Shown: piece after piece, positions 1 through 64,000 of the stretch | How positions within the stretch are numbered: the first letter of the stretch is position 1 | How the letters are laid out: every line of letters begins with the position of its first letter | Source of the DNA: an uncultured Bacteroidales bacterium | GTDB taxonomy: Bacteria; Bacteroidota; Bacteroidia; Bacteroidales; CAIWKO01 | Direction of reading: 5' to 3' | Length of the DNA stretch: 64,000 nt | NCBI GenBank assembly: GCA_903913285.1 | Contig: CAIWKO010000060.1 | Location: forward strand, 55,898-119,897 | Notes under the pieces: model-generated | The model's input: the letters and a program-made list of their open reading frames with translations, nothing else | What the model was told of the DNA's origin: nothing | Database searches by the model: none | Translations under genes and position numbers: made by a program

Positions 1-1
1 T

Positions 2-733
2 GCAACAGGTTCAACAGGGGATGGTTATAATTTTGCCACTATAACAGGTCACCATGTTTCACCGCTTCATCCATTACTGGTTCCGCTTCGGGCTTCCGAG
101 CATTTTATTAAAAGTTTAAGCGGTTTGCATCTTAAAAATATTGCTGTCACAGTTTTTATTGAAGGCATAAAAAAGCACGAAGCCTTTGGTGAATTGGAAT
201 TTAATGATTATGGAATTGAAGGCCCGATCGTACTTTCGTTGAGCAGAAAATGCATTTATGACATAATGGCAGACAAAAAGATTGTTTTCAGATTGGATCT
301 TAAGCCTGGATTATCAGATATACAATTAGACAATCGATTAAAGCGAGACATGAATTCTTTGGGAAAACTTGGTTTATACGAATTGCTCAGGGGTTTATTG
401 CCACAACAGCTACTAAAAGTATTTATTGAAAAACTTGGTATCAGCGCCGACAAAAAGTGCGGTCAGTTAACTTCTGCTGAACGTGAAAACATTCTGCACT
501 TACTGAAAAACTTCGATATCACTATTATAGGACATGCCGGATACGAGCGGGCTATCATCACAGGAGGCGGAGTTTCTGTAAAGGAGATACATCCGAAAAC
601 AATGGAATCGAAATTGGTGAAGAATTTGTATTTTATTGGTGAAGTGTTAGATCTGGATGCCGATACAGGTGGCTATAATCTGCAAATTGCATTCTCGACA
701 GGATATCTGGCGGGAATTTCAATAAAAAGATAA
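2..733 (+). CDS. HI0933/BaiN-family NAD(P)/FAD-dependent flavoprotein, 5'-truncated by window edge
   Basis: Frame open from position 2 (ATGSTGDGY...). C-terminal motifs TGGGVSVKEIHPKTMESK and GEVLDLDADTGGYNLQIAFSTG are typical of HI0933-like proteins. Confidence 0.9.
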   Translation, partial: ATGSTGDGYNFATITGHHVSPLHPLLVPLRASEHFIKSLSGLHLKNIAVTVFIEGIKKHEAFGELEFNDYGIEGPIVLSLSRKCIYDIMADKKIVFRLDLKPGLSDIQLDNRLKRDMNSLGKLGLYELLRGLLPQQLLKVFIEKLGISADKKCGQLTSAERENILHLLKNFDITIIGHAGYERAIITGGGVSVKEIHPKTMESKLVKNLYFIGEVLDLDADTGGYNLQIAFSTGYLAGISIKR

Positions 734-754
734 AAACTGATTTATTAAAGTGGC

Positions 755-782
755 AAAAAAAACCTCCGTAATCCGGAGGTTC
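755..782 (-). terminator. Rho-independent terminator after rplS (possibly bidirectional)
   Basis: AACCTCCG-TAATC-CGGAGGTT hairpin flanked by an A8 tract (U-tract on minus strand), between convergent genes. Confidence 0.75.
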
Positions 783-787
783 TGAGT

Positions 788-1159
788 TTATTTTTTTACT
801 TGTGCTTTCTTCTTTTCTTTGATACGTGCTTTCTTACCAGTTAAGTCTCTCAGGTAGAAAATACGAGCTCTGCGAACAGCACCTCTTTTGTTTAGTTCAA
901 TTTTATCAATGAATGGTGAAGCAACCGGAAAAATTCTTTCCACACCAATATTGCCTGACATTTTGCGAACTGTAAAAGTTTCTCTGCTGCCTTCGCCGGA
1001 ACGTTGAATAACAACACCCTGAAATTGCTGAATACGTTCTTTGTTACCTTCTTTGATTTTATAATGTACGGTTATGGTATCTCCTGCTTTAAACACCGGG
1101 AATTCGGGCATAACATTCAATTCACCTTCAACAAATTTTAAAATTTCCGTCTGATTCAT
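788..1159 (-). CDS. rplS: 50S ribosomal protein L19
   Basis: [42 protein letters not shown] and [10 protein letters not shown] motifs; lies downstream of trmD. Confidence 0.98.
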
Positions 1160-1255
1160 GACAATGCTTTTTTGAAATTGGAGTGCAAAAATACACTTTT
1201 TTTTAAACTATTAAGCACTATTTCAATTTTTTTATAAAGATTTCTTGAAAAAGCT

Positions 1256-1939
1256 TTATTCTTGTTCGTTTAGCATATCGGGACGACAGGTTTTGGTTCT
1301 TTCAACCGACTTTTCATAACGCCATTTAACAATTTCACTATCGTTGCCGGATAATAAAATATCAGGTACCAACATGCCTTTATAATTTGCCGGTCGAGTG
1401 TAAACAGGAGGTGCCAATAAATTATTCTGAAACGAATCGGACAAAGCAGAAGTTTCATCTCCCAACACACCGGGAATCAATCTAATTATTGAATCGCAAA
1501 GAACTATTGCGGCCAATTCACCTCCTGATAATACATAATTTCCTATTGATATTTCCCGGGTAATATAGTTCTGTCTGACTCTCTCATCTATGCCTTTGTA
1601 ATGTCCGCATAAAATGATGATATTCCCAAAAGTTGATAAATGATTGGCAACTTTTTGATCCAATAATTCCCCATCGGGGCTGGTATAAATTACTTCATCA
1701 TAGGTGCGTTCTTCTTTAAGTTTATCAATACAAGCAGCTATAGGCTCTATCATCATCACCATTCCGGCACCACCTCCATAAGGATAATCATCAACATTTT
1801 TATGCTTGTTTTGCGAATAATCGCGAAGATTATGAAAATGTATATCAACAATCCCTTTATCTTTCGCCCTTTTAATAATTGAGTAGGCAAAAGGGCTTTC
1901 GAATATTTCAGGAAAAATTGTAATTATATCAATTCGCAT
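1256..1939 (-). CDS. trmD: tRNA (guanine-N1)-methyltransferase TrmD
   Basis: [35 protein letters not shown] and [14 protein letters not shown]. Start moved to ATG at 1939. Confidence 0.97.
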
Positions 1940-1999
1940 TGGATTTCTTTTCCACAAAATTACTTTAAAAATTATTTTTTATAGAAATAAATTTTGTCA

Positions 2000-2022
2000 T
2001 TATTTAGAATTTATCTAAATTA
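2000..2022. promoter_or_regulatory. Palindromic putative iron-responsive (Fur-like) operator upstream of feoAB
   Basis: TTATTTAGAATTTATCTAAATTA dyad (ATTTAGA-N5-TCTAAAT) about 20 bp upstream of the feo start. Confidence 0.6.
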
Positions 2023-2041
2023 GCGGTCTGAAATAATTAAA

Positions 2042-4561
2042 ATGACCCTGGCGGAACTTAAAAAAATAGGTGAAAGTGCAGAAATCACTAAGATAAGAGG
2101 ACGTGGTGCATTCAGAAGAAGGGTGATGGAAATGGGATTGGTGGTCGGAGAAACCATATCTCTTGTCAGAAAAGCGCCGATGAAAGACCCTGTTGAGTAT
2201 AAGATCAAGGGGTATAAAATTATTTTACGCAACAGCGAAGCAAAACTTATCGAAGTTGATAATACCATAGTGCAAAAAGAAAAGAATGTAAATTTCGAAA
2301 CACAGGTATTAAGTTCGCACAAGAGAAATGAAAGCAACATCGCGAAAAGTTTCACTATTGCTTTGATTGGCAACAGCACATCAGGGAAAACAACTATTTT
2401 CAATTATCTGACAAAACAAAACGAACGTGTTGGGAACTATGCCGGTGTCACAATTGAGTTAAAAAAAGGCCAGACCGAACACCGCGGATATAAAATTGAT
2501 ATTATTGACATGCCCGGTGTTTATGCTTTATCGGGCGAGCAACTTCAAAATAATACACTCCGGGAGCTTTTGTTTGATTCGTTGCCGGATGTAATTATTA
2601 ATGTAGTGGATGCAACAAATCTCGAACGCAGCCTATATCTGACTACCGACCTTATAGATTCAGACCTCAAAGTTATTATGGCTCTGAACATGTATGATGA
2701 TTTTATCAAGATCAACAGCATAATCGATTTCAGTTTGTTGGGAAAACTGACAGGAATTCCGGTAACCCCCGTGACTGCCGTAAAATCGAAAGGAATTGAT
2801 GAATTACTGAATAAGGCTATTGAAGTTTATGAAGATAAAGACCTCGATCTACGGCACATTCATATTAATTATGGCGAACAACTCGAAGAATCGATAAAAA
2901 ATATACAATCGAAAATTAAAATAGCTGAAAATTCGGAGGTAACTAATATTATATCAAGCCGGTTTCTGGCTATTAAACTCCTTCAAAACGATACCATTTC
3001 TCACAACCAAATAAAACTCTGTTCGAACAACGAGGAAATTAACCGAACAGTTGTAAAAGAAAAAGAACAAATTGAAAAATCGTTCAAGATGAGTTCAGAA
3101 CAACTCATCACGGAATATAAATACGGTTTTATAAACGGTGCACTGAAAGAAACTCTGGAAACATTGAAGGAAACTAAAAGCGCCACCGAAACTCTCGACA
3201 GCATTTTAACACATAAGCTTTTCGGATTGCCCATTTTCTTTTTCTTTATGTGGGTGATGTTTACCGCAACTTTTAAGCTCGGGAGCTATCCGATGACCTG
3301 GATCGAATCGTTGGTTAGTTTTATATCTTCGTTCACGGCGCAAAATATGCCCAACGGTACGTTTAAAGATCTGCTGATCGATGGTGTTATCAGTGGTGTG
3401 GGAGGTGTTTTGGTTTTTTTACCCAACATTCTGATACTGTATTTTTTTATTTCGCTTATGGAGGATACGGGCTATATGTCGCGGGCGGTGTTCATCATGG
3501 ATAAGATCATGCATAAAATAGGGCTGCACGGCAAATCGTTCATACCTTTGGTGATGGGATTCGGATGCAATGTGCCGGGCATTTTGGCCAGCCGTATGCT
3601 CGAAAATAAAAAAGAACGTATCATCACCATTTTAATTAACCCGTTTATTTCGTGCAACGCGCGTTTGCCGGTTTATATTTTATTCATCACGGCATTTTTT
3701 CCGACAAGTTCCGGAACTGTTCTTTTTGCTATTTATTTCACCGGAATATTGATGGCTGTTTTAACGGCTTTGCTGCTGAAACGATTTATGAAACGTACGC
3801 ACGATAATCCTTTTGTGATGGAACTTCCCCCCTACCGGACGCCCAAAGGAAAAATGATCGTGAAGAACATGTGGAGCAAATCGGCACAGTATCTGAAGAA
3901 AATTGGAGGGGTGATATTGATAGCTTCCGTTATTTTTTGGGCACTGAGTTATTTTCCCACTCAGGTGAAATATACCAGAAATTATCATCAGGAAATTGAA
4001 GACATCAATAAAAAGACGGCAATCGCGCAAAGCGTTTTGTTGCCTTCGGACACTGCTAAACTGAGGATGTTGAACAATGAGAAACAACATGCGCTAACAG
4101 AGGTGATGCTGGCGCAAAAAAGCGAACATAAGGAGCTTTCGTTTTTGGGAATGTTCGGGCATTTTATTGAACCCGTGATCAAACCGCTGGGGTTCGACTG
4201 GAGGATCGGTATCAGTATTATTGCAGGGGTTCCTGCTAAAGAAATTATTGTAAGTTCGCTGTCGGTGCTGTATCAGGTTGATAACAGCGCCGGGGAACAT
4301 AACACTACACTGGTGAAACGGATACAATCGCAAACTTATGTTACCGGCGAAAAGAAAGGAAAAAAGATCTTCGACCCTGCAGTGGCGCTTGCTTTTATGA
4401 TATTTGTGTTGTTGTATATACCGTGCATTGGCACTTTGACTGCCATCGGGCGCGAAACAGGAAGCTGGAAATGGAGCGCTTTTTCGGTGGTTTATTCGTT
4501 TGCACTGGCGTGGATACTGGCATTTGCGGTGTATCATGTGGGGAGTTGGTTTTTGGGTTGA
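2042..4561 (+). CDS. feoB: Ferrous iron transporter FeoB with fused N-terminal FeoA domain
   Basis: N-terminal FeoA (RRRVMEMGL..G..I..VRKAPMKDPVEY). GTPase motifs GNSTSGKT, VGNYAGVT, DMPG and NMYD. Membrane gate motifs MGFGCNVP, PFVMELPPYR and LLYIPC. Confidence 0.96.
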   Translation: MTLAELKKIGESAEITKIRGRGAFRRRVMEMGLVVGETISLVRKAPMKDPVEYKIKGYKIILRNSEAKLIEVDNTIVQKEKNVNFETQVLSSHKRNESNIAKSFTIALIGNSTSGKTTIFNYLTKQNERVGNYAGVTIELKKGQTEHRGYKIDIIDMPGVYALSGEQLQNNTLRELLFDSLPDVIINVVDATNLERSLYLTTDLIDSDLKVIMALNMYDDFIKINSIIDFSLLGKLTGIPVTPVTAVKSKGIDELLNKAIEVYEDKDLDLRHIHINYGEQLEESIKNIQSKIKIAENSEVTNIISSRFLAIKLLQNDTISHNQIKLCSNNEEINRTVVKEKEQIEKSFKMSSEQLITEYKYGFINGALKETLETLKETKSATETLDSILTHKLFGLPIFFFFMWVMFTATFKLGSYPMTWIESLVSFISSFTAQNMPNGTFKDLLIDGVISGVGGVLVFLPNILILYFFISLMEDTGYMSRAVFIMDKIMHKIGLHGKSFIPLVMGFGCNVPGILASRMLENKKERIITILINPFISCNARLPVYILFITAFFPTSSGTVLFAIYFTGILMAVLTALLLKRFMKRTHDNPFVMELPPYRTPKGKMIVKNMWSKSAQYLKKIGGVILIASVIFWALSYFPTQVKYTRNYHQEIEDINKKTAIAQSVLLPSDTAKLRMLNNEKQHALTEVMLAQKSEHKELSFLGMFGHFIEPVIKPLGFDWRIGISIIAGVPAKEIIVSSLSVLYQVDNSAGEHNTTLVKRIQSQTYVTGEKKGKKIFDPAVALAFMIFVLLYIPCIGTLTAIGRETGSWKWSAFSVVYSFALAWILAFAVYHVGSWFLG

Positions 4562-4563
4562 TT

Positions 4564-4694
4564 GGAAGATGGAAGACCGAAGATGGAAGCACGAAGAGGA
4601 AGACCGAAGACGGAAGACGGAAGACCGAAGACGGAAGACCAAAGACGGAAGCACGAAGTCGGAAGACCGAAGTCGGAAGACCGAAGTTGGAAGG
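4564..4694 (+). repeat. Degenerate heptamer tandem array (GGAAGAC/CGAAGAC)
   Basis: About 18 imperfect 7-bp units starting immediately after the feoB stop codon. Confidence 0.9.
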
Positions 4695-4715
4695 AAAGGC
4701 TTGTGGCTAATTGCT

Positions 4716-4752
4716 AATTACTAATTTTACCCTGAGCGTAGTCGAAGGGCGC
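4716..4752 (+). repeat. Dispersed REP-like element (CCCTGAGCGTAGTCGAAGGG core), copy 1
   Basis: 37-bp exact reverse complement of 8685-8721. Confidence 0.8.
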
Positions 4753-4765
4753 AAATCACTAAAGA

Positions 4766-4945
4766 ATGACACAATTTATCATAACACTGGTTGTAGTTTT
4801 TGCTGCGGTTTTGGCTGCGGGGTACCTGATTTATAAACGCTTTAAAAAGAAAGCGAAAAAAGCGGATTGTTGTAACGGATGTTCGGAGGAATGCGGAGAT
4901 TGTGCTTTTTATAGGGAGGTTGGCAGGAAGAAAAATGAGTATTGA
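4766..4945 (+). CDS. FeoB-associated Cys-rich small membrane protein (59 aa, not in ORF track)
   Basis: Manual translation MTQFIITLVVVFAAVLAAGYLIYKRFKKKAKKADCCNGCSEECGDCAFYREVGRKKNEY*: one TM helix, basic patch, Cys cluster, downstream of feoB. Confidence 0.85.
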   Translation: MTQFIITLVVVFAAVLAAGYLIYKRFKKKAKKADCCNGCSEECGDCAFYREVGRKKNEY

Positions 4946-5259
4946 ATGTTGATGACGTTGCTCCTAATTAACATGGGATATTTTAATATTTATGAACCTT
5001 GACCAAAAGAAAGATCTTAAGTGAAAGAATAACATTAGTGCAACCATCATTGAAATGTCTATTGCTTGAAGTTCGGTTTGCAAATCAATTGAAATTTGAG
5101 AGAAATTTTCTTCATCCTGCCATCATGTCAAACAATACAACTTTCCAGTCTGAACAAACGCCCTAAAATTGCTCCTTTTTCCACATAAATTTCATTCTTT
5201 TCACCCCAAAAACATTCATTTCTTTGCCAATTAAAATATATTGCTGTAAAATAGCATGT

Positions 5260-5552
5260 TAAAGTAAAATTGGAAGCAGCTAAAGTAAAATTGGAAGCTT
5301 TTAAAGTAAAATTGGAAGCAATTAAAGTAAAATTGGAAGCCAAAAAAGCATTCTTGAACGAGTTAATACTAAAATTGGATGCATCTAAAGTAAAATTGGA
5401 AGGCACTGAAGTAAAATTGTAAGGCACTAAAGTGAAATTGCAACCTCATATGTATCCTGGAACACTGCTAAAGTCTTCTGGAAAGGTGCTAAAGTAAAAT
5501 TGCAGGCTGCTAAAGTAAAATTGCAAGCCGCTCACGCATTCTTGGAAGGCGG
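5260..5552 (+). repeat. 21-bp tandem array, consensus TAAAGTAAAATTGGAAGCNNN (~14 units)
   Basis: Units at 5260, 5281, 5302, 5323 ... 5490, 5511. One 20-nt unit (5449-5468) and several diverged units. Confidence 0.9.
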
Positions 5553-5708
5553 TTACGTGAGTCATATTTTTGACTCAAGTAATATTTCTTCCCAAAAAAG
5601 TAAAATTGCAACCAAAAATACCATTCCCGGAGCAAAACCTCAAAAACATCTCTGTGTCCCAATTTACTTGCTACCTGTTACCTTTTACCAGTTACCTGTT
5701 ACTTTAGT

Positions 5709-6872
5709 TCACTTCTTCAAAGGATGCGCGTACGTTATTACATCGTCGGCGGTTATTTTCTGGTCGCAGAGGATGATGAGGCGTTCGACGACGTTGCGCA
5801 GTTCGCGGATGTTGCCGGTCCATTTTATTTTTTGAAGTTGCTGCATGGCGTCGGGTTGAACTTTTAGCATAGGCCGACCCTGACTTTGACATATTTCGGC
5901 CACAAAATAATCGACCAGCAAGGGAATGTCGTCCATACGATCGTTAAGCGACGGGACTTCGATCAGGATCACACTCAAACGGTGATAAAGGTCTTCACGG
6001 AAAGTGTTTTTGGCGATTTCTTGTTCCAGATCTTTGTTGGTGGCAGCAATAACGCGAACGTTGACGGGAATATCTTTTTCGCCGCCGACGCGGGTGATCT
6101 TGTTTTCCTGCAAGGCACGCAGCACTTTAGCCTGCGCGGAAAGGCTCATGTCGCCAATTTCGTCGAGAAAGATGGTTCCGCCGTCGGCTTGTTCGAAATC
6201 GCCTTTGCGCTGTTTGATGGCAGAGGTGAATGAGCCTTTTTCGTGACCGAAAAGCTGGCTTTCGATGAGCTCGGAAGGGATGGCAGCGCAGTTGACCTCG
6301 ATGAAGGGATAGGAAGAGCGTTTGCTTTTTTCGTGGAGCCAATGCGCCACGAGTTCTTTGCCGGTTCCGTTGGCGCCCGTGATGAGAACACGAGCATCGG
6401 TTGGAGCCACGCGTTCGATCATGTCTTTGATGCGTTTGATAGCCATTGATTCGCCAATCATTTCCCAGTTTTTGCTGACTTTCTTTTTGAGAGCCTTGGT
6501 TTCGGTGATGAGTGTTGATTTGTCGAGGGCGTTTCGCAAGGTGATGAGCAAACGGTTGAGATCTAAAGGTTTCGCGATGAAATCGTAAGCGCCGAGTTTG
6601 ATGGATTCGACTGCGGTGTCGATATTGCCGTGACCCGAGATCATGATGACCGGGGTGTCTGTTTTTAGCATTATGGCTTTCAACACCTCGATGCCGTCCA
6701 TTTTCGGCATTTTGATGTCGCAAAGTATGACGTCGTATTTTTCTTTTTCGACGAACTGCAACCCTTCACTTCCGTCGCAGGCATCATCTACCTGGTATTT
6801 TTCGTATTCGAGAATTTCGCGTAGGGTGTTGCGGATGCTTTTTTCGTCGTCGATTACTAAGATCTTTGCCAT
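5709..6872 (-). CDS. Sigma-54-interacting response regulator (NtrC/NtrX-like; receiver + AAA+, no evident HTH)
   Basis: Receiver ILVIDDE/CDIKMP, Walker A GANGTGKE, ESQLFGHEKGSFTSA, LFLDEIG-like Walker B, FREDLYHRL and WTGNIRELRN. Confidence 0.92.
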   Translation of the reverse strand: MAKILVIDDEKSIRNTLREILEYEKYQVDDACDGSEGLQFVEKEKYDVILCDIKMPKMDGIEVLKAIMLKTDTPVIMISGHGNIDTAVESIKLGAYDFIAKPLDLNRLLITLRNALDKSTLITETKALKKKVSKNWEMIGESMAIKRIKDMIERVAPTDARVLITGANGTGKELVAHWLHEKSKRSSYPFIEVNCAAIPSELIESQLFGHEKGSFTSAIKQRKGDFEQADGGTIFLDEIGDMSLSAQAKVLRALQENKITRVGGEKDIPVNVRVIAATNKDLEQEIAKNTFREDLYHRLSVILIEVPSLNDRMDDIPLLVDYFVAEICQSQGRPMLKVQPDAMQQLQKIKWTGNIRELRNVVERLIILCDQKITADDVITYAHPLKK

Positions 6873-6989
6873 TGTTTAGGGGTTTAGCGGTTTAGCAGTT
6901 TAGCAGTTTAGACTATTAGATTTTAGGTTTAAGATTGAGAGTTTAAACTGTCGATTTTTTTCTTCTGAATTCTTACTTCTGAATTCTTA

Positions 6990-8666
6990 TTATCCTTTTA
7001 GTTTGCGGTATTTGATTCTGCCCGGCCCCACATCGCCCAAGCGTTTCTTTTTGTTTTCTTCGTATTCGGAATAGGAGCCTTCGAAAAAGTATACCTGAGA
7101 GTCGCCCTCGAAAGCGAGAATATGGGTTGCGATGCGGTCGAGAAACCAACGGTCGTGGGAAATTACGACGGCACAACCGGCGAAATTTTCGAGACCTTCT
7201 TCCAAAGCGCGAAGGGTGTTTACATCGATATCGTTGGTAGGTTCATCGAGCAGGAGGACGTTGGCTTCCTGTTTGAGCGTGAGCGCCAGATGCAAGCGGT
7301 TGCGCTCGCCACCCGACAACACACCGGCTTTTTTGCCCTGGTCGGTGCCGCTGAAGTTGAAACGCGACACATAGGCCCTTGAGTTCATGGTGCGGTTGCC
7401 AAGTATGATGTTATCGAGGCCATCGGAAATTATTTCCCAAACGTTTTTTTCGGGATCGATCTCAACATGGGCCTGGTCGACATAGGCTATTTTAACGGTT
7501 TCGCCAATTTTAAAGGTTCCGGAATCGGGCTTTTCCAAGCCCATCATCATGCGGAAGAGCGTGGTTTTGCCGGCGCCGTTCGGACCTATAACACCGACGA
7601 TACCTCCCGGAGGAAGCATGAAGGATAGGTTTTCGTACAAGAGTTTATCGCCATAAGCCTTGGAAACTTTTTGAGCATCGATGACCACATCGCCCAAACG
7701 AGGGCCGTTGGGGATAAATATCTCGAGTTTTTCTTCTTTTTGTTTTACATCTTCGTTCAACATGCTTTCGTAGGAATTCAAACGTGCCTTGCCTTTGGCA
7801 TGACGTGCTTTGGGCGCCATGCGAACCCATTCGAGTTCGCGGGCGAGGGTTTTGGCACGTTTGCTTTCGGTTTTTTCTTCCTGCTGCAGGCGTTTGGTTT
7901 TTTGTTCGAGCCACGAAGTATAGTTTCCTTTCCAGGGAATACCTTCGCCGCGGTCGAGTTCGAGAATCCAACCGGCAACATTATCGAGAAAATAGCGGTC
8001 GTGGGTAACAGCAATCACGGTTCCTTTATACTGCTGCAAATGATGTTCGAGCCATTCGACCGATTCGGCATCCAAATGGTTGGTTGGCTCATCGAGCAGC
8101 AAAATGTCGGGCTCGGAAAGCAGGAGGCGGCACAAAGCCACCCGGCGACGCTCGCCACCGGAAAGATTTGCAATATTTACATCGCTTTCGGGACAGCGCA
8201 AGGCATCGAGGGCACGTTCGAGTTTGGTATCGAGTTCCCAGGCTTCGTGCTGGTCGAGCAATTCGGTGAGTTGCCCCTGACGGTCGATAAGCTTGCTCAT
8301 TTCATCGTCGGTCATGGGTTCGGCAAACTTGTTATTCACTTCTTCGTATTCTTTCAGCATGTCGACAATGGGCTGAACGCCTTCCTGAACGATCTCTTTA
8401 ACGGTTTTTGAATTATCGAGTTTGGGTTCCTGTTCGAGATAACCAACGGAATAGCCGGGCGAAAAAACCACTTCGCCGTTGAAAGAGGTTTCGATGCCTG
8501 CAATGATCTTAAGCAGGGTTGATTTACCGGAACCGTTGAGACCGATGACCCCAATTTTGGCACCATAATAAAATGAGAGATAAATATCTTTGAGAACCTG
8601 TTTGTTTGGCGGATACGTCTTGCTGACGTTCACCATCGAGAAAATTATTTTTTTATCGTCGGCCAT
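6990..8666 (-). CDS. ettA: Energy-dependent translational throttle protein EttA (ABC-F)
   Basis: Two ABC domains; LSFYYGAKIGVIGLNGSGKST, WILELDRGEGIPWKGNYTSWLEQK, ELEWVR; 558 aa. Confidence 0.95.
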   Translation of the reverse strand: MADDKKIIFSMVNVSKTYPPNKQVLKDIYLSFYYGAKIGVIGLNGSGKSTLLKIIAGIETSFNGEVVFSPGYSVGYLEQEPKLDNSKTVKEIVQEGVQPIVDMLKEYEEVNNKFAEPMTDDEMSKLIDRQGQLTELLDQHEAWELDTKLERALDALRCPESDVNIANLSGGERRRVALCRLLLSEPDILLLDEPTNHLDAESVEWLEHHLQQYKGTVIAVTHDRYFLDNVAGWILELDRGEGIPWKGNYTSWLEQKTKRLQQEEKTESKRAKTLARELEWVRMAPKARHAKGKARLNSYESMLNEDVKQKEEKLEIFIPNGPRLGDVVIDAQKVSKAYGDKLLYENLSFMLPPGGIVGVIGPNGAGKTTLFRMMMGLEKPDSGTFKIGETVKIAYVDQAHVEIDPEKNVWEIISDGLDNIILGNRTMNSRAYVSRFNFSGTDQGKKAGVLSGGERNRLHLALTLKQEANVLLLDEPTNDIDVNTLRALEEGLENFAGCAVVISHDRWFLDRIATHILAFEGDSQVYFFEGSYSEYEENKKKRLGDVGPGRIKYRKLKG

Positions 8667-8684
8667 TATTTGAGAATATGATTA

Positions 8685-8721
8685 GCGCCCTTCGACTACG
8701 CTCAGGGTAAAATTAGTAATT
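8685..8721 (-). repeat. Dispersed REP-like element, copy 2 (inverted)
   Basis: GCGCCCTTCGACTACGCTCAGGGTAAAATTAGTAATT is the reverse complement of 4716-4752. Confidence 0.8.
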
Positions 8722-8849
8722 TGTGATTTGTGATTTTACAAAATTAAACAATTTTGGCGGGATTATCCTATTCGGTATTTTTATAAAGAGTAAACAGATG
8801 AAAGAATTCTTTCAGCATAAAACACGCAAAATTAAAGCACTCCGGGCAT

Positions 8850-9728
8850 CTATTTGGCCATGTTTTTGAAATCATCACTCAGAAAAGCATCGGGGTTGGA
8901 AGAGCTGATCTTGTGATTATCGAAATACAAAGGTTTCCCTTCTTTGGCTGTGACGATAAATTTCCAGCACGACGAACCGTCGCCGGCAGTTCCTTCAGGA
9001 CCCACTTTGTGGAGGAATGCAACTTTAGGATCGTTTTCGCTGATAGCTTTGGTAATTTCTTCTTCGGTAACAATCTTGACCGGATAGGGATAAAAGTTTT
9101 TGATCTTGGCAAGAGTCTTCACATCAGGAGCCAAATCCGATTCCAAGAACCAGAGTTCATAGTTCTTTAAATCCGAAGAATTTTCTTTCACCACTTGCTG
9201 TATGTCTTTTCCCGGATTTTTTTGCGAATAATCGATATAATACTGGATGAATTTTATTAGGACCGGGAGTTTGTATTCATATGTATCTTCATCTACTTCA
9301 GCGTAAGCAACCGGCACGATACACAAATCGGGCAATTTGTTCAGGTTTTTTGAAGCATCGCCCATCACCAAATTGAGAATCGTATAATCGAATGCATCAT
9401 CACCCTGCGAACCTTCCGACTTGAATAATGATGTTTTTGTTTTTCCGAACCGTGCCTGCGACATAAACATGAAGGAATTTTTCGGGTCGCCCATGTTTTT
9501 TTCAAATTCATCGTTGCTGATAATTTCAAAAGGAGTCACCTTCCAGATATTTTTTAACTGAGCCGAAACAAATCCGTTGAAAACCGAAAAGGGATCATCC
9601 TCAAGCACAACATAAGTTTTGGAATGCAAAAATTTTTCAACTTCTTCCTTACTGATAGCCTTCACTTGAGCTTGTAGTATTTGAAAGGAAAAGAGCATTA
9701 AAACAGAAATTATTATGATTTTTTTCAT
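8850..9728 (-). CDS. Secreted hypothetical protein
   Basis: Long ORF with signal peptide MKKIIIISVLMLFSFQILQA from ATG 9728. Confidence 0.8.
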   Translation of the reverse strand: MKKIIIISVLMLFSFQILQAQVKAISKEEVEKFLHSKTYVVLEDDPFSVFNGFVSAQLKNIWKVTPFEIISNDEFEKNMGDPKNSFMFMSQARFGKTKTSLFKSEGSQGDDAFDYTILNLVMGDASKNLNKLPDLCIVPVAYAEVDEDTYEYKLPVLIKFIQYYIDYSQKNPGKDIQQVVKENSSDLKNYELWFLESDLAPDVKTLAKIKNFYPYPVKIVTEEEITKAISENDPKVAFLHKVGPEGTAGDGSSCWKFIVTAKEGKPLYFDNHKISSSNPDAFLSDDFKNMAK

Positions 9729-9879
9729 GATACCATTTTTAAAGAAACGACATTTTGCGGGCAAATTGTATTCCAAAAGAATAAATTTTCCTATTCTGGA
9801 ATGTTATTAGACCTCAAAAATACTTTTTTTCAATTTCGATTCCGTAAAAAATCTTAATTTTGAACAAAGCAAAACCTTC

Positions 9880-10188
9880 ATGCTTATCAATATCATAAAC
9901 TGGCTTGAAAATCATCAATTGCCTTGTCTTTACGAAAAGTTATTTGGCATTGAATGTCCGGGATGCGGAACACAAAGAGCCATTATTGAGCTTTTACGAG
10001 GTAATTTTCAGGAAAGTTTTCATGCCTGGCCACCCCTCTTACCCGTGATGTTTATGATGGTCTATTTACTGCTATTTTTGAAATTCAGATTTAAAAACGG
10101 GATAACAGTTTTGAAAATAACATTTATAATTAATGCTTCGCTGATAACAATTAACTACATTTATAGATTAATTTTGCACTTAACTTAA
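9880..10188 (+). CDS. DUF2752 family membrane protein
   Basis: LPCLYEKLFGIECPGCGTQRA..LLRG motif followed by TM helices. Confidence 0.85.
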   Translation: MLINIINWLENHQLPCLYEKLFGIECPGCGTQRAIIELLRGNFQESFHAWPPLLPVMFMMVYLLLFLKFRFKNGITVLKITFIINASLITINYIYRLILHLT

Positions 10189-10213
10189 GACTTTAATATT
10201 AAACAAATATACT

Positions 10214-10558
10214 ATGGAAGAAATACAAGATCAACAGTTTCACAGAACAGTACTGCGTCAGAAAATGGTTCCTCATGCCATAACGGCAATGGTGTTTGGT
10301 ATCGTATCAATTGCTGTAATGTGCTATTTTGGATGGGTTGCTGCCATCGTTGCCCTTGTTTTGAGGAATAAGGCCATGAAAATATATAACGAGAATCCCC
10401 CTGATTATAAAGATGCATCATTAAAAATGCTCAACGCGGCTAAAATCTGCGGTATAATCGGTTTGATTGTTTCAATTGTTACTACAGTATTTTACATCCT
10501 GTATATCGTTTTTATCGTAGCAATGACGACCCATACTTCCCATCCTTATTATTACTAA
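10214..10558 (+). CDS. Small membrane protein (CCC-motif/DUF4190-like)
   Basis: Two hydrophobic segments, GIVSI..C and AAKICGIIG; adjacent to the DUF2752 gene. Confidence 0.65.
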   Translation: MEEIQDQQFHRTVLRQKMVPHAITAMVFGIVSIAVMCYFGWVAAIVALVLRNKAMKIYNENPPDYKDASLKMLNAAKICGIIGLIVSIVTTVFYILYIVFIVAMTTHTSHPYYY

Positions 10559-10568
10559 CCGATAGATA

Positions 10569-12080
10569 ATGAAAATTCTTGCTGTCAGCCAAATAAAAGA
10601 AGCCGATGCATTTACGATCGCAAATGAGCCCATTGCCTCAATCGATTTGATGGAACGTGCGGCAAATAATTGCTTTTCATGGATCCAAAGAAATATCGGC
10701 AGAAATAAGTCCTACAAAATATTTTGCGGCACCGGAAATAATGGCGGAGACGGATTAGCGATAGCCCGTATGATGGCAGGCAAAAATATTAGTGTCGAGA
10801 CATTTGTTGTGCGGTTCAGCGAAAAAAGTTCCGACGATTTTGCCACTAATTACAAAGAATTAATAAAACTTAAAAAAATTAAGGTCACGGATATTAATAC
10901 GGCATCCGACCTTCCCGAAATCAAGGAGTCCGATATTATTATCGATGCTGTTTTTGGCTCGGGATTATCGAAACCTGTGAGTCAAGGTATAGCCGCTGAA
11001 GTCATCAAGCATATCAATAAAAGCAAAGCCACGGTTGTTGCTATCGACATACCGTCAGGACTTTTCGGGGAAGATAATTCGGAAAATAGTGGTGAAATAA
11101 TTCAGGCTAATCACACGCTGACATTCCAATTTCCAAAACTTGCTTTTTTGTTTGCAGGAAATGAAAAATTTGTCGGGTCGTGGCAAATATTGCCAATAGG
11201 TTTACATCCGAAATTCATTCAGGATGTTATTACAAAGAATTATTTTGTTGAAGCAGAAGATTGCAAAAATATTCTGAAGCCGCGAAACAGGTTTTCTCAT
11301 AAAGGAACCTACGGACATGCATTGTTGGTTTGTGGTTCGTACGGTAAAATGGGAGCAGCTGTATTGGCAGCAAAAGCATGCATTAAATCAGGAGCAGGAT
11401 TGGTTAGCGCGCACATTCCTGAATGCGGATACATGGTGATGCAGACTGCAGCACCTGAAATTATGTGTCAGGTAGATAGTGATAAAAATATTTTTTCTGA
11501 TAATCTGGATATCTCTGTTTATAATTCTGTTGGTGTTGGTTCGGGAATAGGAACAGATGAAAAAACTCAGAAAGCATTGAAATTGCTGATACAGAATTCG
11601 GGGAATCCGATGGTTTTCGATGCCGATGCCATCAATATACTTGCCGAAAACAAAACATGGATATCATTTGTTCCGAAAAACTCAATCTTTACGCCTCATC
11701 CAAAAGAATTCGAACGATTGGTGGGTAAAAGCACAAACGAATTTGAACGACAAAATCTACAAATTGAGTTTTCTAAGAAATATGGTGTTTACATCGTATT
11801 AAAAGGAGCTTTCACCTGCGTCAGCACTCCTGCAGGAGATTGTTATTTCAATTCATCAGGTAATCCGGGAATGGCAACTGCCGGAAGCGGCGATTTACTG
11901 ACAGGCATCCTCACAGGATTATTGGCGCAAGGCTACACTGCTTTCGAAACTTGTATTCTGGGTGTATTTGTACACGGACTTGCCGGAGATTGCTCGGCTA
12001 AAATGCAGGGCTATGAAGCCACAACAGCCATTGAGATCATCAATATGCTGGGGAAAGCTTTTAAAAAACTGTATTCTTAA
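10569..12080 (+). CDS. nnr: Bifunctional NAD(P)H-hydrate epimerase/dehydratase
   Basis: LMERAA, CGTGNNGGDG, DAVFGSG, AIDIPSG, HKGTYG, DADA, TPHPKEF and ATAGSGD. Confidence 0.95.
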   Translation: MKILAVSQIKEADAFTIANEPIASIDLMERAANNCFSWIQRNIGRNKSYKIFCGTGNNGGDGLAIARMMAGKNISVETFVVRFSEKSSDDFATNYKELIKLKKIKVTDINTASDLPEIKESDIIIDAVFGSGLSKPVSQGIAAEVIKHINKSKATVVAIDIPSGLFGEDNSENSGEIIQANHTLTFQFPKLAFLFAGNEKFVGSWQILPIGLHPKFIQDVITKNYFVEAEDCKNILKPRNRFSHKGTYGHALLVCGSYGKMGAAVLAAKACIKSGAGLVSAHIPECGYMVMQTAAPEIMCQVDSDKNIFSDNLDISVYNSVGVGSGIGTDEKTQKALKLLIQNSGNPMVFDADAINILAENKTWISFVPKNSIFTPHPKEFERLVGKSTNEFERQNLQIEFSKKYGVYIVLKGAFTCVSTPAGDCYFNSSGNPGMATAGSGDLLTGILTGLLAQGYTAFETCILGVFVHGLAGDCSAKMQGYEATTAIEIINMLGKAFKKLYS

Positions 12081-12631
12081 CCAAGCAACAATTCACTGAT
12101 CTTTTTCCGCGTTCGCGGTCTTGCAGCTCTTATTTGAAGATTTTCAGGCAGGCTCGCCGTTTCACCGGGAAATCCTATTGCTGCAATAGAGATAATAGTA
12201 TAATCATCCGAAACCTCAAAATTTCTGCGTGCCAATTCATGATCAAAACCAGCCATCTGATGCACGTATACGCCCGACTCCAAGGCGGAAATAATGAAAT
12301 TCTCCATAGCCATTCCAGTATCAAATTGATGATAGGGGTTTGGATTAGCATTATGCGTAAAGGTTTTTTTTGCCATTACAAGCATCAGCACTGCAGCTTT
12401 CTGTGCCCATTCGTTGTTTCCTTCGACCATAGTGGTTCGGATTTTCTCGAAACGTTCTGTATCTATTTTATGAGCATAAATAAATCGCCAGGGTTGCTCA
12501 TTAAAAGCTGATGGAGCCCATCGGGCCGCTTCAAAAAATTTTATTATTTTTTCTTCTTCAACATTTTTGTTAGAAAAAGCTAACGGGCTAAACCGTTTAT
12601 TAATTAAATCAGTTGCATTTAAATCATTCAT
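12077..12631 (-). CDS. Nitroreductase family protein
   Basis: RFSPLAF, EAARWAPSAFNEQPWRF and HQMAGFD. Confidence 0.92.
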   Translation of the reverse strand: MNDLNATDLINKRFSPLAFSNKNVEEEKIIKFFEAARWAPSAFNEQPWRFIYAHKIDTERFEKIRTTMVEGNNEWAQKAAVLMLVMAKKTFTHNANPNPYHQFDTGMAMENFIISALESGVYVHQMAGFDHELARRNFEVSDDYTIISIAAIGFPGETASLPENLQIRAARPRTRKKISELLLG

Positions 12632-12641
12632 TTTTTATAGT

Positions 12642-13040
12642 CTATCGATTTTCAAAGATACTTCCTTTTTCCTGCATCCATTCCATTATTTTCTTTCGTA
12701 ATTTCCAGCATGTCATCTGCCGGATACATTCATCCTTGGAAATCTTATACGCCGAAATCTGCGGATTACAGCAAATAGAGAACAATATTCTGAATGCATC
12801 GGTTATTGGTAGTTTGCAATTATGAAATAAGGTATGTGCTGTAACCGATTCTTCGTGTTTGCATCTTGTGCAACGTCGTGAAAACGGTTTTTTGCCGCTG
12901 CAATAATTCGTGTTGCCACACTTGTTACAAACAAATCCCTTGCTCCATTTTCCTTCTTCCAGAAAACGATAACAACTATCAGCATCCCCATATTTTGAAA
13001 AGAATTCTTCAGGTTTTATTCCTTCAAAAACTTTGTTCAT
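12642..13040 (-). CDS. IS1595-like transposase zinc-ribbon domain protein lacking the DDE catalytic domain
   Basis: FF..Y...D.C..FL...KW..GFVCNKCG...RCTRCKH..SVTAHTLFHNCKLP resembles the IS1595 N-terminus; only 132 aa. Confidence 0.7.
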   Translation of the reverse strand: MNKVFEGIKPEEFFSKYGDADSCYRFLEEGKWSKGFVCNKCGNTNYCSGKKPFSRRCTRCKHEESVTAHTLFHNCKLPITDAFRILFSICCNPQISAYKISKDECIRQMTCWKLRKKIMEWMQEKGSIFENR

Positions 13041-13125
13041 GATATTTTTTTATGCAAATTTATAAAAAATAAGTGATACTAATGCGATATTAAAATAAAA
13101 TGTTGTATCTTTGCAAAAAAATCAG

Positions 13126-13611
13126 ATGATGAAGAAACTCTTTTTACTGTTACTAATATCTATAGTGTTTGTTTCTTGCAATAATTCAGGCAATACAAAT
13201 AAGGATGCTGCTGCCAATACGAATCAATCCGGAGCTGTTGTGGTTAAACCAGAACATTTGAACGAAGATGCTTTTCGAAAAAAAGTTTTTGATTATACCT
13301 CGGGTAAAGAATGGAAATATATTGGTGACAAGCCTTGCATTATTGATTTTTATGCCGATTGGTGCTCACCTTGTCGCCGTCTTGGACCTGTTTTAGAAGA
13401 GCTGGCTCAGGAATACAAAGACCAGATCTATGTTTATAAAGTGAACACCGACCAGAATCCTAATGTTTCGGCATATTTTTCAATTCAAAGTATACCGGCT
13501 GTATTTTTCTGTCCAATGAACGATAAACCACAAGTGATGGTGGGACTCTATCAAAAAGAAGATTATGTAAAAATAATAAATGATCTGCTATTGAAACCTA
13601 CTGGCAAATAA
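13126..13611 (+). CDS. Thioredoxin-like lipoprotein
   Basis: Lipobox-like IVFVSC, IIDFYADWCSPC and IQSIP. A TATCTTTG promoter element at 13106-13113 argues for a start at 13126. Confidence 0.88.
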   Translation: MMKKLFLLLLISIVFVSCNNSGNTNKDAAANTNQSGAVVVKPEHLNEDAFRKKVFDYTSGKEWKYIGDKPCIIDFYADWCSPCRRLGPVLEELAQEYKDQIYVYKVNTDQNPNVSAYFSIQSIPAVFFCPMNDKPQVMVGLYQKEDYVKIINDLLLKPTGK

Positions 13612-13661
13612 GTGTCTGGCGGTTTAGTAAAAGTAATTCTAAAAATCTAAAATCAAATAAT

Positions 13662-14012
13662 ATGGAACACTTAACTAAGGAAACCTTTAAAGAGAAAGTT
13701 TTCGATTTTGAAACTGAAAAAGAATGGAAATTCAAAGGAGAATTACCGTGTGTGATCGATTTTTATGCCGATTGGTGCGGTCCCTGCAAAATGGTAGCTC
13801 CCATCATGGAAGAGTTATCGAAAGATTTTGCCGGCAAGGTCAATATCTATAAAGTTGATACCGAAGCAGAGCAAGAGCTTGCTGCTATTTTTGGCATCAG
13901 AAGCATTCCCAGCATTTTATTCTGTCCGCTTGGAGCTGAACCACAAATGTCGGCAGGTGCTATGCCAAAGCCTCAGTTTGCGCAAGCAATCAACGATATC
14001 TTATTGAAGTAA
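13662..14012 (+). CDS. trxA: Thioredoxin
   Basis: VIDFYADWCGPCK and FGIRSIP. Confidence 0.92.
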   Translation: MEHLTKETFKEKVFDFETEKEWKFKGELPCVIDFYADWCGPCKMVAPIMEELSKDFAGKVNIYKVDTEAEQELAAIFGIRSIPSILFCPLGAEPQMSAGAMPKPQFAQAINDILLK

Positions 14013-14028
14013 TATTCTTGATTTATTG

Positions 14029-14060
14029 AAGCGGCTGCACAGAAATGTGCGGCCGTTTTT
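14029..14060 (+). terminator. Rho-independent terminator
   Basis: GCGGCTGCAC-AGAAAT-GTGCGGCCGT followed by a T-tract. Confidence 0.7.
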
Positions 14061-14061
14061 A

Positions 14062-14718
14062 TTACACTATCTGACCGTCTTTCATCACCAGTTTGCGGTC
14101 CGACATGGCAGCAAATTCTTCATTATGTGTAACTATTACAAATGTCTGGTTGAATTTTTCGCGCAGATCAAAAAAGAGTTTATGCAATTCATGTGCATTA
14201 GCCGAATCCAGATTGCCTGAAGGTTCGTCAGCTAAGATCACATCAGGGTTATTGATCAGTGCACGTGCCACTGCCACCCGTTGCTGTTCCCCGCCTGATA
14301 GTTGCGATGGTTTGTGAGTCAGCCGGTCGTGCAAACCCAAAAAATTGAGTATCTCTCCTGCACTATGCTCAGCTTCTTTTTTCGAAACTTTTGCTATAAA
14401 TGCAGGAATGCAGACATTTTCTAAAGCCGTAAACTCAGGAAGCAGATGATGGAACTGAAACACGAAACCGATATGTTTGTTACGAAACGCAGCCAGTTTT
14501 TTTTCGTTCATCTTCTGTATCTGCGTATTGTTTATTTCTATCGTGCCAGCATCAGGCCTGTCAAGTGTACCAATGATATGCAGCAAGGTAGTCTTTCCTG
14601 CTCCCGAAGCACCCACTATAGAAACAATTTCACCACGCCCGATCTCTAAATTGATGCCTTTAAGCACCTGAAGCGTATTATACGATTTTTGTATGTTCTT
14701 AACTTTTATCATACTCAT
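14062..14718 (-). CDS. ABC transporter ATP-binding protein, LolD-like
   Basis: [36 protein letters not shown] and ADEPSGNLD. Confidence 0.92.
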
Positions 14719-14721
14719 TTC

Positions 14722-17172
14722 TTACTTTTTCTTTTTTGCAGCCCATCGTCTGATGTTCTGGTAATCCAGATAATAAATAACTTTTACAGAAAGCGAATTG
14801 AGTTGCTTCTCCGCAAAAATTTTCCCAAAGTTATCAAAATATGAAGGGTTCACGATATTTTTTTCATCCGAAATATAATTTTTATACGCAACATTCAGGC
14901 TGCTGCCGGGTGCAAACTCCCAATAGAACAACAGATCAATATTGAAAACGTTGTAATTGAAATTGTAGGGAGTGAAATCCGTTACCGATGTATTTCCTAC
15001 CAATTCTCCGTCATTATTCAGGTAAAATAATTGGTCATAAACCCCATCCGACCAATAGTGACGTACTGCAATACTTAGCGACAAATTGTTCCTGAAAATA
15101 TAACGCGCCGTGAGTTGGTTTTCCACCACATTCACATCTCTTTGCCCAAAAAGTATGTTATTCAAGTCATCAATATCTGCAAAGCCGATAGCGTTGATGT
15201 CTCTCGAATATTTCGAAGAAATGTTGAACATAAAATGATTGCTGCACCTCACAATAGGCGATAGCACTGCCGAAAAATACGTCGCATTCTTAAACATTTT
15301 CCTGTAAAACTCACCCTGAAAATCCAGCGAGACCCTTCTCCTGTAATCCGAAGAAAATCCTCCTGTAAAATAATAAAATTCATCATTCACATAAAACCTG
15401 CCCGGCATTCTGGGTTCATAAAAATCGTTGTTTTTCAAGGGCTGCACTGTAATGCCCTCCCAAATCGTAAGATATTTTTTTGTAGTAAAATTATTCGAAA
15501 GTCCCACCGTAAAATTCTCCACATATTTCGTCAAAAAGTTTTCCATATAATCCACCTGAAACGAGGTCGACATATTTTTAATATTCCCAAAAGGTTTATA
15601 AATATTATAATACACAACCACTCCGTTGTCGGTTTGGTTGTTTGTTAGTGTAAGACCCAGATCGTTGGCATCCCACTTTTGGTTCATTTCAGTTCGGTAA
15701 ATCGTGAACTGAAATTTTCCGCTGATCTTGTTGAACGAAACAGAATACTTATAGCCCATCGTATCCGAATAATTTGTGCTTGTCGAATCAAAGCGATGAA
15801 ACTTCTGGCTTAAAGCAGCGGTGCCGCTAAACTGAAACCTGTTTTTTTTGTCATCTAATTTCAGACCCAACAGCGAAACATTGCTATCATCAAAACCTTT
15901 GGTGCGTATAGTATTGGAGTTCACAAAATAGATCTTCGAATTGTTTTTCAGTATCTGGTCGAACACAAAAATATTATAATTCGTTAGCGGTTCTGTTAGT
16001 ATACGTCTCCGATGCCCCGCTGAATCACTTATCGTAGCATACATATCGTTCGTGATTGCATTAAAAATGCCTATCGCCGTTCCGTTTTTGTTCCGTCCTG
16101 AAAACTTTATGGCATTGATCAGTTTGGCTTGTTCCGGATTTTTCTCCACAAATTCGTTCGCTCCTACCGAGTCATACACGTTGTTGTAGTCCATGGGCTG
16201 CCGGCCAATCCTGCGCGTATAAAACAAGTTGCCTTCCTTAAACAGATCGATTGCTTCATTAAAAAACGGACGGTAATCCGTATAAACCGTTTCAAAGGCC
16301 GAAAGATTCTTCACCTGATAGTCTGAATGAACCTGACTGAAATCGGGCAAAAGAGTCACATCTAACGTAAAACTCTCGTTGATGCCGTATTTCAGATCCA
16401 TACCTCCGCTGATCGATCCCGACAAATTCTTCTCTCCTTTCGTATTATACGGATAATGGTCTCCCGAGAGCGAAATAAATGGAGTGAGCGAAAGACGAAG
16501 CGGCGATTGAATATTGCTGATACCTTCCAGTTTACCCCAATCGGCCAGAATATTTCCCGAACCCTTAGCTTCAGTTGCCCACAAATCTCTTTCGCGATTG
16601 CGCCTTATATGTCTTGCCAACTGCAAACCCCAAACCTGATCTTTCACTTTTGCAAATCGGATGGCCGAATAATTAATTTTCATCTCGCACGTCCAGCCAT
16701 TTTTTAGTCGTTTCACTGCGCTCTGCCAAACCCCGTTATAGCTTGCATCGTTCGTCCTATAATCCATTTGAACTCCCGAAGCAAACACCAAAAATGCGTA
16801 TGCATCCGATTGCAGGTTGTATGTGTCGAACTCCACCCCAAACATATCCGCATTCGGCTCATCATCGCGGTTGCCCAACTCGGTCATGATACTGTCAGGG
16901 GCTGTATCAAACATCATTGCACCTATATAAATTGCATCATCGTCAAAGCAAATTCTGACCTCGGTTTTCTGAGTTGTAGCAGCTTTATAATGCGGGTCGT
17001 CCTGAATAAAATCAGTTATGGGTACACACTTCTTCCAGCATGAATCGTTCAACATGCCATCGATCTTAGGAGGAATGCTTAAGCGGACCGCCATAGCTTT
17101 TTTGGTTTGAGCCATAGTGAATGAGGCTCCGCAGAACAACAACAAAAAAAATATAGCGATGTTTTTAAACAT
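14722..17172 (-). CDS. DUF5916/CBM9-like domain outer-membrane protein
   Basis: Signal peptide; PKIDGMLND..W N-terminal sugar-binding-like region; LDVTLLPDFSQV..D and RPFF.E..DLF...LFYTRRIG motifs; C-terminal beta-strand pattern. Confidence 0.8.
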   Translation of the reverse strand: MFKNIAIFFLLLFCGASFTMAQTKKAMAVRLSIPPKIDGMLNDSCWKKCVPITDFIQDDPHYKAATTQKTEVRICFDDDAIYIGAMMFDTAPDSIMTELGNRDDEPNADMFGVEFDTYNLQSDAYAFLVFASGVQMDYRTNDASYNGVWQSAVKRLKNGWTCEMKINYSAIRFAKVKDQVWGLQLARHIRRNRERDLWATEAKGSGNILADWGKLEGISNIQSPLRLSLTPFISLSGDHYPYNTKGEKNLSGSISGGMDLKYGINESFTLDVTLLPDFSQVHSDYQVKNLSAFETVYTDYRPFFNEAIDLFKEGNLFYTRRIGRQPMDYNNVYDSVGANEFVEKNPEQAKLINAIKFSGRNKNGTAIGIFNAITNDMYATISDSAGHRRRILTEPLTNYNIFVFDQILKNNSKIYFVNSNTIRTKGFDDSNVSLLGLKLDDKKNRFQFSGTAALSQKFHRFDSTSTNYSDTMGYKYSVSFNKISGKFQFTIYRTEMNQKWDANDLGLTLTNNQTDNGVVVYYNIYKPFGNIKNMSTSFQVDYMENFLTKYVENFTVGLSNNFTTKKYLTIWEGITVQPLKNNDFYEPRMPGRFYVNDEFYYFTGGFSSDYRRRVSLDFQGEFYRKMFKNATYFSAVLSPIVRCSNHFMFNISSKYSRDINAIGFADIDDLNNILFGQRDVNVVENQLTARYIFRNNLSLSIAVRHYWSDGVYDQLFYLNNDGELVGNTSVTDFTPYNFNYNVFNIDLLFYWEFAPGSSLNVAYKNYISDEKNIVNPSYFDNFGKIFAEKQLNSLSVKVIYYLDYQNIRRWAAKKKK

Positions 17173-17414
17173 AAATTAAGTTGTGCGAAATTAACACTTT
17201 TTGATGCTTGGATATATGACGAGTGAATTTCTTTTTTGTTGCATTATTTATGAATTAATAAACTCCCAACCATAAACTTTTAAATAATAGCTTAAGGTAC
17301 ATGTAACTATACCATTTGTCAATTTAACATAGAAAAACACCCCTATTTAAAATTTCTTTGCCCTATATTTTATTTTTTATCTAAATTTGAAACCTCACAG
17401 AAAAAAGAAACAAA

Positions 17415-18608
17415 ATGAATTTGCACGAATTTCAGGCCAAAGAGATCCTCAAGCATTTCAATGTAAATGTACCTCAGGGTATTATTGCCGTCACTCCCGA
17501 CGAAGCCAAAGATGCAGCTTATATTATCAATGCCGGTTCAGGCTCCGAAAAGTTTGCTGTAAAAGCCCAGATACATGCAGGTGGACGCGGCAAAGGAGGC
17601 GGAGTAAAAATTGCAAAATCCTATCAGGAGGTTTACGACTATGCAAAGCAAATTCTCGGCATGATGCTCATCACTCCGCAAACCAAAGCCGAAGGTAAAA
17701 AAGTACATAAGGTACTCGTTGAACAAAATATTTATTACGAAGGACCATCACCTATAAAGGAATTTTATATCAGTATATTGCTGAACCGCCCCACAGGAAG
17801 GAATATTATCATGTATTCTCCGCGTGGAGGTATGGACATTGAAAAGGTTGCCGAAGAAACCCCTGAGCAGATTTTTAAAGAAGAGATACATCCTGCCTTG
17901 GGCATACAAACTTTTCAGTGCCGCCGCATTGCCTTCAATCTGGGATTGGAAGGCGAAGCATATAAAAATATGCTGCCCTTTATCGAAAACCTTTATAACG
18001 CTTATATCGGTTCCGATGCATCCCTGCTCGAGATCAACCCTGTAATAAAAGCCGCCGACAACAAAATATTTGCAGCCGATGCCAAAGTGGTTGTCGATAA
18101 TAATGCACTGTTCCGCCACCCCAACATAGCTAACATGCGGGATATCTATGAAGAAGACCCTACTGAAGTGGAAGCCGGAAAGTTTGGTTTGAATTTCGTA
18201 AAACTCGATGGCAATGTAGGCTGCATGGTGAACGGAGCCGGATTAGCCATGGCAACCATGGATATCATTAAACTTTCAGGGGGTGCACCTGCTAATTTTC
18301 TGGATGTGGGAGGTACAGCCAATGCCAAACGAGTGGAAGAAGCTTTCCGGATCATTTTGACCGATACAAACGTGAAAGCCATACTGGTCAATATATTTGG
18401 AGGTATTGTTCGCTGCGACAGAGTGGCGCAGGGTATCGTAGATGCCTATCACGAGATAGGTGAAATACCCGTTCCGATCATTGTTCGTTTGCAAGGCACC
18501 AATGCCATCGAAGCAAAAAATATTATCGACCAATCGGGTTTGAAAGTTTATTCGGCCATCGACCTGAAGGATGCTGCTGATCTGGTGACAGATCTTTTAA
18601 AGAATTAG
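17415..18608 (+). CDS. sucC: Succinyl-CoA ligase (ADP-forming) beta subunit
   Basis: MNLHEFQAK, KAQIHAGGRGKGGGVK, GCMVNGAGLAMATMD and NIFGGIVRCD. Confidence 0.97.
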   Translation: MNLHEFQAKEILKHFNVNVPQGIIAVTPDEAKDAAYIINAGSGSEKFAVKAQIHAGGRGKGGGVKIAKSYQEVYDYAKQILGMMLITPQTKAEGKKVHKVLVEQNIYYEGPSPIKEFYISILLNRPTGRNIIMYSPRGGMDIEKVAEETPEQIFKEEIHPALGIQTFQCRRIAFNLGLEGEAYKNMLPFIENLYNAYIGSDASLLEINPVIKAADNKIFAADAKVVVDNNALFRHPNIANMRDIYEEDPTEVEAGKFGLNFVKLDGNVGCMVNGAGLAMATMDIIKLSGGAPANFLDVGGTANAKRVEEAFRIILTDTNVKAILVNIFGGIVRCDRVAQGIVDAYHEIGEIPVPIIVRLQGTNAIEAKNIIDQSGLKVYSAIDLKDAADLVTDLLKN

Positions 18609-18680
18609 TATTAATATCTGTGATTTACGAATTGTGATTGGCGATTGGTGCTTCTCAATCAAGTTCCGCTATAATTTGAA

Positions 18681-20549
18681 TTATTTATCCAGTTGTGAAT
18701 ATACCGAATTCTGACTCTTGAATTCAGGTACTATCTCTTTCATCTTTTTAACCAGAAGCATGTTATCGTGCAAACTGAGCAACGATATTAATTCATCTAC
18801 CAAAGCAGCCACCTGCTGAAAATCCGGTGTATCTACTTTAGCGATCATGATTTGAGGGTTATGCGTAGGCAGGGTATTTTCTGTATCGTTCAATAATTCT
18901 TCATAGAGTTTCTCGCCGGGACGCAGCCCGGTGTAGGCTATCTGAATGTCTTTGCCCAAAGTAAGGCGTGATAGTTTTATCATCTTCTTTGCCAGATCCA
19001 ATATCTTAACCGATTTGCCCATATCAAAGATCATGATCTCACCTCCGTTGCCAAAAGCCCCTGCTTCGAGCACCAGTTGGCTGGCTTCGGGTATGGTCAT
19101 AAAATAGCGGGTAACTTCTGCATCGGTAATAGTTACAGGTCCGCCTTTTTCGATCTGTTCGCGAAACAAGGGTATCACCGATCCGTTCGATCCCAACACA
19201 TTGCCAAACCTCGTGGTGATAAAGCGTGTTTTGTTCTTTTGGTTCAGCGATTGGGTGTACATTTCTGCTATGCGTTTGCTGGCGCCCATCACATTGGTAG
19301 GATTCACTGCTTTGTCGGTCGACACCATCACAAACTTATCCACACCATATTCTACAGCCAGATCAGCAATGGTTTTGGTACCTTCTATATTGGTATGAAT
19401 TGCTTCCACAGGATTATTCTCCATCATCGGCACATGCTTATAAGCTGCAGCATGATAAATGATCTGCGGACTAAAGAATTCGATGATCTTCCGCATCCTT
19501 ACCTTGTTGGTTACATCGCATACAATAACCTCGAAATCCACTTTTTTGAACGACTCTTTCAGTTCAAGTTCCAGATGATATAAAGGCGATTCGGCCTGAT
19601 CGATCAAAATGATCCTGGCGGGCGAAAAACTTGCGATCTGTCTCACCAACTCACTGCCAATGGAACCCGCTGCTCCGGTAACCATCACACATTTGCCTAA
19701 TATATCATGACTGATGCGTTTCTCATCCAGCTTAATTTCTTCACGTTCCAGCAGGTCTTCGATATTAATCTTTTTGATCTGCTTAAAGCTCAGTTCTCCG
19801 TTTATCCATTTCCGCACGGGTGGCACGTTCAGCACTTTGGTGTTGTATGTCAGGCATTGTTCAATGATCTCTTGTTTTTTGGCCGGCTTGATATTTTGAA
19901 TCGAAATAATAAGATGCTCTATCGTGTTGGTTTGCAATAATTTTTCAAGTTTGTCGGCACTGTATATCGTAACGTCTTCTATTTTCATACCGGTCTTTTT
20001 AGGATCGTCGTCAATAAAAGCCAATACTTTATATTTGGTTCCCGCATCGCGGTCAAGCGAACGCTTGGCAATAACACCGCTTTCGCCTGCTCCGTATATC
20101 AATACATTCGTTTTATTCTTCGAAGGGTTGTTCATCTCCATATAGGTGATCTTGACCAAAATACGAAATGCAACCAAAACAAATGTTGTTGTTATAAAAT
20201 CGATAATGATGATAGAAATGGGAATAAAATTCCCGATTTGGAGTACGTAATCTGTAAGCACATCAGTTAAAACAAAAAACACCGTTCCCGCTATAGACAC
20301 AATAACGATGCGAATTGCATCGCCTGTGCTGGTATATTGTATAATTCCTTTATAAGTTTTTGCAATTATAAATGTAAGACCCCGAAAGCAAACCACAAAC
20401 GCCAGTACTTTTGGCAAGGCGGCAAGGTCTTTGGCAGGCAGATCGAAATTAAAGCGCAGGCAATATGCTAGCACTATCGAACAGGCACATATCAACAGGT
20501 CAATAAAATAAATTAACCAACGCGGAAGATTTAATTTTGTTGACGGCAT
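18681..20549 (-). CDS. CapD/PglF-like nucleoside-diphosphate sugar dehydratase
   Basis: N-terminal TM helices, VTGAAGSIGSEL, HAAAYKHVP, STDKAVNPTNVMGASKR, RFGNVLGSNGSV and GLRPGEKLYEEL. Confidence 0.93.
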   Translation of the reverse strand: MPSTKLNLPRWLIYFIDLLICACSIVLAYCLRFNFDLPAKDLAALPKVLAFVVCFRGLTFIIAKTYKGIIQYTSTGDAIRIVIVSIAGTVFFVLTDVLTDYVLQIGNFIPISIIIIDFITTTFVLVAFRILVKITYMEMNNPSKNKTNVLIYGAGESGVIAKRSLDRDAGTKYKVLAFIDDDPKKTGMKIEDVTIYSADKLEKLLQTNTIEHLIISIQNIKPAKKQEIIEQCLTYNTKVLNVPPVRKWINGELSFKQIKKINIEDLLEREEIKLDEKRISHDILGKCVMVTGAAGSIGSELVRQIASFSPARIILIDQAESPLYHLELELKESFKKVDFEVIVCDVTNKVRMRKIIEFFSPQIIYHAAAYKHVPMMENNPVEAIHTNIEGTKTIADLAVEYGVDKFVMVSTDKAVNPTNVMGASKRIAEMYTQSLNQKNKTRFITTRFGNVLGSNGSVIPLFREQIEKGGPVTITDAEVTRYFMTIPEASQLVLEAGAFGNGGEIMIFDMGKSVKILDLAKKMIKLSRLTLGKDIQIAYTGLRPGEKLYEELLNDTENTLPTHNPQIMIAKVDTPDFQQVAALVDELISLLSLHDNMLLVKKMKEIVPEFKSQNSVYSQLDK

Positions 20550-20851
20550 AATGTTCTTTTAAAAAAGAGTTCAAAGATAAAACTAAATTTTTTGTTACAA
20601 CTCAATTTCTTTAAGTCTGTTTCAAGCACAGATTATTATTTGATTATAATGGTTCATGCAACGAATGCAGAACATCGCAAATTGAAATAATCCCAATGAT
20701 ATCCGGAGTTTTAACACTTATCAATAATTTTTTCTGTCATTATCCCGAACCATACCTTATTAATTTATATTTTTGTCAAGTTTGCCGGCCGGTTTTTTGT
20801 GCCGCAACGTAATTTATCCATTTATTATAACATCTTTAAAAACATAAGAGA

Positions 20852-21940
20852 ATGAAAAGTACAGCATTTCGTAGTATTCACGAGGCAAACGGCGCCAAAA
20901 TGGTTGAGTTTGCCGGTTTTTATATGCCCATTCAATACGAAGGATTGATCATTGAGCACGAAACGGTTCGCAAAGCATTAGGAGTTTTCGATGTTTCGCA
21001 CATGGGCGAATTCTGGGTTGAAGGACCCAAAGCGCTCGACTTTGTGCAATATGTTACCTCCAACGACGCCTCCAAACTCTGGGACGGTAAAGTTCAGTAT
21101 TCATGCTACCCCAACGGCAAAGGCGGCATTGTCGACGACCTGCTGGTATATCGTTTCGGACCCGAAAAGTTCTTACTGGTTGTTAATGCAGCCAACATCG
21201 ACAAGGACTGGGCCTGGGTGAACCAGAACAACAAATTTGGTGTAAAACTTACCAATGCATCCGACGAAACTTCACAACTGGCCATTCAGGGTCCGCTGGC
21301 ATTGAAAGCCATGCAGAAACTAACCGACACCACCGTGACGGATATGGAATATTATACCTTTAAAGTGTTGAAATTTGCAGGTGTGGATGATGTTTTGTTT
21401 TCTACCACAGGTTACACCGGTTCGGGCGGATGCGAGATCTATTTCCCTAACAAATATGCCGACCTGATGTGGAAAGCAGTGATGGATGCCGGTAAAGAAT
21501 ACGGAATAAAACCTATCGGTTTGGCAGCACGCGACACCCTGCGCCTCGAAATGGGATTCTGTTTGTACGGAAACGATATCAACGACACCACCTCTCCTAT
21601 CGAAGCCGGTTTGGGATGGATCACCAAATTCACCGACGAAAAGAATTTTATTGATAAAGAACTCAACCTGAAACATAAGAACGAAGGTGTAAGTCGCAAA
21701 CTGGTAGGTTTCGAAATGATCGACCGCGGCATACCACGTCATTATTACGAAATTTGCGATGCCGATGGCAACAAGATAGGCGAAGTAACCTCAGGAACCA
21801 TGGCTCCTTCACTTCAAATAAACATCGGTATGGGTTATGTAAAAACAGCTTATTCGAAAGTTGATACCGAAATCTATATCAAGATACGCGATAAACTTAT
21901 CAAAGCTAAAGTGGTGAAATTCCCGTTCTATAAAGGATAA
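20852..21940 (+). CDS. gcvT: Glycine cleavage system aminomethyltransferase T
   Basis: [25 protein letters not shown] and [13 protein letters not shown]. Confidence 0.97.
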
Positions 21941-21958
21941 ACTATAATCCATTTTTCT

Positions 21959-21990
21959 AAAAAAAGCCGTCCGCAAGGATGGCTTTTTTT
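21959..21990 (+). terminator. Rho-independent terminator after gcvT
   Basis: AAAAAGCCGTCC-GCAA-GGATGGCTTTTTTT. Confidence 0.85.
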
Positions 21991-22111
21991 ATTTCAGCCA
22001 GAATATGCATTCAATACAAAATTTTATTTGACTTCTATATTGTTTTTATCTTAACTTTGTTATCATAATTTTCGTTTAACGGTTCATATTGTATAACTAA
22101 AGTGTAATAAA

Positions 22112-22852
22112 ATGAAAACAAAAACCATTATCCTTTTCTTCACAATGTTATTTATAGCTTGTGGTGCTTTTGCTCAAAACGATCTGCAGGATGTAGTTTA
22201 CCTGAAGAACGGCGGCATCACCCGCGGAACCCTCATCGAACTGGTACCCGACCAGCACATAAAAATTCAAACGGTAGATGGCAATGTGTTCGTGTATCAG
22301 ATGAGCGAAATTGAAAAATATGTGAAAGAACCTGCCTACAGACCACAGCCTCAATCAATGCATTACGTTGCAAAAGACACCACCGGAATGAAACGTGGAT
22401 ATTACGGGGTAATAGAGTCGGGATTGGGAGTGAGTTTTGGATATAATACCAGCATACTGTGTACAAAGCTAAACATCATAAGCGGATACAGAGTGAATCC
22501 GTGGTTTGCTGTTGGCGGTGGTTGGGGAATACGGATCAACCCGGGCAACGAAATGTATATGCCTGTATTTATTGATGTGCGAACCAATTTTTTCAACAAA
22601 CGTTCATCACCTTATATTTCACTCGATGCCGGCTATGGATTATGCCCATCGAATCATAGAATAAGCGGTTTTATGCTGTCGCCCACTTTTGGTGTGAGCG
22701 TTAAACTCAAACCAAATTTTGCTATCAATTTGGGATTAAATTATGAAATGCAGCACTTTGACCATCCTTATTCCAGTTATTGGGAGTCATACTTAACAAA
22801 CGAAACCCGCTATCAACACACCATAAGTTTTTTGTTTGGGGTTTGTTTTTAG
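22112..22852 (+). CDS. Outer-membrane beta-barrel hypothetical protein
   Basis: Signal peptide, DVVYLKNG..RG small N-domain, alternating beta pattern and C-terminal Phe. Confidence 0.75.
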   Translation: MKTKTIILFFTMLFIACGAFAQNDLQDVVYLKNGGITRGTLIELVPDQHIKIQTVDGNVFVYQMSEIEKYVKEPAYRPQPQSMHYVAKDTTGMKRGYYGVIESGLGVSFGYNTSILCTKLNIISGYRVNPWFAVGGGWGIRINPGNEMYMPVFIDVRTNFFNKRSSPYISLDAGYGLCPSNHRISGFMLSPTFGVSVKLKPNFAINLGLNYEMQHFDHPYSSYWESYLTNETRYQHTISFLFGVCF

Positions 22853-22858
22853 CCCATT

Positions 22859-24805
22859 TCATTTTGGCAAATTCTTAGTTATACCTTTCATCTTTTCCGT
22901 TAATTCCAAGCGATTATTTTTTTCGGCGAAATCTGAGATATATTGAAGCACTTTTATGGCTTCATCCAGATCATCTTTCACAGTTTGCCGGCTCTTATTA
23001 TCAAGCGAATTATAGTATTTCATTTTCTCTTCATAGATATCTGCAATACGTTCCAAAATAATGTCGCCTTTTTTTAGTTCCCCGCTGTTAATATAAAGTG
23101 TACCATAATTCAGGATGTACTTATCAAACGCTATCAAAGAATCCGGCACTATTTCCAGTCCTTTATTCAAAAATGCAATGGCCCTGTTTGTATCTCCATC
23201 TGTCAATAAGGCCACAGCCAACTTGGCATAAAGAATACGATACCAAACAAACATATCACGGGTAAAATTATCGCTTCCGGTATGTTTGTCAATTTGAGTA
23301 CCGTATTTAAATACGTTCATTAACAGATCATACGATCGTTCTTTCAGCACATCTCCCCCTGGCAAACTATCCCGTTTGACCGGCATAAAACGGTAAACTA
23401 TCCCTTCCAGATAACAGTATTTTTCAACATCAAGAAAATCCATCAGGCTAGATGGACTTGCAAAACAGATAGGGCGCTCCCAGTGGTTGGAAGCAATAAT
23501 ATCGAGCAACAGCAGGTCATTTTTGTATAGATTCTCTTCATTCACTTTCCAAAAAACGGTGTCACACAAACGGCTTCTCATCGATGCAGGAATCATGTTC
23601 TTTTTTATCAAAGCTTCTTTATCAGCAGTCAAAAAGAAATTCTTGCTTGGGTAATAACTTATATATTTCCCGTTTGCCATCATCAATTTACTTGCTATAT
23701 CATCGCTGTTAACCGAATCAATAAATGTTTTTACATTTAAACTTTTCACCGATGGGTTTTGTGAATATTCAACCCACTCGTTGCTCCCGGTTTTATATTT
23801 ATTAAAAGGTATGGTCGTTAATACTGGTTCCGAGAGATTGTGTTTAAGGTATAATTGCGCGATATACCACTCGGAGAATGCCAGAGTGAAATTTAAAACC
23901 CTCACGTCTGTTCTGTATCCTTCAGCTTCCTGCACATACAAGACGGGGTAGGTATCGTTATCACCGTTCGTTATCAGAATAGCATTGGGCGGACAAGAGT
24001 TCAGATAATTTTTTGCAATGTTAATTGCTGCATCGTTATAAAGGCCGGGAATCATAAACTCTTTGGCCAGCTTATCTTCTTTAATACTTACAAGATTCAT
24101 CCATGCATCAACATAATCGTTCGATAATTTCTCAGGAGCATAACCCACGATGGTTTGAAAATACGGATTGCGCTCGGCTAACTCTTTAATTGTTGCAATA
24201 CATTTTTTTTCAAAGAACACATAATTATCAACTTGTTCCTTGCTTGCTTTTTCATATCCGAGAATTTTCTTTTTTTGTGTATGATACATGTACTGACCGC
24301 GCAAAAATGCTTCGGCATAATTAGTATACGCCCTTCCCAGCCCGTAAAGTACCGAATCCGGCAAATTCCTGTTCTTCCCAAAAGCACTTATCACATCCCG
24401 ATCCCAGCCATTATAACCATAATAGGGATTAAATCTCCAGTCGTCAGAATTACAACTTGCCAGATAGGCTCTTATATAACTGCTATCGGTTTTGCCTTTT
24501 GTATAGTGGGTAAGAGGAATAAACTTAGCGGTTTCAAGATCCCAGAACTTTTCAACATCACGACCAACAAACTCATCCGTCTCATATACTGATTTCGAAG
24601 CATACCAGCCATCAGGTTTTCGGCATAATTCTATATTATCATCAACTTTATTATAATGGTTAAAAAAGTAATTGGCAGCATCATATAATGAAGGATACTT
24701 TTTTAATATCGCAGGATCGGTCTTTAAATATGTAATATCACTATCCTGCGCACGACACCATAGTGCGCAAAAACAAATTAAAATAACGATTCCGGCTCTT
24801 TTCAT
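22859..24805 (-). CDS. Secreted protein whose C-terminal part resembles the extramembrane region of DUF2723 glycosyltransferase-like proteins
   Basis: Signal peptide; AKNYLNSCPPNAILITNGDNDTYPVLYVQEAEGYRTDVRVLN and WERPICFA motifs; no multi-pass TM block. Confidence 0.65.
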   Translation of the reverse strand: MKRAGIVILICFCALWCRAQDSDITYLKTDPAILKKYPSLYDAANYFFNHYNKVDDNIELCRKPDGWYASKSVYETDEFVGRDVEKFWDLETAKFIPLTHYTKGKTDSSYIRAYLASCNSDDWRFNPYYGYNGWDRDVISAFGKNRNLPDSVLYGLGRAYTNYAEAFLRGQYMYHTQKKKILGYEKASKEQVDNYVFFEKKCIATIKELAERNPYFQTIVGYAPEKLSNDYVDAWMNLVSIKEDKLAKEFMIPGLYNDAAINIAKNYLNSCPPNAILITNGDNDTYPVLYVQEAEGYRTDVRVLNFTLAFSEWYIAQLYLKHNLSEPVLTTIPFNKYKTGSNEWVEYSQNPSVKSLNVKTFIDSVNSDDIASKLMMANGKYISYYPSKNFFLTADKEALIKKNMIPASMRSRLCDTVFWKVNEENLYKNDLLLLDIIASNHWERPICFASPSSLMDFLDVEKYCYLEGIVYRFMPVKRDSLPGGDVLKERSYDLLMNVFKYGTQIDKHTGSDNFTRDMFVWYRILYAKLAVALLTDGDTNRAIAFLNKGLEIVPDSLIAFDKYILNYGTLYINSGELKKGDIILERIADIYEEKMKYYNSLDNKSRQTVKDDLDEAIKVLQYISDFAEKNNRLELTEKMKGITKNLPK

Positions 24806-24829
24806 GTAATGGTTTTTTTTATTTTTCCA

Positions 24830-24862
24830 AGTCGTAGTACGACTTGAAGTCGTGCTACGACT
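24830..24862. repeat. REP-like near-perfect palindrome
   Basis: AGTCGTAGTACGACTT-G-AAGTCGTGCTACGACT (16-bp arms, one mismatch). Confidence 0.75.
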
Positions 24863-25002
24863 ACTATTTAAAATCCTTTCAACGAAACTTCAATAAAAGG
24901 CTATTCTATTGCTTCGAATTTTTTATTGATCAATGATAGTAATACTGAGGCAGAGACTGCTGATGAAAGTGAGCTGCTGGCTTATTTTATCTATGATCTG
25001 TC

Positions 25003-26010
25003 CTATTGAAAAATTCTCTTTTCTATCTTTTTCAGTACAACAAGGTCATCAATTGTCTTTTTTAAATAGCTTACCATTTCTGGAATTTGTTCTTCATTTT
25101 CAATTATAAACTTAGCTAATTTTTCATAACGACCAATTGTCAAAACACCATCCGAGTCAACGGTCTCCCAATTTTTTAAATTTTTCTTTAATACATTAAA
25201 CAAGTTATCTGTTTCTTTATACTTATCTGAAATTGTCAATTCAATTTCTGTTCCAATGTAAACTTCTTCATTAGACCACCAAAAGAATCCTATATTTACA
25301 AATGACTTAAATTTGCTTTTAACATCTACATAATGATAGGTAGCATAAGAAAATTCTCTTTCAATTTTAGTACTTCTTGATGATTGCTTAGCCAATCCGC
25401 AAATTTTATTTTCATAATATTCAGTGATCCCATCAATAACTTCATTCATTTTGCTTATTGTATCAGTTATTTTGGTTAATACGTTTAGGTCGGAATAATT
25501 AAAATTTTTTGAGTCTGCCATGTTTTCTTCTTTTAAAAATGATTTGAATTCGTTCGTTAATTGGGTGTTTTTTTTATCTATTATTTGAAAAATATCAGCC
25601 CACTTCATCAAGTGGAAAAGAACTGATTTGTCATATATTTCTTTTAAGTTGTAATATTTTGTTAGGTATACAAGATGTCTCTTTGTGATAGATTTACTTA
25701 GTAAAATCTTTTTATAGTCGTCCAGTTGGTTTGGTCTCTCAAAGTGTTCTATTTTACATTCAATTAAAATACAAGTTTTTTTTGTCGGAATATTTATTTC
25801 AATATCAGGTCTGCCAAACTCATAGCTTTTTTGTGTTTTGATAGTCGTTTCGCTGTCAGCCTGCAAGTCAAGTTTTTCAAGAAAGTTGTCACGAAATAAT
25901 TTGTCTGCCTGTAAACAATTTGCGAAAATTTCTATTAAGAAATTTTCTTTGGAATTGGTGTTTTCTCTTTCCCTGTATGAATATATTTTACTAAAAACTG
26001 ATTCTGTCAT
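25003..26010 (-). CDS. PD-(D/E)XK nuclease superfamily protein
   Basis: EN...E helix, then GRPDIEI...ILIECKI....RPNQLDDY and VYLT, typical of PDDEXK_4-like proteins; AT-rich. Confidence 0.8.
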   Translation of the reverse strand: MTESVFSKIYSYRERENTNSKENFLIEIFANCLQADKLFRDNFLEKLDLQADSETTIKTQKSYEFGRPDIEINIPTKKTCILIECKIEHFERPNQLDDYKKILLSKSITKRHLVYLTKYYNLKEIYDKSVLFHLMKWADIFQIIDKKNTQLTNEFKSFLKEENMADSKNFNYSDLNVLTKITDTISKMNEVIDGITEYYENKICGLAKQSSRSTKIEREFSYATYHYVDVKSKFKSFVNIGFFWWSNEEVYIGTEIELTISDKYKETDNLFNVLKKNLKNWETVDSDGVLTIGRYEKLAKFIIENEEQIPEMVSYLKKTIDDLVVLKKIEKRIFQ

Positions 26011-26157
26011 TTTTTTATAATTGATGTCGTTTCAAAAAGCAGCGTACTATTTAAAATCCTTTTTACAAAACTTGGTCAATTGGTGTAGTTACAAACTACA
26101 ATTACAAAATGCGAAGCTTGAAACTTTGCATAACTTAAAATATTACCTGTTAACTTA

Positions 26158-27381
26158 TTAATAAAGTTGAACAGTTTTCTGCCCATATTTGATATCAGTA
26201 TAGTTGTCAGATATTTTTTTAATTACCAAATATTCAAATACTTCTAAAGACTTCCTGATTAGGGGAATAATAGTTTGAAAGTCGTTTGTATTCGATAATG
26301 AAATATGATATTCACTTTCTTTATTATGAACAATACAGCATCTTAATCCATAAATAAACTCTGCTACTTTGCGTATTGAACTTGGACTGAAACCATCAAC
26401 AATTTTTTTGTCTCTTAAAAAAGTTATTTCATTCGCATTAGCCACTGGTGTCAATGCAGGCTTTATTATTGATACAAGGTCAGGTGTGAATATTTTCGAA
26501 AAATTTCTGATAAAAGATTCTTTTTCTCCCTTTTTCATACTTTCTGCTGAATTAATAAATTCTCTCACAAAAATTCTACTTGACCCAACGCGATTTACTA
26601 AATCAACTAAATAAACCCGATAGACTAAATATTCAAAAGTGTGATAAAGTCTTAAAAAACGATTCAAGATGTCTGGAGATTGATTTAGTTCGTTTATTAC
26701 ATCATAAATATCAAAATACTGTTCATAATCTTTAGTTGAATCAAAAGATAAACCTGGATAAATTAATGTTTTTGAATACTTTAGATCACTTTGAAGAAGT
26801 ATCGACTTGGCATCATTTAAAAAAGACAAATAAATAAATGGGTAGTGTTTGTCTTCATCAAAAGGAATAGCTGACTTGTTAATTACTAGTCCTTTATTTA
26901 AATCTAGGTTTGAAATAATGTCGAAGAATTCATTTATAAAAACATTATTTACAATTGAGTAGCATCTTTCTAAATACTCTTCAATTTGCTTCCAAATTAT
27001 TTCGAAATTTGGCTTTGATAAATCAATTATGTCGCCACTATCAAAAAGCGTTGATGACGATACAAATCCATAGTCAGTGTTTGAATATGCGAACCTTCTG
27101 TTTCTATTTTGAAATTTAGGTTGGGAAAAATCAATCTTTGTTGGATTTCCGATTATTGTGTAAGGTAAACTTAAAAATCCACCTTTATTATCTTTCCTTA
27201 TTTGTTCAAGTGATTTTATGAATTTCTGAAAAATAGGAGGTGGGTTCAATAGTAATAACCATTGTAGCCCTTCTTCAAGATTATCATCAATATCAATAAT
27301 ATCAATTAGGTCTTGATCATTAAATCCCAAGTAAGTATTTAAAGATAGGATGACCTTTGATAAAAGTTCGTTACCTGTCAT
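26158..27381 (-). CDS. HEPN-like (RxxxxH) domain protein, putative defence effector
   Basis: RFLRLYHTFEY upstream helix and IYGLRCCIVHNKESEYH (R-x4-H); AT-rich; starts 6 bp after the upstream gene's stop. Confidence 0.65.
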   Translation of the reverse strand: MTGNELLSKVILSLNTYLGFNDQDLIDIIDIDDNLEEGLQWLLLLNPPPIFQKFIKSLEQIRKDNKGGFLSLPYTIIGNPTKIDFSQPKFQNRNRRFAYSNTDYGFVSSSTLFDSGDIIDLSKPNFEIIWKQIEEYLERCYSIVNNVFINEFFDIISNLDLNKGLVINKSAIPFDEDKHYPFIYLSFLNDAKSILLQSDLKYSKTLIYPGLSFDSTKDYEQYFDIYDVINELNQSPDILNRFLRLYHTFEYLVYRVYLVDLVNRVGSSRIFVREFINSAESMKKGEKESFIRNFSKIFTPDLVSIIKPALTPVANANEITFLRDKKIVDGFSPSSIRKVAEFIYGLRCCIVHNKESEYHISLSNTNDFQTIIPLIRKSLEVFEYLVIKKISDNYTDIKYGQKTVQLY

Positions 27382-27387
27382 AGCTAT

Positions 27388-28620
27388 CTATTTTTCTCTT
27401 ATTTGATTAAATATTTCACTCCAAGTCAATTGCTTTTCTTCGAGCAATGATTGAGTATATTCCATTACAACTTTTCTAATGAAAGAACCAATATTTACCG
27501 ACCTACTGGAAAGCACATTATATTCGTTCGTGAACTGAGTTAAGTTAAGTCCATTTTTTGTAATAGAATTATTCAACTTTTCGAAAACATCATTAGTTTG
27601 ACTGAAAACATTTTCTGGGTCTTGGAGGTTAATTTTCCTACCAATTGCTGCGAATATACCGCTAAGAGAAGTATCCTTAGAAAACCATTCTTTCCCTTTC
27701 GCGTCATTTATAGAAATCAATTTATCCAGCTCAAATAACTTATTTAAAAACAAGTCTAGGTATTCTTTACTAAAAACTATATCATATACTTTCTCTGGTG
27801 TTTCTTCACTATCAATAAATTCGTTTTCAATTAATTTGTCAGTTGATACTCTTAGTGGTTTGCCTTCCACTAGCGATTGTAGAGCTACTATAACGGAAGA
27901 AAACATAAACTGACCTAATTCTCTGATTCCCCTTTTTATATCGTTAGCATTTATATTTTTTTCTCTAAAAAGTTGTATTGGGGTATCAGAATTATTTATT
28001 GTTTCAAAATAATGAAGAAATAACAGCTCAAATTGGTGGGTCTTTGATACAGATTTTTGTCCTGCATTTAAGAGTAGCATTTTTTGAATTACTTCTTTCT
28101 CATTTAACCCAGTCCAAATGGTAAAATAAACATCATAATTGCTAAATCTTGATGGTATTTTCTCTATTTCATTTGTTTCAATTAATGATTTTATTAAACG
28201 AGTTGACATGACTCCTGAATCAAAAAATAATGGATTTATTTCCTTCAACTCTTTTGCAAAAGTTCTATAATCAGATTTTGTCTTAGAATATTGCTTTGAT
28301 GTGGCGAGATGAGCCCATAAGCGGAAAGACCGTTGAAGTCCATCTAAAATTTCAGTTTCAGACAAATCAAAAGAGACTTGATTATAATCTATTTCATTAA
28401 GTTTTGATTTTTTATATGTAAGTGTAATAGTAGGGATAGGGTCGCCTATCTGTATTGTTGAGTAGAGTTTGTCTAAATATTGATTTTTGACAATCCTTCT
28501 CTGAATTGCATACTCGTAGAAATCTATTTTCAAACCTTCTAAGTAATCTATTAATTTCCCTTTACATAGATACCAAGTCCTATGTTGGATTTCCTTTTTG
28601 TCTAGAATTTCTATTTCCAT
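27388..28620 (-). CDS. DGQHR/DndB/DUF262-like (ParB-superfamily) domain protein
   Basis: IQRRIV, GDPIPTITL, EILDGLQRS and MLLLNAGQKSV motifs. Confidence 0.7.
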   Translation of the reverse strand: MEIEILDKKEIQHRTWYLCKGKLIDYLEGLKIDFYEYAIQRRIVKNQYLDKLYSTIQIGDPIPTITLTYKKSKLNEIDYNQVSFDLSETEILDGLQRSFRLWAHLATSKQYSKTKSDYRTFAKELKEINPLFFDSGVMSTRLIKSLIETNEIEKIPSRFSNYDVYFTIWTGLNEKEVIQKMLLLNAGQKSVSKTHQFELLFLHYFETINNSDTPIQLFREKNINANDIKRGIRELGQFMFSSVIVALQSLVEGKPLRVSTDKLIENEFIDSEETPEKVYDIVFSKEYLDLFLNKLFELDKLISINDAKGKEWFSKDTSLSGIFAAIGRKINLQDPENVFSQTNDVFEKLNNSITKNGLNLTQFTNEYNVLSSRSVNIGSFIRKVVMEYTQSLLEEKQLTWSEIFNQIREK

Positions 28621-28886
28621 TTCGAATAGTTATTGATTTTTAGCTTGTAGGCAAAATTTGTATGAAACATTGATATAATTTTTATTCTACCTATTCAGTA
28701 GGTGCAATCCATGTATCCATTGGCCAAGTTTCCAAACTTCCCACAAAAATATTCTTTAGTTTCCAATCACATACAAATTTCACCTCAAATATATAAATTT
28801 ATTCGATTGAAAATTATTTTTTCAAAAAAAATCATATTATTTTCTCAAAAAAAAACAACGATTAAAGCTTTAAAAAACATAAAAGT

Positions 28887-29138
28887 CAAATTGAAAACAA
28901 CGATTATCAAAATCTGAACAATGGATTACAAAATCTGAACAACGACAATCAAAATTATGACTATGGATGACAAAAATATGACAATGGATGACAAAATCTG
29001 AACAACGACAATCAAAATTATGACAATGGATGACAAAATTATGACAATGGATGACAAAATGGAGTCAACGACGATCAAATTCTGAACAACGACAATCAAA
29101 ATTACGACAATGGATGACAAAATGGAGTCAACGACAAT
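28887..29138 (+). repeat. 21-bp tandem array A1 (CAAAAT-NNNNN-CAA-YGRNNAN type), 12 units
   Basis: Units such as CAAAATCTGAACAACGACAAT, CAAAATTATGACAATGGATGA and CAAAATGGAGTCAACGACAAT in exact 21-bp register. Confidence 0.92.
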
Positions 29139-29277
29139 CAAAATGTAAAAAATCAAAACAAAAAAACAAATCAAGTTGTTAATTATCAATATAATAATAA
29201 ATAAGTCAACCAATTTACTTCTTAACAAATTAACCAACGAACTCAAAAATCACACCCCTAAAACAAAAATAACAACA

Positions 29278-29550
29278 CACTACCTCGTCCGAACGACACT
29301 TCACCTCGTCGGAACGACTACGTTTCTCGTCCGAACGACACTATTCCTTCTCCGGACGACTCTGTTCCTCTTCCGAACCGCACTATTCCTTCTCCGGACA
29401 ACACTATCCCTTCTCCGGACGACACTATCCCTTCTCCGGACGACACTATCCCTCTTCCGGACGACACTATCCCTTCTCCGAACGACTCTGTCACTCGTCC
29501 GAACGACTCTGCACCTTTTTCAGACTACATCAAACCTTTTTCAAACAACA
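29278..29550 (+). repeat. 21-bp tandem array B1 (CTATCCCTTCTCCGGACGACA type), ~13 units
   Basis: Continuous 21-bp register; translates as LSLLRTT heptads in ORF 29176..29628. Confidence 0.92.
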
Positions 29551-29839
29551 TCAAACATCTTCCGGGTCATCCTTTATATCACCTCGCTCATAGCTTTTTA
29601 TCCCGTAACCACCGGAATACATCTCTAAACTCTTATCATTTTCTGTAGCCCTTCGCCGAATATTCTGCCCGATTATCTTATTCCTTATCATCTTGCCGTT
29701 TCTTAACACACTATAGGATTGTTTTTATAAAAAAACATCCCTGGCTATCATCTTTTAAAAATAATTAAAAAACTTTTCACCGCTTAAATCGTTGTTTTTA
29801 TGATTATTCACTACTGTGCGAAACAGATTAATGAAATTA

Positions 29840-29884
29840 TTTTAGTACTTTGTATTGCATAGTACTAAAAATGTATTATCTTTG
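29840..29884 (+). promoter_or_regulatory. Bacteroidota primary-sigma promoter overlapped by a palindromic putative PadR operator
   Basis: TTG (29855-57)-N19-TATCTTTG (29877-84); dyad TTTTAGTACT-TTGTATTGCAT-AGTACTAAAA covers the -33 element. Confidence 0.7.
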
Positions 29885-30121
29885 TCCCCGAAATGATAAA
29901 ACGATCTTCAGATCAAAATTTTAAAATGGCTCTAAGTTTAATTTTTAATAGTGTTGGTAATAAAGTGAAACGTGTTGAGAATCATCTGCGCCTTATCTCA
30001 GAGGATAGGATGATTTTCAGCGGCTTCACCCTTTAGGGAAGGGGAAAAAAGACGTTGAAAATCAATTAAAAGTCATTTGGAAAGAACAACAAACAACAAA
30101 CGACAAACAAACAACAACAAA

Positions 30122-30457
30122 ATGGATATCGAAAACTCAAAGGCCCAGATGCGAAAAGGTGTGTTGGAGTATTGCATACTCTCCATCATATCCGAAAAGG
30201 ATGCCTACGCATCCGACATCATGGAAAAACTGAAAGAAGCCAAACTCATCGTGGTGGAAGGCACGCTCTATCCCTTGATGACACGCCTGAAGAACGACGG
30301 CTTGCTCAACTATCGCTGGGAAGAATCAAAAAGTGGCCCCCCGCGCAAATATTATCAACTCACCGACGACGGACGCAAATGCCTCTCCGATCTCGACGAA
30401 AGCTGGAACGAGTTGGTTGATTCGGTTAAACATATCACTCAAAAAAATAATTCATAA
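30122..30457 (+). CDS. PadR family transcriptional regulator
   Basis: QMRKGVLEYCIL, VEGTLYPLMTRL and GPPRKYYQLT; ATG at 30122. Confidence 0.95.
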   Translation: MDIENSKAQMRKGVLEYCILSIISEKDAYASDIMEKLKEAKLIVVEGTLYPLMTRLKNDGLLNYRWEESKSGPPRKYYQLTDDGRKCLSDLDESWNELVDSVKHITQKNNS

Positions 30458-30469
30458 AACATCATAGCC

Positions 30470-32257
30470 ATGAACAAAACAATATCAATTAACATAGGCG
30501 GTTTATTTTTTCAGATCGATGAACAAGCATACATCATCCTGGAAAACTATCTTGACTCCCTAAAAAAACATTTCGCAGGCACCGAAGGCAGCGAAGAGAT
30601 CATTCAGGACATCGAATCTCGTATAGCCGAAATATTTCAAACCCGCATCGAAGCCGGAAACGTTATGATTACCCTCGAACACGTGGAAGAAACCATAAAG
30701 ATACTGGGCAACCCGGGCGATATCGACAACAACAGCCCCGAAAAAGAAACCAAAAAAGAACACAAACGCTTTTCACAGAAACGTTTGTTCCGCGACGAGG
30801 ACAACCGGGTGCTGGGCGGTGTATGTTCCGGATTGGGACATTATCTTGATGTCGACCCCGTTTGGTTTCGTCTGGGGTTTGTTATAGCCCTCTTGTTTTT
30901 CGGCTCGAGTATATTAATATACCTGGTGTTGTGGATCATCATCCCCAAAGCCGACAGCACCGAAGATAAAATGCACATGAAGGGCGCACCGATGACCATC
31001 AAGGAAATAGAAAACAATATCAAAGAGGAGTTCGAAGATCTGAAAACCCGTTTCCACGACATGCGCGGCCACACCCGAAGACGCACACGCAGAGAAATGC
31101 ACGAACTAAAACGCAAGATACATCAGGCAAAACACGAAGCCAAGTATTCATATCGTCAGTGCTATGTAGCTTCAGCAGTGGCAGCAGGCAAAAAACCCGA
31201 ACACATGCATCATCATGGCTTTGGAAGCGTGTTTGGCGAAATATTTTACTATCTGCTTCGCGCCCTGCTGATATTTGCTGGCATTGTTCTGCTCATCGTT
31301 GCTATTATTTTAACGGGTTCGCTTGTGCTTTCGCTCACGGCATCCGATAGTTTCGTGCTGTTCACCAAATGGGGCATATCGTCGGTTTCTGTTCCTGCTC
31401 TTTCTAACCTGTTTTTCGAAAACCAATGGCAGCAGCAACTTACTGTTATCACCCTTCTGCTGCTGATAGGCGTTCCTTTGCTGATGCTCATCTTCAACAG
31501 CATCCGTATGATAATCGGATTCAAGACCAAGCATCGTATCATCTCCATAACCGCCTCGCTTATGTGGCTCACGGGTTTGATCATAGCCATTTTTCTCACC
31601 ATTAACATCGTCGGCAATTTCAACGAAAAGACTTTTGTAAAGACAGAGGTCGTTTTGCCACAGCCCCGGAAAACCCTCACCATCGATATAACCGATAATT
31701 TGCCGGGCATACGCACAACAACTGTGAACGACGAAGAAAACGATGAAAGCAATGTGCAGAACCATCAGCATTTTATCTTCAACAACTGCTTCTTTTCTGA
31801 ACACAATGACAAACTCATCGCTTACGGTTTCCCAAAACTTAAGATCGTTGCTGCTTCCGGCGGAGAATATAAACTTACGGTGATAAAATTCGCACGGGGC
31901 ACCAGCCTGTTGAGCGCACGCCATAGAGCCGAAGCAATAAAAGCAGATGTTGCCACACCCGATTCAACTTTGTTCATCAACAATTATTTTGTGCTCCCGT
32001 TCAACGAAAAATGGCGCAACCAATCGGTGAAACTCCTGCTCGAAGTGCCCGAAGGGAAGAGTATTTTCCTGACCGGCAACGTAGAAAATCTGGTTTACGA
32101 CAGCAATTACCTCGACGGAAGCTGGAACACGGATATGATTGGCAAAAAGATGACGATGCACAACGGCATTTTGGTTGAAGACAGACAATTGCCAGTTAAA
32201 ACAGACAGCGTACCTGCAAAAAAACCGGTGCAAAAAAGACTTCTGCCTAAAAAATAA
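30470..32257 (+). CDS. PspC domain-containing membrane protein
   Basis: MNKTISINIGG..F.IDE.AY N-terminus; RLFRDEDNRVLGGVCSGLGHYLDVDPVWFR PspC motif; several TM helices. Confidence 0.92.
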   Translation: MNKTISINIGGLFFQIDEQAYIILENYLDSLKKHFAGTEGSEEIIQDIESRIAEIFQTRIEAGNVMITLEHVEETIKILGNPGDIDNNSPEKETKKEHKRFSQKRLFRDEDNRVLGGVCSGLGHYLDVDPVWFRLGFVIALLFFGSSILIYLVLWIIIPKADSTEDKMHMKGAPMTIKEIENNIKEEFEDLKTRFHDMRGHTRRRTRREMHELKRKIHQAKHEAKYSYRQCYVASAVAAGKKPEHMHHHGFGSVFGEIFYYLLRALLIFAGIVLLIVAIILTGSLVLSLTASDSFVLFTKWGISSVSVPALSNLFFENQWQQQLTVITLLLLIGVPLLMLIFNSIRMIIGFKTKHRIISITASLMWLTGLIIAIFLTINIVGNFNEKTFVKTEVVLPQPRKTLTIDITDNLPGIRTTTVNDEENDESNVQNHQHFIFNNCFFSEHNDKLIAYGFPKLKIVAASGGEYKLTVIKFARGTSLLSARHRAEAIKADVATPDSTLFINNYFVLPFNEKWRNQSVKLLLEVPEGKSIFLTGNVENLVYDSNYLDGSWNTDMIGKKMTMHNGILVEDRQLPVKTDSVPAKKPVQKRLLPKK

Positions 32258-32282
32258 ATGATCTTGCTTTTTTCATTGTTCG

Positions 32283-32316
32283 AACAGCCATACAGTAATG
32301 TGTGGCTGTTTTTTTT
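32283..32316 (+). terminator. Rho-independent terminator
   Basis: AACAGCCATACA-GTAA-TGTGTGGCTGTTTTTTTT. Confidence 0.8.
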
Positions 32317-32329
32317 GGAACTGTTGCTC

Positions 32330-32968
32330 CTACTCCCTGCTCAAAAACGGCCTGAACTCTTTCGACTCCTTGACACGTCGGGCAATTTCAATAAAATCGC
32401 CTATCCGATACATCTCAAGGTTCTCCTTAAGTTCAAGCTTTATCAGTATCACATTGCCAAACAACATCGACAGGTCATCATCCAGGTTGAGATCAACAAT
32501 AATTTTTGAAATTTGTTCTATCGACGTAAACCGAACGTTCAGTTTGGGATCGGAATAATCTCTCGGAAGGTTTTTCGATTCGCGGGCCACAAGTTTCTCG
32601 ACCGACATCTCTCCCAACCCTATCAAATGTTTCTCACCGTCGGGCGAACGCATAAACACAGAGTCGTTTCCATAATTATGATACCTGACGACCTCGCTGT
32701 TCATGTATTGTTTATACACTTTCAGGCTATCGATAAGTTGTGCAAAAGTCCAGTCTTCAATTTTTACATTATCTTGCATCTTGCCCACGATATATTCACC
32801 CATAAGCTGAGAATCATATTTCGACATCAGTTTTTTTTCCAACAGTTTATGAATGATATCAGGGCTGTTCTCCGAAACTTTTGTTCGCAACAGTTCTTCT
32901 GCAGTTTGAGCAAAAAGCCCAACGGAGATAAACAGAAAGAAAAATGTAAGACTGAAATATTTTATCAT
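32330..32968 (-). CDS. Secreted hypothetical protein
   Basis: Signal peptide; 212-aa ORF co-oriented with the upstream ligase. Confidence 0.7.
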   Translation of the reverse strand: MIKYFSLTFFFLFISVGLFAQTAEELLRTKVSENSPDIIHKLLEKKLMSKYDSQLMGEYIVGKMQDNVKIEDWTFAQLIDSLKVYKQYMNSEVVRYHNYGNDSVFMRSPDGEKHLIGLGEMSVEKLVARESKNLPRDYSDPKLNVRFTSIEQISKIIVDLNLDDDLSMLFGNVILIKLELKENLEMYRIGDFIEIARRVKESKEFRPFLSRE

Positions 32969-33004
32969 AGTTTTAGTTTTAATGCAGATTAGGAGTCTGA
33001 GAAA

Positions 33005-35062
33005 CTATTTCTCGATCCGTATACGTGCATCAACAGCCACCACTTTATCGGCATTACCCAGCAAAGGATTCAGATCAAGTTCCCTTATTTCAGGAGCAAC
33101 CTGCAACAAAGCAGATAAACGCATGATAATATCGGCAAGTATATTTTGGTCGATGCCTTTTTGTCCGCGAACGCCTTCAATAATTTTATAGCTTTTCAGG
33201 CTTTTGATCATCGTCATGGCTTCGGCTTTCCCAATTGGCGACAAACCTGCCGAAACATCTTTCAACACTTCGATAAAAATACCTCCCAAACCAAACAATA
33301 TCATGTGCCCGAATTTAGCTTCGAAGTTGGCTCCCACAAAAAGTTCCGTTCCGCTCAGCATAGGCTGTATCAATATGGCAGTAGTTTCTTTTATCTGTAT
33401 CATGCGTTCGAATTCGCGTTCCACTGTTTCAATGTTTTTCACATTCAGCACCACTCCACCCACATCCGATTTATGAACCGGACCAACCACTTTCATCACC
33501 ACCGGGAATCCCAAACGTTGCGCTTCTGCTTTTGCCGTTTCTTTATCGGTTACCACAGCTTCGCCTGTACGGGGAATGCCCGCAGCATCCAACAATGACT
33601 GGATCTCTGCCGGAGAAATATATCCTTCGGCAGTTCCATCGATAATCGAACGGATCTTCACAGTATCAACCTGAGGTAATGTAGGAACTTCTTCGAAAGG
33701 TTTGGCTGTATAAAACACCTTCACCAAAGCCTTAGCCAACACCACTTCATCGGGGAAGTTGATGCGGTCTTTGGATAGAAAATCGTTCACCTCTTCACCG
33801 GCAGTTAAAGTAGATGGCAATACAGGGAATATAGGTTTTAAGGCCGTTTTCATTTTTGCATCCAGCACAGTATAAACATCAAAAAGTTTGAACAAGCCGG
33901 GTGTTCCGAAAATGACGATCATGGCATCTATATCATCAAATCTTTGGTCAACATAATCGATTATGGTTCCCAGTTGTTCTGCAGTTCCTGTTGCCAGAAA
34001 ATCGATAGGATTTGCTACCGATGAACCCGGAAACAACTTGGTGAGCAGTTCTTTGCTTGCAGGAGAATCAATATGGGGAACGTCTAATCCTCCATTCGAT
34101 AGGGCATCGGTACACATCACAGCGGGTCCGCCGGCATGGGTAATAATAGCAAGACGTTTGCCCTTCAGTTCGGGATGCATGAACACCGAAGCAACACTGA
34201 TAAGATCTTCGCGCCCGATGCAACGAACTATACCTGCCTTGCGGAACAATGCATCTACTGCCACATCAGAACTTGCCAAAGCACCAGTATGTGAAGAAGC
34301 CGCCCGCGAACCTGCATCAGACGAACCGGCTTTTATGGCCGCTATCCTGCATCCTTTCCGGATCAGCGACGAAGCATGTTTCAATAGCTTCTGAGGTTTT
34401 GAAATGTTCTCGATATACAGCAGTTTCACCCGTGAACTTGTTGCAGGGTCGAATGAATTGTCGAGATATTCGAGCAATTCTTCCACGCCAAGCTGAGCAC
34501 TGTTCCCAACAGAAAACACATTTGCAAACGTAAGCCCGTTGGGGATACCCGCTTCCATAATAAAACAAGCCGTAGCGCCCGAACCTGAAATAAAATCACA
34601 TCCCTGGGGTTCGAGTTTGGGAATAGGATACGTAAAGATGCTGTGATGCGAGGGTGTGAGGATTCCAGTGCAATTGGGTCCTATCAGGCATCCACCGGTA
34701 CTGTTTATGGTGTCTACAATTTGTTTTTCGAGTTCCGCACCTTCTTTGCTTTCTTCACTGAAACCTGCTGAAAGTATGATAAATGCTTTTGTTTCTTTTT
34801 TTCGGGCAAGAATCTCGACCGTCTCGGGTATTAATTTCGCAGCAATGGCAATAATTGCCAGATCAACCTGAGGCATTTCGTTGATATCCTGAAAACTTTT
34901 TATTCCCTGAACTTCGGGTTCTTTCAGATTTGTAACATACAAATGACCGGCAAAATGTCCGTCTATCAAATTCTTTAATACTTTTCCGCCCGGTTTGGTT
35001 ATTTCGTTCGAGCCACCCACAACCACAATGCTACGGGGATTTATCAGAAAATTGTTCACCAT
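33005..35062 (-). CDS. Acetate--CoA ligase (ADP-forming) family protein, fused alpha/beta
   Basis: PRSIVVVGGS, LSAGFSE, IGPNC.G, AASSHTGALA, NPIDF, HKSDVGGV and ELDLNPL...VAVDARI. Confidence 0.93.
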   Translation of the reverse strand: MVNNFLINPRSIVVVGGSNEITKPGGKVLKNLIDGHFAGHLYVTNLKEPEVQGIKSFQDINEMPQVDLAIIAIAAKLIPETVEILARKKETKAFIILSAGFSEESKEGAELEKQIVDTINSTGGCLIGPNCTGILTPSHHSIFTYPIPKLEPQGCDFISGSGATACFIMEAGIPNGLTFANVFSVGNSAQLGVEELLEYLDNSFDPATSSRVKLLYIENISKPQKLLKHASSLIRKGCRIAAIKAGSSDAGSRAASSHTGALASSDVAVDALFRKAGIVRCIGREDLISVASVFMHPELKGKRLAIITHAGGPAVMCTDALSNGGLDVPHIDSPASKELLTKLFPGSSVANPIDFLATGTAEQLGTIIDYVDQRFDDIDAMIVIFGTPGLFKLFDVYTVLDAKMKTALKPIFPVLPSTLTAGEEVNDFLSKDRINFPDEVVLAKALVKVFYTAKPFEEVPTLPQVDTVKIRSIIDGTAEGYISPAEIQSLLDAAGIPRTGEAVVTDKETAKAEAQRLGFPVVMKVVGPVHKSDVGGVVLNVKNIETVEREFERMIQIKETTAILIQPMLSGTELFVGANFEAKFGHMILFGLGGIFIEVLKDVSAGLSPIGKAEAMTMIKSLKSYKIIEGVRGQKGIDQNILADIIMRLSALLQVAPEIRELDLNPLLGNADKVVAVDARIRIEK

Positions 35063-35203
35063 TCTTCTTAAATTTTAGTGCGCTAAGGTAAAAAAATACT
35101 TTTTAACAAGATACTATGTTGAAAACAAAAATAGCCGGGCTTTTTTTGAAAACAGCAAATTACTACTTTTACACCCTGAAACTTAGATTTTAAAATTTCT
35201 GAC

Positions 35204-35488
35204 ATGCCAAACAACAAAAAGAAGAAAAAAATAAAATACAAAAAGTTTGAGTTTAAACTTTCAGTAAAACAAAAAAATCTCATCGATAAGTTCTGCAGGG
35301 CAAAAAAAGTTAGCCCGAATAAGATGATAAAGTCCGCTATCAAAGATTATATCCGTAAATTTGCCGATTCGTTACCTGAAGAAGACTATATCAGCGAAAA
35401 TCAGTTATGCCTGTTTGATGTTGAAGAAGATATTGAGAATTATGAAATGGCTGAAAAACAGGAAGAGTTTAAAACCACATTATTCTGA
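35204..35488 (+). CDS. Small hypothetical protein (basic N-terminus, acidic C-terminus)
   Basis: 94-aa ORF in an intergenic gap upstream of grpE on the same strand. Confidence 0.65.
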   Translation: MPNNKKKKKIKYKKFEFKLSVKQKNLIDKFCRAKKVSPNKMIKSAIKDYIRKFADSLPEEDYISENQLCLFDVEEDIENYEMAEKQEEFKTTLF

Positions 35489-35547
35489 CAAAATGTCGCA
35501 TAAGTAATACTGGCAAAAAATTTGATTACCCCAAATTCAATTTGATT

Positions 35548-36120
35548 ATGAAAACAAAGAAAACTATGTCGAAGGAACACGAAGAAAAGAAACATGCAGA
35601 AAGCAAAGCCGAAGGAAAAGAAGAAGTGACTTCAACAGATGATTTCCCATGCGACGGCACTGAAAAAGACGAATTGATCCTGATACAAAAAGCCAAGATC
35701 GACGAACTCAATGACAAATATTTACGCTTATATGCCGAGTTCGACAACTATCGCAAACGAACGATAAAAGAGCGTTTAGAAATGAGCAAAACTGCCGCAG
35801 CCGATGTTATTTCATCCATGCTTCCGGTTTTGGATGATTTGGAACGCGCCATTAATGCCATGCCCGATGAGGAAGCTAACAAAGCTCTGAAAGAAGGCAT
35901 TGTACTGATCTACAACAAATACAAATCCATTTTAACAAAAAACGGACTGGAAGAGATTAAGTCAATTGGCGAAGTGTTCAATACAGATATCCATGAGGCT
36001 ATTGCAAATGTACCTGCAGAAAATGAAAAGATGAAAGGCAGAATCATTGATCAGGTTGAAAAAGGATATTACCTGAACGGAACTATGCTCCGTTTTGCTA
36101 AAGTGGTTGTAGCTAATTAA
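35548..36120 (+). CDS. grpE: Nucleotide exchange factor GrpE
   Basis: LRLYAEFDNYRKRT, LPVLDDLERA and GYYLNGTMLRFAKVVV. Confidence 0.96.
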   Translation: MKTKKTMSKEHEEKKHAESKAEGKEEVTSTDDFPCDGTEKDELILIQKAKIDELNDKYLRLYAEFDNYRKRTIKERLEMSKTAAADVISSMLPVLDDLERAINAMPDEEANKALKEGIVLIYNKYKSILTKNGLEEIKSIGEVFNTDIHEAIANVPAENEKMKGRIIDQVEKGYYLNGTMLRFAKVVVAN

Positions 36121-36209
36121 AGTCCAAATTTGGTAGACTCCAAATACTTGTTGATCAAAAATACCCGATAAGAAATATAATTAAATTGTAATACCAGATA
36201 CCAAAATAG

Positions 36210-37355
36210 ATGACCAAACGTGACTACTACGAAATACTTGGAGTTTCGAAAAATGCAGAAGATTCTGAGATCAAAAAAGCCTATCGGCAGTTAGCCTTAA
36301 AATACCATCCCGATAAAAACCCGGACGATAGTGCAGCTGAAGAAAAATTTAAAGAAGCTGCCGAAGCTTATGATGTATTGAGTAACCCTGAAAAAAAGAG
36401 TCGTTATGACCGTTACGGTCATCAGGGACTTGGAAATTCTTCAGGATTTGGCGGAGGCGGTATGAGCATGGATGATATTTTCAGCCATTTTGGCGATATC
36501 TTCGGAGGGGCATTCGGAAATTTTGGCGGATTCGGCGGAGGACAATCGCAACGCAGGAAAGTAAATTACGGTAGCAACTTACGTGTTAAAATAAAAATGA
36601 CACTGGAAGAGATTTCTGCAGGAGTAGAAAAAAAGATCAATGTCAATAAAAATGTTAGCTGTAAAGAATGCAGCGGAACAGGTGCAAAGAACGGAAGCTC
36701 GTTCAAAACATGTTCAACCTGCGGAGGACGCGGACAGGTGAGCCGTGTTACCAATACATTCCTCGGCCAGATGCAGACAACCTCTGCTTGCCCTACATGC
36801 GGCGGCGAAGGTCAATCCATCACTGAAAAATGCACTTCGTGTTTCGGCAACGGCATTGTAAAAGGCGATGAAGTGATCAGTATAAAAATTCCCGCAGGAG
36901 TTGCTGATGGCATGCAGCTTTCGCTTAGCGGAAAAGGAAATGCAGCAGCACGCGGCGGGCAACCCGGCGATCTGATCGTACTGATTGAAGAAATGGAACA
37001 CGCCGAGCTGATTCGCGATGGAAATAATTTATTGTATACCCAATATATCAGCTTCCCCGATGCAGTAATGGGAACTTCGGTTGAAATACCCACCCTGGAA
37101 GGAAAAGCACGAGTAAAGATTGAAGCAGGTACACAATCGGGCAAAATTCTTAAACTAAAAAACAAAGGATTACCTTCACTGAATTCATACGGGCGCGGCG
37201 ATCTGTTGATAGGTATCAACGTCTGGACACCACAAACCCTCACGAAAGAAGAAAAGCACATCATCACAAACCTGATGACTTCTGAAAACATTAAACCTCA
37301 TCCGGGAGCCAAAGACAAGAACTTCTTTGAAAAAATGAGAGAATTTTTCCAATAA
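36210..37355 (+). CDS. dnaJ: Chaperone DnaJ
   Basis: J-domain with HPD, G/F-rich region and four CxxCxGxG repeats. Confidence 0.98.
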
Positions 37356-37366
37356 TCAACACAAAA

Positions 37367-38323
37367 ATGAATCTATTAGAAACCAGGAACATCACCAAAC
37401 GATACGCGAATCATCTTGCCTTAAACAACGTTTCCATCAGTGTTCCTCCCCAAAGTATTTATGGTTTGCTGGGCCCGAATGGTGCTGGAAAGACCACCCT
37501 CATCCGCATCATCAATATGATAACCTCCCACGACGAAGGCGAGATATTTTTGAACGGAGAAAAACTTCTTCAGAATCATATCGAACAGATCGGATATCTG
37601 CCCGAAGAAAGAGGCTTGTACAAAAAGATGAAAGTTGGCGAACAGGCTTTGTATTTTGCACAATTGAAAGGCTTATCGAGAACAGATGCCCTTAAAAAAC
37701 TTAAATTCTGGTTCGAAAAGTTTGAGATCGCAGCATGGTGGAACCGCAAGGTTGAAGAACTTTCGAAAGGCATGCAGCAAAAAGTTCAGTTTATTGTTAC
37801 TGTGCTGCACGAACCCAAATTGTTGATTTTCGACGAACCGTTCAGCGGATTCGACCCCATTAACGCCAACATTATAAAAGACGAAATATTCCGCCTCAGA
37901 GAGAACGGAGCTACCATTATCTTTTCCACCCACAATATGTCGTCGGTTGAAGAACTTTGCGATAATATTGCACTGATAAACAAAGCAAATAAAATCCTGG
38001 AAGGCAAAGTAAAAGAGATCAAGAACACGTATAAGAACAATGTGTATCACGTTGAACTCGCAGGATACAACCAGATACTGAAAGAACATCTTAACCACGA
38101 TTATCTGATTGAAGAAGAAATTCATGATGATGAACTGCTGAAAGCAAAGATCAGAATATTGAATAGCAGTTCAACCAACGATATGATTCAAACTCTTATG
38201 AAATTTGGGAATATTCATGCCATTCAGGAAATCATCCCTACCATGAATGACATTTTTATCGCGAAGGTTAACAATGATTCCATTCATCTCAACACCTCTT
38301 CAAATTCAAATTTAACAGAATAA
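37367..38323 (+). CDS. ABC transporter ATP-binding protein (NatA-like)
   Basis: GPNGAGKTT, IGYLPEERGLY, LSKGMQQK and DEPFSG. Confidence 0.92.
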   Translation: MNLLETRNITKRYANHLALNNVSISVPPQSIYGLLGPNGAGKTTLIRIINMITSHDEGEIFLNGEKLLQNHIEQIGYLPEERGLYKKMKVGEQALYFAQLKGLSRTDALKKLKFWFEKFEIAAWWNRKVEELSKGMQQKVQFIVTVLHEPKLLIFDEPFSGFDPINANIIKDEIFRLRENGATIIFSTHNMSSVEELCDNIALINKANKILEGKVKEIKNTYKNNVYHVELAGYNQILKEHLNHDYLIEEEIHDDELLKAKIRILNSSSTNDMIQTLMKFGNIHAIQEIIPTMNDIFIAKVNNDSIHLNTSSNSNLTE

Positions 38324-38329
38324 GCCGTT

Positions 38330-39670
38330 ATGAAAAAGACGCTCATCATAATCAAACGCGAATATTTATCCAGAGTTAAAAAAAGATCGTTCATCATCAT
38401 GACCATTTTGGGGCCAATACTCATGGCCTCTTTGATGATCGTTCCGTTCTTTATTTCCAAGTGGGGTGAAGAAGTTAAAAAGGTGGATGTAGTGGACGAA
38501 ACAGGCATCTATTACGGACATCTTGCCAGCAACAAATCCGTTCAGTTCAACTATGTGATGTCGGATATTAATACCGCCAAAGCCGACCTGTTAAAATCAG
38601 ACAGCTACTGCCTGTTATATATTCCAAAGCCATCGCTTACCAAACCGAACTATGCTTTGCTTTTCTATTCGAGCAAACAACCGGGCATAAGCGTTACAAG
38701 CTACATTGAAGAGAAAATGGAATACGTGCTCGAGAACAAAACCCTTCACGATCAGTTCGGTTTGGATAAAAAAGACCTCGACGCAGCTAAAACCAATATC
38801 AACCTGCAAATGGAGAACGTTCAAACCGGCGAAAATTCTTCACCCGAGCTCACCACTTTCATTGGTTTGTTTGCAGGTATACTGATCTATTTCTCTATTT
38901 TCATGTTTGGCTCGCAGGTAATGCGCGGCGTTATTGAAGAAAAAACCAGCCGCATCATAGAAGTGATCGTTTCATCCGTAAAACCTTTTCAGTTGCTGAT
39001 GGGAAAGATAATCGGAATAGCATTGGTAGGACTAACGCAATTTCTGTTATGGATAGTTCTCACACTCGGCATTGTAACAGTTTTTCAGGCTTCGGTGGCA
39101 ACATCCGTTTCCAATCCCAAACACGATAAAACCGTTCAACAGGATTTTCCGGTTCAGAAAAACACTTTGTTTCCCGAAAACGCACAACCACAAACGCATA
39201 AAAGCGATGACAGCGATATGATGAATTCTGTCATGAGTTCTGTTTCTCATTACGACTTTGTTGCCATCATATTGATGTTCCTCTTTTTCTTCATCTTCGG
39301 TTATTTATTATACGGAGCCTTGTTTGCAGCCATCGGTTCGGCTGTCGACAACGAAGCTGATACTCAGCAGTTCATGTTGCCGATCACGATTCCACTGATT
39401 CTTGCTTTTGTTATGTCACAATCCATCATCAATAACCCACAGGGTCCGCTGGCATTTTGGTTCTCTATCATACCGCTTACCTCTCCTATTGTGATGATGA
39501 TACGACTTCCATTCGGTGTTCCTGTTTTTGACATGGTGCTTTCGATGGGATTACTGGTACTGGGATTCTTGGGAGCTACCTGGCTGGCAGCAAAGATCTA
39601 TCGTACCGGAATATTGATGTACGGCAAAAAGATCAGCTACAAAGAGATCTGGAAATGGCTCAAATACTAG
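38330..39670 (+). CDS. ABC-2 transporter permease (NatB-like)
   Basis: REYLSRVKKRSF, VIEEKTSRIIEVIVSSV.PFQLLMGKI and multiple TM helices. Confidence 0.92.
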   Translation: MKKTLIIIKREYLSRVKKRSFIIMTILGPILMASLMIVPFFISKWGEEVKKVDVVDETGIYYGHLASNKSVQFNYVMSDINTAKADLLKSDSYCLLYIPKPSLTKPNYALLFYSSKQPGISVTSYIEEKMEYVLENKTLHDQFGLDKKDLDAAKTNINLQMENVQTGENSSPELTTFIGLFAGILIYFSIFMFGSQVMRGVIEEKTSRIIEVIVSSVKPFQLLMGKIIGIALVGLTQFLLWIVLTLGIVTVFQASVATSVSNPKHDKTVQQDFPVQKNTLFPENAQPQTHKSDDSDMMNSVMSSVSHYDFVAIILMFLFFFIFGYLLYGALFAAIGSAVDNEADTQQFMLPITIPLILAFVMSQSIINNPQGPLAFWFSIIPLTSPIVMMIRLPFGVPVFDMVLSMGLLVLGFLGATWLAAKIYRTGILMYGKKISYKEIWKWLKY

Positions 39671-39747
39671 GATTTTGGAGTGAGCTTGAGTGAGCCAGAA
39701 CGCCTTGAGTGACCTTGAGTTGAAACCCTACTTATTGATAAGAAAAA

Positions 39748-40275
39748 CTACTTTTTAGGTATCCATTCTATTTTGACGTACTTTTTTAGGTCCAATCGTT
39801 TAACGGGTATCCATATTTCTTCTTCCGAATCGGGACTGTCGTTCTTGTATTTTTTGCCCATCACCTGAAAAAATGGTCGGCTTACTATTTCGTACAACGC
39901 ATATTCATACCACGGTTCGAATATAGCGTCATACTGCTCGCGAAAAGCACTTGCAGGGCCTTTATGTGTGTATACGGCATACCAGTCGCATTCGATGGTC
40001 ATGGTTTCCATGCCTTCGGGTATATTATCGAAGCTGCTCACTTCCACTGCTGCCCATTTCTCAAAGGGCATCTCGAACGAGAAAATTTCTTCATCATCCT
40101 GATAATCGTATATCTGAACACAATAAAGGTCTTCGCCTTTGATGTTACTGATCTTTTTCCGTTCGGGCATAAAGCTTTTCCATAACTCGACGGTTTTGTC
40201 GTTGGCAAAATTCATTTTAAGACGTTTGCCAACCAGCCTGATCTTTCTTGAGAGTCTGACGCGCGGTTCTTCCAT
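39748..40275 (-). CDS. GyrI-like small-molecule-binding domain protein
   Basis: ELWKSFMP, EKWAAVEV, YAVYTHKG and SEEEIWIPV. Confidence 0.85.
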   Translation of the reverse strand: MEEPRVRLSRKIRLVGKRLKMNFANDKTVELWKSFMPERKKISNIKGEDLYCVQIYDYQDDEEIFSFEMPFEKWAAVEVSSFDNIPEGMETMTIECDWYAVYTHKGPASAFREQYDAIFEPWYEYALYEIVSRPFFQVMGKKYKNDSPDSEEEIWIPVKRLDLKKYVKIEWIPKK

Positions 40276-40464
40276 GGATTAGGGTTTATTAGTTATAAAA
40301 TAATTTTCGAACTTTACATCACCAAAGTTATGATTTTTTTATTTTACTTTTTTAAAACTTGATTTATTTCATAAATGAATTAAATTTTTGTTGAATAATT
40401 AGTAATCTGCTTTTTTTTAATTTATCTTTGTTCAAACATATTATTAATTAAAAAACCAAAATCA

Positions 40465-40989
40465 ATGAAAACATTAAAACTTTTAGCAATGATTATGATT
40501 ACCGGTATTGTTGCTGTTTCGTGCAAAAAAGAAGGCCCCGCCGGACCACAAGGAGCGGCCGGTACAAATGGGACTAATGGTACTAATGGTAATGCTAATG
40601 TAACCGTATATGGCTATGGCACCGATACGCTTAAAGCTAGTAATAACTATGCTGCAAATTACTATCCTGCCGGATTAACCAGTGGTTTGGTCGATTCAAG
40701 CATAATAGTAACATATTATAGCGCTTATCCAGGAGAATGGAATATGGCAAACGGCTATGGCCCAAGTGGACAATATGCCACCATTCAATATACATATGGA
40801 GGCTCTACACCTGCTTTAGTTTCTGTTTATCTTAGAAATGTCGACGGCACAGGTTATACAGGAGTTGATGTTATCTGGGATTCTGTCAGGATATTTGTAG
40901 TTCCGGCAAACATCTATAAAATTGCCAAACACGATAAGCTCAATTATAATAATTATAAAGCCGTGAATGATTATTTTAAAGCCAAATAA
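40465..40989 (+). CDS. Collagen-like lipoprotein, paralogue 1
   Basis: Lipobox VAVSC-KKE followed by GPAGPQGAAGTNGTNGTNGNA (Gly-X-Y). Confidence 0.85.
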   Translation: MKTLKLLAMIMITGIVAVSCKKEGPAGPQGAAGTNGTNGTNGNANVTVYGYGTDTLKASNNYAANYYPAGLTSGLVDSSIIVTYYSAYPGEWNMANGYGPSGQYATIQYTYGGSTPALVSVYLRNVDGTGYTGVDVIWDSVRIFVVPANIYKIAKHDKLNYNNYKAVNDYFKAK

Positions 40990-41018
40990 ATTATAATTAA
41001 ATTAGCATTTAAAGAAGC

Positions 41019-41058
41019 ATTTTGAAAGTGATTGTTAAATAACAATCACTTTCAAAAT
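41019..41058. terminator. Perfect AT-rich inverted repeat between lipoprotein paralogues (terminator or processing stem)
   Basis: ATTTTGAAAGTGATTGTTA-AA-TAACAATCACTTTCAAAAT (19-bp arms). Confidence 0.6.
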
Positions 41059-41144
41059 CTTTTTATTTCCCGAATGCAAATCATAATTTTTTGTTTATTA
41101 ATTTTATCTTTGTTCAAACATTTATTAATTAAAACCCAAAATTT

Positions 41145-41669
41145 ATGAAAACATTAAAACTTCTGGCAATGATACTGATTATCGGAATTGTTGCTGTTTC
41201 GTGTAAAAAAGAAACCGGCCCCACAGGACCACAAGGACCTTCCGGAACTAATGGTACTAATGGCACCAATGGAAATGCTAATGTCACCGTTTACGGCTTT
41301 AGTTCAATAACACTTAATTCCGGTAATGGCTATTACGGATATTTTTACCCGGCCGGATTAACCAGTGGGATGATCGACTCCAGCACCGTAGTTTCCTACT
41401 ACCAGGTTGGGGCAAATGAATGGAACATGGCAAACGGTCTCGGACCGGCAGCCAATTACGCTACAATTCAGTACACCTATGGCGGTGGGACTCCTTTTGT
41501 CAGTATTTATCTCAGAAATGCAGACGGAACGGCCTATACAGGAAGCGATGTCACCTGGGATTCTATTAGGATATTCGTTGTTCCTGCAAACATTTATAAA
41601 ATTGCAAATCGCAATAATCTCGATTATAAAAATTATAAAGCCGTGAACAATTATTTTAAAACCAAATAA
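41145..41669 (+). CDS. Collagen-like lipoprotein, paralogue 2
   Basis: Same length and colinear with paralogue 1; VAVSC, GPTGPQGPSGTNGTNGTNG. Confidence 0.85.
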   Translation: MKTLKLLAMILIIGIVAVSCKKETGPTGPQGPSGTNGTNGTNGNANVTVYGFSSITLNSGNGYYGYFYPAGLTSGMIDSSTVVSYYQVGANEWNMANGLGPAANYATIQYTYGGGTPFVSIYLRNADGTAYTGSDVTWDSIRIFVVPANIYKIANRNNLDYKNYKAVNNYFKTK

Positions 41670-41724
41670 ATTATTATTATATCATCATTAAAAGAGTCTT
41701 TTTATCAATTAAAAACCAAAATTT

Positions 41725-42288
41725 ATGAGAACATTTAAATTATTAGCGATGATTCTTTTAATAGGAATCATAGCTGTTTCGTGTAAAAAAGAAACCGGTC
41801 CTGCAGGTGCAACGGGAGCAACGGGAGCAACAGGCACAGCCAATGTCATCTATTCACCCTGGACAGGTTTTGATGCAGCATTATGGAAACCTACTATTAA
41901 TGAATATGGACGAACTATCAGATTTTATCCAGCCGTTGCTAATGACCTAACCCAAAATATTATTGATCAAGGTACGGTAATGGTTTATGCTAAATTTGTA
42001 GGAATTCCGACCCCAATGGCCTTACCAATAACAGTATATGACGTGGGAAATAAATACATAGGATTCCGATTAGAACCAGATACAATTAACATAGCCTACT
42101 ACGATCTGGATGACACCAATGATCCCGGAACTTTTTCAGGAACAGCCTCAGAAAATGCATATAGATATATAATAATACCCGGTGGAACTCCTTCAAAAAG
42201 TCCGGCTAAAAATTCAGAAATATCTTCGGAACAATTAAAAGCGATGTCATACAAACAAGTATGCAGTCATTTTAATATTCCTGAATAA
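41725..42288 (+). CDS. Collagen-like lipoprotein, paralogue 3 (divergent C-terminus)
   Basis: IAVSC-KKE, GPAGATGATGATGTANVIYS.W and YRYIIIPG. Confidence 0.85.
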   Translation: MRTFKLLAMILLIGIIAVSCKKETGPAGATGATGATGTANVIYSPWTGFDAALWKPTINEYGRTIRFYPAVANDLTQNIIDQGTVMVYAKFVGIPTPMALPITVYDVGNKYIGFRLEPDTINIAYYDLDDTNDPGTFSGTASENAYRYIIIPGGTPSKSPAKNSEISSEQLKAMSYKQVCSHFNIPE

Positions 42289-42307
42289 ATAGCTCCTTTA
42301 CAACATT

Positions 42308-42340
42308 AAAAGCCTGTTGATGATCTCAACAGGCTTTTTT
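42308..42340. terminator. Bidirectional Rho-independent terminator
   Basis: AAAAGCCTGTTGA-TGATC-TCAACAGGCTTTTTT between convergent genes. Confidence 0.85.
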
Positions 42341-42354
42341 AGTATTATACTTTA

Positions 42355-42774
42355 TCAATCACCTTTCTCCAACTCCCTTATCTTAGCTTTTACACTCTCA
42401 GGCAATATCAGTTTGGTGTTTTTATCAAAATCATACAAAACCAAGACATCCTGTGCTTCGGCTATGGTTTCGTTCTTATGGTTGACGATCAAATGCTGCA
42501 TCACAAAACTAGTGCTTTTGATGTCAGCTACTTTGCTATAGATCGTAAGCTGTCCGGGATAGAACAATGGTTTGCGAAACTGACATGCCGAAGAGGCCAA
42601 AATAGGTCCTGTTCTGATTTCGGCAGGTATAGGCATCAGGCCTATCAATTCCAGATAATTTACACGTGCGGCCTGCACATATTTCATAATCGAGATATTG
42701 TTCACATGCCCGAACAGATCCATTTCGCTCCAGTCGATCCGGAGTTCGAGTTTTACTTTTGATTGTAGTTGCAT
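42355..42774 (-). CDS. Acyl-CoA thioesterase (4HBT/YbgC family)
   Basis: WSEMDLFGHVNN...YVQAAR and FRKPLFYP. Confidence 0.9.
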   Translation of the reverse strand: MQLQSKVKLELRIDWSEMDLFGHVNNISIMKYVQAARVNYLELIGLMPIPAEIRTGPILASSACQFRKPLFYPGQLTIYSKVADIKSTSFVMQHLIVNHKNETIAEAQDVLVLYDFDKNTKLILPESVKAKIRELEKGD

Positions 42775-42807
42775 CCTTCCAGCCTTATGTTATTGGTATA
42801 TATTAGT

Positions 42808-43320
42808 TTATTTCTCTATAATCCCTTCCAATAAATTCTCAATAACAAGCTTGTCACCTTTATTACTTTTACCGAAAACCAAAAACAAATCATATTTCTG
42901 CCTTGGTTCGAATACAAAATAGTGATCCTCCGTAATAAAGTCGTAATAGTCATAAATGGGTTCGTCAGAATTCATGAACCTTTGTTTTCGCAAGAATGCT
43001 ATGGGGTGAATTGTATCCTTATCCACACTATTAATAAGACTTATATTCTTAAAATTACCTTTCAGGTGCAATTCTGTTGACTTATTGCTTTGAAATGTCA
43101 CCCACACTCCGGTAATATTTTTACTCGTATCTATTTGACGACATGATATCGGGCGCATCGACACCGATGCAAAATAGATCACATCAGGTAATTTAATAGA
43201 GTCGGGTAATTGGCAAAAACTAAAAGGGTTCCATAGCCGACATTTTATCGTCGGATCTGTTTGTGCAAAAACCGATATCGTAATATTGAACACTACGAAG
43301 AAATAAAAGATCTTTTTCAT
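42808..43320 (-). CDS. Secreted hypothetical protein
   Basis: Signal peptide MKKIFYFFVVFNITISVFA from ATG 43320. Confidence 0.65.
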   Translation of the reverse strand: MKKIFYFFVVFNITISVFAQTDPTIKCRLWNPFSFCQLPDSIKLPDVIYFASVSMRPISCRQIDTSKNITGVWVTFQSNKSTELHLKGNFKNISLINSVDKDTIHPIAFLRKQRFMNSDEPIYDYYDFITEDHYFVFEPRQKYDLFLVFGKSNKGDKLVIENLLEGIIEK

Positions 43321-43437
43321 AAAATCCTTTTCTGTTTGGATTCTTCTATATAGCATGCAGTCTTGCTGCCTGCTCTCAAAGTTAATACTTTTTATAGGTC
43401 TATATAAGAACTAATTGCTTGCTATGGGTTTCCCATT

Positions 43438-44475
43438 TTAATAGTCAATATTATAATAATCTTTCAGGTATTTTTTCGAAGTTGCATCGCCCAAATCGGC
43501 TGCTTTTTTCCAATCAGCTATACATAAATCCTTTTTTTTCTGTATCCAATATACGCTTCCCCGGTTGTTGTATGCAATTGCATATTTTGGATCGATGCTT
43601 ATTGCTTTCGTAAAATCAGCAATTGCCAGATCATATTTCTCAAGCTTGCGATAACAGAGCCCAATAGAAACATATACGTCTGCTTGCTGCGATTTTATTT
43701 TCAACGAAGCATTATAATCGTTCATGGCAAGGTCGTAATTTTGCTGGTGATAATAAACAAGTCCTCGGTTATAATAAGCATCTGAATTATCAGGGTTTAT
43801 TTTTAACGATGCGGTATAATCTTCAATGGCATGATTATTATCATTTAGCTTATAATAAGCCAGACCTCTGTTGTAAAATGCATCTGTATAATTCGGGTCG
43901 AGCTTTATGGCAAGAGTATAATCGGCTATGGCAGTTTGATATTCACCTTTGTAATAATTTGCTAAACCCCTGCTGTAATAGGCATCTGTGTATTGAGGAT
44001 TTATTCTTATGGCCTTATTATAATCGGCTATTGCAGTTTCGTAATCACCTTTTTTACGGTAGCAAAGCCCGCAGTTATAAATTGCTTGAGCATCTCCGGG
44101 ATTTAAAATCAGAGCCGTATTAAAATCAGCTATTGCAGTAGAATAGCTTTCCTGATAATAATATGCCAGCCCTCGATTAAAATAAGCATCCTCATATTTA
44201 GGGTTTATCTTTATAGCATCGGTATAATCTTTTATAGCCGATTCATAATTAGCAAGCTTGAAATAGGCCAGACCTCTATTGTATAAAGTATTTTCATCCT
44301 TCGGATCACTCAAAAGCACCTTATTATATTGTTCAATAGCCGATTTATAATTACCATCTTTATAATAGGCAAGCCCTTGTTTGAACGCTGTGCTTATATC
44401 CTGCGAATAACCGTTTTGCACAAAAGCACTTAGAATAAAAATGCTGAAGCTTAAAAGACATAATTTTCTTTTCAT
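43438..44475 (-). CDS. Tetratricopeptide repeat protein, secreted
   Basis: Signal peptide plus about 9 repeats of AYYNRGLAYY..Y..AIADY..AIKINP. Confidence 0.92.
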   Translation of the reverse strand: MKRKLCLLSFSIFILSAFVQNGYSQDISTAFKQGLAYYKDGNYKSAIEQYNKVLLSDPKDENTLYNRGLAYFKLANYESAIKDYTDAIKINPKYEDAYFNRGLAYYYQESYSTAIADFNTALILNPGDAQAIYNCGLCYRKKGDYETAIADYNKAIRINPQYTDAYYSRGLANYYKGEYQTAIADYTLAIKLDPNYTDAFYNRGLAYYKLNDNNHAIEDYTASLKINPDNSDAYYNRGLVYYHQQNYDLAMNDYNASLKIKSQQADVYVSIGLCYRKLEKYDLAIADFTKAISIDPKYAIAYNNRGSVYWIQKKKDLCIADWKKAADLGDATSKKYLKDYYNIDY

Positions 44476-44610
44476 TGTTTTTTTAATTTAATAGTGAAGT
44501 AATTAATACGAATGGATACTACCATTCTACCTCTTTGTAGCGAGTTTTCAAAGATACTACTTTTATTTTAGGTGGTTTTTACTCGAAGCAAGGTGATGCT
44601 ATGCATAATA

Positions 44611-45180
44611 TTACTTCTCAATATATTCTACAATAAAATTTTTATCCGGCATAAAGTTCTTTTTGCTCCAGTAAAAAACCCTCATGGTATTTAGTTGCTT
44701 TATACTGTCGGGAGTATACGAAATTGAAATGATATTCAGGTTTTTGGGAGTTATTAACTTATAACAGGAATTTTCGAACGGAATTCCCCATTTCTGCGTG
44801 GTGAGCAATATATATTCTGCCTTATTTTTTAATAGTTTTTGCCTGTACGATATTTTGTATTTCCCAACTCCATATGCATCGATATCAACTTTAAAATAGA
44901 AACCTTTCTCCGTTTTACTTATAATAATGTCTTTCGATTTTACATTACAATCGGTAGCACAAATTGAATCAACGTCACCATAAAGACTATCCAGAGGAAA
45001 AGGATAAAACAATAGTTGCTGTATTTCTTTATTACCGTTATTGCAAAAGTTATAGATACCATCTACACGAAAATAACCGTTCTTTATTTCAAAGGTCAGG
45101 TCCTCGCGATAAAATTGTAGATTTTGAGGAAAAAGGTTTGGAGTCAAAAAGAGAGAGCAAAATACTATGAATGCCTTCAT
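44611..45180 (-). CDS. Secreted hypothetical protein
   Basis: 189-aa ORF 5 bp downstream of the T9SS cargo gene, with N-terminal hydrophobic stretch. Confidence 0.7.
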   Translation of the reverse strand: MKAFIVFCSLFLTPNLFPQNLQFYREDLTFEIKNGYFRVDGIYNFCNNGNKEIQQLLFYPFPLDSLYGDVDSICATDCNVKSKDIIISKTEKGFYFKVDIDAYGVGKYKISYRQKLLKNKAEYILLTTQKWGIPFENSCYKLITPKNLNIISISYTPDSIKQLNTMRVFYWSKKNFMPDKNFIVEYIEK

Positions 45181-45185
45181 AATTA

Positions 45186-46295
45186 TTACTTTGCAATTAT
45201 GATTTTTTGGGTGGCCGCTTCTTTTCCGTCTAATTCCAGTTTACAATAATACATGCCTGAAGCCGCAGCATTATAATAGCATATTCCATCCCATTTCACA
45301 GTATATGTATCTTGTTTATCACTAATATTAACAGGCAACATGCGTACTATTTCTCCATTCGGATCATATATTTTTATGAGCGCTTTCGAATAATGTTTAT
45401 TGGATTTCATGGCAAACGTAAAATACGTTTCGCCTGTTGAAGGATTGGGGTAGCATGATAAACTGACCGCCCCTTGAAACGAATTAGATTCAATGCCTGT
45501 TAGAAGTGTGTCAATTGTAAATTCATAATAGTTTATTGAATCGGGCTCTATAGTGATCAATGTATCTAAAAGATCAGTTGAAAACGAAGCGAAAACATCA
45601 ACTGTACGTTGCGAACTGAATTCCTCGGATGAAAAACTCCCGGTCGAATCGGTTATAAAATATTTATAGAAATTCTCACAAACTGATGGCCCCGGACCTG
45701 TTATATAGTATATGTTGCCCACCTTGATCCCTGGAACAGGGTTATGCGCCAGATCAAAAACTTTTCCTGTAAAAATACCTTTGGCCGAAGATACCTGAAA
45801 AGGATCATATCCAATTGTGGGATTATTATCTTTCACCAGATAATAATCTGTTTCAAATCCATAACTCACACTATAGCACGAATAAGCCATCCGCACCAGC
45901 GACTGCCCGATTAAAGGAGCAGCGATCATAGAATTGGAAATATTGCCAAAATAAATCTCCTCTATCAAGTAATCAGATTCGTTTTTAATTGCAATATAAT
46001 CGCCACTCCGGTTAAAATGCAACAAACTTTGCAAACTATCCTGTGTAATAATGATGATGCTGTCTGCAGTAATTGTAATACCATTTTTAAACAAACAACT
46101 CCCACCCGATGATTCAAGTCTGAACCCATCGAAATTTGATCCAAAATATGGACTTTGAGGAAAAACCAATTCAAGATACCATGTAGAATCGTTCACCATA
46201 TAAAACTCGCTTATTACTGGAGGAACAGGAATCGGGTTTGCTTTGGTAGTTCCGATCGATTGCATTAACAACAATAGCACAAGTAACTTCTTCAT
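45186..46295 (-). CDS. T9SS type-A sorting domain protein
   Basis: Signal peptide; C-terminal YPNP...IKIYD..GEIVR...WDG...SGMYY..L....QKIII.K. Confidence 0.85.
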   Translation of the reverse strand: MKKLLVLLLLMQSIGTTKANPIPVPPVISEFYMVNDSTWYLELVFPQSPYFGSNFDGFRLESSGGSCLFKNGITITADSIIIITQDSLQSLLHFNRSGDYIAIKNESDYLIEEIYFGNISNSMIAAPLIGQSLVRMAYSCYSVSYGFETDYYLVKDNNPTIGYDPFQVSSAKGIFTGKVFDLAHNPVPGIKVGNIYYITGPGPSVCENFYKYFITDSTGSFSSEEFSSQRTVDVFASFSTDLLDTLITIEPDSINYYEFTIDTLLTGIESNSFQGAVSLSCYPNPSTGETYFTFAMKSNKHYSKALIKIYDPNGEIVRMLPVNISDKQDTYTVKWDGICYYNAAASGMYYCKLELDGKEAATQKIIIAK

Positions 46296-46566
46296 GATTT
46301 GCTTATAAATTACTTAACAACCAAAAATTATCAATTAGAACTTGGTTATAACAAAGATATAATTTTTTCAAAAACAAATCCTTAATAATTTATTATTTGG
46401 GTTGAGGTAACATGATTTTAATTAATTGCACGCAACGGGATACGCAAGCGAGCAGTGTGAAGTATGTTTTAATGTCAACGACAATAGCTTTCAGAAAAAC
46501 ATAAATCATTTTACAATAACAATTTTGAATCAAAAGCAACCATAAAAACTAAAAAAACGCTAAAGT

Positions 46567-46650
46567 CAAATTTAGAACAACGAAGTACAAAATCTGAACA
46601 ACCAAGTACAAAATATCGACAATGAAGTACAAAATGAAGTCAACGACAAT
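46567..46650 (+). repeat. 21-bp tandem array A2 (4 units), homologous to array A1
   Basis: CAAATTTAGAACAACGAAGTA, CAAAATCTGAACAACCAAGTA, CAAAATATCGACAATGAAGTA, CAAAATGAAGTCAACGACAAT. Confidence 0.85.
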
Positions 46651-46864
46651 TAAAATAAAAAAAATCAAAACAAAAAAAATCAATTAAATCACTAATTATC
46701 TACTTAATAACACCATTCAACAAATTAACCTACAATTCACAAGTCATGGCACGATTCTCTGTCGTATTACTATTTTTACAACACGAATATCGTGATTATC
46801 CTATCGTACATCATCCAAATTACTATTTACATCCAAACTCTAAAGCCTTTTGTCAATATTTATT

Positions 46865-47305
46865 CATCGTGAACGAGAAATATGACATCGTGAATAAGAA
46901 TTACGACATCGTGAATAAGAAATATAACATCGTGAATAAGAAATATGACATCGTGAATAAGAAATATGACATCGTGAATAAGAATTACGACATCGTGAAT
47001 AAGAAATATAACATCGTGAATAAGAATTATAACATCGTGAATAAGAATTATGACATCGTGAATAAGAAATACGACTGTGTGAATAAGAAATACGACTTCG
47101 TGAATAAGAATTATGACATCGTGAATAAAAATTACGACATCGTGAATAAGAAATATGACATCGTGAATAAGAAATATGACATCGTGAATAAGAAATATAA
47201 CATCGTGAATAAGAATTATAACATCGTGAATAAGAATTATAACATCGTGAATAAGAATTATGACATCGTGAATAAGAAATACGACTGTGTGAATAAGAAA
47301 TACGA
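46865..47305 (+). repeat. 21-bp tandem array B2 (CATCGTGAATAAGAAWTAYRA), 21 units
   Basis: Uninterrupted 21-bp register; translates as IVNKKYD heptads. Confidence 0.97.
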
Positions 47306-47519
47306 CTTCGACGATTTTAGTTACTATTACAACCCCATTCGGCAGCAAGCTCCGCCTCCTTTGGCTTATTTATGCCATCCGTGGCTTGTGGCTACAAATA
47401 AACAAACCCGGCATCAAATTCCTTACTTTCAGGAAAATAATATTCAATTTTGTGCGTTTTCTAAAAGAATAAACGCCATAACTTTTATTAAATAATTGCC
47501 AAATCAAAACTATACTCCG

Positions 47520-48161
47520 TTGAAAACGTTTTGCCTGTTGTTTCTGTTATTCTTTTTGGCGACACCTCCCGTCAAATCGCAGAACAAAGCATTTATTGCC
47601 GGTGCATTTATTGGGTTTTACGGAATTGAGATCAAGGGCCAGATAAAAGATATGTATTCTCCCGGAAAAATTTCAGGGAAAGGCGGATTTTCTTTTGGGT
47701 TTAATGTAAAACGCGACTTTTCTAAAAAGTTTTACGGTGCTCTTGAAATGCGCTATATCCAGAAAGGAAGCATCAATACTATCATAACCTACGCAGGAAG
47801 CCAATCGTGGGAAGCCATTCATCTCGGCTATATTGAAGTCCCTTTATCTGTCGGACTTAAGATCAAATTAAAAAAGAAACAACTTTATTTCGAATCAGGG
47901 CTTGCTTATGCCCGAATGATCATTTCAAAAATGATGTTGAGTCCTTCAAATTATTGGGACTGTTCGGCAAAGATCAATAATTTCAAACGCAACGACATTT
48001 CGTGGGTGGCCGCTCTCAAATATCCTATTCTAAAAAATGAGAAGTTAGTGCTTGGGCTTCGGTATTCATATTCACTGTTTACAATTCATTCGTTATACAA
48101 ATTATATAATATGGACTACGGTATTGAACTGTATTATTTGTTTAACCGGAATGTAAAATAG
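47520..48161 (+). CDS. Outer-membrane beta-barrel protein (PorT-like)
   Basis: Signal peptide, ALEMRYIQKG, LGYIEVPL and GLRYSYSL motifs. Start uncertain (TTG 47496 or 47520). Confidence 0.75.
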   Translation: MKTFCLLFLLFFLATPPVKSQNKAFIAGAFIGFYGIEIKGQIKDMYSPGKISGKGGFSFGFNVKRDFSKKFYGALEMRYIQKGSINTIITYAGSQSWEAIHLGYIEVPLSVGLKIKLKKKQLYFESGLAYARMIISKMMLSPSNYWDCSAKINNFKRNDISWVAALKYPILKNEKLVLGLRYSYSLFTIHSLYKLYNMDYGIELYYLFNRNVK

Positions 48162-48311
48162 ATTCTTAAGAAAATCTAAAAAAGTGGAATACAAAAGAAT
48201 AATAAACATAATTGGCAGTTTGGTCACGTAGCGAAATTTTCAAAAATAATCAATATGTATGCTGCAACCAAAATTTTATTTAAATTTGACATTCGTAAAA
48301 AGAACAAAACC

Positions 48312-49097
48312 ATGAAAACAAAACTATTGTTCGCATCAGCTATCGTTGCTGTTATGTTTATTGCCAATGCATTCACCACTAATGGGCAGGACTTTTATCT
48401 AAAAACCCCGAAAGGCTATACCTTCATTCCAAGCGGTTCGCGCATGGAAAACGGCAAAGCTATTGCTGTTCAGGCATTTTTTATCGCAAGCACCGAGATC
48501 ACCAACGGACAATACAACGCTTATCTGGCCGACCTGAAAAAACAAAACAACACTGCCGATTATGCCATTGCAAATTGCAGGAACGAGAACTGGAAATCGT
48601 ATCAACTACCAATAGCCATTAACTATCAATTGCTGAAAGACTATCCCGTGGTGAACATCAGTAAAGAAGCAGCCCTTTTATATTGCAAATGGCTGACAGC
48701 AAAACTTGAGAATGAGAACAAAGATCTTATTTTCGAAGTGCGTTTGCCCACCAAAGCCGAATGGGAATGGGCAGCCCTTGGCGGAATTGGAAGCAGCGAT
48801 TATCCGTGGGAAAGTTCAAAGTATACCGATGTAAGCAGATTTCCGGCACAATATAACAACACACTAAAACAACCGACCGGCCCCTGCAATGTGATGCAAT
48901 ATAACGAAAACGGTTATAAACTCTACGGCATGGCAGGTAATGTGGCCGAAATAATCGGCGATGCAGACATGGTGAAAGGCGGAAGCTGGAACAGCGGAGC
49001 CAACGAACTTAAGATCTATTCCGAAGAATTGTATCAGGTATCGCCCACGGTAGGTTTCAGGCCTATCATCACATTTATAGCGAAGAACAAACAATAG
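48312..49097 (+). CDS. Formylglycine-generating enzyme (SUMF1/FGE-sulfatase) domain protein
   Basis: TEITNGQY, YPVVNIS...A..YCKWL, RLPTKAEWEWAA.GG, GMAGNVAE, KGGSW and GFRP. Confidence 0.9.
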   Translation: MKTKLLFASAIVAVMFIANAFTTNGQDFYLKTPKGYTFIPSGSRMENGKAIAVQAFFIASTEITNGQYNAYLADLKKQNNTADYAIANCRNENWKSYQLPIAINYQLLKDYPVVNISKEAALLYCKWLTAKLENENKDLIFEVRLPTKAEWEWAALGGIGSSDYPWESSKYTDVSRFPAQYNNTLKQPTGPCNVMQYNENGYKLYGMAGNVAEIIGDADMVKGGSWNSGANELKIYSEELYQVSPTVGFRPIITFIAKNKQ

Positions 49098-49143
49098 CAG
49101 ATTCACTTTCTTTGTCCTCAACGCGACTTTTACACCTTTACGA

Positions 49144-49494
49144 ATGAAAACAACAGCTCTGATTATTTTCTTTTGTATCCTCAGCTATGTTTCGTTTGGG
49201 CAAAACACGGGCGATTCAACACAAACTATACCCAAAAGAACCTCTATTAAAGGAATCGTCGTCAAGTTCTGCAACGGGCTGAGCCTCGATTATGGCGAAC
49301 ATCAGGGATTGATCGTCATTAAAGAAGACCGGACAGGAAAAACATACAATGTGTTATTGAATCCATACATTCATTACGAGTATAAAGAGAACGACCACGT
49401 TAAAATAAAAGTCGAACCTCTTTCAACCGTAAAAAAGCCAACGGAATTGATGTGCGGTAGCATAGGGAATGTTTTTGTGGGGAAAAAAGAATAA
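49144..49494 (+). CDS. Secreted hypothetical protein
   Basis: Signal peptide; 116 aa. Confidence 0.65.
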   Translation: MKTTALIIFFCILSYVSFGQNTGDSTQTIPKRTSIKGIVVKFCNGLSLDYGEHQGLIVIKEDRTGKTYNVLLNPYIHYEYKENDHVKIKVEPLSTVKKPTELMCGSIGNVFVGKKE

Positions 49495-49619
49495 TAATCT
49501 ATTCCAGTCCCTTGAAGTTTTTCCGCCCATAATGCGGTGAATGTATTAATTTTGTCACGCAAACCACATCCTAAACTATTACTACGTTCTATAATCAGAT
49601 CTAAAAGAAATTTATAAAG

Positions 49620-50465
49620 ATGATCATATTTTCAAAATACAAAGAGCTCACCGAAGCCGCATGGCGTAAAAGAGTTGAATCTGTTGCAGGAAAAACTCAC
49701 GATGCAAAATCGTTACAACATATCTACCGCGAAATTCTTTCATTTGTCGATCTGACAACCCTTGAAGGAAGCGACACCACCGAACGGGTTTCGAAACTTT
49801 GCAACAAAGCATATACCCTCGCGAACAAAACCAAAAAGATACCGCAGGTTGCAGCAGTTTGTGTATATCCGCCTTTCGTAAAACAATGCAAAGCCGCACT
49901 AAATGGAAAAAACATTAACGTAGCCTCCGTGGCTGGTGCTTTTCCTTCGGGACAATCGCCTCTGCCTGTGAAGCTCAAAGAAATAGAATTTGCTGTTGAA
50001 GAAGGCGCCGACGAGATCGATATGGTGATATCCCGCGGCAAATTTCTGGAAGGCGATCATCAAACTGTATTCAACGAAATAGCTGCCATCAGAGCCGTTT
50101 GTAAAAACGTGCATTTAAAAGTAATACTCGAAACAGGCGAATTGCAAACGCCCGGGAATATCCGCAAAGCCAGCGAAATTGCCATTAATGCAGGAGCAGA
50201 TTTCATCAAAACCTCGACGGGAAAAATGCAACCCGCAGCCACCGAACTTGCAGCCGTGGTGATGTGCGATACCATTCTGGAATATTATAATGTAACCGGC
50301 ATCCGTATCGGGTTCAAACCGGCGGGTGGCATATCCGAACCCGAAATAGCCCTGCGTTACTATAACATCGTAAATGAAATTCTGGGAACAGAATGGCTTA
50401 CTAAGGAACTTTTCCGTATCGGGGCAAGCCGTTTGGTTGATAATTTGCTGAAAGTTATTGTATAA
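49620..50465 (+). CDS. deoC: Deoxyribose-phosphate aldolase
   Basis: VDLTTL, AAVCVYP, GADEIDMVI, LKVILETGEL, DFIKTSTGK, GFKPAGG and RIGAS. Confidence 0.96.
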   Translation: MIIFSKYKELTEAAWRKRVESVAGKTHDAKSLQHIYREILSFVDLTTLEGSDTTERVSKLCNKAYTLANKTKKIPQVAAVCVYPPFVKQCKAALNGKNINVASVAGAFPSGQSPLPVKLKEIEFAVEEGADEIDMVISRGKFLEGDHQTVFNEIAAIRAVCKNVHLKVILETGELQTPGNIRKASEIAINAGADFIKTSTGKMQPAATELAAVVMCDTILEYYNVTGIRIGFKPAGGISEPEIALRYYNIVNEILGTEWLTKELFRIGASRLVDNLLKVIV

Positions 50466-50480
50466 TCTAATATCATTTTT

Positions 50481-50801
50481 ATGGCATGGATCTATTTACT
50501 GTGTGCGGCTGTCTTCGAGATCGGCTGGCCGCTGGGATTTAAATTATCGCAAACCTATACCCAACAAAAAATACTCTGGATCGTTGTTGCTGGAGTTTCG
50601 ATGGCGCTCAGCGGCTTATTCTTGTGGATAGCACAAAAAGAGATCCCCATCGGAACGGCTTATTCCGTTTGGACCGGCATAGGCGCTGCAGGCACCTTTA
50701 TCATCGGGGTTATTTATTTCAAAGACACGGCATCGCTCATACGCATTGCTTCCGTAACGCTGATAATTATGGGGGTGTTGGGTTTAAGACTGGCTCATTA
50801 A
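50481..50801 (+). CDS. SMR (SugE/Gdx-like) small multidrug efflux transporter
   Basis: MAWIYL..A..FEIGW and IPIGTAYSVWTGIGA; 4 TM helices. Confidence 0.9.
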   Translation: MAWIYLLCAAVFEIGWPLGFKLSQTYTQQKILWIVVAGVSMALSGLFLWIAQKEIPIGTAYSVWTGIGAAGTFIIGVIYFKDTASLIRIASVTLIIMGVLGLRLAH

Positions 50802-50819
50802 TTCATGGTTTAACATAAA

Positions 50820-51491
50820 TTGATTGCATTGAAAAAAATAATAATTCAGACGCTGCTCGATATCCTGAATTTATTTCTGACATCTACAGGACTGTCGTTC
50901 ACTTCGCGGCAATGCCGAAAACTCCTGCATTCGGCTTCAGCCATGTCTTTTGATATCATAATCGTTCCGGGCATACCTTTCAAGAACAACAAATGGGATA
51001 TGGTGATGAAAGGAAGGATATACTGGGCAAAATATTTATTCGACGAAGGCATCGCCAAAAACATCATGTTTTCGGGTGCAGCGGTTCATTCACCCTGGGT
51101 TGAAAGCAAAATAATGGCTCTATATGCCGAAGCCATCGGGATTCCTGCAAGCAAAATATTTATTGAAGATAAAGCCGAACACAGCACCGAGAATGTTTTT
51201 TTCTCGTATACCAAAGCGCTCGAAATGGGGTTCCGTAAAATAGCAGTTGCCTCCGACCCTTTTCAAACAAAGCTTCTGCGAAAATTCATTCATACAAAAG
51301 TGAGCAAAGAAATTTATTTGCTGCCCATCGTTTATGGTATATTGAGACAAAACGAAAAAAACTATATTGACCCGAACATTGACGCTCAACAGGCATTTAT
51401 TCCCGAATTCAAAGCTCTTCGTCATCGGGAAAACTTCAGAGAACGGATGCAGGGAACACGGGGCAACAATATTGAAGAACTTAGCAAATAA
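50820..51491 (+). CDS. YdcF/DUF218 family protein
   Basis: DIIIVPG, IMFSG, ESKIMA.YA...GIP...I..E..AEHSTEN and SDPFQ. Start uncertain. Confidence 0.82.
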   Translation: MIALKKIIIQTLLDILNLFLTSTGLSFTSRQCRKLLHSASAMSFDIIIVPGIPFKNNKWDMVMKGRIYWAKYLFDEGIAKNIMFSGAAVHSPWVESKIMALYAEAIGIPASKIFIEDKAEHSTENVFFSYTKALEMGFRKIAVASDPFQTKLLRKFIHTKVSKEIYLLPIVYGILRQNEKNYIDPNIDAQQAFIPEFKALRHRENFRERMQGTRGNNIEELSK

Positions 51492-51587
51492 AGCTGGATT
51501 AAATTTTTATGTTTTGCCAACATTAAATCTTTATGATTATTTTTGCGTACTATTTAGAAAACTTATTAAACTTTAATTTAATATTTT

Positions 51588-52913
51588 ATGAAAATTGTTG
51601 TTGTTGGAACGGGTTATGTCGGTTTGGTTACCGGTACTTGTTTCGCTGAAGTGGGTATCGAAACCGTTTGTGTTGACATTGATATTAACAAGATCGAAAA
51701 CCTTAAAAAAGGAATTTTACCCATCTACGAACCGGGGTTGGATACTATGATCCACCGGAATGTTGAGAAAAACCGTCTGCATTTTTCTACCGATCTGAAA
51801 TCGGTTCTGCCCGATGCAGAAGTTGTTTTTATTGCTGTTGGAACACCTCCCGATGAAGACGGAAGTGCCGACCTCAAGCATGTGATCGCTGTGGCTAAAG
51901 AAGTGGGTAAATATATTGAAGATTACACCCTGGTTGTAACCAAAAGCACTGTGCCGGTCGGAACAGCTGTAAAAGTTAAAAAAGCCATCACCGACGAACT
52001 GAATGCCCGCGGAGCTAATATTCCTTTTGATGTGGCATCCAATCCCGAATTTTTAAAAGAAGGTGCTGCTCTGGATGATTTTATGAAACCCGACCGCATT
52101 GTAGTAGGCTTGGAATCGGATCGTGCCGAAACTTTGATGAAACAACTTTACAAACCTTTCACATTGAACGGGCATCCTATCATTTTTATGGATATTCCCA
52201 GTGCCGAAATGACCAAATATGCAGCCAATTCTATGCTGGCAACCAAGATCAGTTTCATGAACGACATTGCAAATCTTTGTGAGATCATGGGAGCAAATGT
52301 CAATCAGGTTCGCAGAGGTATTGGCAGCGATACGCGCATCGGGAACAAATTTATATACCCGGGTATTGGTTACGGGGGCTCATGTTTCCCGAAAGATGTA
52401 AAAGCATTGATAAAAACTGCCAACGAAAACGGCTACAATATGCGTGTGCTGAAATCGGTTGAAGACGTGAACGACGATCAAAAAAGTGTTCTGTTCAATA
52501 AAGTTGTCCAGTATTTCAACGGTCAGCTAAAAGATAAAACCATCGGTATGTGGGGACTTTCGTTTAAACCCGAAACTGACGATATGCGCGAAGCTCCTGC
52601 TTTGGTGCTCATCGAAAAGTTTCTGGCTGCAGGTGCAAAAGTTAAAGCATACGACCCTGCCGCTATGGAAGAAGCCGAACGCAGACTGGGAAACAAGATT
52701 ACGTTTGTTAAAGACCAGTACGAGGCTCTGATCGATGCGGATTGTTTGCTTATTGTTACCGAATGGACCGAATTCAGAGCTCCAAACTTCCCGGTGATCA
52801 AGAAACTTTTAAAGAAACATGTGATATTCGACGGTCGCAACATTTACGATATGGCAAGTATGAAAGAAGAAGGCTTCGATTATTTTTGCATTGGAATTGA
52901 CACTTCAAAATAA
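51588..52913 (+). CDS. ugd: UDP-glucose 6-dehydrogenase
   Basis: GTGYVG, IAVGTP, KSTVPVGT, SNPEFLKEG, GYGGSCFPKD and FKPETDDMREAP. Confidence 0.95.
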   Translation: MKIVVVGTGYVGLVTGTCFAEVGIETVCVDIDINKIENLKKGILPIYEPGLDTMIHRNVEKNRLHFSTDLKSVLPDAEVVFIAVGTPPDEDGSADLKHVIAVAKEVGKYIEDYTLVVTKSTVPVGTAVKVKKAITDELNARGANIPFDVASNPEFLKEGAALDDFMKPDRIVVGLESDRAETLMKQLYKPFTLNGHPIIFMDIPSAEMTKYAANSMLATKISFMNDIANLCEIMGANVNQVRRGIGSDTRIGNKFIYPGIGYGGSCFPKDVKALIKTANENGYNMRVLKSVEDVNDDQKSVLFNKVVQYFNGQLKDKTIGMWGLSFKPETDDMREAPALVLIEKFLAAGAKVKAYDPAAMEEAERRLGNKITFVKDQYEALIDADCLLIVTEWTEFRAPNFPVIKKLLKKHVIFDGRNIYDMASMKEEGFDYFCIGIDTSK

Positions 52914-52916
52914 TTT

Positions 52917-53849
52917 ATGAAGAAAAAAATATTGGTAACCGGTGGTGCCGGGTTTTTAGGTTCGCATTTGTGCGAACGGCTTCTGAACGAAGGCAACGAA
53001 GTCATTTGTCTGGATAATTATTTTACCGGACAAAAACAAAACATAGTACATCTGCTCGACAACCCTTTCTTTGAGTTGATACGGCACGATGTAACCATGC
53101 CTTTTTTTATAGAAGTTGACGAGATCTATAACCTCGCCTGCCCTGCTTCACCTATCCATTATCAATATAACCCTATCAAAACCATCAAAACATCGGTGAT
53201 GGGTGCCATCAATATGCTGGGTTTGGCAAAACGCATACGTGCAAAGATACTGCAGGCATCAACCAGCGAAGTTTACGGCGACCCGAAAGAACATCCGCAA
53301 ACAGAAAGCTATTGGGGAAACGTGAACCCGATAGGTTACCGTGCCTGCTACGACGAAGGTAAACGTTGCGCCGAATCATTGTTCATCAATTATTACCGTC
53401 AGAACAATGTGAATATAAAGATCATCAGAATTTTTAATACTTACGGTCCGCGTATGCACCCCAACGACGGTCGTGTGGTGTCGAATTTTATTATGCAGGC
53501 ATTGAATAACGAAGATATTACGGTTTATGGCGACGGTTCGCAAACGCGGAGTTTCTGTTATGTTGATGACCTTGTTGACGGAATGATACGCATGATGAAC
53601 ACAGCAGATGATTTTATCGGTCCGGTAAATGTTGGAAACCCCGTTGAATTCACCATACTGGAACTGGCGCAACAGGTGATAAATTTGACCGGTTCGAAAT
53701 CGAAAATAATATACGAACCCTTGCCTTCCGACGACCCCTTGCAGCGTAAACCCGATATCACTTTAGCAAAGAACAAACTGAACTGGGAACCGAAAGTGCA
53801 ATTGAGAGAAGGCTTAATGAAAACGATACAATATTTTAATAGCAAGTAA
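52917..53849 (+). CDS. UDP-glucuronate decarboxylase (UDP-xylose synthase)
   Basis: [41 protein letters not shown] and DGRVVSNF. Confidence 0.94.
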
Positions 53850-53900
53850 TCATGGCTATTGGCTAGTGGCTTTTGGCTAAATCAAATCACATAAAAAACA

Positions 53901-54767
53901 ATGAACATACTGGTAACTGGAAGCAAAGGACAACTTGGGAATGAGATCCGGGTGATTTCTGAACAATTTCCACAACACAAGTATTTTTTTACCGATGTGG
54001 AAGAATTGGATATCTGCGACAAAAATGCTGTCGAGGCATTCATCTGCGGGAATCAGATCAAATGCATCATCAATTGTGCGGCTTATACCGGCGTGGATAA
54101 AGCTGAACAGGAACCCGAACTGGCATTTAAGATCAATGCCGAAGCCGTCGAAAACCTTTGCAATGCTGCTCTTAAACAAAAAGTTTTTTTGGTTCACATC
54201 TCGACGGATTATGTGTTCGACGGAAAAAAAGATAACCCCTATCTTGAATACTTTCCGACGAACCCGATATCTGTTTACGGCAAAAGCAAACTGAAAGGCG
54301 AAGAGATCATCCTCAAATCAAAACTTCCGGCTTTGATCATCCGCACATCGTGGTTATATTCTGCATTTGGAAGCAATTTTGTGAAAACCATTTTGCGTTT
54401 GTCGAAAGAAAACAACCGACTGAACATCATCTCCGACCAGATCGGAACCCCAACTTATGCTGCCGACCTTGCCAAAGTGATACTCGATATTATCACCCAT
54501 CATAAACTGCCTTCAAAACCCGAGATCTATCATTTTTCGGATGAAGGCATAACCACCTGGTATGAGTTTGCATTGGAGATCATGGAACTGACAAACCGCA
54601 ATATCGTTGTGCACCCTATCACCACCAAAGAATATCCAACCGCTGCCACACGCCCGCAATTCAGTTTGCTGAGCAAAGAAAAGATAAAACACGATTTCAA
54701 GATCGAAATCCCTTTATGGCAGGACAGCCTGAAAGAATGCCTGAAGCTGATCGTTGCGGAACAATAG
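53901..54767 (+). CDS. rfbD: dTDP-4-dehydrorhamnose reductase
   Basis: GSKGQLG, NCAAYT.VDKAE, STDYVFDG, YGKSKL.GE and DQIGTPT. Confidence 0.95.
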   Translation: MNILVTGSKGQLGNEIRVISEQFPQHKYFFTDVEELDICDKNAVEAFICGNQIKCIINCAAYTGVDKAEQEPELAFKINAEAVENLCNAALKQKVFLVHISTDYVFDGKKDNPYLEYFPTNPISVYGKSKLKGEEIILKSKLPALIIRTSWLYSAFGSNFVKTILRLSKENNRLNIISDQIGTPTYAADLAKVILDIITHHKLPSKPEIYHFSDEGITTWYEFALEIMELTNRNIVVHPITTKEYPTAATRPQFSLLSKEKIKHDFKIEIPLWQDSLKECLKLIVAEQ

Positions 54768-54843
54768 ATCTTTTGGCCGAAGATCTGCAATTATTCGCAG
54801 CAGGGAAGCGTTATTTTGTTTAATTTTATTCAACAATTTTTTT

Positions 54844-55470
54844 ATGATGCAAAAAACAAAATGCCTGCTGCTTGCCATACTGGTATCCTTATCGCTCACA
54901 TACGCCCGTGCCCAGAAATTAACTCAACCCGAACAACAGTTGTTCTGCTTCGGCAGGTTGGTTAGCATCAGCGTTGATAAACAATTGTATGTTTCCGACA
55001 CCTCCGATTATTTCTATATTCACGTAAGTGTAAAAAACATTTCGAAAAAAGATATCGGTATCGACCTGAGCAATTCGTGGTATGTATTGTATCCCAACCA
55101 ATGGCAGTTTTCGGATACCACCATGCGGCAGGTTATCGACGAAAGGCAGATCGTACCTGCAGAAATGAATGCAAAAAAAACAGCCGAGATCGATAAAAAG
55201 TTTGCTGATAACGCGCTGAAGAAACTCGCACCCGGGCAATCGTTCGACTATTACACCGAGTTTAACAGCACCAAACCCAACCAAGCCGACATGGGCAAAA
55301 GCAAATACCTGATAGTGGCCATCGACGGGCAAATGTTCTTTACCGACGGGCGAAACTGCGAACAAATAAAATGCAACGGAGATATGAACGTGGATAGGGA
55401 ACTGGTGATTAAATGCCAGCCAACTTGGCCTAAAATAACCGAAAAACAAAAGATATTCCACCGCAAATAA
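54844..55470 (+). CDS. Secreted hypothetical protein
   Basis: Signal peptide from ATG 54844. Confidence 0.7.
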   Translation: MMQKTKCLLLAILVSLSLTYARAQKLTQPEQQLFCFGRLVSISVDKQLYVSDTSDYFYIHVSVKNISKKDIGIDLSNSWYVLYPNQWQFSDTTMRQVIDERQIVPAEMNAKKTAEIDKKFADNALKKLAPGQSFDYYTEFNSTKPNQADMGKSKYLIVAIDGQMFFTDGRNCEQIKCNGDMNVDRELVIKCQPTWPKITEKQKIFHRK

Positions 55471-55473
55471 CCC

Positions 55474-56070
55474 ATGAAAACCAGCACACGCATATTATGT
55501 ATTGTTTCAATAATCACGTTGTTGCTCATTATTGTTGCCAATTTGTTTTTGCCCTATTCGTTTTCGTTCAGCCCTTCGGCCGACGTGTGGAACATCAACC
55601 CCGCCTCCGACCCTTTGTATGCCTATCGGGTGGCCATTATCTTTTCGGGTTTGGCTCTTGCCGCTATAGCTTTGGTGGTGACCTGCATCAGTTTCTTTTT
55701 GCGCCATCACGCAATTGATGCCAAACTAGCCAACCTGAGTATTTTTATTCTGGTGTTTTACGTTGATTGGATGAGCGTCCCGTATTGGACCAACGGTTTG
55801 CTTCATGTTTTCGGCAAGGGCGCTTCAACCACCTTCGACCCGAAAGCCCTGCTGCCCATGACCATCTTAGGCGAAGCATGGCGACTGCCCATACTTGTTA
55901 TGCATCCTTTGGTTTTGGTTTATCTGGTGTTCAGCCTTGTCAGGTTCATCGTGGTGATAGTGCGCCGAAACAAACCCGGCCTGAACAATATCCTGATTTT
56001 GATATACACTTTGCTGAACATAGCCCTGCTGTTCTTTATACCGCAATATTTTAACTGGCTGCTTGATTAG
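55474..56070 (+). CDS. Hypothetical membrane protein
   Basis: About 5 hydrophobic segments; 3 bp after the previous gene. Confidence 0.7.
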   Translation: MKTSTRILCIVSIITLLLIIVANLFLPYSFSFSPSADVWNINPASDPLYAYRVAIIFSGLALAAIALVVTCISFFLRHHAIDAKLANLSIFILVFYVDWMSVPYWTNGLLHVFGKGASTTFDPKALLPMTILGEAWRLPILVMHPLVLVYLVFSLVRFIVVIVRRNKPGLNNILILIYTLLNIALLFFIPQYFNWLLD

Positions 56071-56172
56071 CCTTTTAGTCTTTTAGGTGTGTAGACTTTT
56101 AGGTAATAGGTAACAAGTAATAGTTATAGTCTTCGGTCTTCCAACTTCTAACTCCTAACTTTTAACTTTAGG

Positions 56173-56283
56173 CACTTTAGGCACCTGCCCGACTGAAGCC
56201 GTTCAGGCGGGCTTTAAGTACTTTAGTTCACTTTAGGCACCTGCCCGACTGAAGCCGTTCAGGCGGGCTTTAAGTACTTTAGT
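56173..56283. repeat. 56-bp tandem duplication with REP-like hairpin CCTGCCCGACTGAAGCCGTTCAGGCGGG, embedded in heptamer repeats
   Basis: 56173-56228 and 56229-56283 are identical over 55 bp; flanked by ACTTTAG-type heptamers. Confidence 0.9.
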
Positions 56284-56292
56284 CACTTTAGT

Positions 56293-57327
56293 TCACTTCT
56301 TCAACTCTTCCAATTCTTTCTCCAGCGATAAAATGCGGTCGGCGAGGTTTGGGAGTTTGCGGAACAGCACATACGAGCGTAAAAAATCTTTAATATCGAA
56401 AGCTATATAGCCCTGCAACAGCGCTCCTTCTTCGGTCACGGTTTTGGCAACTCCCGAGCGTGCCTGAACTTTCACATTATCGGCTATCGAAATATGCCCC
56501 ACTATGCCAACCTGCCCGCCTATCATGCAGTTTTTGCCGATCTTCACCGAGCCTGCCACACCCACCTGAGCCACGATGATGGAATTTTCGCCCACTTCAA
56601 CATTATGAGCTATCTGTATCAGGTTATCGAGTTTGCAGCCTTTGTGTATGATGGTCGAGCCCAGGGTGGCACGGTCGATGCAGGTGTTGGCGCCAATTTC
56701 AACATCATCTTCAATAATAACGTTGCCTATTTGGGCCACTTTTTTATGAGTCAGGTCGGCTTGCTGGGTAAAACCGAAGCCGTCGGCGCCTATCACCACC
56801 CCCGAATGCAAAATGCAGTTGCGCCCCACCACGCTGTCCGAATAAACGCTCACCTGTGCATACAGCGTGGTGTTGTCGCCTATGCTAACGTTGTCGCCCA
56901 CGTAGCTCAGCGGGTAGAGTTTGGCGTTGTTGCCTATAACGGCATTTTCGCCCACGAAAGCCTGTGCACCTATATACACGTTGCTGCCTATTTTGGCCGA
57001 AGGCGAAATGTAAGCCTTGTCCGAAATGCCCGTTTTGTTGAGTTTCATCTGATTGTATAGCTCCAGCAAGGTGGCGAAAGCAGCATACGCGTTGTCAACG
57101 CGCACCAGGGTAGCCTCAACGGGGTGTTCGGGCACAAAATCGCGGTTCACTATAACAATGGCGGCCCGGGTGGTGTATATAAAATGCGTGTAGGCAGGGT
57201 TGGCCAAAAATGTGAGCGAATCCTCATCGCCTTCTTCTATTTTGGCCAGTTTCGAAACGGCTGTTTCGGGCTTGCCTTCTACGGTGCCGTTCAATACTTC
57301 GGCCAGTTGTTGCGCGGTAAATTTCAT
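56293..57327 (-). CDS. lpxD: UDP-3-O-(3-hydroxymyristoyl)glucosamine N-acyltransferase
   Basis: LTFLANP.Y, hexapeptide repeats, [19 protein letters not shown] and [11 protein letters not shown]. Start ATG 57327. Confidence 0.97.
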
Positions 57328-57790
57328 TTCAGCTATATTTTTTTCAGAAAACAAAGTTATAAAAACAACGACAAGTGGGAGGATTTATTTTTGATGGAGA
57401 AATTTTTAGAGAATTCAGAATTCAGAAGTAAGAATTCAGAAGGATTGAATTAGCTAAAAGCCATTACTTCCTACTTTTTTAACCACGGAAATACGGAGAA
57501 CACGGAGATACACAGAGAATTTATTTTGCATTCAAAAAAATTATTTTATTTTTTTAACAAAAAACTTGCATCACTTAAAATAATTTACGTTCTTTGTGTA
57601 TCATAAATTAAACCATATAAACCCGATGATCTATCGTTCTGATATATCATGTTCCGAAAGGCCTATTTCCGTAGGGGGGGGGGTATTTTATGGTTTTAGA
57701 TTCCAAATCTTTTTGTTTTAGTTCGTTTTTATTTCAAGAAATTTCTTTAAAATTTATTTATAGTCCATTTTCGACTGGAAGTGAAAACTA

Positions 57791-58151
57791 TTCGCACGAG
57801 TTGGGAAAGGGTTCGCACGGCCAAGGAAAGGGTTCGCACGGCCGGGGAAAGGGTTCGCACGGCCAGAGAAATGGTTCGCACGGCCGGGGAAATGGTTCGC
57901 TCACGGGACGATATGGTTCGCTCGTAGAACGATACCGTTCGCACGACCGGGGAAAGGGTTCGCACGACTCAGGAAAGGGTTCGCACGACTTGGGAGACCT
58001 CCGCACGACCAAGGAAAGAGTTCGCACGACTGAGGAAAGGGTTCGCACGGCCAAGGAAAGGGTTCGCACGAGTTGGGATGCCTCCGCACGACCGGGGAAA
58101 GGGTTCGCACGGCTGAGGAAAGGGTTCGCACGAGCCGGGAAAGGGTTCGCA
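57791..58151 (+). repeat. 21-bp tandem array TTCGCACG-N5-GGAAAGGG, 17 units plus a partial
   Basis: Conserved 16-nt core GGAAAGGGTTCGCACG with a variable pentamer (AGTTG, GCCAA, GCCGG, GCCAG, ACCGG, ACTCA, ACTTG, ACCAA, ACTGA, GCTGA, AGCCG); two 20-nt units. Confidence 0.96.
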
Positions 58152-58253
58152 GGGTTGGATATATACTTTGATTGGATGGAGGGATGTAGTTCTTGTTTAT
58201 TGAATGCTAATTATTTATAAACAATATTATTCACTTTAAAAAAAAATAAAGTT

Positions 58254-59222
58254 ATGGAAGATCAAAACATTTATTGGAGCGAAATGGAAAAAAGAATTGT
58301 TGGGTTGAAAAGTAACCCATTGTATTCGGCAGAAATAACCGGAACGGTTGCAACATTGGATTTTTTTACACGAGCTGAAGGCTATTTTAACGATAAGGTG
58401 AGCTGGCAACAGAAATTGGAAAAATCGTCGAAAGCGTATACGAAAGCAGGCGAGGCAAAGAAAGAGGAAGCCGCCCAGACTTTTAGTATTACGGCATCGG
58501 TAATGAAATCGTATGGCGAAAAAATTGGTGATGCCGATTTGATAGGCCTGAAATTGCTGACATTTTCGAAATTGCATAAGGAAAGTGTTACTGCACAAAT
58601 TGCTGATAATAATTATATTTTGGGTTTGATAGATGCTAATAAAGTTGCACTGGCAGATTATAAGATAGATGCAGCTTTTACGGCCAAGCTTGTTACGCTG
58701 AACAAGGATCTTGACCTGCAGACAAAATTGCCGCTGGACGTGGTGAAGCAACATGCCAATGATAAGGTTCAGTATGAGGATATGGAGAATACTTCGAAGA
58801 AATTTTATGATAAGGAGATGGACCCTTATATGAAAATTTATAAAATTACAGATATGGGTTTGTTTTTGGCTTATCTGGCGGCGCGGAAGGTGCGGCATCA
58901 TCATTTGAAACGAAAAGCGGTTGTGCCAGACCCGGAAACTATTACGGGAATACTGGAGTTGATGCTGCTGTTCAAAGCATCGATGGACCCGGCAGCAGGA
59001 GCCAGTTATGTGGTTACGGCACTGGGTATTTCGGATACGACGGATGAAGACGGGGAAGGCTATAATGACGAGTTGAAGCCCGGAACGTATCATGGAAAGA
59101 TTTCGATGGACGGCTATAAGGATATTGAGTTTGATTTTACGATAGAAGCAGGAAAAACTACAGCGTTGCAGTTTTTGCTGGAAGTGGCTAATGTGGCTCC
59201 GAGCGGAACGCCGGGGAGTTGA
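58254..59222 (+). CDS. Hypothetical protein: predicted alpha-helical N-terminal region plus C-terminal carboxypeptidase-regulatory-like (Ig/prealbumin-type) domain
   Basis: No signal peptide; amphipathic helical first ~215 aa ending FLAYLAARKV; C-terminal P..GA....TTDEDG....LKPGTY...IS.DGYKD......IEAGKTT...F.L. Confidence 0.75.
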   Translation: MEDQNIYWSEMEKRIVGLKSNPLYSAEITGTVATLDFFTRAEGYFNDKVSWQQKLEKSSKAYTKAGEAKKEEAAQTFSITASVMKSYGEKIGDADLIGLKLLTFSKLHKESVTAQIADNNYILGLIDANKVALADYKIDAAFTAKLVTLNKDLDLQTKLPLDVVKQHANDKVQYEDMENTSKKFYDKEMDPYMKIYKITDMGLFLAYLAARKVRHHHLKRKAVVPDPETITGILELMLLFKASMDPAAGASYVVTALGISDTTDEDGEGYNDELKPGTYHGKISMDGYKDIEFDFTIEAGKTTALQFLLEVANVAPSGTPGS

Positions 59223-59266
59223 TAGGCTTTTAGGCTATAGGCTGTAGACTTTTAGAAAAAAACGAT

Positions 59267-64000: not shown

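Follow-up and report, generated by a model that had tools for sequence, protein, structure and literature searches.

Non-coding 21-bp tandem arrays of variable sequence lie upstream of an unnamed gene superfamily in a freshwater Bacteroidota genome

Why should six tandem arrays in a single window (the whole 64-kb stretch of DNA analysed here) keep the same 21-bp period while their unit sequences differ? TRF recovered all six at period 21 and at the positions first given for them, and comparison of the units bore out the original prediction that they fall into five types. The first array (5260-5440; 8.6 copies of a TAAAGTAAAATTGGAAGCAGC-like unit, 74% matches; TRF and sequence), which like the others is given without a strand, lies between a small membrane-protein ORF (4766-4945, + strand) and the stop codon of a response-regulator gene (5709-6872, - strand), and a short continuation of the same unit family follows at 5483-5532 (2.4 copies; TRF and sequence). 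The array at 28886-29150 (~9.8 copies of a CAAAATCTGAACAACGACAAT-like unit, with higher-order periods of 42, 63 and 84 bp; TRF) belongs to family A and has a conserved A-rich flank on its 3' side that reaches to about position 29249; the same flank accompanies the short array at 46563-46635 (~3 copies; TRF, BLAST and by-eye alignment). These two arrays form one family, and the remaining four units differ. BLAST and by-eye alignment of four sequences placed two more arrays with common flanks in this family, at C18:51130 and C45:141975 of the source genome (G000, a freshwater Bacteroidota genome of 4.0 Mb), the latter upstream of a gene of the superfamily SF-N described below. The array at 29283-29507 (10.7 copies of a CCTCCTCCGAACGACACTATC-like unit; TRF) is related to one at C13:30173-30426 of G000 and is followed after 569 bp by a gene at 30077-30457 (+ strand), and the array at 46865-47310 (21.2 copies of the unit CATCGTGAATAAGAAATATGA, 90% matches; TRF) ends 185 bp before an outer-membrane beta-barrel gene (47496-48161, + strand; PF13568 in Pfam). 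The last array (57791-58151; 17.3 copies of a TTCGCACGACCGGGGAAAGGG-like unit; TRF and sequence) was also scored at period 83 and thus contains a 20-nt unit among its repeats; it has relatives at C67:52126-52557 and C6:29030-29504 of G000. Rfam 15 at gathering score gave no match in the 64-kb window, and contigs from four DNA runs over 28001-38000 contained no indel rows, but the short-word contigs stop at or near the arrays, leaving copy number unreadable; stretches that run X5 leaves uncovered carry no weight here.

Since 21 is a multiple of three, the units could encode seven-residue protein repeats, and a 249-aa ORF does run across 46865-47310. This stretch is open on both strands, and we read the ORF as a by-product of a stop-free unit. 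Elsewhere in the window no array lies in a long ORF, and the frames are broken, by stops in 28886-29150 and by frame shifts at the 20-nt units in 57791-58151, in agreement with the original view that the constraint is not purely a coding one. Of the 146 arrays in G000 that reach 4.5 copies or more, 122 are intergenic although ORFs, as called by a greedy script of our own rather than by a gene finder, fill 89% of the genome; 16 are inside short ORFs, as a coding origin would allow, but these ORFs consist mostly of array, and the other eight arrays overlap an ORF end. Coding heptad repeats are thus a very improbable explanation. We conclude that all six are non-coding minisatellites with a 21-bp period, of the kind with constant size and variable sequence. 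Repeats of this kind, of 20-21 nt and with variable sequence, are already in print (PMC8161180), and the original description of the arrays as an undescribed system does not hold.

The preference for 21 bp extends across the whole of G000, where period-21 loci number 271 and cover 1.17% of the 4.0 Mb. The comparison with periods 18, 20 and 24 that the original prediction had proposed came out strongly on the side of 21: of 597 TRF repeat clusters, 238 have it as their shortest period, compared with 31 clusters for period 18, 15 for 20, 13 for 22 and seven for 24. Among arrays with at least eight copies and a period of 13-30, 97 of 99 have period 21, and the excess is far beyond chance. The units vary in sequence just as they do in the window: at a threshold of at least 15 identical positions of 21, the 143 scorable arrays fall into ~89 unit families, supporting the claim that the period is kept and the sequence is not. 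Neighbouring units follow one another directly, head to tail, every 21 bp, and this lack of unique spacers rules out a CRISPR array. Arrays are richer in GC than other intergenic DNA (41.6% versus 31%). Of 109 classified intergenic arrays, 23, among them the window array at 5260, occupy convergent spacers and so have no gene start next to them. In tandem spacers, only one of 56 arrays comes closer than 60 bp to the start codon that follows. A link to accessory gene blocks, also proposed at the outset, proved modest: 7 of 25 arrays in two relatives had flanks syntenic in G000, versus 36 of 70 random positions, raw counts in which the control positions include coding DNA. A birth bias toward 21 bp was considered on the basis of exact two-copy duplications and dropped, the seven 21-bp cases having disappeared under a stricter mask; the 14-bp two-copy duplications are pairs of related heptamers.

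The proposed strong strand bias was not above that of random intergenic 21-mers, with a median |AT skew| of 0.20 versus 0.25 and a median |GC skew| of 0.20 versus 0.33. An EM search for a hidden common motif, allowing for rotation and strand, gave no signal beyond that of shuffled units, with an information content of 7.6 as against 6.9-7.3; GGAA/TTCC was enriched (51 of 143 units versus 22 expected) and absent from most units. Phasing of AA/TT (A-tract, WW) at 10.5 bp did not exceed that of shuffles, giving no curvature signal, and palindromes were weakly in excess (arms of at least 5 in 23 units versus 13 expected). Derivation of the 21-mers from heptamers was rejected, circular self-identity at lag 7 being 0.267 versus 0.265 after shuffling. 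Shorter repeats do occur alongside: G000 yields 58 period-7 and 42 period-14 clusters, and the window holds a (GGAAGAC)n array (4564-4686, no strand assigned; 17.7 copies, TRF) directly 3' of the FeoB stop codon, with similar heptamers after FeoB in a second genome (G023). This array belongs to a 7/14-bp repeat class that is co-resident in genomes with 21-bp arrays, and an argument from two helix turns leaves these 7- and 14-bp arrays unexplained.

The original prediction also turned on whether any gene family or genomic context is associated with the arrays, and we found one downstream of them. Two families of G000 flank an array far more often than expected, F523 with 14 of 20 members (hypergeometric p 8e-12) and F288 with 12 of 18 (6e-10), and an HMM of their N-terminal domain unites them in one superfamily. 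We name it SF-N, define membership by this HMM, and describe its proteins as a helical N-domain followed by an Ig-like C-domain; a broader superfamily of 74 members was dropped because it contained proteins with only a CarboxypepD_reg domain in common. A 21-bp array lies within 700 bp upstream of 33 of the 39 SF-N genes, 29 of these arrays having at least 4.5 copies, against a background of 254 of 3279 ORFs; the other six genes have no array of this type. Each paralogue's array has its own unit, and a 7/14-bp array precedes only three of the 39 genes. Two further unnamed families have the same arrangement, F807 in 5 of 7 members and F96 in 9 of 17. The core setting is a two-part module, in which an array of ~8-14 units is followed by 60-400 bp of AT-rich DNA and then by an SF-N gene. 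The window contains one such module: the array at 57791-58151, an AT-rich stretch of 102 bp from the array end to the start codon (58152-58253, + strand; sequence), and an SF-N gene of 322 aa (58254-59222, + strand) assigned by the N-domain HMM.

SF-N proteins appear cytoplasmic. The C-terminus of the 58254-59222 product is a CarboxypepD_reg-like Ig domain (PF13620, E 3.8e-07, below the curated cut-off), its N-domain has no Pfam family, and the ESM Atlas clusters for the product carry only 'hypothetical protein' names. AlphaFold2 models the N-domain as a helical bundle (pLDDT 91.8), for which Foldseek returned no match at E 0.001 or better and VIA at best Z 10.2 to partial helical bundles, below the level meaningful for helical proteins. 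The N-domain is thus modelled as a plain helical bundle without a specific structural relative, so that no DNA-binding fold is recognisable in it, and no winged-helix signal was found in SF-N. A Rep-type initiator was rejected for SF-N, F807 and F96, for which Pfam, NCBIfam and PHROGs gave no Rep family, and a tblastn search of phage and plasmid records with one N-domain gave no match. With a separate array immediately in front of each paralogue, the SF-N proteins are concrete candidates for the cognate proteins that the original prediction had envisaged.

Is the module peculiar to one genome? In 17 other genomes of the order, representing 15 families, 29 of 40 SF-N genes are preceded by an array whose period is 19-23 or 42 (TRF), and at least 12 of the 17 genomes have arrays in this place; the other 11 genes have no array of this type. 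Among upstream TRF arrays of SF-N genes in these genomes (period at least 10), 27 of 40 have period 21, with two of period 20, one of 22 and three of 42, and all units are different and unrelated. A less sensitive repeat search found 21-spaced upstream arrays at 8 of 20 SF-N genes of other genomes. The module is therefore conserved across families of the order, with the period staying at 21 as the sequence turns over. Turnover is also seen at single loci: in G023 and G025 the orthologous spacer between FeoB and the regulator holds a 21-bp array whose unit is unrelated to that of the window array at 5260, and paralogues with 86% identical N-domains have only 13 of 21 unit positions in common.

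Within the genus, SF-N matches per genome number 41, 27, 26, 22, 19, 16, 14, 13, 10 and 6, with none in eight genomes, and arrays and genes occur in the same genomes. SF-N was present in all seven array-rich sampled genomes and in none of the five samples without arrays (G009, 382 kb; G006, G007, G002 and G021), while G008 combined one array in 120 kb with six SF-N genes; F807 and F96 occur in the same nine genomes. These co-occurrence counts are not independent, because genomes of one genus are kin, and draft assemblies can lose repeats. In the sampled DNA, an array preceded every SF-N gene of G023 (3/3), G025 (3/3) and G004 (1/1), the contigs of G023 and G025 having been chosen among contigs matching the heptamer repeat. 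Genomes with 21-bp arrays also carry 7- and 14-bp arrays.

Taken together, these observations lead us to favour, at a probability of roughly one half, a cis element that is constrained in period, sits upstream of SF-N genes and has reached further intergenic sites as well. On this reading the array would act in cis as a DNA element, with a function that hinges on a unit length of two helix turns; this period would place a dozen like sites on one face of the DNA, and these may load a protein cooperatively and so set transcription of the downstream gene. The loaded protein might be the neighbouring SF-N product or a general nucleoid protein. Slippage or unequal exchange would keep the units of one array alike, arrays would be duplicated along with their genes and short flanks and would afterwards change more quickly than the proteins, and in this lineage they would have spread to ~100 other intergenic sites.

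That spread is also what selfish or neutral minisatellites would produce, if a founder with a 21-bp repeat gave rise to array-plus-flank cassettes that inherited the period and were of no use to the cell, an SF-N gene sometimes travelling as passenger. In keeping with this, 109 of the 146 arrays are not upstream of SF-N, F807 or F96, and the genes downstream of them are a generic mix. Flank BLAST found no universal flank but small families of related arrays with 30-130 bp of flank in common, an IS-like element directly adjoins arrays at 8-9 of its 15 ends, unit turnover runs at about neutral speed, arrays and genes are patchily distributed, and the arrays avoid start codons as tolerated insertions would. 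Neutral indels, however, should have scattered the period, and it is exactly 21 in nearly all of the long arrays of G000 and in 27 of the 40 TRF arrays before SF-N genes elsewhere, although the units are randomised across species and across families; nor would such elements be expected to hold their place upstream of one gene family across the 15 families of the order. A non-systematic look at the flanks of aligned family members revealed no terminal inverted repeats or target duplications. On balance we regard a purely selfish origin, with SF-N as occasional passenger, as unlikely.

The position of the promoter bears on a third possibility, in which the arrays are transcribed, as a 5' leader or a separate non-coding RNA, and serve an RNA-binding protein as platform or sponge. 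Between array and start codon, only 6 of 26 modules contain the Bacteroidota -7 motif TAnnTTTG (58152-58253 does not), so the promoter may often sit upstream of the array, where 8 of 26 modules have the motif within 200 bp. Just ahead of the start codon the sequence is rich in A and poor in G, and 52-nt repeats of Bacillus coagulans are reported to be transcribed (PMC8625621; PMC8161180, sections covered). Yet it is hard to see what a fixed length of 21 nt would mean for single-stranded RNA, concatenates of four units fold barely better than shuffles (mean z -0.28), and array skew has no orientation relative to the flanking genes. We therefore consider a repeat RNA improbable.

How do the arrays compare with repeats already described? 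Subirana and Messeguer reported bacterial non-coding repeats of constant length (20-21 nt or 52 nt), variable sequence and unknown function, pointed out that the shorter length equals two turns of the helix, and suggested protein polymerisation or small RNAs (PMC8161180). The arrays of G000 resemble them in being non-coding, in their fixed length of 20-21 nt, in having several unrelated unit families per genome, in species-specific sequences and in a very uneven spread among related species. They differ in phylum (Bacteroidota) and in density, which is ~5 times higher: G000 has 146 arrays (at least 4.5 copies) on 4.0 Mb, and the richest Bacillus genomes, of 4.4-5.5 Mb, have 22-29 repeats of 20-21 nt (at least 4 repeats; Table 4 of PMC8161180), under search criteria that differ. 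They also lack a short characteristic sequence such as Table 2 of that paper gives for most arrays of a species, and, unlike the repeats in the sections of the paper covered here, they are tied to a downstream gene superfamily. Our literature search found, in the passages covered, no report linking 21-bp arrays to a gene family in Bacteroidota.

Within Bacteroidota the closest parallel is BrickBuilt, a MITE of Porphyromonas gingivalis that is present 19 times, contains a 23-nt minisatellite and has reported promoter activity (PMC4596501). It too is a multicopy minisatellite with a unit of about two helix turns, and it is always intergenic, as the arrays here mostly are, and lies 49-591 nt from neighbouring genes; it has one unit sequence, a leader, a tail and inverted-repeat ends (PMC4596501, parts covered). 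The arrays of G000, by contrast, have ~89 unit families, a period of 21 rather than 23 and a link to gene families, and we found no common leader or tail. Iterons of theta-replicating plasmids are direct repeats whose units span about two helix turns. They adjoin the gene for the Rep protein that binds them, and their ~3-7 units differ in sequence between systems while the spacing is kept. The modules described here likewise pair two-turn repeats of varying sequence and constant spacing with a gene, but they number dozens per chromosome, contain 8-20 units and include no Rep family in SF-N. TAACTGA heptamer repeats, known from Beggiatoaceae, cyanobacteria and five Bacteroidetes, are also short intergenic direct repeats of sporadic lineages that often precede start codons, but they have one sequence and lie a few nucleotides from the start codon (PMC4679880, sections covered), whereas our 21-mers have no heptamer structure.

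Repeats of 20-21 nt with free sequence have thus been reported from several phyla with neither a function nor an associated gene in the sources considered here. Among the cases compared, G000 is by far the densest, and SF-N, a multicopy, apparently cytoplasmic and unnamed superfamily, is the first concrete genetic partner that we found for such repeats; among the sampled genomes, arrays occur only where the SF-N, F807 and F96 gene families occur. Annotators should take note that ORFs across such arrays are probably not genes. The finding turns a descriptive puzzle into testable questions, namely whether the protein binds the array and whether expression depends on the 21-bp register, and sister species of the genus that have neither arrays nor genes provide natural controls. 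A bolder variant, which we think a long shot, is that the SF-N paralogues bind DNA, each polymerising on the array in front of its own gene, which would give dozens of private protein-array pairs per genome, comparable on the chromosome to the iteron-Rep pairs of plasmids. If this were true, the extreme divergence of the N-domains, which have 9-21% identity to the window copy (alignment A1), would parallel that of the units, and orphan arrays would mark past or extra landing sites. The constant-size repeats of several phyla would then serve fast-evolving cognate proteins as binding lattices whose period is fixed by two helix turns.

TRF analysis of the window recovered all six arrays of the original prediction in place and with a period of 21 bp: 5260-5440 (8.6 copies, plus a brief extension at 5483-5532), 28886-29150 (about 9.8 copies and higher-order periods of 42, 63 and 84 bp), 29283-29507 (10.7 copies), 46563-46635 (about 3 copies), 46865-47310 (21.2 copies, 90% matches) and 57791-58151 (17.3 copies, with period 83 also scored, which implies 20-nt units within this array). 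The proposed five unit types were borne out, with arrays 28886 and 46563 forming one family (family A) whose last unit and A-rich flank are common to both and to two other copies in the genome containing the window (G000). Sequence reading and ORF lists placed none of the six within a long gene, and the stops and 20-nt units previously held against a coding role were found as stops in 28886-29150 and frame shifts in 57791-58151. A 249-aa ORF runs across 46865-47310, where the opposite strand is open too, as expected of any stop-free 21-mer.

The window holds further repeats. A heptamer array, (GGAAGAC)n with 17.7 copies, lies at 4564-4686 directly behind the FeoB stop codon; FeoB of the congener G023 (stretch L043) is likewise followed by similar heptamers, and the window motif has matches at many loci in G003, G005, G023 and G025. 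Two-copy repeats were reported by TRF at 43864-44052 (102 bp x 1.9, 74% matches) and, just downstream of a gene of the SF-N superfamily described below, at 59267-59409 (77 bp x 1.9, 93% matches). A stretch of about 225 bp upstream of array 57791 (57499-57723), for which Rfam gave no match at gathering score, recurs in G000 at C4:49423-49646 (89% identity), upstream of a gene of ORF family F96, and at C26:47332-47522 (83%), and might represent either a small RNA or a promoter region common to these loci. At 56165-56291, a 56-bp unit (x 2.3) carries a GC-rich hairpin (CCTGCCCGAC...GGCGGGC), possibly a REP-like element, which forms a perfect 21-bp x 3 array at G000 C9:66094-66155 and is also found in the flanks of other arrays. 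Contigs of run X5, which comes from another study and a related strain, carry other letters in place of 29870-30139, and one diverges from the window upstream of 29839, the side with array 29283-29507, hinting that the spacer around 29839-30139 differs between strains.

Across the entire G000 genome (3.996 Mb, 70 contigs), TRF yielded 597 repeat clusters, and the period histogram upheld the predicted preference for 21 bp, which was the shortest period in 238 clusters, versus 31 clusters at period 18, 15 at 20, 13 at 22 and 7 at 24. Also raised were period 7, with 58 clusters, and period 14, with 42, and many clusters scored best at 42, 63 or 84. A period-21 row was present in 271 clusters (46.7 kb, 1.17% of G000), and 97 of the 99 arrays with at least 8 copies and a period of 13-30 had period 21. 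According to a custom greedy ORF caller, which assigns 89% of G000 to ORFs, 122 of the 146 arrays that reach 4.5 copies are intergenic, 16 lie within short, mostly-array ORFs and 8 overlap an ORF end; among 109 classified intergenic arrays, 23 lie between convergent genes. Array length peaks at 250-275 bp, with an upper tail that is cut by assembly, as judged from arrays at contig ends. When the 143 arrays for which there is a 21-nt consensus were grouped by unit (at least 15/21 identical positions), 89 families resulted, with 71 related pairs versus 7 for shuffled units, and related arrays have 30-130 bp of flank in common.

The units have few common properties. We found no signal of a heptamer origin (lag-7 self-similarity 0.267 versus 0.265 in shuffles), no hidden common profile across array units, no excess over shuffled units in AA/TT phasing at 10.5 bp and no array orientation relative to genes; the strong strand bias noted earlier did not hold up, the skew being within that of any random 21-mer. 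Palindromes show a weak excess, GGAA/TTCC occurs in 51/143 units versus 22 expected, a figure inflated by related arrays, and GC content is 41.6% versus 31% in other intergenic DNA. We conclude that the arrays are real, non-coding, locked in period and free in sequence.

The predicted association with gene families was found. Clustering of 3279 ORFs by all-against-all BLASTP, followed by counting of the families that flank arrays, singled out F523 (14/20 members, p 8e-12) and F288 (12/18, p 6e-10), with F807, F96 and F1512 ranking next; nearly all of these arrays precede the gene, at a distance of 60-400 bp. F523 and F288 have in common a domain of roughly 220 aa at the N-terminus, and an HMM of this domain alone defines SF-N (an earlier, wider set was set aside, since some of its proteins matched in the C-terminal domain alone). 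SF-N has 39 members in G000, mostly of 300-405 aa, 33 of which have a 21-bp array at most 700 bp upstream (29 with at least 4.5 copies), compared with a background of 254/3279 ORFs. The window contributes one of them, gene 58254-59222, whose start lies 102 bp behind array 57791-58151; the other five window arrays have no adjoining SF-N gene, and a family A copy on contig C45 lies upstream of one. Pfam, NCBIfam and PHROGs contain no named family for the SF-N N-domain, F807, F96 or F1512. The N-domain model is a confident helical bundle (pLDDT 91.8) with no specific relative among solved structures, many SF-N C-termini are CarboxypepD_reg-type Ig domains, and a crude rule detected signal-peptide-like N-termini in 5% of SF-N proteins versus 34% genome-wide. 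In the ESM Atlas, the window protein falls into Bacteroidota clusters labelled just 'hypothetical protein'. Three G000 loci (C45:141527-143529, C43:46703-48663 and C66:69318-70565) carry a three-part cassette of an F1512 gene (86 aa, no known family), a 21-bp array and an F523 gene, and the F1512 protein is another candidate array-binder.

Searching the whole genomes of the genus (18 species) with a profile built from 21 N-domains (alignment A1) gave 41 matches in G000, 27 in G004, 26 in G005, 22 in G011, 19 in G010, 16 in G023, 14 in G025, 13 in G022, 10 in G003 and 6 in G008, and none in G007, G009, G002, G006, G001, G021, G012 or G024; single-protein queries located F807 and F96 in the same nine SF-N genomes and not in G008. 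TRF on sampled DNA counted, per 100 kb, 3.65 arrays of at least 4.5 copies in G000, 4.7 in G023, 3.4 in G004, 3.1 in G025, 2.4 in G022, 1.7 in G010 and 7.9 in G011, the last from merely 38 kb; the G023 and G025 contigs had been picked among those matching the heptamer repeat, and draft assemblies may lose repeats. G008 had 1 array in 120 kb, no such array was present in the sampled DNA of G009 (382 kb), G006 (103 kb), G007 (64 kb), G002 (80 kb) or G021 (62 kb), and G003 had no period-21 array in 19 kb, a sample too small to judge. SF-N counts agree with the array census in every genome measured for both, and the arrays are tied, physically and by cross-genome co-occurrence, to SF-N and two more unnamed families. 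G015, from another family, had 1 array of at least 4.5 copies in 400 kb; this genome, which lacks SF-N, prefers periods of 10, 11 and 22 bp (6 clusters each in 400 kb; L021-L040, C26:1-400000).

Among 201 genomes sampled from the order, 38 encode the SF-N domain. For 40 SF-N genes in 17 of these genomes (15 families), TRF on the preceding 1.2 kb detected an array of period 19-23 in 27 regions and period 42 alone in 2 more; by period, there were 27 arrays of 21, 2 of 20, 1 of 22 and 3 of 42, every unit was different, and 12 of the 17 genomes had at least one array-bearing SF-N gene. A less sensitive repeat search on a second set found at least 4 copies at 21-bp spacing in 8/20 SF-N genes. The array-then-gene module is thus old, being common to families of the order.

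Paralogues with 86%-identical N-domains have units that agree at just 13/21 positions, and mean agreement in G000 is 11.5/21 for pairs at least 50% identical and 9.5/21 for distant pairs, indicating that arrays were duplicated with their genes and then diverged faster than the proteins. The FeoB-regulator spacer (FeoB, small membrane protein, array, response regulator) is orthologous in G023 and G025 and holds a 21-bp array with a unit unrelated to that of window array 5260. Flanks syntenic in G000 were found for 7/25 testable G023 and G025 arrays (5 loci), compared with 36/70 random positions, and at three of the five loci G000 also has a 21-bp array, with unit similarity at noise level. As originally proposed, it is the period and not the sequence that is kept: over the distances compared, unit sequences are randomised and length is retained, from which we infer that the period is under constraint.

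Repeats of this kind are not undescribed, contrary to the original prediction. Subirana and Messeguer reported non-coding bacterial tandem repeats whose size is constant (20-21 or 52 nt) while their sequence varies, with several families per species, species-specific sequences and high abundance in a few species belonging to several phyla (in the richest Bacillus genomes, 22-29 repeats of 20-21 nt; their Table 4); according to the article they have no known function, and the authors, equating 20-21 nt with two helix turns, propose small RNAs or a protein polymerising along the DNA (PMC8161180). For the present arrays, we give a role at the RNA level a low probability. Arrays of period 7 and 14 accompany those of 21 bp in the same genomes, and the two-helix-turn argument does not account for them. 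Other described repeats include BrickBuilt of P. gingivalis, a MITE with a 23-nt minisatellite of a single sequence in 19 copies (PMC4596501), and TAACTGA heptamers in Beggiatoaceae, cyanobacteria and five Bacteroidetes (PMC4679880). In the papers and sections consulted, there was no account of a gene family linked to 21-bp arrays.

The gene link has limits. Most arrays (109/146) are not upstream of SF-N, F807 or F96, and the other genes downstream of arrays are an ordinary mix, with one large family modestly enriched (19/153 members). The main rival explanation, a selfish cassette in which the period is simply handed down, accounts for such orphan arrays and for the patchy distribution among genomes, but leaves the locked period unexplained, and we consider it less likely. 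An IS-like element of G000 has near-identical ends (..TATAAAGTAGATTGTGTAAACAGG..), 15 genome-wide (for example C5:42874, C27:52858, C26:66756, C29:110 and 12891, C43:14230 and C4:128348), 13 of them no more than about 130 bp from a contig end, meaning that assembly has collapsed the element; 8-9 of the 15 directly adjoin a 21-bp array, with units all different, which points to insertion of the element at the edges of arrays. Just 6/26 modules contain TAnnTTTG, the -7 motif of Bacteroidota, in the interval from array to start codon, so that many promoters may be located before the array.

Since helix register is the sole property that depends on length alone, our preferred reading of the array is an upstream cis element, to which we assign a probability of about 0.5. 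Such an element would present about a dozen like sites on one DNA face for cooperative loading of a protein, the candidate loader being the neighbouring SF-N protein, which has no recognisable DNA-binding fold, and in the G000 lineage the arrays would have spread into many additional spacers.

Follow-up and report, generated by a model that had tools for sequence, protein, structure and literature searches.

A divergent Dazbog gene pair with a predicted HEPN RNase component, and a separate predicted nuclease gene, at a variable site of an uncultured Bacteroidales genome

Sequence comparison identified two adjacent genes of an uncultured Bacteroidales bacterium, dzbA and dzbB, as a divergent version of the known two-gene Dazbog system with an insert in DzbA and a non-aligning N-terminus in DzbB. 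The pair probably defends its host by abortive infection, with DzbA as the predicted sensor and DzbB as the predicted RNA-cutting protein, and a nuclease gene beside it appears to stand apart. The genes lie in the window (the whole stretch of 64,000 nucleotides that was analysed) as follows:

27388..28620, minus strand: dzbA (gene 1), 410 aa, ParB/DUF262-type predicted NTPase with a helical C-terminal domain
26158..27381, minus strand: dzbB (gene 2), 407 aa, variable N-terminal half and C-terminal predicted HEPN RNase domain
25003..26010, minus strand: gene 3, 335 aa, stand-alone PDDEXK_4-type nuclease, outside the pair

As described in the first-pass annotation, the three genes are co-oriented and AT-rich, and the first two are separated by only 6 bp (27382-27387); the gap between genes 2 and 3 is 147 bp. 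The GC contents of genes 1, 2 and 3 are 30.3, 28.7 and 28.2%. The genome as a whole has 39.0%, and 3.3% of its long ORFs (n=1,971) have a GC content of 30% or less and 1.5% of 28% or less. GC3 is 0.22-0.26 in the three genes, compared with 0.43-0.54 in four flanking genes and 0.37 in the adjacent TPR gene. One public contig spans genes 3, 2 and 1 (run X2, record 11, 25860-28103) and the junction between the TPR gene and gene 3 is also bridged by public contigs, so that the gene order cannot be put down to misassembly; the four runs all belong to one study. Contigs with a form free of gene 3 were not found (contigs can show presence only), and no RNA data set containing the locus was listed. 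Scans for promoters (25 found, 28 expected) and terminators (10 found, 6.7 expected) stayed at chance level. Two long ORFs (28926-29246 and 29176-29628) lie over 21-nt tandem arrays and were not counted as genes. The claim that methyltransferase and dnd/ssp genes are missing nearby also held: models for these genes matched neither the other long ORFs that were scanned in the window (n=46) nor the two ORFs adjoining gene 3, and eight restriction-modification (R-M) seed proteins had no match within the window. The locus is an ordinary instance of defence genes collecting at the variable gcvT-padR site.

Assignment of genes 1 and 2 to the Dazbog family, which we regard as very probable from the profile matches, rests on several observations. 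DzbA and DzbB were the sole PADLOC models matched by the two genes, whose order is that of Dazbog. Among clade members from loci L027-L105, 14/14 DzbA proteins were matched by the PADLOC DzbA model (E 6e-27 to 1e-38) and 13/14 DzbB proteins by the DzbB model (E 5e-5 to 3e-15). In all 44 relative clusters with room downstream dzbA and dzbB were adjacent. Thus the 'Dazbog-like' ParB/DUF262 plus HEPN-like pair of the first-pass annotation was borne out by the PADLOC and neighbourhood checks that it had proposed, whereas its other option, a new system, was not supported. Pfam and NCBIfam gave no meaningful match for genes 1-3, both profiles drew a blank against PDB sequences, and a first genome scan with a single protein as query returned nothing. 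On the DzbA tree the window clade, mostly Bacteroidota where named, is separate with support of 100/99 (midpoint root; the tested B. mycoides strain not included), and it is 21-28% identical to the other Dazbog clade in local alignments. The two clades share adjacent A-then-B genes, a DUF262-type first gene with homology over the whole of DzbA, homology in the C-terminal part of DzbB that includes the Glu and R-x4-H, and the lack of a fixed third gene. They differ in that the window clade has an insert of about 45 residues in DzbA and about 230 unaligned N-terminal residues in DzbB. In 11/20 sampled loci a neighbour had a PADLOC match at E <=1e-8, some of these merely to generic helicase-type models; the other 9/20 were without any PADLOC-matched neighbour. 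PD-T4-2 and the ParB + HEPN operons described in the HEPN survey (RiboL-PSP-HEPN, MAE_28990) likewise have a DUF262/ParB gene beside a HEPN gene, but their models had no PADLOC or Pfam match to genes 1 or 2, and they represent a parallel architecture of another family.

DzbA matched the PADLOC DzbA model (PDLC03835/PDLC03836 are the Dazbog pair) with an E value of 5.6e-36, in two stretches, and the DzbA profile aligned over its full length with a high-scoring DzbA (prob 99.8, 346 aligned columns). Its key residues are Q40-R41, D93-G-L-Q-R97 and N185. The central one of these, motif II (DGxQR) in the list of ParB/DUF262 NTPase motifs (PMC12065111), was invariant in 65/65 aligned relatives. In motifs I (QRxxxW) and III (FxxxN) the QR and the N are invariant; the W and the F are absent from the window DzbA and mostly absent from the other Dazbog clade too. 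The earlier reading of gene 1 as a DGQHR/DndB-type protein was not supported: the motif is DGLQR, of the DUF262-type DGxQR, and no DndB/DGQHR model of Pfam, NCBIfam or PADLOC matched. Pfam GmrSD_N gave a weak match in 1/65 DzbA members. The best fold matches of the DzbA model were SspE (Z 6.6), chain A of 9jfl (DndBCDE-DndI; Z 4.9), BrxU (Z 4.8) and ParB (Z 4.5); Foldseek against the PDB returned nothing at E <=0.001, and ParB, BrxU and SspE recurred among the weak rows. SspE, BrxU/GmrSD and 9jfl share with DzbA the ParB/DUF262 fold, the DGxQR motif and a helical domain behind it, and DUF262 domains are described as sensors in SspE and GmrSD/BrxU (PMC12065111). For SspE and BrxU a DNase is described as fused to the sensor, whereas DzbA has no DNase and is partnered by a HEPN protein; DzbA also differs from SspE/BrxU/GmrSD in the missing Trp of motif I and Phe of motif III. 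No dzbA relative was found on viral contigs. The insert of the window clade was located as follows:

28190..28320, minus strand: clade-specific DzbA insert, about 45 residues (approx. 101-144) inside the ParB domain; ends approximate

It is predicted to be helical and appears as a gap in the profile alignment to the other clade. The spacing between DGxQR and LNxG is 91-101 aa in 10/10 window-clade rows, compared with 39-52 in 8/8 rows of the other clade; in alignment A1 it is 89-94 in 65/65.

DzbB matched its PADLOC model with an E value of 4.2e-8 over profile positions 112-336 of 341, at a low score (31 bits, compared with 163-248 for the best members). The DzbB profile aligned with a high-scoring DzbB (prob 97.8) at residues 233-359 only; the first ~230 residues had no alignment to high-scoring Dazbog DzbB. 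The window-clade profile missed the two best-scoring Bacteroidota DzbB and reached a prob of only 0.9 against a single Pseudomonas DzbB. The features of the conserved part are:

26197..26736, minus strand: HEPN-like domain of DzbB, residues ~216-395, with E250, Y344, R347, H352 and H359
26326..26343, minus strand: R-x4-H motif (RCCIVH, residues 347-352) of DzbB, from sequence

All five residues were invariant in 143/143 relatives, and 67/68 full-length dzbB neighbours had the R-x4-H pattern. The Glu and R-x4-H align in 19/19 DzbB spanning both clades and are invariant in 9/9 DzbB of the other clade. In the predicted structure (pLDDT 95) R-x4-H is at the end of helix 336-351, and a HEPN survey places R-x4-6-H where helix 3 ends (PMC3710099). 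According to the same text the residue after the Arg is mostly N, D or H; here it is C in 83/143 and N in 60/143 relatives, the window DzbB having Cys. E250 lies in a long helix, and the position four residues on is Tyr or Phe, versus the K/R of the typical E-x3-[KR]. When residues 216-395 were used for structure search, HEPN chains made up most of the top rows (Z 5-6.6, a range that is ambiguous for helical bundles; rmsd 3.1-4.5, 103-127 residues aligned), with AbiA, three HEPN toxins, HI0074, YutE, MtlR, AbiV and Csm6 at the head of the list. The top Atlas match was named ApeA-like HEPN (0.98). These rows point weakly to the HEPN-like fold anticipated in the first-pass annotation, which in the superfamily has four helices with an insert between helices 2 and 3; Foldseek gave nothing at E <=0.001 against PDB and viral structures. 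In both clades R-x4-H and the Glu upstream of it are invariant; together with the predicted fold this makes DzbB a likely RNase effector, and we think there is a good chance that it is an active HEPN RNase. In ApeA and PrrC, too, a regulatory N-terminal part is followed by a C-terminal HEPN domain with R-x4-H, and both act by abortive infection, as does Dazbog in its B. mycoides member; PrrC moreover is found within a type I R-M operon, like some dzbAB pairs. In contrast to the Dazbog pair, ApeA and PrrC are single proteins, and their PADLOC models did not match here. ApeA is also longer (the HEPN domain of Ec2ApeA is at 335-583), and both are tRNA nucleases. The literature search brought up no printed statement that DzbB is a HEPN protein, although the supplements of the Dazbog preprint or the published paper may already have it; a 2024 survey lists 18 HEPN-bearing systems, Dazbog not among them.

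We infer a sensor-RNase mechanism, against which one published result stands. DzbA would bind nucleotide at the DGxQR site and its helical C-terminal domain would bind DNA, as in SspE and BrxU. It would recognise either a DNA modification linked to the phage or the enzyme that makes it, and would then activate DzbB, probably while physically bound to it. The HEPN domains of two DzbB copies would build a shared active site and cut RNA, so that growth stops; tRNA is the leading guess for the target, by analogy to PrrC and ApeA. DzbB thus placed downstream of DzbA is, in our judgement, the probable killing step. Complex prediction gave weak support for a DzbA-DzbB complex: its score of 0.46 (best of three controls 0.00) falls in the range up to 0.60, in which the mark was reached by only 18 solved pairs and both of the mismatched ones, out of 116/157 solved and 2/215 mismatched pairs reaching it overall. 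The runs shared at least 53% of contacts, with partner pLDDT of at least 86. The Dazbog of Bacillus mycoides is reported to act by abortive infection and to be triggered by a phage cytosine methylase (10.1101/2022.08.27.505566). The present host has a cytosine methylase of its own, so that it would harm itself if 5mC in general acted as the trigger. The DzbA insert and the variable N-terminal part of DzbB may give the window clade another trigger.

The contrary result comes from the Dazbog discovery preprint, where the dzbB deletion was untransformable, 'possibly due to toxicity', and was grouped with three toxin-antitoxin deletions. This suggests that DzbA alone is harmful and DzbB restraining. 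DzbA, as an unrestrained NTPase or DNA-binding clamp, could be the toxic partner, and DzbB its keeper, binding DzbA or cutting its mRNA until a phage signal releases it. The weak predicted complex fits a toxin-antitoxin pair equally well, and the loss of defence reported on mutation or deletion of the DUF262 gene (PMC10952713) agrees with this reading as well as with the sensor-RNase one. However, the invariance of E250, R347 and H352 in both clades goes beyond the needs of a binding-only antitoxin, DUF262 domains have the sensor role in SspE and GmrSD/BrxU, and HEPN domains are the effectors in PrrC, ApeA and AbiA-type systems (incl. PMC3710099); we consider this inversion rather unlikely. 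Still less probable is a guard of the PrrC style, in which dzbAB would watch the host R-M complex or methylation pattern and fire when phage proteins disturb either, with no direct reading of phage DNA. PrrC itself is such a guard (PMC3710099), in two clusters (L029/L056 and L077) dzbAB is embedded in a type I R-M operon, directly ahead of hsdR, methylase or restriction genes flank L119, L125, L126, L127, L128 and L130, and other contigs of the host encode type I and cytosine methylases. Yet the seed search found an R-M gene in only 5/25 evaluable clusters (six with L028, found by PADLOC), none was found in the window, and the Bacillus system, when cloned in another host, is reported to have answered the phage methylase (10.1101/2022.08.27.505566).

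The remaining question concerned gene 3, which had been proposed as an accessory DNase. Its surroundings contain the following elements:

26045..26073, no strand: 29-nt direct repeat, copy 1 (family D6, 90% alike, spacing 1183)
24862..24890, no strand: 29-nt direct repeat, copy 2 of the same D6 pair
24830..24862, no strand: 15-bp palindromic hairpin, z -6.2, at the downstream edge of the cassette
26084..26131, no strand: two short hairpins between dzbB and gene 3, weak (z -1.7)

The nuclease part of the claim stood. Gene 3 carries P68-D69, E84-x-K86 and Q95. Like DGLQR and R-x4-H, the PD...E-x-K motif is present and conserved beyond chance: P68-D69 and E84-x-K86 were conserved at 1.00 (two decimals) of 109 relatives. 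The relatives carry PF14281 (PDDEXK_4); a 57% identical orthologue passes its cut-off, which the window protein does not. PDC-S26, a candidate system, gave a weak N-terminal match (E 1.7e-9, only residues 22-154). Gene 3 shares with PDC-S26 and PDDEXK_4 an N-terminal PD-(D/E)XK domain in a single gene, but the matches extend over ~100-130 residues at E 1.7e-9 and 5e-7, versus 1.8e-128 for a true member, and a full PDC-S26 was rejected for want of a full-length match. No literature linking PDDEXK_4 to phage defence came up in a search.

The accessory part was not supported. A three-gene system, in which the nuclease might for example supply DNA fragments that switch on the HEPN protein, much as ApeA responds to dinucleotides, is suggested by the common strand, the similar GC and GC3 and the short distance to dzbB, by locus L031, where a distant PDDEXK_4 gene follows dzbB after 96 bp, and by the Atlas placing ApeA-like clusters nearest DzbB, with ApeA reported to be activated by deoxydinucleotides. 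Against it, BLASTP relatives of gene 3 were absent from all 91 dzbA loci, and in the 56 loci (33 clusters) with room the third gene came from 39 different families, each of them in two clusters at most. Because the third gene varies so freely, an accessory role of gene 3 is not supported. The three genes are not one new system. Furthermore, the 57% orthologue stands in another gene array of a same-genus genome (G008, 85% complete) in which no dzbA was found; a DzbA-model search of G008 was blank, its control without match too, and the absence rests on a separate search. The direct repeat brackets gene 3 and marks it off as its own unit; the exact core of 18 nt has just these two copies in the genome, and a repeat of such kind was present in 1/1000 simulations. 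The gene 3 query was absent from 300 order-level genomes and found in 4/400 phylum-level genomes, with flanks too short to judge dzbA. We therefore hold a three-gene system to be very improbable and the independence of gene 3 from dzbAB to be highly probable; by its sequence gene 3 is a predicted DNase and a passenger at the gcvT-padR site. The 15-bp hairpin, which we take to be REP-like, has similar copies at five further genome places, and sequence similar to the two weak hairpins occurs on contig C37 and in several same-genus genomes. Gene 3 was also considered as an integron cassette: in the window no attC-like fold flanks it, and in G008 its orthologue lies between long imperfect hairpins (z -1.0 and -1.1).

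The mechanism of Dazbog is given as unclear in 2025-2026 reviews. If DzbB is the likely HEPN RNase, E250, R347 and H352 offer sites for point mutants that could decide which protein kills, and the HEPN reading could itself explain the untransformable dzbB deletion. The insert-bearing clade is a natural comparison for trigger choice. Tentatively, and with more doubt than confidence, the widespread clade may be a second type of Dazbog, in which the helical DzbA insert and the different DzbB N-terminus would serve a trigger other than the cytosine methylation of Bacillus phages, and DzbB would be a HEPN tRNA nuclease switched on inside the DzbA-DzbB complex. If this were true, the missing Dazbog effector would be named, and Dazbog would be the ParB-NTPase counterpart of PrrC.

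The first-pass annotation had described three AT-rich, co-oriented genes, and their positions, strand and spacing were borne out:

27388-28620, minus strand: gene 1 (dzbA), ORF of 410 aa
26158-27381, minus strand: gene 2 (dzbB), ORF of 407 aa
25003-26010, minus strand: gene 3 (nuclease), ORF of 335 aa

Genes 1 and 2 are separated by 6 bp, genes 2 and 3 by 147 bp. Their GC content is 28-30% (genome 39%), which places them roughly in the lowest 3% of 1,971 long ORFs, and third-position GC is 0.22-0.26. The gene junctions are spanned by public contigs from four lake-water runs, all of one study. Upstream of dzbA, 21-nt units form two tandem arrays (28886-29150 and 29283-29556) in which the public contigs break; these arrays resemble further 21-nt ones at 5260-5440, 46563-46635, 46865-47310 and 57791-58151 and on other contigs. 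All three motifs noticed in the genes are present and are kept among relatives; that of gene 1, taken for a DGQHR type, is in fact DGLQR, of DUF262 type. As stated in the annotation, methylase and dnd/ssp genes were not detected nearby: no such model matched the other long window ORFs that were scanned.

The only PADLOC defence-system model matched by gene 1 was DzbA (E 5.6e-36), and the only one matched by gene 2 was DzbB (E 4.2e-8), in agreement with the suggestion that the pair is Dazbog-like. A protein search with gene 1 gave 392 relatives. A profile built from 65 of them retrieved 23 genome and 68 metagenome loci, which formed 51 clusters at 80% identity; all 44 dzbA clusters with 400 nt or more of downstream sequence have a relative of gene 2 as the following gene. 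Genes 1 and 2 are a Dazbog pair. They were compared with Bacteroidota loci retrieved by the DzbB model, which matched in 7 of 301 genomes, and with plasmid loci, several of which matched the DzbA model with E values of 1e-97 to 1e-150. The DzbA profiles of the window's clade and of these high-scoring Dazbog systems aligned end to end (prob 99.8), the DzbB profiles over residues 233-359 only (prob 97.8).

Judged from its sequence, the DzbA of the window belongs to a distinct clade. In a midpoint-rooted tree of 18 rows it grouped with proteins of Bacteroidota, Priestia and Clostridium (support 100/99), apart from eight others; the base of the DzbB tree was poorly resolved. The spacing between DGxQR and LNxG is 91-101 residues in all 10 rows of this clade vs 39-52 in all 8 others. 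The additional segment of about 45 residues is helical by prediction, and we infer that it is a candidate determinant of the trigger. In DzbB, even among members of the clade, the N-terminal half is poorly conserved: per block of 40 residues, the most frequent residue has a mean share of 0.20-0.30, compared with 0.27-0.48 for the C-terminal half.

Among 110 neighbours scanned, a PADLOC match (E up to 1e-8) was found at 11 of 20 sampled loci, a count that includes generic matches and has no background control. Seed searches, likewise without such a control, detected a restriction-modification gene in 5 of 25 evaluable clusters, two with dzbAB inside a type I operon. In the latter (L029/L056 and L077) 1-2 bp separate dzbAB from the hsdR that follows; in L029 the pair is immediately preceded by hsdS, and the L077 operon also embeds a SIR2-HerA pair. 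At three loci of the other clade (L119, L127, L130) dzbAB lies beside DNA cytosine methylase genes (gaps of 5 bp in L119 and 14 bp in L127), in contrast to the published role of a cytosine methylase as trigger. Polysaccharide-synthesis genes (glycosyltransferase, nucleotidyltransferase, UDP-galactopyranose mutase or MatE flippase) follow several pairs (L047, L074, L089, L090, L105, L111), most on metagenome contigs.

Gene 3 had been proposed to be a PD-(D/E)XK nuclease accessory to the pair, and only the first part of this proposal stood. Its protein search gave 117 matches including itself, many with PF14281; PD...ExK is invariant among the relatives, and the Atlas also supported this identity. 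Gene 3 is a predicted PDDEXK_4-type nuclease. In the 91 dzbA loci, BLASTP showed no ORF to be related to it. With a profile of 109 sequences a single distant relative was detected, located in L031 at 96 bp downstream of dzbB (E 0.0047; PDC-S26), the only datum linking this gene type to the Dazbog pair. Across 56 loci (33 clusters) the gene following dzbB represented 39 families, each confined to one or two clusters. A 57% identical orthologue of gene 3 occurs in the same-genus genome G008 in a series of genes of one orientation, most of them AT-rich, that have long hairpins between them; a search for dzbA in G008 and in 21 further genomes of the family, many of them incomplete, found none. In the window a 29-nt direct repeat stands on both sides of gene 3; its 18-nt core occurs nowhere else in the genome, and 1 of 1000 simulations equalled it. 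From the variation of the third gene, the G008 orthologue and the bracketing repeat, gene 3 is read as a separately arrived passenger beside dzbAB.

The array in G008 (L016, G008:C1:180000-198000, 1494-10605) comprises seven genes that share one orientation and have a GC content of 26-36%; besides the orthologue they include caspase-like and SIR2/STALD-like matches. Between the genes lie long, imperfect hairpins resembling attC (z -1.0, -1.1, -3.5). The same contig encodes a tyrosine recombinase at a distance of about 12 kb, and the array is possibly an integron-like defence array.

In DzbB, E250, Y344, R347, H352 and H359 are the same in all 143 aligned relatives, and the Glu and R-x4-H align in all 9 DzbB proteins of the other clade too. 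The model (pLDDT 95) places R-x4-H at the end of a helix, which matches the description in a HEPN survey (PMC3710099). In a fold search of 48,161 chains, AbiA (Z 6.6, rmsd 3.7, 117 aligned), three HEPN toxins (Z 6.5), HI0074, YutE, MtlR, AbiV and Csm6 ranked first or close to first, all of them matching residues about 216-400. As these are helical bundles, the Z values by themselves are ambiguous. Foldseek returned no result with the model; the nearest Atlas cluster is named ApeA-like HEPN (0.98). Taking the motif, its position and the consistency of the fold list together, DzbB looks like a HEPN RNase. Dazbog is absent from the 18 HEPN systems listed in a 2024 survey (10.1101/2024.10.26.620412), and no printed HEPN assignment of DzbB was found in the text passages searched, those of the discovery paper included.

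The DzbA model (pLDDT 86) is nearest in fold to SspE (Z 6.6, rmsd 4.1, 145 aligned), followed by chain A of 9jfl (a DndBCDE-DndI entry), BrxU and ParB domains. In SspE and GmrSD the DUF262 domain is reported to sense modified DNA and to activate the nuclease through its NTPase activity, the DNA being bound by a helical domain behind it (PMC12065111). Prediction of a DzbA-DzbB complex scored 0.46 (best of three controls 0.00), with shared contacts of at least 53% and partner pLDDT of at least 86; of 157 solved pairs 116 attained the mark, as did 2 of 215 mismatched ones, but those doing so at 0.60 or under comprised only 18 solved pairs and both mismatches. The prediction thus lends slight support to a physical complex.

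We propose that DzbA would act as sensor and that DzbB dimers would cleave RNA, probably tRNA by analogy to the HEPN proteins PrrC and ApeA, which are reported to cut tRNA. The DUF262 gene is described as required for Dazbog (PMC10952713), and the system of B. mycoides reportedly causes abortive infection, with the cytosine methylase of phage SPR as its trigger (10.1101/2022.08.27.505566). The host has cytosine, N4/N6 and type I methylases of its own, so the window's clade must either have a sequence-specific trigger or respond to a different one. The reverse assignment, with DzbA as toxin and DzbB as its keeper, fits the dzbB deletion that according to the discovery preprint was not transformable (10.1101/2022.05.11.491447), an observation that counts against a DzbA sensor and a DzbB RNase. 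We regard the reverse assignment as unlikely and retain DzbA as the putative sensor.

The cassette sits at the gcvT-padR site, which is variable and at times holds defence genes. Six same-genus genomes have gcvT and padR either side by side or with one to five genes between them, and the contents differ. Two further genomes carry AT-rich defence-like genes on the upstream side of padR. At this position G004 (L021, 5997-8333) has a TIR-NLR gene (E 3e-119) and G013 (L018, 5064-8204) a weak STAND-like ATPase match, the latter with a 324-aa partner of no known family. A gene at 22859-24805 (minus strand, 37% GC) encodes a 648-aa TPR-bearing protein with a hydrophobic N-terminus, and related DNA is present on two other contigs of the genome (C13, C68) and in relatives. 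The closest relative lacks this gene at the site, so the gene may belong to the inserted block. Sequences similar to the palindromic repeat at 24830-24862 occur at five further positions of the genome, and the palindromic repeat at 30011-30069 recurs at many sites in same-genus genomes.

The cassette is real and of anti-phage type, a divergent Dazbog pair with an unrelated nuclease, and can already be named; what it usefully adds is the HEPN reading of DzbB and the clade carrying the insert.

What the first reader, a model, noticed from the sequence alone, without database searches (positions are those of the whole stretch)
28860..29550. Bipartite non-coding element present twice: array A + conserved linker + interchangeable array B
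Seen: 28860-29250 and 46545-46740 are homologous. Both begin AAAAAAC..AAAGTCAAATT and share similar first and last units (last: CAAAATG.AGTCAACGACAAT). Both continue AAAAATCAAAACAAAAAAA, TAATTATC and AACAAATTAACC, but they differ in unit number (12 vs 4). Each is then followed, 140-215 bp after array A, by a second 21-bp array of unrelated sequence (CTATCCCTTCTCCGGACGACA vs CATCGTGAATAAGAAATATGA). Both copies lie in divergent intergenic regions upstream of minus-strand accessory genes (defence cassette; T9SS cargo block). No transposase or terminal IRs are present. Inference: a dispersed modular element (non-autonomous mobile unit, regulatory platform or structured RNA) marking gene-acquisition hotspots.
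Basis: partly seen in the sequence, partly recalled or inferred. Interest (0 to 1): 0.78.

Follow-up and report, generated by a model that had tools for sequence, protein, structure and literature searches.

The report
Orphan copies of a repeat-array gene leader
The two look-alike stretches are gene-less copies of a repeat-filled leader that normally sits in front of one gene of a large family of unknown function, and the second arrays beside them are unrelated neighbours, so there is no two-part element.

Summary
The genome holds four copies.

The other two copies have no second array. B1 and B2 are unrelated to each other and to A. B1 has its own relatives elsewhere without A.

The oldest copy (C45, shared with sister genome G017) abuts the start codon of a 405-aa gene of a multi-copy family, FAM1. 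Genome-wide, 21-bp arrays of gene-specific sequence lie just upstream of four paralogous families. Within 400 bp upstream, 35 of their 51 genes have one, against 163 of all 3139 called genes. The same holds in other genomes: 22 of 25 FAM1 loci and 21 of 27 FAM3 loci.

So "array A + linker" is a leader module of such a cassette, and the window copies are orphans lying in strain-specific DNA.

What the arrays do is not shown. I favour a copy-number-variable cis element of contingency-like genes.

Earlier scan notes on other pieces of this genome had recorded the pervasive 21-bp arrays, but not the link to gene families.

The parts
28800..28885 (+). Left arm of module copy 1: decayed array units, A-rich
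   Evidence: Aligns with the left arms of the other three copies; sequence read.
28886..29150 (+). Array A, copy 1: about 12.6 units of 21 bp, with a higher-order 42/63-bp period
   Evidence: TRF. Not open in any + frame (read). The minus strand carries five perfect TAnnTTTG boxes.
29151..29282 (+). Right arm ('linker'), copy 1: A-rich, unstructured
   Evidence: 0 of 500 shuffles reach the score; MFE -3.4 kcal/mol, z -0.45.
29283..29575 (+). Array B1: an independent 21-bp array with decayed edges
   Evidence: TRF. Its relatives are at C13:30173-30426 (upstream of a FAM1 gene) and C69:4332-4721, neither next to array A.
46500..46562 (+). Left arm of module copy 2
   Evidence: sequence read.
46563..46648 (+). 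Array A, copy 2: about 4 units
   Evidence: TRF. A contig of run X6 'goes back 42' at 46623->46582, which is one more 42-bp unit in another sample.
46649..46745 (+). Right arm ('linker'), copy 2
   Evidence: MFE 0 kcal/mol.
46865..47310 (+). Array B2: 21.2 x 21 bp, an independent array
   Evidence: TRF. The only blastn matches in the genome are to itself. The 249-aa ORF through it is a by-product of the 21-bp period: Pfam gives only sub-threshold hits.
57791..58151 (+). Array of the window's own intact cassette: 17 x 21 bp, with a different unit
   Evidence: TRF. It ends 102 bp before the ATG of the gene below.
58254..59222 (+). FAM1-like gene (322 aa): helical N-terminal part plus a CarboxypepD_reg-like C-terminal domain
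   Evidence: Pfam PF13620 at E 3.8e-7; blastp to FAM1 at 1.3e-21.
26158..28620 (-). DzbB (26158-27381) and DzbA (27388-28620), Dazbog defence genes in AT-rich DNA. These are context, not part of the module.
   Evidence: PADLOC; GC 0.28-0.31.
29834..29886 (+). Conserved palindrome and -7 box ahead of the PadR-PspC genes: the point where synteny with congeners resumes
   Evidence: blastn matches of 52-132 bp at 75-98% identity (98% in the closest genome) in 5 of 5 congeners; TATCTTTG box at 29877.

Best explanation
The two homologous stretches are gene-less ('orphan') copies of a non-coding leader module. The module is a 42-bp (2 x 21) minisatellite with decayed edges plus an A-rich, unstructured right arm of about 100-140 bp.

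The founding copy (contig C45:141893-142311) runs from just behind a Bacteroidetes-type -7 box to 12 bp before the start codon of a 405-aa gene. That gene belongs to a multi-copy family, FAM1, built of a helical bundle plus two transthyretin/CnaB-like beta-sandwiches.

In this genome and its kin, nearly every member of four families carries such a module: a 21-bp array of its own sequence, usually 7-14 units, ending about 80-190 bp before the ATG in most FAM1, FAM3 and FAM6 cassettes and further out in many FAM2 ones (median 177 bp over the 41 cassettes). The families are FAM1 and FAM2 (homologous to each other), FAM3 (three helices plus an Fn3 domain) and FAM6.

Arrays B1 and B2 are separate members of the same genome-wide class that happen to share long accessory spacers with the orphans. 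There is no A-linker-B unit.

Shown: the homology, the copy census, the absence of B at two copies, and the array-gene association within and across genomes.

Inferred (about 0.3 on its own): the array lies in the 5' leader, or just upstream of the promoter, and acts in cis as a copy-number-variable dial on expression of contingency-like genes. The orphans are then partial duplicates or remnants left in strain-variable DNA.
For: Four copies exist and homology is limited to 450 bp or less. The C45 copy abuts the ATG and is conserved in G017 at 89-91% identity.

In G000, arrays lie within 400 bp upstream of 13 of 18 FAM1, 9 of 17 FAM2, 8 of 11 FAM3 and 5 of 5 FAM6 genes, against 163 of 3139 genes overall. 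Of the 60 families with 4 or more members that were tested, no other reaches P < 0.09. Several of the members without a listed array lie at contig ends.

In other genomes, 22 of 25 FAM1 loci and 21 of 27 FAM3 loci have a 21/42/63-bp array within 700 bp upstream, nearly all with different units. These include 3 of 3 loci in G023 and 1 of 2 in G031, which belong to other families of the order.

FAM1, FAM3 and FAM6 occur in the same 9 of 18 genomes of the genus. Arrays of 3 or more units run at 2.5 and 7.7 per Mb in samples of two genomes without these families, against 52.6 per Mb in all of G000.

A TAnnTTTG box lies within 200 bp upstream of the array in 8 of 15 FAM1 cassettes, 7 of them at 89-163 bp.

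The arrays are non-coding. 205 of 210 are outside long ORFs. In 48 cassette arrays, open frames are no commoner in the gene's direction than in reverse, and 11 have no open frame in the gene's direction.

A 42-bp copy-number difference appears in another sample.

B is independent of A, and arrays commonly neighbour each other (51 of 210).
Against: No expression data: no RNA run was listed, so the transcript start and any effect of copy number are untested.

Only 55 of 210 arrays sit in such cassettes. Arrays also occur in convergent spacers (32 of 179 placed arrays), where a promoter or leader role makes no sense.

A perfect -7 box upstream of the array is missing in 7 of 15 FAM1 cassettes and in most FAM2 and FAM3 cassettes.

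A simple dial does not explain why three unrelated protein families share one period. It also does not explain why array length stays near 12 units, or why gene-linked arrays resemble orphan arrays (16 or more of 21) more than they resemble the arrays of their closest paralogues (13 of 21 at 92% and at 86% protein identity).

No remnant of a FAM gene lies beside the three orphans (best tblastn E 0.13), so 'remnant of a cassette' is not shown for them.

The counts across genomes come from close kin and are not independent. The contigs sampled in the two family-bearing genomes were ones I knew from family hits, which inflates their array density.
Confidence: 0.6

Rival explanations
1. Cognate recognition. 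Each FAM protein, or its leader RNA, recognises its own 21-bp unit. The array before the gene is an autoregulatory platform, and orphan arrays with the same unit (here the two window copies and C18) are its target sites at other loci. The two-helical-turn period lets the protein line up on one face of the DNA, and sequences diverge fast to avoid cross-talk between paralogues.
For: 18 of 38 unit-sharing array families pair one gene-linked array with one or more orphans, and only 2 join two gene-linked arrays. The arrays of the closest paralogues (92% and 86% protein identity) share only 13 of 21. In 8 of 25 gene-linked/orphan pairs the arrays match but neither flank does. The families and long arrays occur together across genomes. 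The idea of a protein that needs a fixed repeat size to polymerise on DNA is in print for this class of repeats (PMC8161180, section 4.1, read).
Against: The predicted folds give no sign of DNA binding. They are a helical bundle with no significant match, plus transthyretin/CnaB-like or Fn3 beta-sandwiches, which are typical of surface proteins. Three unrelated families would all have to bind arrays. The orphans of family A are absent from the sister genome G017 and lie in accessory DNA, which fits recent spread better than a conserved regulon. 17 of 25 pairs share at least one flank, so they are copies by descent.
Confidence: 0.15
2. Neutral or selfish minisatellites. The 21-bp arrays have no function. 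They persist and homogenise by unequal exchange, travel with whatever DNA is duplicated or transferred, and gather in long, tolerant spacers. The tie to four gene families only reflects descent of each family from an ancestor that happened to carry an array.
For: Arrays occur in all kinds of spacer: 96 tandem, 51 divergent, 32 convergent. 155 of 210 are not next to a FAM gene. The extent of flank homology between copies is irregular: 8 pairs share no flank, 10 share one and 7 share both. A segmental duplication with diverged arrays is seen on C10. The orphans are species-specific.
Against: Array position and size (about 7-14 units, mostly 80-190 bp from the ATG in three of the four families) are kept across paralogues of 30-45% protein identity. 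They are kept in three unrelated families and in other families of the order, while the sequence turns over completely. Loss should be easy, yet 22 of 25 and 21 of 27 loci keep an array.
Confidence: 0.2
3. One reading: a bipartite, non-autonomous mobile unit or regulatory platform made of array A, a conserved linker and an interchangeable array B, which marks gene-acquisition hotspots. A BrickBuilt-like MITE is the nearest known version.
For: Both window copies are followed by a second array. All three orphan copies lie in strain-variable DNA. At copy 1 a 26-nt imperfect inverted repeat brackets A + linker + B1, and its right arm lies 35 bp before the point where synteny resumes. BrickBuilt of P. 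gingivalis has leader + 23-nt minisatellite + tail, 19 copies, and is intergenic (PMC4596501, abstract and outline read).
Against: 2 of 4 copies, and the G017 orthologue, have no B. B1's relatives lack A. The gap between A and B differs (133 vs 217 bp) and is not homologous beyond the linker. There is no inverted repeat at copy 2. Both arms are A-rich on the same strand, so they cannot form terminal inverted repeats. No transposase or integrase was found in the flanks.
Confidence: 0.05

Closest known systems
Bacterial non-coding tandem repeats of constant size (20-21 nt) and variable sequence (Subirana & Messeguer; PMC8161180: abstract, found passages and section 4.1 read; PMC6749651: abstract and outline read)
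   Same: One genome holds many arrays with a single period (349 of 1002 TRF rows have period 21; 287 arrays). The units are unrelated (152 families among 210 arrays). The arrays are non-coding. Function is unknown.
   Different: Those papers describe the class in Bacillus, Paenibacillus and other bacteria. In the parts I read they propose nucleoid proteins or small RNAs and name no partner genes. Here about a quarter of the arrays (55 of 210) sit directly upstream of four specific gene families, and this arrangement is conserved across genomes.
BrickBuilt, a minisatellite inside a MITE of Porphyromonas gingivalis (Klein et al. 2015, PMC4596501; abstract and outline read)
   Same: A Bacteroidota genome; leader + tandem array of about 2 helical turns (23 nt) + tail; multi-copy; always intergenic; promoter-like elements inside (copy 1 has five TAnnTTTG boxes on its minus strand).
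   Different: BrickBuilt has small inverted-repeat ends and one shared unit in 19 copies. The module here has no terminal inverted repeats, only 4 copies, and is one of many modules with different units, each tied to a gene.
Repeat tracts in the promoter or leader of contingency genes, such as the 7-nt repeats before hmw1A/hmw2A of Haemophilus influenzae (recalled from my own knowledge and from scan note e1-2710690; no paper read here)
   Same: Tandem repeats lie between promoter and start codon of members of a variable protein family. Copy number differs between strains.
   Different: Units of 21 bp in arrays of about 250 bp; each gene has its own sequence; three unrelated protein families; gene-less copies elsewhere. 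No effect on expression has been shown.
Iterons and plasmid centromere repeats with their cognate binding proteins, such as parC/ParR (recalled, not tested)
   Same: Direct repeats of about two helical turns, variable between systems, placed upstream of the gene of the protein that would bind them.
   Different: Chromosomal; about 50 loci per genome; no replication or partition genes; the adjacent proteins show no known DNA-binding fold.

Membership tests
Constant-size (20-21 nt), variable-sequence tandem repeats | One repeat length dominates the genome's tandem repeats | tested here: met
   349 of 1002 TRF rows have period 21, with 82 more at 42 and 51 at 63. They merge to 287 arrays totalling 44 kb.
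Constant-size (20-21 nt), variable-sequence tandem repeats | No sequence conservation between arrays | tested here: met
   210 arrays of 3 or more units fall into 152 unit families at 16 or more of 21 identical. A, B1 and B2 share 9-11 of 21.
Constant-size (20-21 nt), variable-sequence tandem repeats | Non-coding | tested here: met
   205 of 210 are outside long ORFs. Open frames show no bias toward the gene's direction.
BrickBuilt-type MITE carrying a minisatellite | Conserved leader and tail around the array, multi-copy, intergenic | tested here: met
   The left arm (about 60 bp) and right arm (about 100-140 bp) are shared by 4 copies, all intergenic.
BrickBuilt-type MITE carrying a minisatellite | Small terminal inverted repeats | tested here: not met
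   No inverted pair at copy 2. At copy 1 the only long-range pair (I2) brackets A + B1, not the module; the other pair (I1) lies wholly upstream of it. Both arms are A-rich on the same strand.
BrickBuilt-type MITE carrying a minisatellite | Target-site duplication or an empty site in a relative | tested here: inconclusive
   The orphans lie inside larger species-specific segments, so no clean empty site could be aligned.
Promoter or leader repeat tract of contingency genes | Repeats lie between promoter and start codon | tested here: inconclusive
   A TAnnTTTG box lies upstream of the array in 8 of 15 FAM1 cassettes but in few FAM2 or FAM3 cassettes. No transcript data.
Promoter or leader repeat tract of contingency genes | Copy number varies between strains | tested here: inconclusive
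   One contig of run X6 has one more 42-bp unit at copy 2. Short-read contigs break at the arrays.
Promoter or leader repeat tract of contingency genes | Copy number changes expression | not testable with these tools
   Needs reporter fusions or RNA data.
Iteron or centromere-like protein-binding array | The adjacent gene encodes the protein that binds the repeats | not testable with these tools
   The fold searches cover the beta-sandwich parts well and the helical parts barely.
Known structured RNA families (Rfam) | Match to a covariance model, or folding better than shuffles | tested here: not met
   0 matches at gathering score in the window and 0 at E <= 1 in both loci. The + strand folds at z -0.45, +1.12 and +0.59.

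The most novel reading that the evidence does not exclude
The 21-bp arrays and the adjacent FAM1/2, FAM3 and FAM6 genes form one system of a kind not yet described. It would consist of about 50 dispersed 'array + gene' cassettes per genome, in which each array is a specificity tag matched by orphan arrays elsewhere, through protein-array or RNA-RNA recognition or as the substrate of cassette spread. The window's A copies would then be such partner sites, next to a Dazbog defence island and a T9SS block. This would give the unexplained 'constant size, variable sequence' repeats of bacteria their first gene partners.
Probability: 0.25. Interest if true: 0.85.

Novelty: new variant of a known kind. 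Interest (0 to 1): 0.62.

Why it matters
Tandem repeats of fixed length (20-21 nt) and unrelated sequence have been reported in many bacteria. In the parts of the papers I read, no function and no partner genes are named (PMC8161180).

Here the class gets a handle that can be tested. In one Bacteroidales genus, and in at least two other families of the order, such arrays are the regular upstream fixture of a few multi-copy gene families of unknown function. Those families and the long arrays are present or absent together.

That turns a descriptive puzzle into experiments: map the transcript starts, vary the unit number, and test whether the proteins bind their own arrays.

For this finding it also settles the reading. 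There is no bipartite mobile element. There are orphan leader modules lying beside unrelated arrays in accessory DNA.

I found no paper linking such arrays to gene families. The searches were made, plus the passages read. The first paper of that series (reference 3 of PMC8161180) was not in the library, and supplementary tables were closed, so a statement there could have escaped me.

Tried and rejected
Coding arrays. The ORFs through B2 (249 aa), B1 (150 aa) and A (106 aa, minus strand) are low-complexity products of a period divisible by three. Copy 1 of array A has stops in all + frames (read). Cassette arrays show no bias toward the gene's direction.

Structured RNA. Rfam gave nothing and folding gave nothing consistent. 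One minus-strand fold of the C45 linker reached z -2.4, but the window copies did not share it.

Origin of 21-bp units from 7-bp repeats. Self-match at lag 7 is only weakly raised over 195 units (z 2.2).

Relation of B to A or of B1 to B2: none. An in-phase blastn match of A1 to B2 (62% over 322 bp) is what AT-rich periodic sequences give and was not counted.

FAM gene remnants beside the orphans: none (best E 0.13).

RNA evidence: no RNA holder was listed. The four DNA runs that were laid are short-read contigs that break at the arrays, so their gaps say nothing.

Empty-site analysis for the window's intact cassette: the right-hand neighbour is not syntenic in 4 of 5 congeners, so I dropped it.

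Function of the FAM proteins. Pfam finds only a CarboxypepD_reg-like domain in FAM1 and FAM2 and nothing in FAM3 and FAM6. NCBIfam finds none for the FAM1 gene. PHROGs gives none above noise. Fold searches name only the beta-sandwich domains. The helical part's best matches (Z 8.5-8.9, among them an S23-family four-helix bundle) are below the level that helical bundles reach by chance.

The 100%-identical 138-141-bp flanks shared by arrays at contig ends look like assembly overlaps next to a collapsed repeat. I did not follow them up.

Co-divergence of arrays with genes is significant only in FAM2 (r 0.47, 0 of 2000 permutations). FAM1 gives 105, FAM3 218 and FAM6 320 of 2000.
Full report
**1. 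The observation**

TRF places array A at window 28886-29150 (about 12.6 units of 21 bp, with stronger 42- and 63-bp periods) and at 46563-46635 (about 3.5 units). Second arrays lie at 29283-29507 (10.7 units, decaying on to about 29575) and at 46865-47310 (21.2 units) (sequences).

The two A loci match at 76% over 154 bp, E 5.6e-25 against the whole 4.0-Mb assembly. The unique right arm alone beats all 500 dinucleotide-preserving shuffles (score 34 against 22.4 +/- 2.9).

B1 and B2 share 10 of 21 positions at the best rotation and strand, which 65% of all array pairs reach. A against either B gives 9-11 of 21.

An imperfect 26-nt inverted repeat (28851-28876 / 29774-29799) brackets A + linker + B1 at the first locus only.

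**2. Census of the module**

The assembly (70 contigs; the window is C60:55898-119897) holds four copies: the two in the window, C45:141893-142311 (+) and C18:51430-50988 (-).

With 8 kb of flank on each side, homology between any two copies is confined to 450 bp or less. The shared stretch has three parts:
- about 60 bp of decayed units on the left;
- the array, which alternates two 21-mers;
- an A-rich right arm of about 100-140 bp, whose first part is again decayed units.

C45 and C18 are 85% identical over 446 bp. The window copies are 72-84% identical to them.

Neither C45 nor C18 has a second array. At C45 the right arm runs to 12 bp before an ATG. At C18 it is followed by a GC-rich hairpin and a convergent tRNA-Lys(CTT) gene.

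Among 40 related genomes, only G017 of the same genus has the module, at 89-91% identity. It is split over two contig ends and is the orthologue of the C45 locus, gene included. G005 has a weak, array-only match.

**3. Where the orphans lie**

Copy 1 sits inside a segment that congeners lack. Synteny with G017 and G009 stops at or before window 22781 and resumes at about 29834, a conserved palindrome and -7 box before PadR-PspC. The segment carries AT-rich Dazbog genes (DzbA E 5.6e-36, DzbB 4.2e-8).

Copy 2 lies between a T9SS-tailed protein gene and an outer-membrane beta-barrel gene. The beta-barrel gene was not found in 5 of 5 congeners. The next gene was found in 1 of 5, at 44% identity.

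The C18 copy lies at the tRNA-proximal edge of a region that differs between G000 and G017.

No integrase or transposase turned up in the 27 flanking proteins scanned.

**4. The background: 21-bp arrays everywhere**

Of 1002 TRF rows for the genome, 349 have period 21, 82 have period 42 and 51 have period 63. Merging gives 287 arrays of period 21. Taking periods 20-22 gives 311 arrays, of which 210 have three or more units.
- 205 of the 210 are outside long ORFs.
- They fall into 152 unit families.
- 51 of the 210 have another array within 300 bp.

A second array near A is therefore unremarkable. At that base rate, two or more of four copies with a neighbouring array is expected about one time in four (my arithmetic).

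Earlier agents of this scan had noted the pervasive 21-bp period on other pieces of this genome. They pointed to the 'constant size, variable sequence' repeats of Subirana and Messeguer and to BrickBuilt. I read the former (passages and section 4.1) and the abstract and outline of the latter.

B1 is not private to this locus. Arrays at C13:30173-30426 and C69:4332-4721 are its relatives (77% over 125 bp and 72% over 94 bp). Those two share a left flank with each other that the window copy lacks, and neither has array A nearby.

**5. What the module belongs to**

The ATG behind the C45 copy opens a 405-aa gene. Clustering the genes that flank arrays showed that this gene belongs to a paralogous family in which almost every member has an array just upstream.

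A systematic test covered all 60 families of four or more members and counted arrays within 400 bp upstream:

| Family | Typical size | Genes with an upstream array |
|---|---|---|
| FAM1 | about 300-405 aa | 13 of 18 |
| FAM2 | about 320 aa | 9 of 17 |
| FAM3 | about 205 aa | 8 of 11 |
| FAM6 | about 245 aa | 5 of 5 |
| All called genes | - | 163 of 3139 |

Fisher P ranges from 8.5e-14 to 3.6e-7 for these four, and the next family reaches only 0.09. The four families have one array downstream among them.

The neighbourhood maps show that several members without a listed array lie at contig ends, where assemblies break in arrays. They also show that the genes are dispersed singletons with unrelated neighbours.

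The arrays all differ in unit and are mostly 7-14 units long. They end about 80-190 bp before the ATG in most FAM1, FAM3 and FAM6 cassettes and further out in many FAM2 ones; the median over the 41 cassettes is 177 bp.

The window holds one intact cassette of this kind: array 57791-58151 and gene 58254-59222.

In all, 55 of the 210 arrays are in such cassettes.

**6. The association holds in other genomes**

FAM1 homologues (E <= 1e-10) occur in 9 of 18 genomes of the genus, counting G000, and in none of 23 genomes of other genera searched. Of 25 loci from eight other genomes with at least 250 bp of upstream sequence, 22 have a 21-, 42- or 63-bp array within 700 bp, nearly all with different units.

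FAM3 occurs in the same nine genomes and also in G023 and G031, which belong to other families of the order. There, 21 of 27 loci have an upstream array, including 3 of 3 in G023 and 1 of 2 in G031.

FAM6 occurs in exactly the same nine genomes. FAM2 is somewhat wider.

Densities of arrays with three or more units:

| Genome | Families present | Sequence examined | Arrays | Per Mb |
|---|---|---|---|---|
| G009 | no | 400 kb | 1 | 2.5 |
| G016 | no | 391 kb | 3 | 7.7 |
| G017 | yes | 392 kb | 11 | 28 |
| G013 | yes | 399 kb | 20 | 50 |
| G000 | yes | whole genome | 210 | 52.6 |

The contigs sampled in G013 and G017 were ones I knew from family hits, so those two figures are biased upward. The G000 figure is not. 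All of these genomes are kin, so the counts are not independent.

**7. The proteins**

FAM1 and FAM2 are homologous over their whole length (hhalign probability 99.5%). FAM3 and FAM6 show no detectable homology to them or to each other.

The FAM1 model (pLDDT 80.6) is a helical bundle (residues 1-203) followed by two transthyretin/CnaB-like sandwiches. The best match is Z 13.1, rmsd 1.5 A over 82 residues, to the transthyretin-like domain of carboxypeptidase D.

The FAM3 model (pLDDT 88.4) is three helices plus an Fn3 domain (Z 13.3, rmsd 1.7 A over 85 residues).

No library names a function.

**8. How it might work**

At C45 a perfect Bacteroidetes-type -7 box (TAGATTTG) lies 89 bp upstream of the array, and homology with the C18 copy begins just behind it. 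A TAnnTTTG box lies within 200 bp upstream of the array in 8 of 15 FAM1 cassettes, seven of them at 89-163 bp, but in few FAM2 or FAM3 cassettes. Two paralogues (C15, C53) share this box and the start of the leader.

I therefore infer that in FAM1 the array is transcribed within a long, unstructured 5' leader. The + strand of the right arm folds at 0 to -3.4 kcal/mol.

A contig from another sample has one more 42-bp unit at copy 2.

The simplest mechanism is a copy-number-variable cis element that tunes contingency-like genes, as known for shorter repeat tracts elsewhere (recalled, not read here). It leaves several things unexplained:
- arrays occur in convergent spacers (32 of 179 placed arrays);
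- unrelated protein families share the same period;
- array length stays near constant;
- 18 of 38 unit-sharing array families pair one gene-linked array with orphans, while only 2 join two gene-linked arrays, and the closest paralogues (92% and 86% protein identity) have arrays sharing just 13 of 21.

That last pattern would suit recognition between a gene-linked array and its orphans, or frequent ectopic conversion. But 17 of 25 such pairs share at least one flank, so they are copies by descent, and the extents of shared flank are irregular.

**9. Verdict**

The feature is real and non-random. It is not a bipartite element, not a structured RNA and not a MITE with inverted ends. It consists of two orphan copies of the leader module of a FAM1 gene, lying beside unrelated arrays of the same genome-wide class in accessory DNA.

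The repeat class itself is already described. The conserved coupling of such arrays to specific multi-copy gene families is, as far as my searches reach, not in print. That coupling is the part worth following up.

Noticed in passing
window 25003-28620: An AT-rich (GC 0.28-0.31) block of three minus-strand genes: DzbA (E 5.6e-36), DzbB (4.2e-8) and a PDC-S26-like protein (1.7e-9). This is a Dazbog defence system inside a segment that G017 and G009 lack.
   Followed up: partly
window 28851-28876 and 29774-29799: An imperfect 26-nt inverted repeat (85% complementary, 897 nt apart) brackets array A, the linker and array B1. Its right arm lies 35 bp before the point where synteny with congeners resumes. 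Copy 2 has nothing like it.
   Followed up: partly
window 28957-29104, minus strand: Array A of copy 1 carries five perfect Bacteroidetes-type -7 boxes (TAATTTTG or TATTTTTG), each with a TTG 27 nt upstream, all pointing toward the Dazbog genes. Two more boxes lie closer to the DzbA start (28793, 28751).
   Followed up: no
window 57791-59222: An intact 'array + gene' cassette: 17 units of 21 bp (TTCGCACGACCGGGGAAAGGG), then a 322-aa FAM1-like gene. Arrays with the same unit family, but with no shared flanks, lie at C6:29044, C67:52126 and C67:52376.
   Followed up: partly
genomes G000-G017: Three gene families without detectable mutual homology (FAM1, FAM3, FAM6) occur in exactly the same 9 of 18 genomes of the genus, each in several copies.
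   Followed up: partly
window 59267-59409 and 56165-56291: A 77-bp unit repeated 1.9 times just after the FAM1-like gene, and a 56-bp unit repeated 2.3 times that contains a GC-rich hairpin. These are other repeat types in the same neighbourhood.
   Followed up: no
window 5260-5702: Three further short 21-bp arrays (8.6, 2.4 and 1.9 units) in one spacer between an 839-aa gene and a 387-aa minus-strand gene.
   Followed up: no
contig ends of G000, e.g. C26:66694, C27:52843, C29:1-170, C29:12853, C4:128295, C5:42860: Flanks of six arrays with different units share identical 138-141-bp stretches at contig ends, in two groups: C26, C27 and two in C29 share one, C4 and C5 the other. This is probably assembly overlap into a collapsed multi-copy element next to the arrays.
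   Followed up: no
L002 7636-7860 (C18:50760-50985): The C18 orphan copy is followed by a GC-rich hairpin and a convergent tRNA-Lys(CTT) gene. The region beyond the tRNA differs between G000 and G017, and no integrase was seen.
   Followed up: partly

What the first reader, a model, noticed from the sequence alone, without database searches (positions are those of the whole stretch)
57791..59222. Core-plus-variable 21-bp array directly upstream of an uncharacterised helical/Ig-like protein: best candidate for a new array-protein system
Seen: 17 units with a conserved GGAAAGGGTTCGCACG core separated by variable 5-nt inserts (at least 11 different), in mini-array fashion. Two 20-nt units shift the reading frame, so peptide sequence is not what is conserved. 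An AT-rich ~100-bp gap follows, then a co-oriented 322-aa ORF with no signal peptide: a long amphipathic-helical region ending in a basic/His patch (ARKVRHHHLKRK), then an Ig/prealbumin-like domain. The reverse complement of the core (CGTGCGAAC) resembles CGTCCGAAC in array B1. The inserts are far too short for CRISPR spacers and no cas gene is present. Inference: array and gene form one unit in which the protein binds the phased DNA sites or a repeat RNA. The gene-less arrays elsewhere in the window could be solo or remnant copies of the same class.
Basis: partly seen in the sequence, partly recalled or inferred. Interest (0 to 1): 0.85.

Follow-up and report, generated by a model that had tools for sequence, protein, structure and literature searches.

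The report
Phased 21-bp arrays with partner genes
A non-coding array of 21-base repeats sits in front of an uncharacterised protein gene, and the same array-plus-gene layout recurs dozens of times in this lake bacterium and some of its relatives, pointing to an undescribed kind of repeat-and-protein module whose function is still unknown.

Summary
In detail: 17 units of period 21, with a 16-nt core, a 5-nt variable block and two 20-nt units, lie 102 bp upstream of a 322-aa ORF.

The array is not a one-off. The 4.0-Mb genome holds 165 intergenic period-21 array loci, nearly all with different units. The 322-aa protein belongs to a family (A) of about 39 paralogues, and 29 of them have an array upstream, against 148 of 3173 other genes. 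Two sequence-unrelated families, B and C, show the same layout.

Homologues in sister species and in metagenome contigs also carry upstream arrays. Three loci in other genomes keep the same core and the same variable block.

In the samples I took, arrays and families A, B and C occur together in some species of the genus and were not found in others.

The protein has a helical domain with no fold match, a conserved RHHH(L/M)KRK hinge and a transthyretin-like sandwich. No family, defence, phage or plasmid match was found.

So "array and gene form one unit" is supported. That the protein binds the array is plausible but untested. It is weakened by 122 array loci that lack these genes and by fast unit turnover among paralogues.

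I found no description in the literature searched.

The parts
57499..57723 (+). A 225-bp element on the far side of the array. An 89% identical copy lies in the same order (element, array, gene) in front of a family B gene at G000:C4:49423-49646. A third copy lies at C26:47332-47522.
   Evidence: No Rfam match. No unusual RNA fold, z -0.21.
57791..58151 (.). Period-21 array of 17 units plus a partial one. Consensus TTCGCACG-N5-GGAAAGGG, that is a 16-nt core and a 5-nt variable block. Units 10 and 14 are 20 nt.
   Evidence: The same core and the same low-information block occur in L139 and L164.
58152..58253 (+). AT-rich 102-bp spacer between array and start codon. It is the likely place of the gene's promoter and leader, which is an inference.
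   Evidence: The array-proximal part is partly alike in L139 (compared by eye). No transcription start data.
58254..59222 (+). Family A gene of 322 aa. It has a helical N-domain (3-218), a conserved basic/His hinge RKVRHHHLKRK (about residues 211-221) and a transthyretin/CarboxypepD_reg-like sandwich (232-309).
59267..59409 (+). A 77-bp hairpin element in 1.9 copies, terminator-like. The same 66-77-nt element recurs at 15 genome sites. By my reading, 10 of these lie directly 3' of family A or B genes.
   Evidence: RNA fold z -9.96.
46865..47310 (.). Another array of the same class (21.2 copies, unit CATCGTGAATAAGAAATATGA). Solo: no family A, B or C gene beside it.
28886..29507 (.). Two adjoining arrays of the same class (28886-29150 and 29283-29507) between divergent genes. 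Solo.
5260..5532 (.). Arrays of the same class (5260-5440 and 5483-5532) between convergent genes. Solo.

Best explanation
Shown: a conserved cassette. The array at 57791-58151 is the upstream part of a cassette made of a 225-bp element, a period-21 array, a spacer of about 100 bp, the family A gene and a hairpin element. This cassette type occurs about 40 times in this genome, with three unrelated gene families as cargo. It sits within a wider, lineage-specific class of 165 intergenic period-21 arrays.

Inferred: a binding-site array.
- The array is a row of phased recognition sites on double-stranded DNA.
- One site falls every two helical turns. Each is a 16-bp contacted core followed by a 5-bp uncontacted spacer.
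- The protein would coat its own upstream region and control its own expression, or mark the locus.
- Arrays with the same core elsewhere (C67:52126-52557, C6:29044-29502) would be further sites for it or orphaned copies.
For: Association in this genome (own crude ORF-based gene calls).
- Family A: 29 of 39 genes have an array of at least 100 bp upstream, against 148 of 3173 other genes (odds ratio 59).
- Family B: 9 of 15. Family C: 4 of 6.

The association is kept elsewhere.
- About 18 of 21 evaluable loci in sister genomes.
- 11 of 11 evaluable metagenome contigs.
- Named MAG loci as well.
- G008 and G032, which showed no arrays in 100-kb samples, still have an array in front of their single family-A-like gene.

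Sequence constraint.
- The unit is 17 of 21 identical between the window and L139, where the proteins' N-domains are 58% identical. It is also 17 of 21 against L164.
- L143 against L144 is 16 of 21.
- Only 2 of 12,403 shuffled pairs reach 16.
- Housekeeping DNA between these species is only 69-75% identical.
- The low-information 5-nt block falls at the same unit positions in the window and in L139.

Period. It is exactly 21 in 162 of 168 arrays. That equals two turns of B-DNA (general knowledge).

Co-occurrence.
- Families A, B and C have almost the same distribution among 18 genus genomes.
- In seven family-A-positive genomes besides G000, samples held 30-53 array loci per Mb in six. The seventh, G011, had 0 in only 24 kb.
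- In seven negative genomes the figure was 0-2.5 per Mb.

Protein. R211, H215, H216 and K219 are invariant and V213, R214, H217, R220 and K221 nearly so across 32 homologues. This basic patch lies at the domain junction.

Not an RNA-structure or coding feature.
- The sense-strand array RNA is less structured than shuffles, z +3.15.
- The unit's longest inverted-repeat arm is 3 nt.
- The frame is broken by 20-nt units.
Against: No binding was tested, and none can be with these tools.

The protein shows no known nucleic-acid-binding fold.
- The helical domain has no PDB match: best Foldseek E 0.6, TM at most 0.37.
- Only the C-terminal sandwich matches anything.

Three sequence-unrelated families share the layout (hhalign probabilities at most 41%). 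"Each protein reads its own array" therefore needs three separate families of unknown function to be readers.

Many arrays have no partner gene.
- 122 of 165 array loci have no family A, B or C gene downstream.
- 23 loci lie between convergent genes.
- Density per kb of intergenic DNA is about even across divergent, tandem and convergent regions, 0.29-0.38.

Arrays that share a unit pair up at random with respect to gene linkage. At 16 of 21 or better there are 1 linked-linked, 21 linked-solo and 28 solo-solo pairs. Random pairing predicts 6%, 38% and 56%.

Within the genome, unit likeness does not track protein likeness.
- Spearman rho is 0.06, p 0.27, over 378 pairs.
- Paralogues 95% and 86% identical share only 13 of 21 unit positions.
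Confidence: 0.4

Rival explanations
1. The arrays are cis-acting DNA elements read by a shared host factor or by DNA shape alone. Examples are an upstream activating or insulating element, a nucleoid-protein loading site, or an expression tuner that varies in copy number. The family A, B and C genes are only their commonest cargo and do not touch the array.
For: Three unrelated gene families, and ordinary genes too, lie downstream of arrays. By my reading of their N-termini these include pheT-, pyrG- and gcvP-like genes.

The strict 21-bp period keeps helical phase whatever the unit.

The window's sequence exists in another assembly with 9.3 instead of 17.3 copies, an in-register loss of 8 units.

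The protein has no DNA-binding fold.
Against: A shared reader does not explain why the 16-nt core is kept between species (17 of 21). Nor does it explain why the variable block stays at the same positions, while units differ almost completely between loci.

23 loci lie between convergent genes, where there is no promoter to serve.

The copy-number difference could be an assembly collapse.
Confidence: 0.2
2. The arrays have no function of their own. They are products of a lineage-specific duplication or slippage process with a 21-bp step, or decaying remains of mobile cassettes that carry family A, B or C genes. Solo arrays would be what is left after the gene is lost.
For: - Array density is about proportional to intergenic length in all three kinds of intergenic region.
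- The pheT-upstream array of G000 is absent from all 11 sister loci examined.
- The cassette lies in a segment missing from G013 and G005, where lpxD and the HD-domain gene are 657 and 505 bp apart, against 5.2 kb here.
- 12 of 21 unit-sharing pairs show short flank homology, as expected of duplicated modules.
- The 5' and 3' elements are shared between family A and B cassettes.
- Units turn over fast among paralogues.
- Distribution among species of one genus is patchy.
Against: - A neutral array should not keep a 16-nt core across species whose housekeeping genes are only about 70-75% identical.
- 9 of 21 unit-sharing pairs have no flank homology.
- No transposase, integrase or phage gene was looked for or seen beside the cassette.
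- The family has no match in phage, plasmid or viral-contig collections.
- A 21-bp ruler mechanism is not known.
Confidence: 0.2
3. The array acts as RNA. It would be transcribed as a long 5' leader or a separate repeat RNA whose single-stranded 21-nt units form a platform for the adjacent protein or another RNA-binding protein. This resembles sponge RNAs that carry many copies of a short motif.
For: The sense-strand array RNA is unusually unstructured. Its z-score is +3.15, and all 200 shuffles fold at least as well, so the units would be exposed.

The units are rich in GGA/GGG.

A sigma-70-like match lies upstream of the array at 57554-57604.

Heptamer repeats directly follow the stop codon of several homologues.
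Against: - No RNA run holds the locus, so transcription is unknown.
- No Rfam match at gathering or E<=1.
- Across 42 gene-linked arrays there is no strand-composition bias relative to the gene: G exceeds C in 20, and purines exceed pyrimidines in 21. A one-strand function would predict a bias.
- The exact 21-nt step has a natural meaning for duplex DNA and none for single-stranded RNA.
- There is no excess complementarity between unit and own mRNA region.
Confidence: 0.15
4. A degenerate or miniature CRISPR-like array in which the 5-nt blocks are spacers.
For: A conserved repeat alternates with a variable block.
Against: - The variable block is 5 nt, too short to specify a target.
- The neighbours are an LpxD gene and a T9SS-tail protein, not cas genes.
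- The protein has no PADLOC match.
- 165 arrays with different 'repeats' occur in one genome.
- Many arrays vary at scattered positions rather than in one block.
Confidence: 0.01
5. The array encodes a heptad-repeat peptide (21 nt = 7 codons), or is the remnant of such a gene.
For: An ORF at 57690-58220 runs through the array.
Against: - Two 20-nt units change the frame.
- The ORFs over arrays are made by the arrays themselves: 51 of 57 have under 240 non-array nt.
- A stop-free frame is expected by chance for most 21-mers.
- Arrays lie in either orientation to their neighbours.
Confidence: 0.01

Closest known systems
Iteron arrays with their Rep initiator gene (plasmids such as P1, F, R6K; recalled, not looked up here)
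   Same: Direct repeats of about 17-22 bp are spaced roughly two helical turns apart. They lie directly beside the gene of the protein that binds them. Further arrays of the same repeat can lie elsewhere on the replicon.
   Different: - There is no Rep or winged-helix domain, and no Pfam, NCBIfam or PDB match for the helical domain.
- The cassettes are chromosomal, about 40 per genome plus about 120 solo arrays.
- Arrays have 10-27 copies rather than about 3-9.
- No match in the plasmid or phage collections.
Type II partition centromeres, parC with ParR (for example the tandem 20-bp repeats upstream of parMR on pSK41; recalled)
   Same: About ten tandem repeats of about 20 bp lie directly upstream of the operon whose product coats them co-operatively and represses its own promoter.
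   Different: - There is no ParM/ParA-type NTPase gene beside the array. The neighbours are LpxD and a T9SS-tail protein.
- No ribbon-helix-helix fold.
- The cassettes are many and chromosomal.
Direct-repeat operators with 21-bp phasing, as for AraC-family regulators (recalled). A paper listed, PMC3870299, uses the words '21-bp periodicity'; I saw only the search listing.
   Same: Half-sites repeat every 21 bp, so bound subunits face the same side of the helix.
   Different: Those operators have two to a few sites and a helix-turn-helix protein. Here there are 10-27 sites and no HTH.
Intergenic heptamer repeats (TAACTGA and kin) of Beggiatoaceae, Cyanobacteria and a few Bacteroidetes (PMC4679880; search listing and passages read)
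   Same: Abundant, lineage-specific, intergenic tandem repeats of unknown function with a patchy phylogenetic spread. This genome is also rich in period-7 and period-14 repeats.
   Different: One shared 7-nt unit in short sets close to start codons, against hundreds of different 21-nt units in long arrays. In the passages I read, no partner gene of the kind seen here is described.
CRISPR arrays
   Same: A conserved repeat alternates with a variable block.
   Different: 5-nt blocks, no adjacent cas genes, and many different repeats in one genome.
Minisatellites / VNTR loci of bacteria (descriptive class)
   Same: Tandem repeats of 10-100 bp in non-coding DNA, with a likely copy-number variant (9.3 against 17.3 copies).
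   Different: - One sharply preferred unit length genome-wide.
- A conserved partnership with particular gene families.
- A core conserved between species.

Membership tests
CRISPR-Cas array | Repeats of about 23-55 nt separated by unique spacers of about 21-72 nt (recalled range) | tested here: not met
   16-nt core and 5-nt variable block; the whole unit is 21 nt.
CRISPR-Cas array | cas genes beside the array | tested here: not met
   The neighbours are LpxD and a Por_Secre_tail protein. The 322-aa protein has no PADLOC match. The rest of the window was not scanned for cas genes.
Iteron / Rep replication module | Direct repeats of about 17-22 bp phased at about two helical turns next to the rep gene | tested here: met
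   Period 21, 17 units, 102 bp from the gene.
Iteron / Rep replication module | The adjacent protein is a Rep initiator (winged-helix domains, Rep Pfam families) | tested here: not met
   No Rep family in Pfam or NCBIfam. Foldseek finds no match for the helical domain.
Iteron / Rep replication module | Lies on a plasmid or phage replicon | tested here: not met
   No tblastn match in 72,556 plasmid or 50,697 phage records, nor in viral contigs. The locus sits between chromosomal lpxD and an HD-domain gene on a 201-kb contig.
Type II partition locus (parC / ParR / ParM) | Tandem centromere repeats upstream of the operon | tested here: met
Type II partition locus (parC / ParR / ParM) | An actin-like or other NTPase gene and a ribbon-helix-helix adaptor in the operon | tested here: not met
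   Single gene followed by a hairpin element. The model is a helical bundle plus a sandwich.
Known RNA family (Rfam 15) | Covariance-model match | tested here: not met
   0 matches in the window at gathering score and 0 at E<=1 in 57380-58260.
CarboxypepD_reg / transthyretin-like domain proteins (C-terminal domain only) | Pfam PF13620 at or above its gathering score | tested here: inconclusive
   The window's protein scores 30.8 bits against a 32.3 cut-off. Paralogues score 35.8 and 63.8 bits. Foldseek matches transthyretin-like domains, for example 5aq0_B with TMt 0.86 and rmsd 1.6. So the fold is that of the domain, but it says nothing about the whole protein.
Integron gene cassette | An attC recombination site at the 3' end, with cassettes in a row next to an integrase | not tested
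   A shared 66-77-nt hairpin follows family A and B genes. I made no attC model search and looked for no integrase. The cassettes are dispersed, not in a row.
Bacterial minisatellite / VNTR (descriptive) | Non-coding tandem repeat with copy-number variation between isolates | tested here: inconclusive
   L213 has the window's sequence with 9.3 instead of 17.3 copies, an in-register loss of 8 units. Assembly collapse is not excluded, and the Logan contigs were too fragmented to tell.

The most novel reading that the evidence does not exclude
A new class of sequence-specific recognition module. In this reading, dozens of paralogous proteins with a previously unseen helical fold each read a private 16-bp word laid out every two helical turns in their own upstream array, and at matching arrays elsewhere. 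Specificity would diverge quickly after duplication and stay fixed between orthologues. The whole network, comprising families A, B and C and more than 150 arrays, would be gained or lost as a block between species of one genus.

If true, it would be an undescribed nucleic-acid-binding fold with naturally evolvable specificity, and an undescribed layer of genome organisation or regulation in Bacteroidota.
Probability: 0.3. Interest if true: 0.92.

Novelty: categorically new. Interest (0 to 1): 0.8.

Why it matters
If the arrays are read by their partner proteins, this is a natural library of protein and DNA-word pairs. Dozens occur per genome, each with its site repeated 10-27 times, and they rest on a fold with no solved relative. 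That would make an accessible system for studying how recognition specificity evolves after duplication. It could also be a source of new programmable binders.

If the arrays have no partner-specific reader, the data still show something unexplained. About 1% of a bacterial genome is taken up by 21-bp arrays of unrelated sequence. They are confined to some species of a genus and co-inherited with three protein families of unknown function.

Either way the question is now testable, through a handful of gel-shift, reporter and long-read experiments.

The arrays also break short-read assemblies. Seventeen of the 165 loci lie at contig ends, which matters for anyone who bins these lake Bacteroidota.

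Tried and rejected
Searches and tests that led nowhere.
- Protein family searches: Pfam, PHROGs, NCBIfam and PADLOC gave nothing above cut-offs for families A, B or C.
- PDB profile search: one hit, 9c2d_S 'tail protein', E 6e-8. It is the sum of three weak stretches (i-E 0.073, 0.81, 16) on Ig-like repeats, aligned to a region my model shows as helix at high confidence. I judged it spurious.
- ESM Atlas: only unnamed clusters, plus a weak DUF6261 lead at 0.86. Not followed.
- Homodimer prediction: no verdict, score 0.01. It is no evidence either way.
- Sequencing runs: no RNA holder is listed. Logan contigs of four DNA runs were too fragmented over the array to show copy number.
- First genome-contig scan, with the single protein: no confirmed relative. 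The alignment-based scan found 14.

Hypotheses tested and not supported.
- Solo arrays as trans targets of gene-linked arrays: linked-solo pairs are no commoner than random pairing predicts.
- The unit pairing with its own mRNA: no excess complementarity.
- Per-unit hairpins: only a mild genome-wide excess of inverted repeats (79 of 158 units with arms of at least 4 nt, against a null of 57.8), and none in this unit.
- Common ancestry of families A, B and C: not supported by hhalign.

Limits.
- Gene calls are my own crude ORF and codon-usage calls, not a validated gene finder.
- Gene starts in foreign loci were estimated from match coordinates.
- Array densities in other genomes come from samples of 24-400 kb.
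- Positive genomes may form one clade, so the co-occurrence is not a set of independent events.
- Locus sets may overlap.
- Literature: five searches found no description of such arrays. Supplements are closed, and subscription journals are not covered.
Full report
THE OBSERVATION

The array is real. TRF reports window 57791-58151 with period 21, 17.3 copies and 74% matches, plus a period-83 higher order. Parsing it in register gives 17 units and a partial 18th. All spacings are 21 nt except units 10 and 14, which are 20 nt. There are 11 different 5-nt blocks between CGCACG and GGAAAGGGTT.

The array ends 102 bp before the ATG of a 322-aa ORF at 58254-59222. The ORF that runs through the array (57690-58220) is an artefact of the repeat, because the two 20-nt units change the frame.

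The one detail I could not confirm is the likeness to the array at 29283-29507. The two units agree at 10 of 21 positions, which is the commonest value for shuffled units.

A GENOME-WIDE CLASS

The window is G000:C60:55898-119897 of a 3.996-Mb, 70-contig, 39% G+C genome. TRF on the whole genome gives 349 rows at period 21, against 19 each at periods 20 and 22. The multiples 42 and 63 give 82 and 51 rows.

Merged, these make 306 arrays totalling 46 kb, or 165 loci with at least 100 bp of repeat. The median is about 10 copies and the longest has 26.8. The period is exactly 21 in 162 of 168 arrays of at least 100 bp. The units are almost all different.

The arrays are non-coding. 106 of the 168 overlap none of my ORF-based gene calls by as much as 10% of their length. 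Of the 57 that overlap one by more than half, 51 overlap ORFs made by the array itself and 6 overlap short junk-like ORFs.

The loci lie in tandem (79), divergent (46) and convergent (23) intergenic regions and at contig ends (17). Density is about even, at 0.29-0.38 per kb of intergenic DNA. Array G+C is 41%, against 33% for intergenic DNA as a whole.

THE LINK TO THE GENE

Searching the 322-aa protein against its own genome gave 12 matches, nearly all directly downstream of an array from the TRF list. Iterated search finds 38 full-length paralogues of 231-405 aa. Of these, 32 have a period-20-22 array within 600 bp upstream, typically 80-290 bp. Two of the six exceptions sit at contig ends.

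By BLAST clustering, family A has 39 members, and 29 of them have an array locus of at least 100 bp upstream. The figure for all other called genes is 148 of 3173 (odds ratio 59, Fisher p 1e-29). Paralogues are not independent, so the p-value overstates.

Two more families show the same layout:
- Family B, about 205 aa: 9 of 15 members.
- Family C, about 245 aa: 4 of 6 members.

hhalign finds no relationship among A, B and C, with probabilities of at most 41%.

The cassettes also share their ends.
- The 66-77-nt hairpin element after our gene (59267-59409; RNA fold z -9.96) recurs at 15 genome sites. Ten of them are directly 3' of family A or B genes (with the B-like gene).
- The 225 bp on the far side of our array (57499-57723) recurs at 89% identity on the far side of the array of a family B cassette, in the same order.

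OTHER GENOMES

Family A was found in 10 of 41 related genomes. These are G000, 8 of the other 17 genomes of its genus, and one genome of another family.

- In the loci returned, I count about 18 of 21 evaluable homologues with a period-21 array upstream. L013, L021 and L036 have none. Five loci are cut by contig ends. Gene starts were estimated from the match coordinates.
- A scan of named genome records returned 14 loci from uncultured Bacteroidales and related MAGs. Most have upstream arrays. L145 and L147 have none, and L150 has its arrays about 1 kb away.
- A metagenome scan returned 15 loci. All 11 with enough upstream sequence have arrays. Three of them are near-identical, and one is the window's own sequence.

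These three sets may overlap.

The window's own sequence in another assembly (L213) has 9.3 instead of 17.3 copies. This is a clean in-register loss of 8 units, either a real length variant or an assembly collapse.

SEQUENCE CONSTRAINT

Between the window and L139, whose proteins are 58% identical in the N-domain, the unit is 17 of 21 identical. Both arrays have the consensus TTCGCACG-N5-GGAAAGGG, with the low-information block at the same positions. L164 has the same core, also 17 of 21. L143 against L144 gives 16 of 21, and L140 against L216 gives 17 of 21.

Only 2 of 12,403 shuffled unit pairs reach 16. Housekeeping DNA (pheT) is 69-75% identical between these species. The core is therefore under constraint at such loci.

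Against a simple co-evolution picture, unit likeness within G000 does not follow protein likeness. Spearman rho is 0.06, p 0.27, over 378 pairs. Paralogues 95% and 86% identical share only 13 of 21 positions, although their flanks are still alike.

Orthologues keep the word and recent paralogues change it. That pattern is expected of interacting pairs that must avoid cross-talk. It equally fits rapid array replacement.

ARRAYS AND FAMILIES TRAVEL TOGETHER

In samples of other genomes, array loci of at least 100 bp numbered as follows.

Genomes with family A:
- G013: 18 in 400 kb
- G014: 5 in 100 kb
- G004: 4 in 86 kb
- G005: 3 in 100 kb
- G017: 2 in 50 kb
- G010: 2 in 37 kb
- G011: 0 in 24 kb

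Genomes without family A:
- G016: 1 in 400 kb
- G009: 0 in 250 kb
- G018: 0 in 400 kb
- G002, G006 and G015: 0 in 100 kb each
- G007: 0 in 46 kb

G008 and G032, with one weak family A match each, had 0 in 100 kb.

Families B and C were found in exactly G000, G003, G004, G005, G010, G011, G013, G014 and G017 of the 18 genus genomes. The positive genomes may be one clade, so this is co-inheritance and not proof of dependence.

The pheT-upstream array of G000 is absent from the 11 sister loci examined. lpxD and the HD-domain gene, 5.2 kb apart here, are 657 and 505 bp apart in G013 and G005. The cassette therefore lies in a variable segment.

SOLO ARRAYS

122 of 165 loci have no family A, B or C gene downstream. 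Their neighbours are ordinary genes.

Units recur at unlinked loci. 53 pairs reach 16 of 21 or better, against 2 in shuffles. Our unit recurs at C67:52126-52557 and C6:29044-29502.

Nine of 21 such pairs tested have no flank homology. The other 12 have short homology next to the array.

Linked-solo pairs are not enriched: 1 linked-linked, 21 linked-solo and 28 solo-solo, where random pairing predicts 6%, 38% and 56%. I therefore cannot say that solo arrays are trans sites of the gene-linked ones.

THE PROTEIN

33 close homologues, all unnamed, were found among 5.8 billion proteins. A profile search of 1.84 billion representatives gives 270 hits at E<=1e-10, many of them full-length proteins of about 300-320 aa.

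The AlphaFold2 model (pLDDT 88.6) has twelve helices over residues 3-218, a hinge and a seven-strand sandwich over 232-309. Foldseek matches only the sandwich, to transthyretin-like/CarboxypepD_reg domains. The helical domain modelled alone (pLDDT 88.1) has no PDB match, with best E 0.6.

R211, H215, H216 and K219 are invariant among 32 homologues. The motif RHHH(L/M)KR is invariant, or nearly so, among 11.

There is no match in PHROGs, PADLOC or NCBIfam, nor in the phage, plasmid or viral-contig collections.

WHAT IT MOST LIKELY IS

Shown: a conserved cassette of array, spacer, gene and hairpin, belonging to a lineage-specific class.

Inferred, at about 0.4: the array is a row of phased duplex-DNA sites, each a 16-bp word plus a 5-bp spacer spanning two helical turns, read by the adjacent protein. 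The nearest analogies are iterons with Rep and parC with ParR (recalled knowledge). Both fail membership on the protein and on the replicon.

Rivals:
- A shared host reader or a DNA-shape element (0.2).
- A functionless product of a 21-bp duplication process, or remnants of mobile cassettes (0.2).
- A single-stranded repeat RNA platform (0.15). The sense RNA is unusually unstructured, z +3.15, but there are no RNA data.
- CRISPR-like and coding readings, which are excluded on geometry and frame.

NOVELTY

Five literature searches found nothing on such arrays.

The nearest papers are two.
- A study of intergenic TAACTGA heptamer repeats (PMC4679880; passages read).

Neither mentions 21-bp arrays with partner genes in the passages I read. 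Supplements and subscription journals were not covered.

Noticed in passing
window 4564-4686, 57410-57441; L140:3437-3556, L141:3439-3525, L146:3431-3470: The genome is also rich in period-7 and period-14 tandem repeats (59 and 60 TRF rows), for example GGAAGAC x17.7 and AGAATTC x4.6. In several homologous loci of other genomes a heptamer run starts directly after the stop codon of the family A gene.
   Followed up: partly
G000:C69:4332-4721 and 4888-8691: A period-21 array of 18.6 copies lies 167 bp upstream of a 1267-aa ORF. Its N-terminus looks to me like a Cas12a-type protein. That is recalled likeness only; I ran no family search.
   Followed up: no
window 57677-57686: A run of ten G just upstream of the array. 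Contigs of two other runs (X3, X8) lack 2 bases at 57674, a possible homopolymer length variant.
   Followed up: no
window 56165-56291: A 56-bp repeat in 2.3 copies (95% matches) with a GC-rich hairpin (GCCCG...CGGGC) lies just downstream of lpxD. Similar GCCCGnnnnCGGGC-containing 21-mers occur at C9:66094-66155.
   Followed up: no
window 56293-63761 versus G013:C2:76081-78891 and G005:C302:1286-4122: lpxD and the HD-domain gene are neighbours in two sister species, 657 and 505 bp apart, but 5.2 kb apart here. The extra segment holds the cassette, a T9SS-tail protein gene and three small genes, so this is a variable spot.
   Followed up: partly
L021 (G013:C55:30225-31154) and L145:2501-3175: In these loci the family A homologue carries an in-frame stop codon (TGA in L021) and has no upstream array. 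It may be a decaying copy.
   Followed up: no
G000 contig ends, e.g. C15:1-256, C4:401-743, C29:170-396, C63:19837-20399: 17 of the 165 array loci lie at contig ends, and some pairs at ends carry the same unit. The arrays evidently break the short-read assembly, so array counts are lower bounds and some 'pairs' may be one locus.
   Followed up: partly
L039:1513-1554 (G000:C10, between array and pheT) and six other G000 sites: A short interspersed element of about 40 bp recurs at 80-97% identity in six other places in G000 and in G005, G013 and G017.
   Followed up: no
G000:C35:69894-70781, C45:26546-26818, C36:232314-233045, C20:139955-140689, C38:22870-23592: Further small families of unnamed proteins without a signal peptide also sit just downstream of arrays. 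Two of them (C35 and C45) have related units. The number of cassette gene families is probably more than three.
   Followed up: partly
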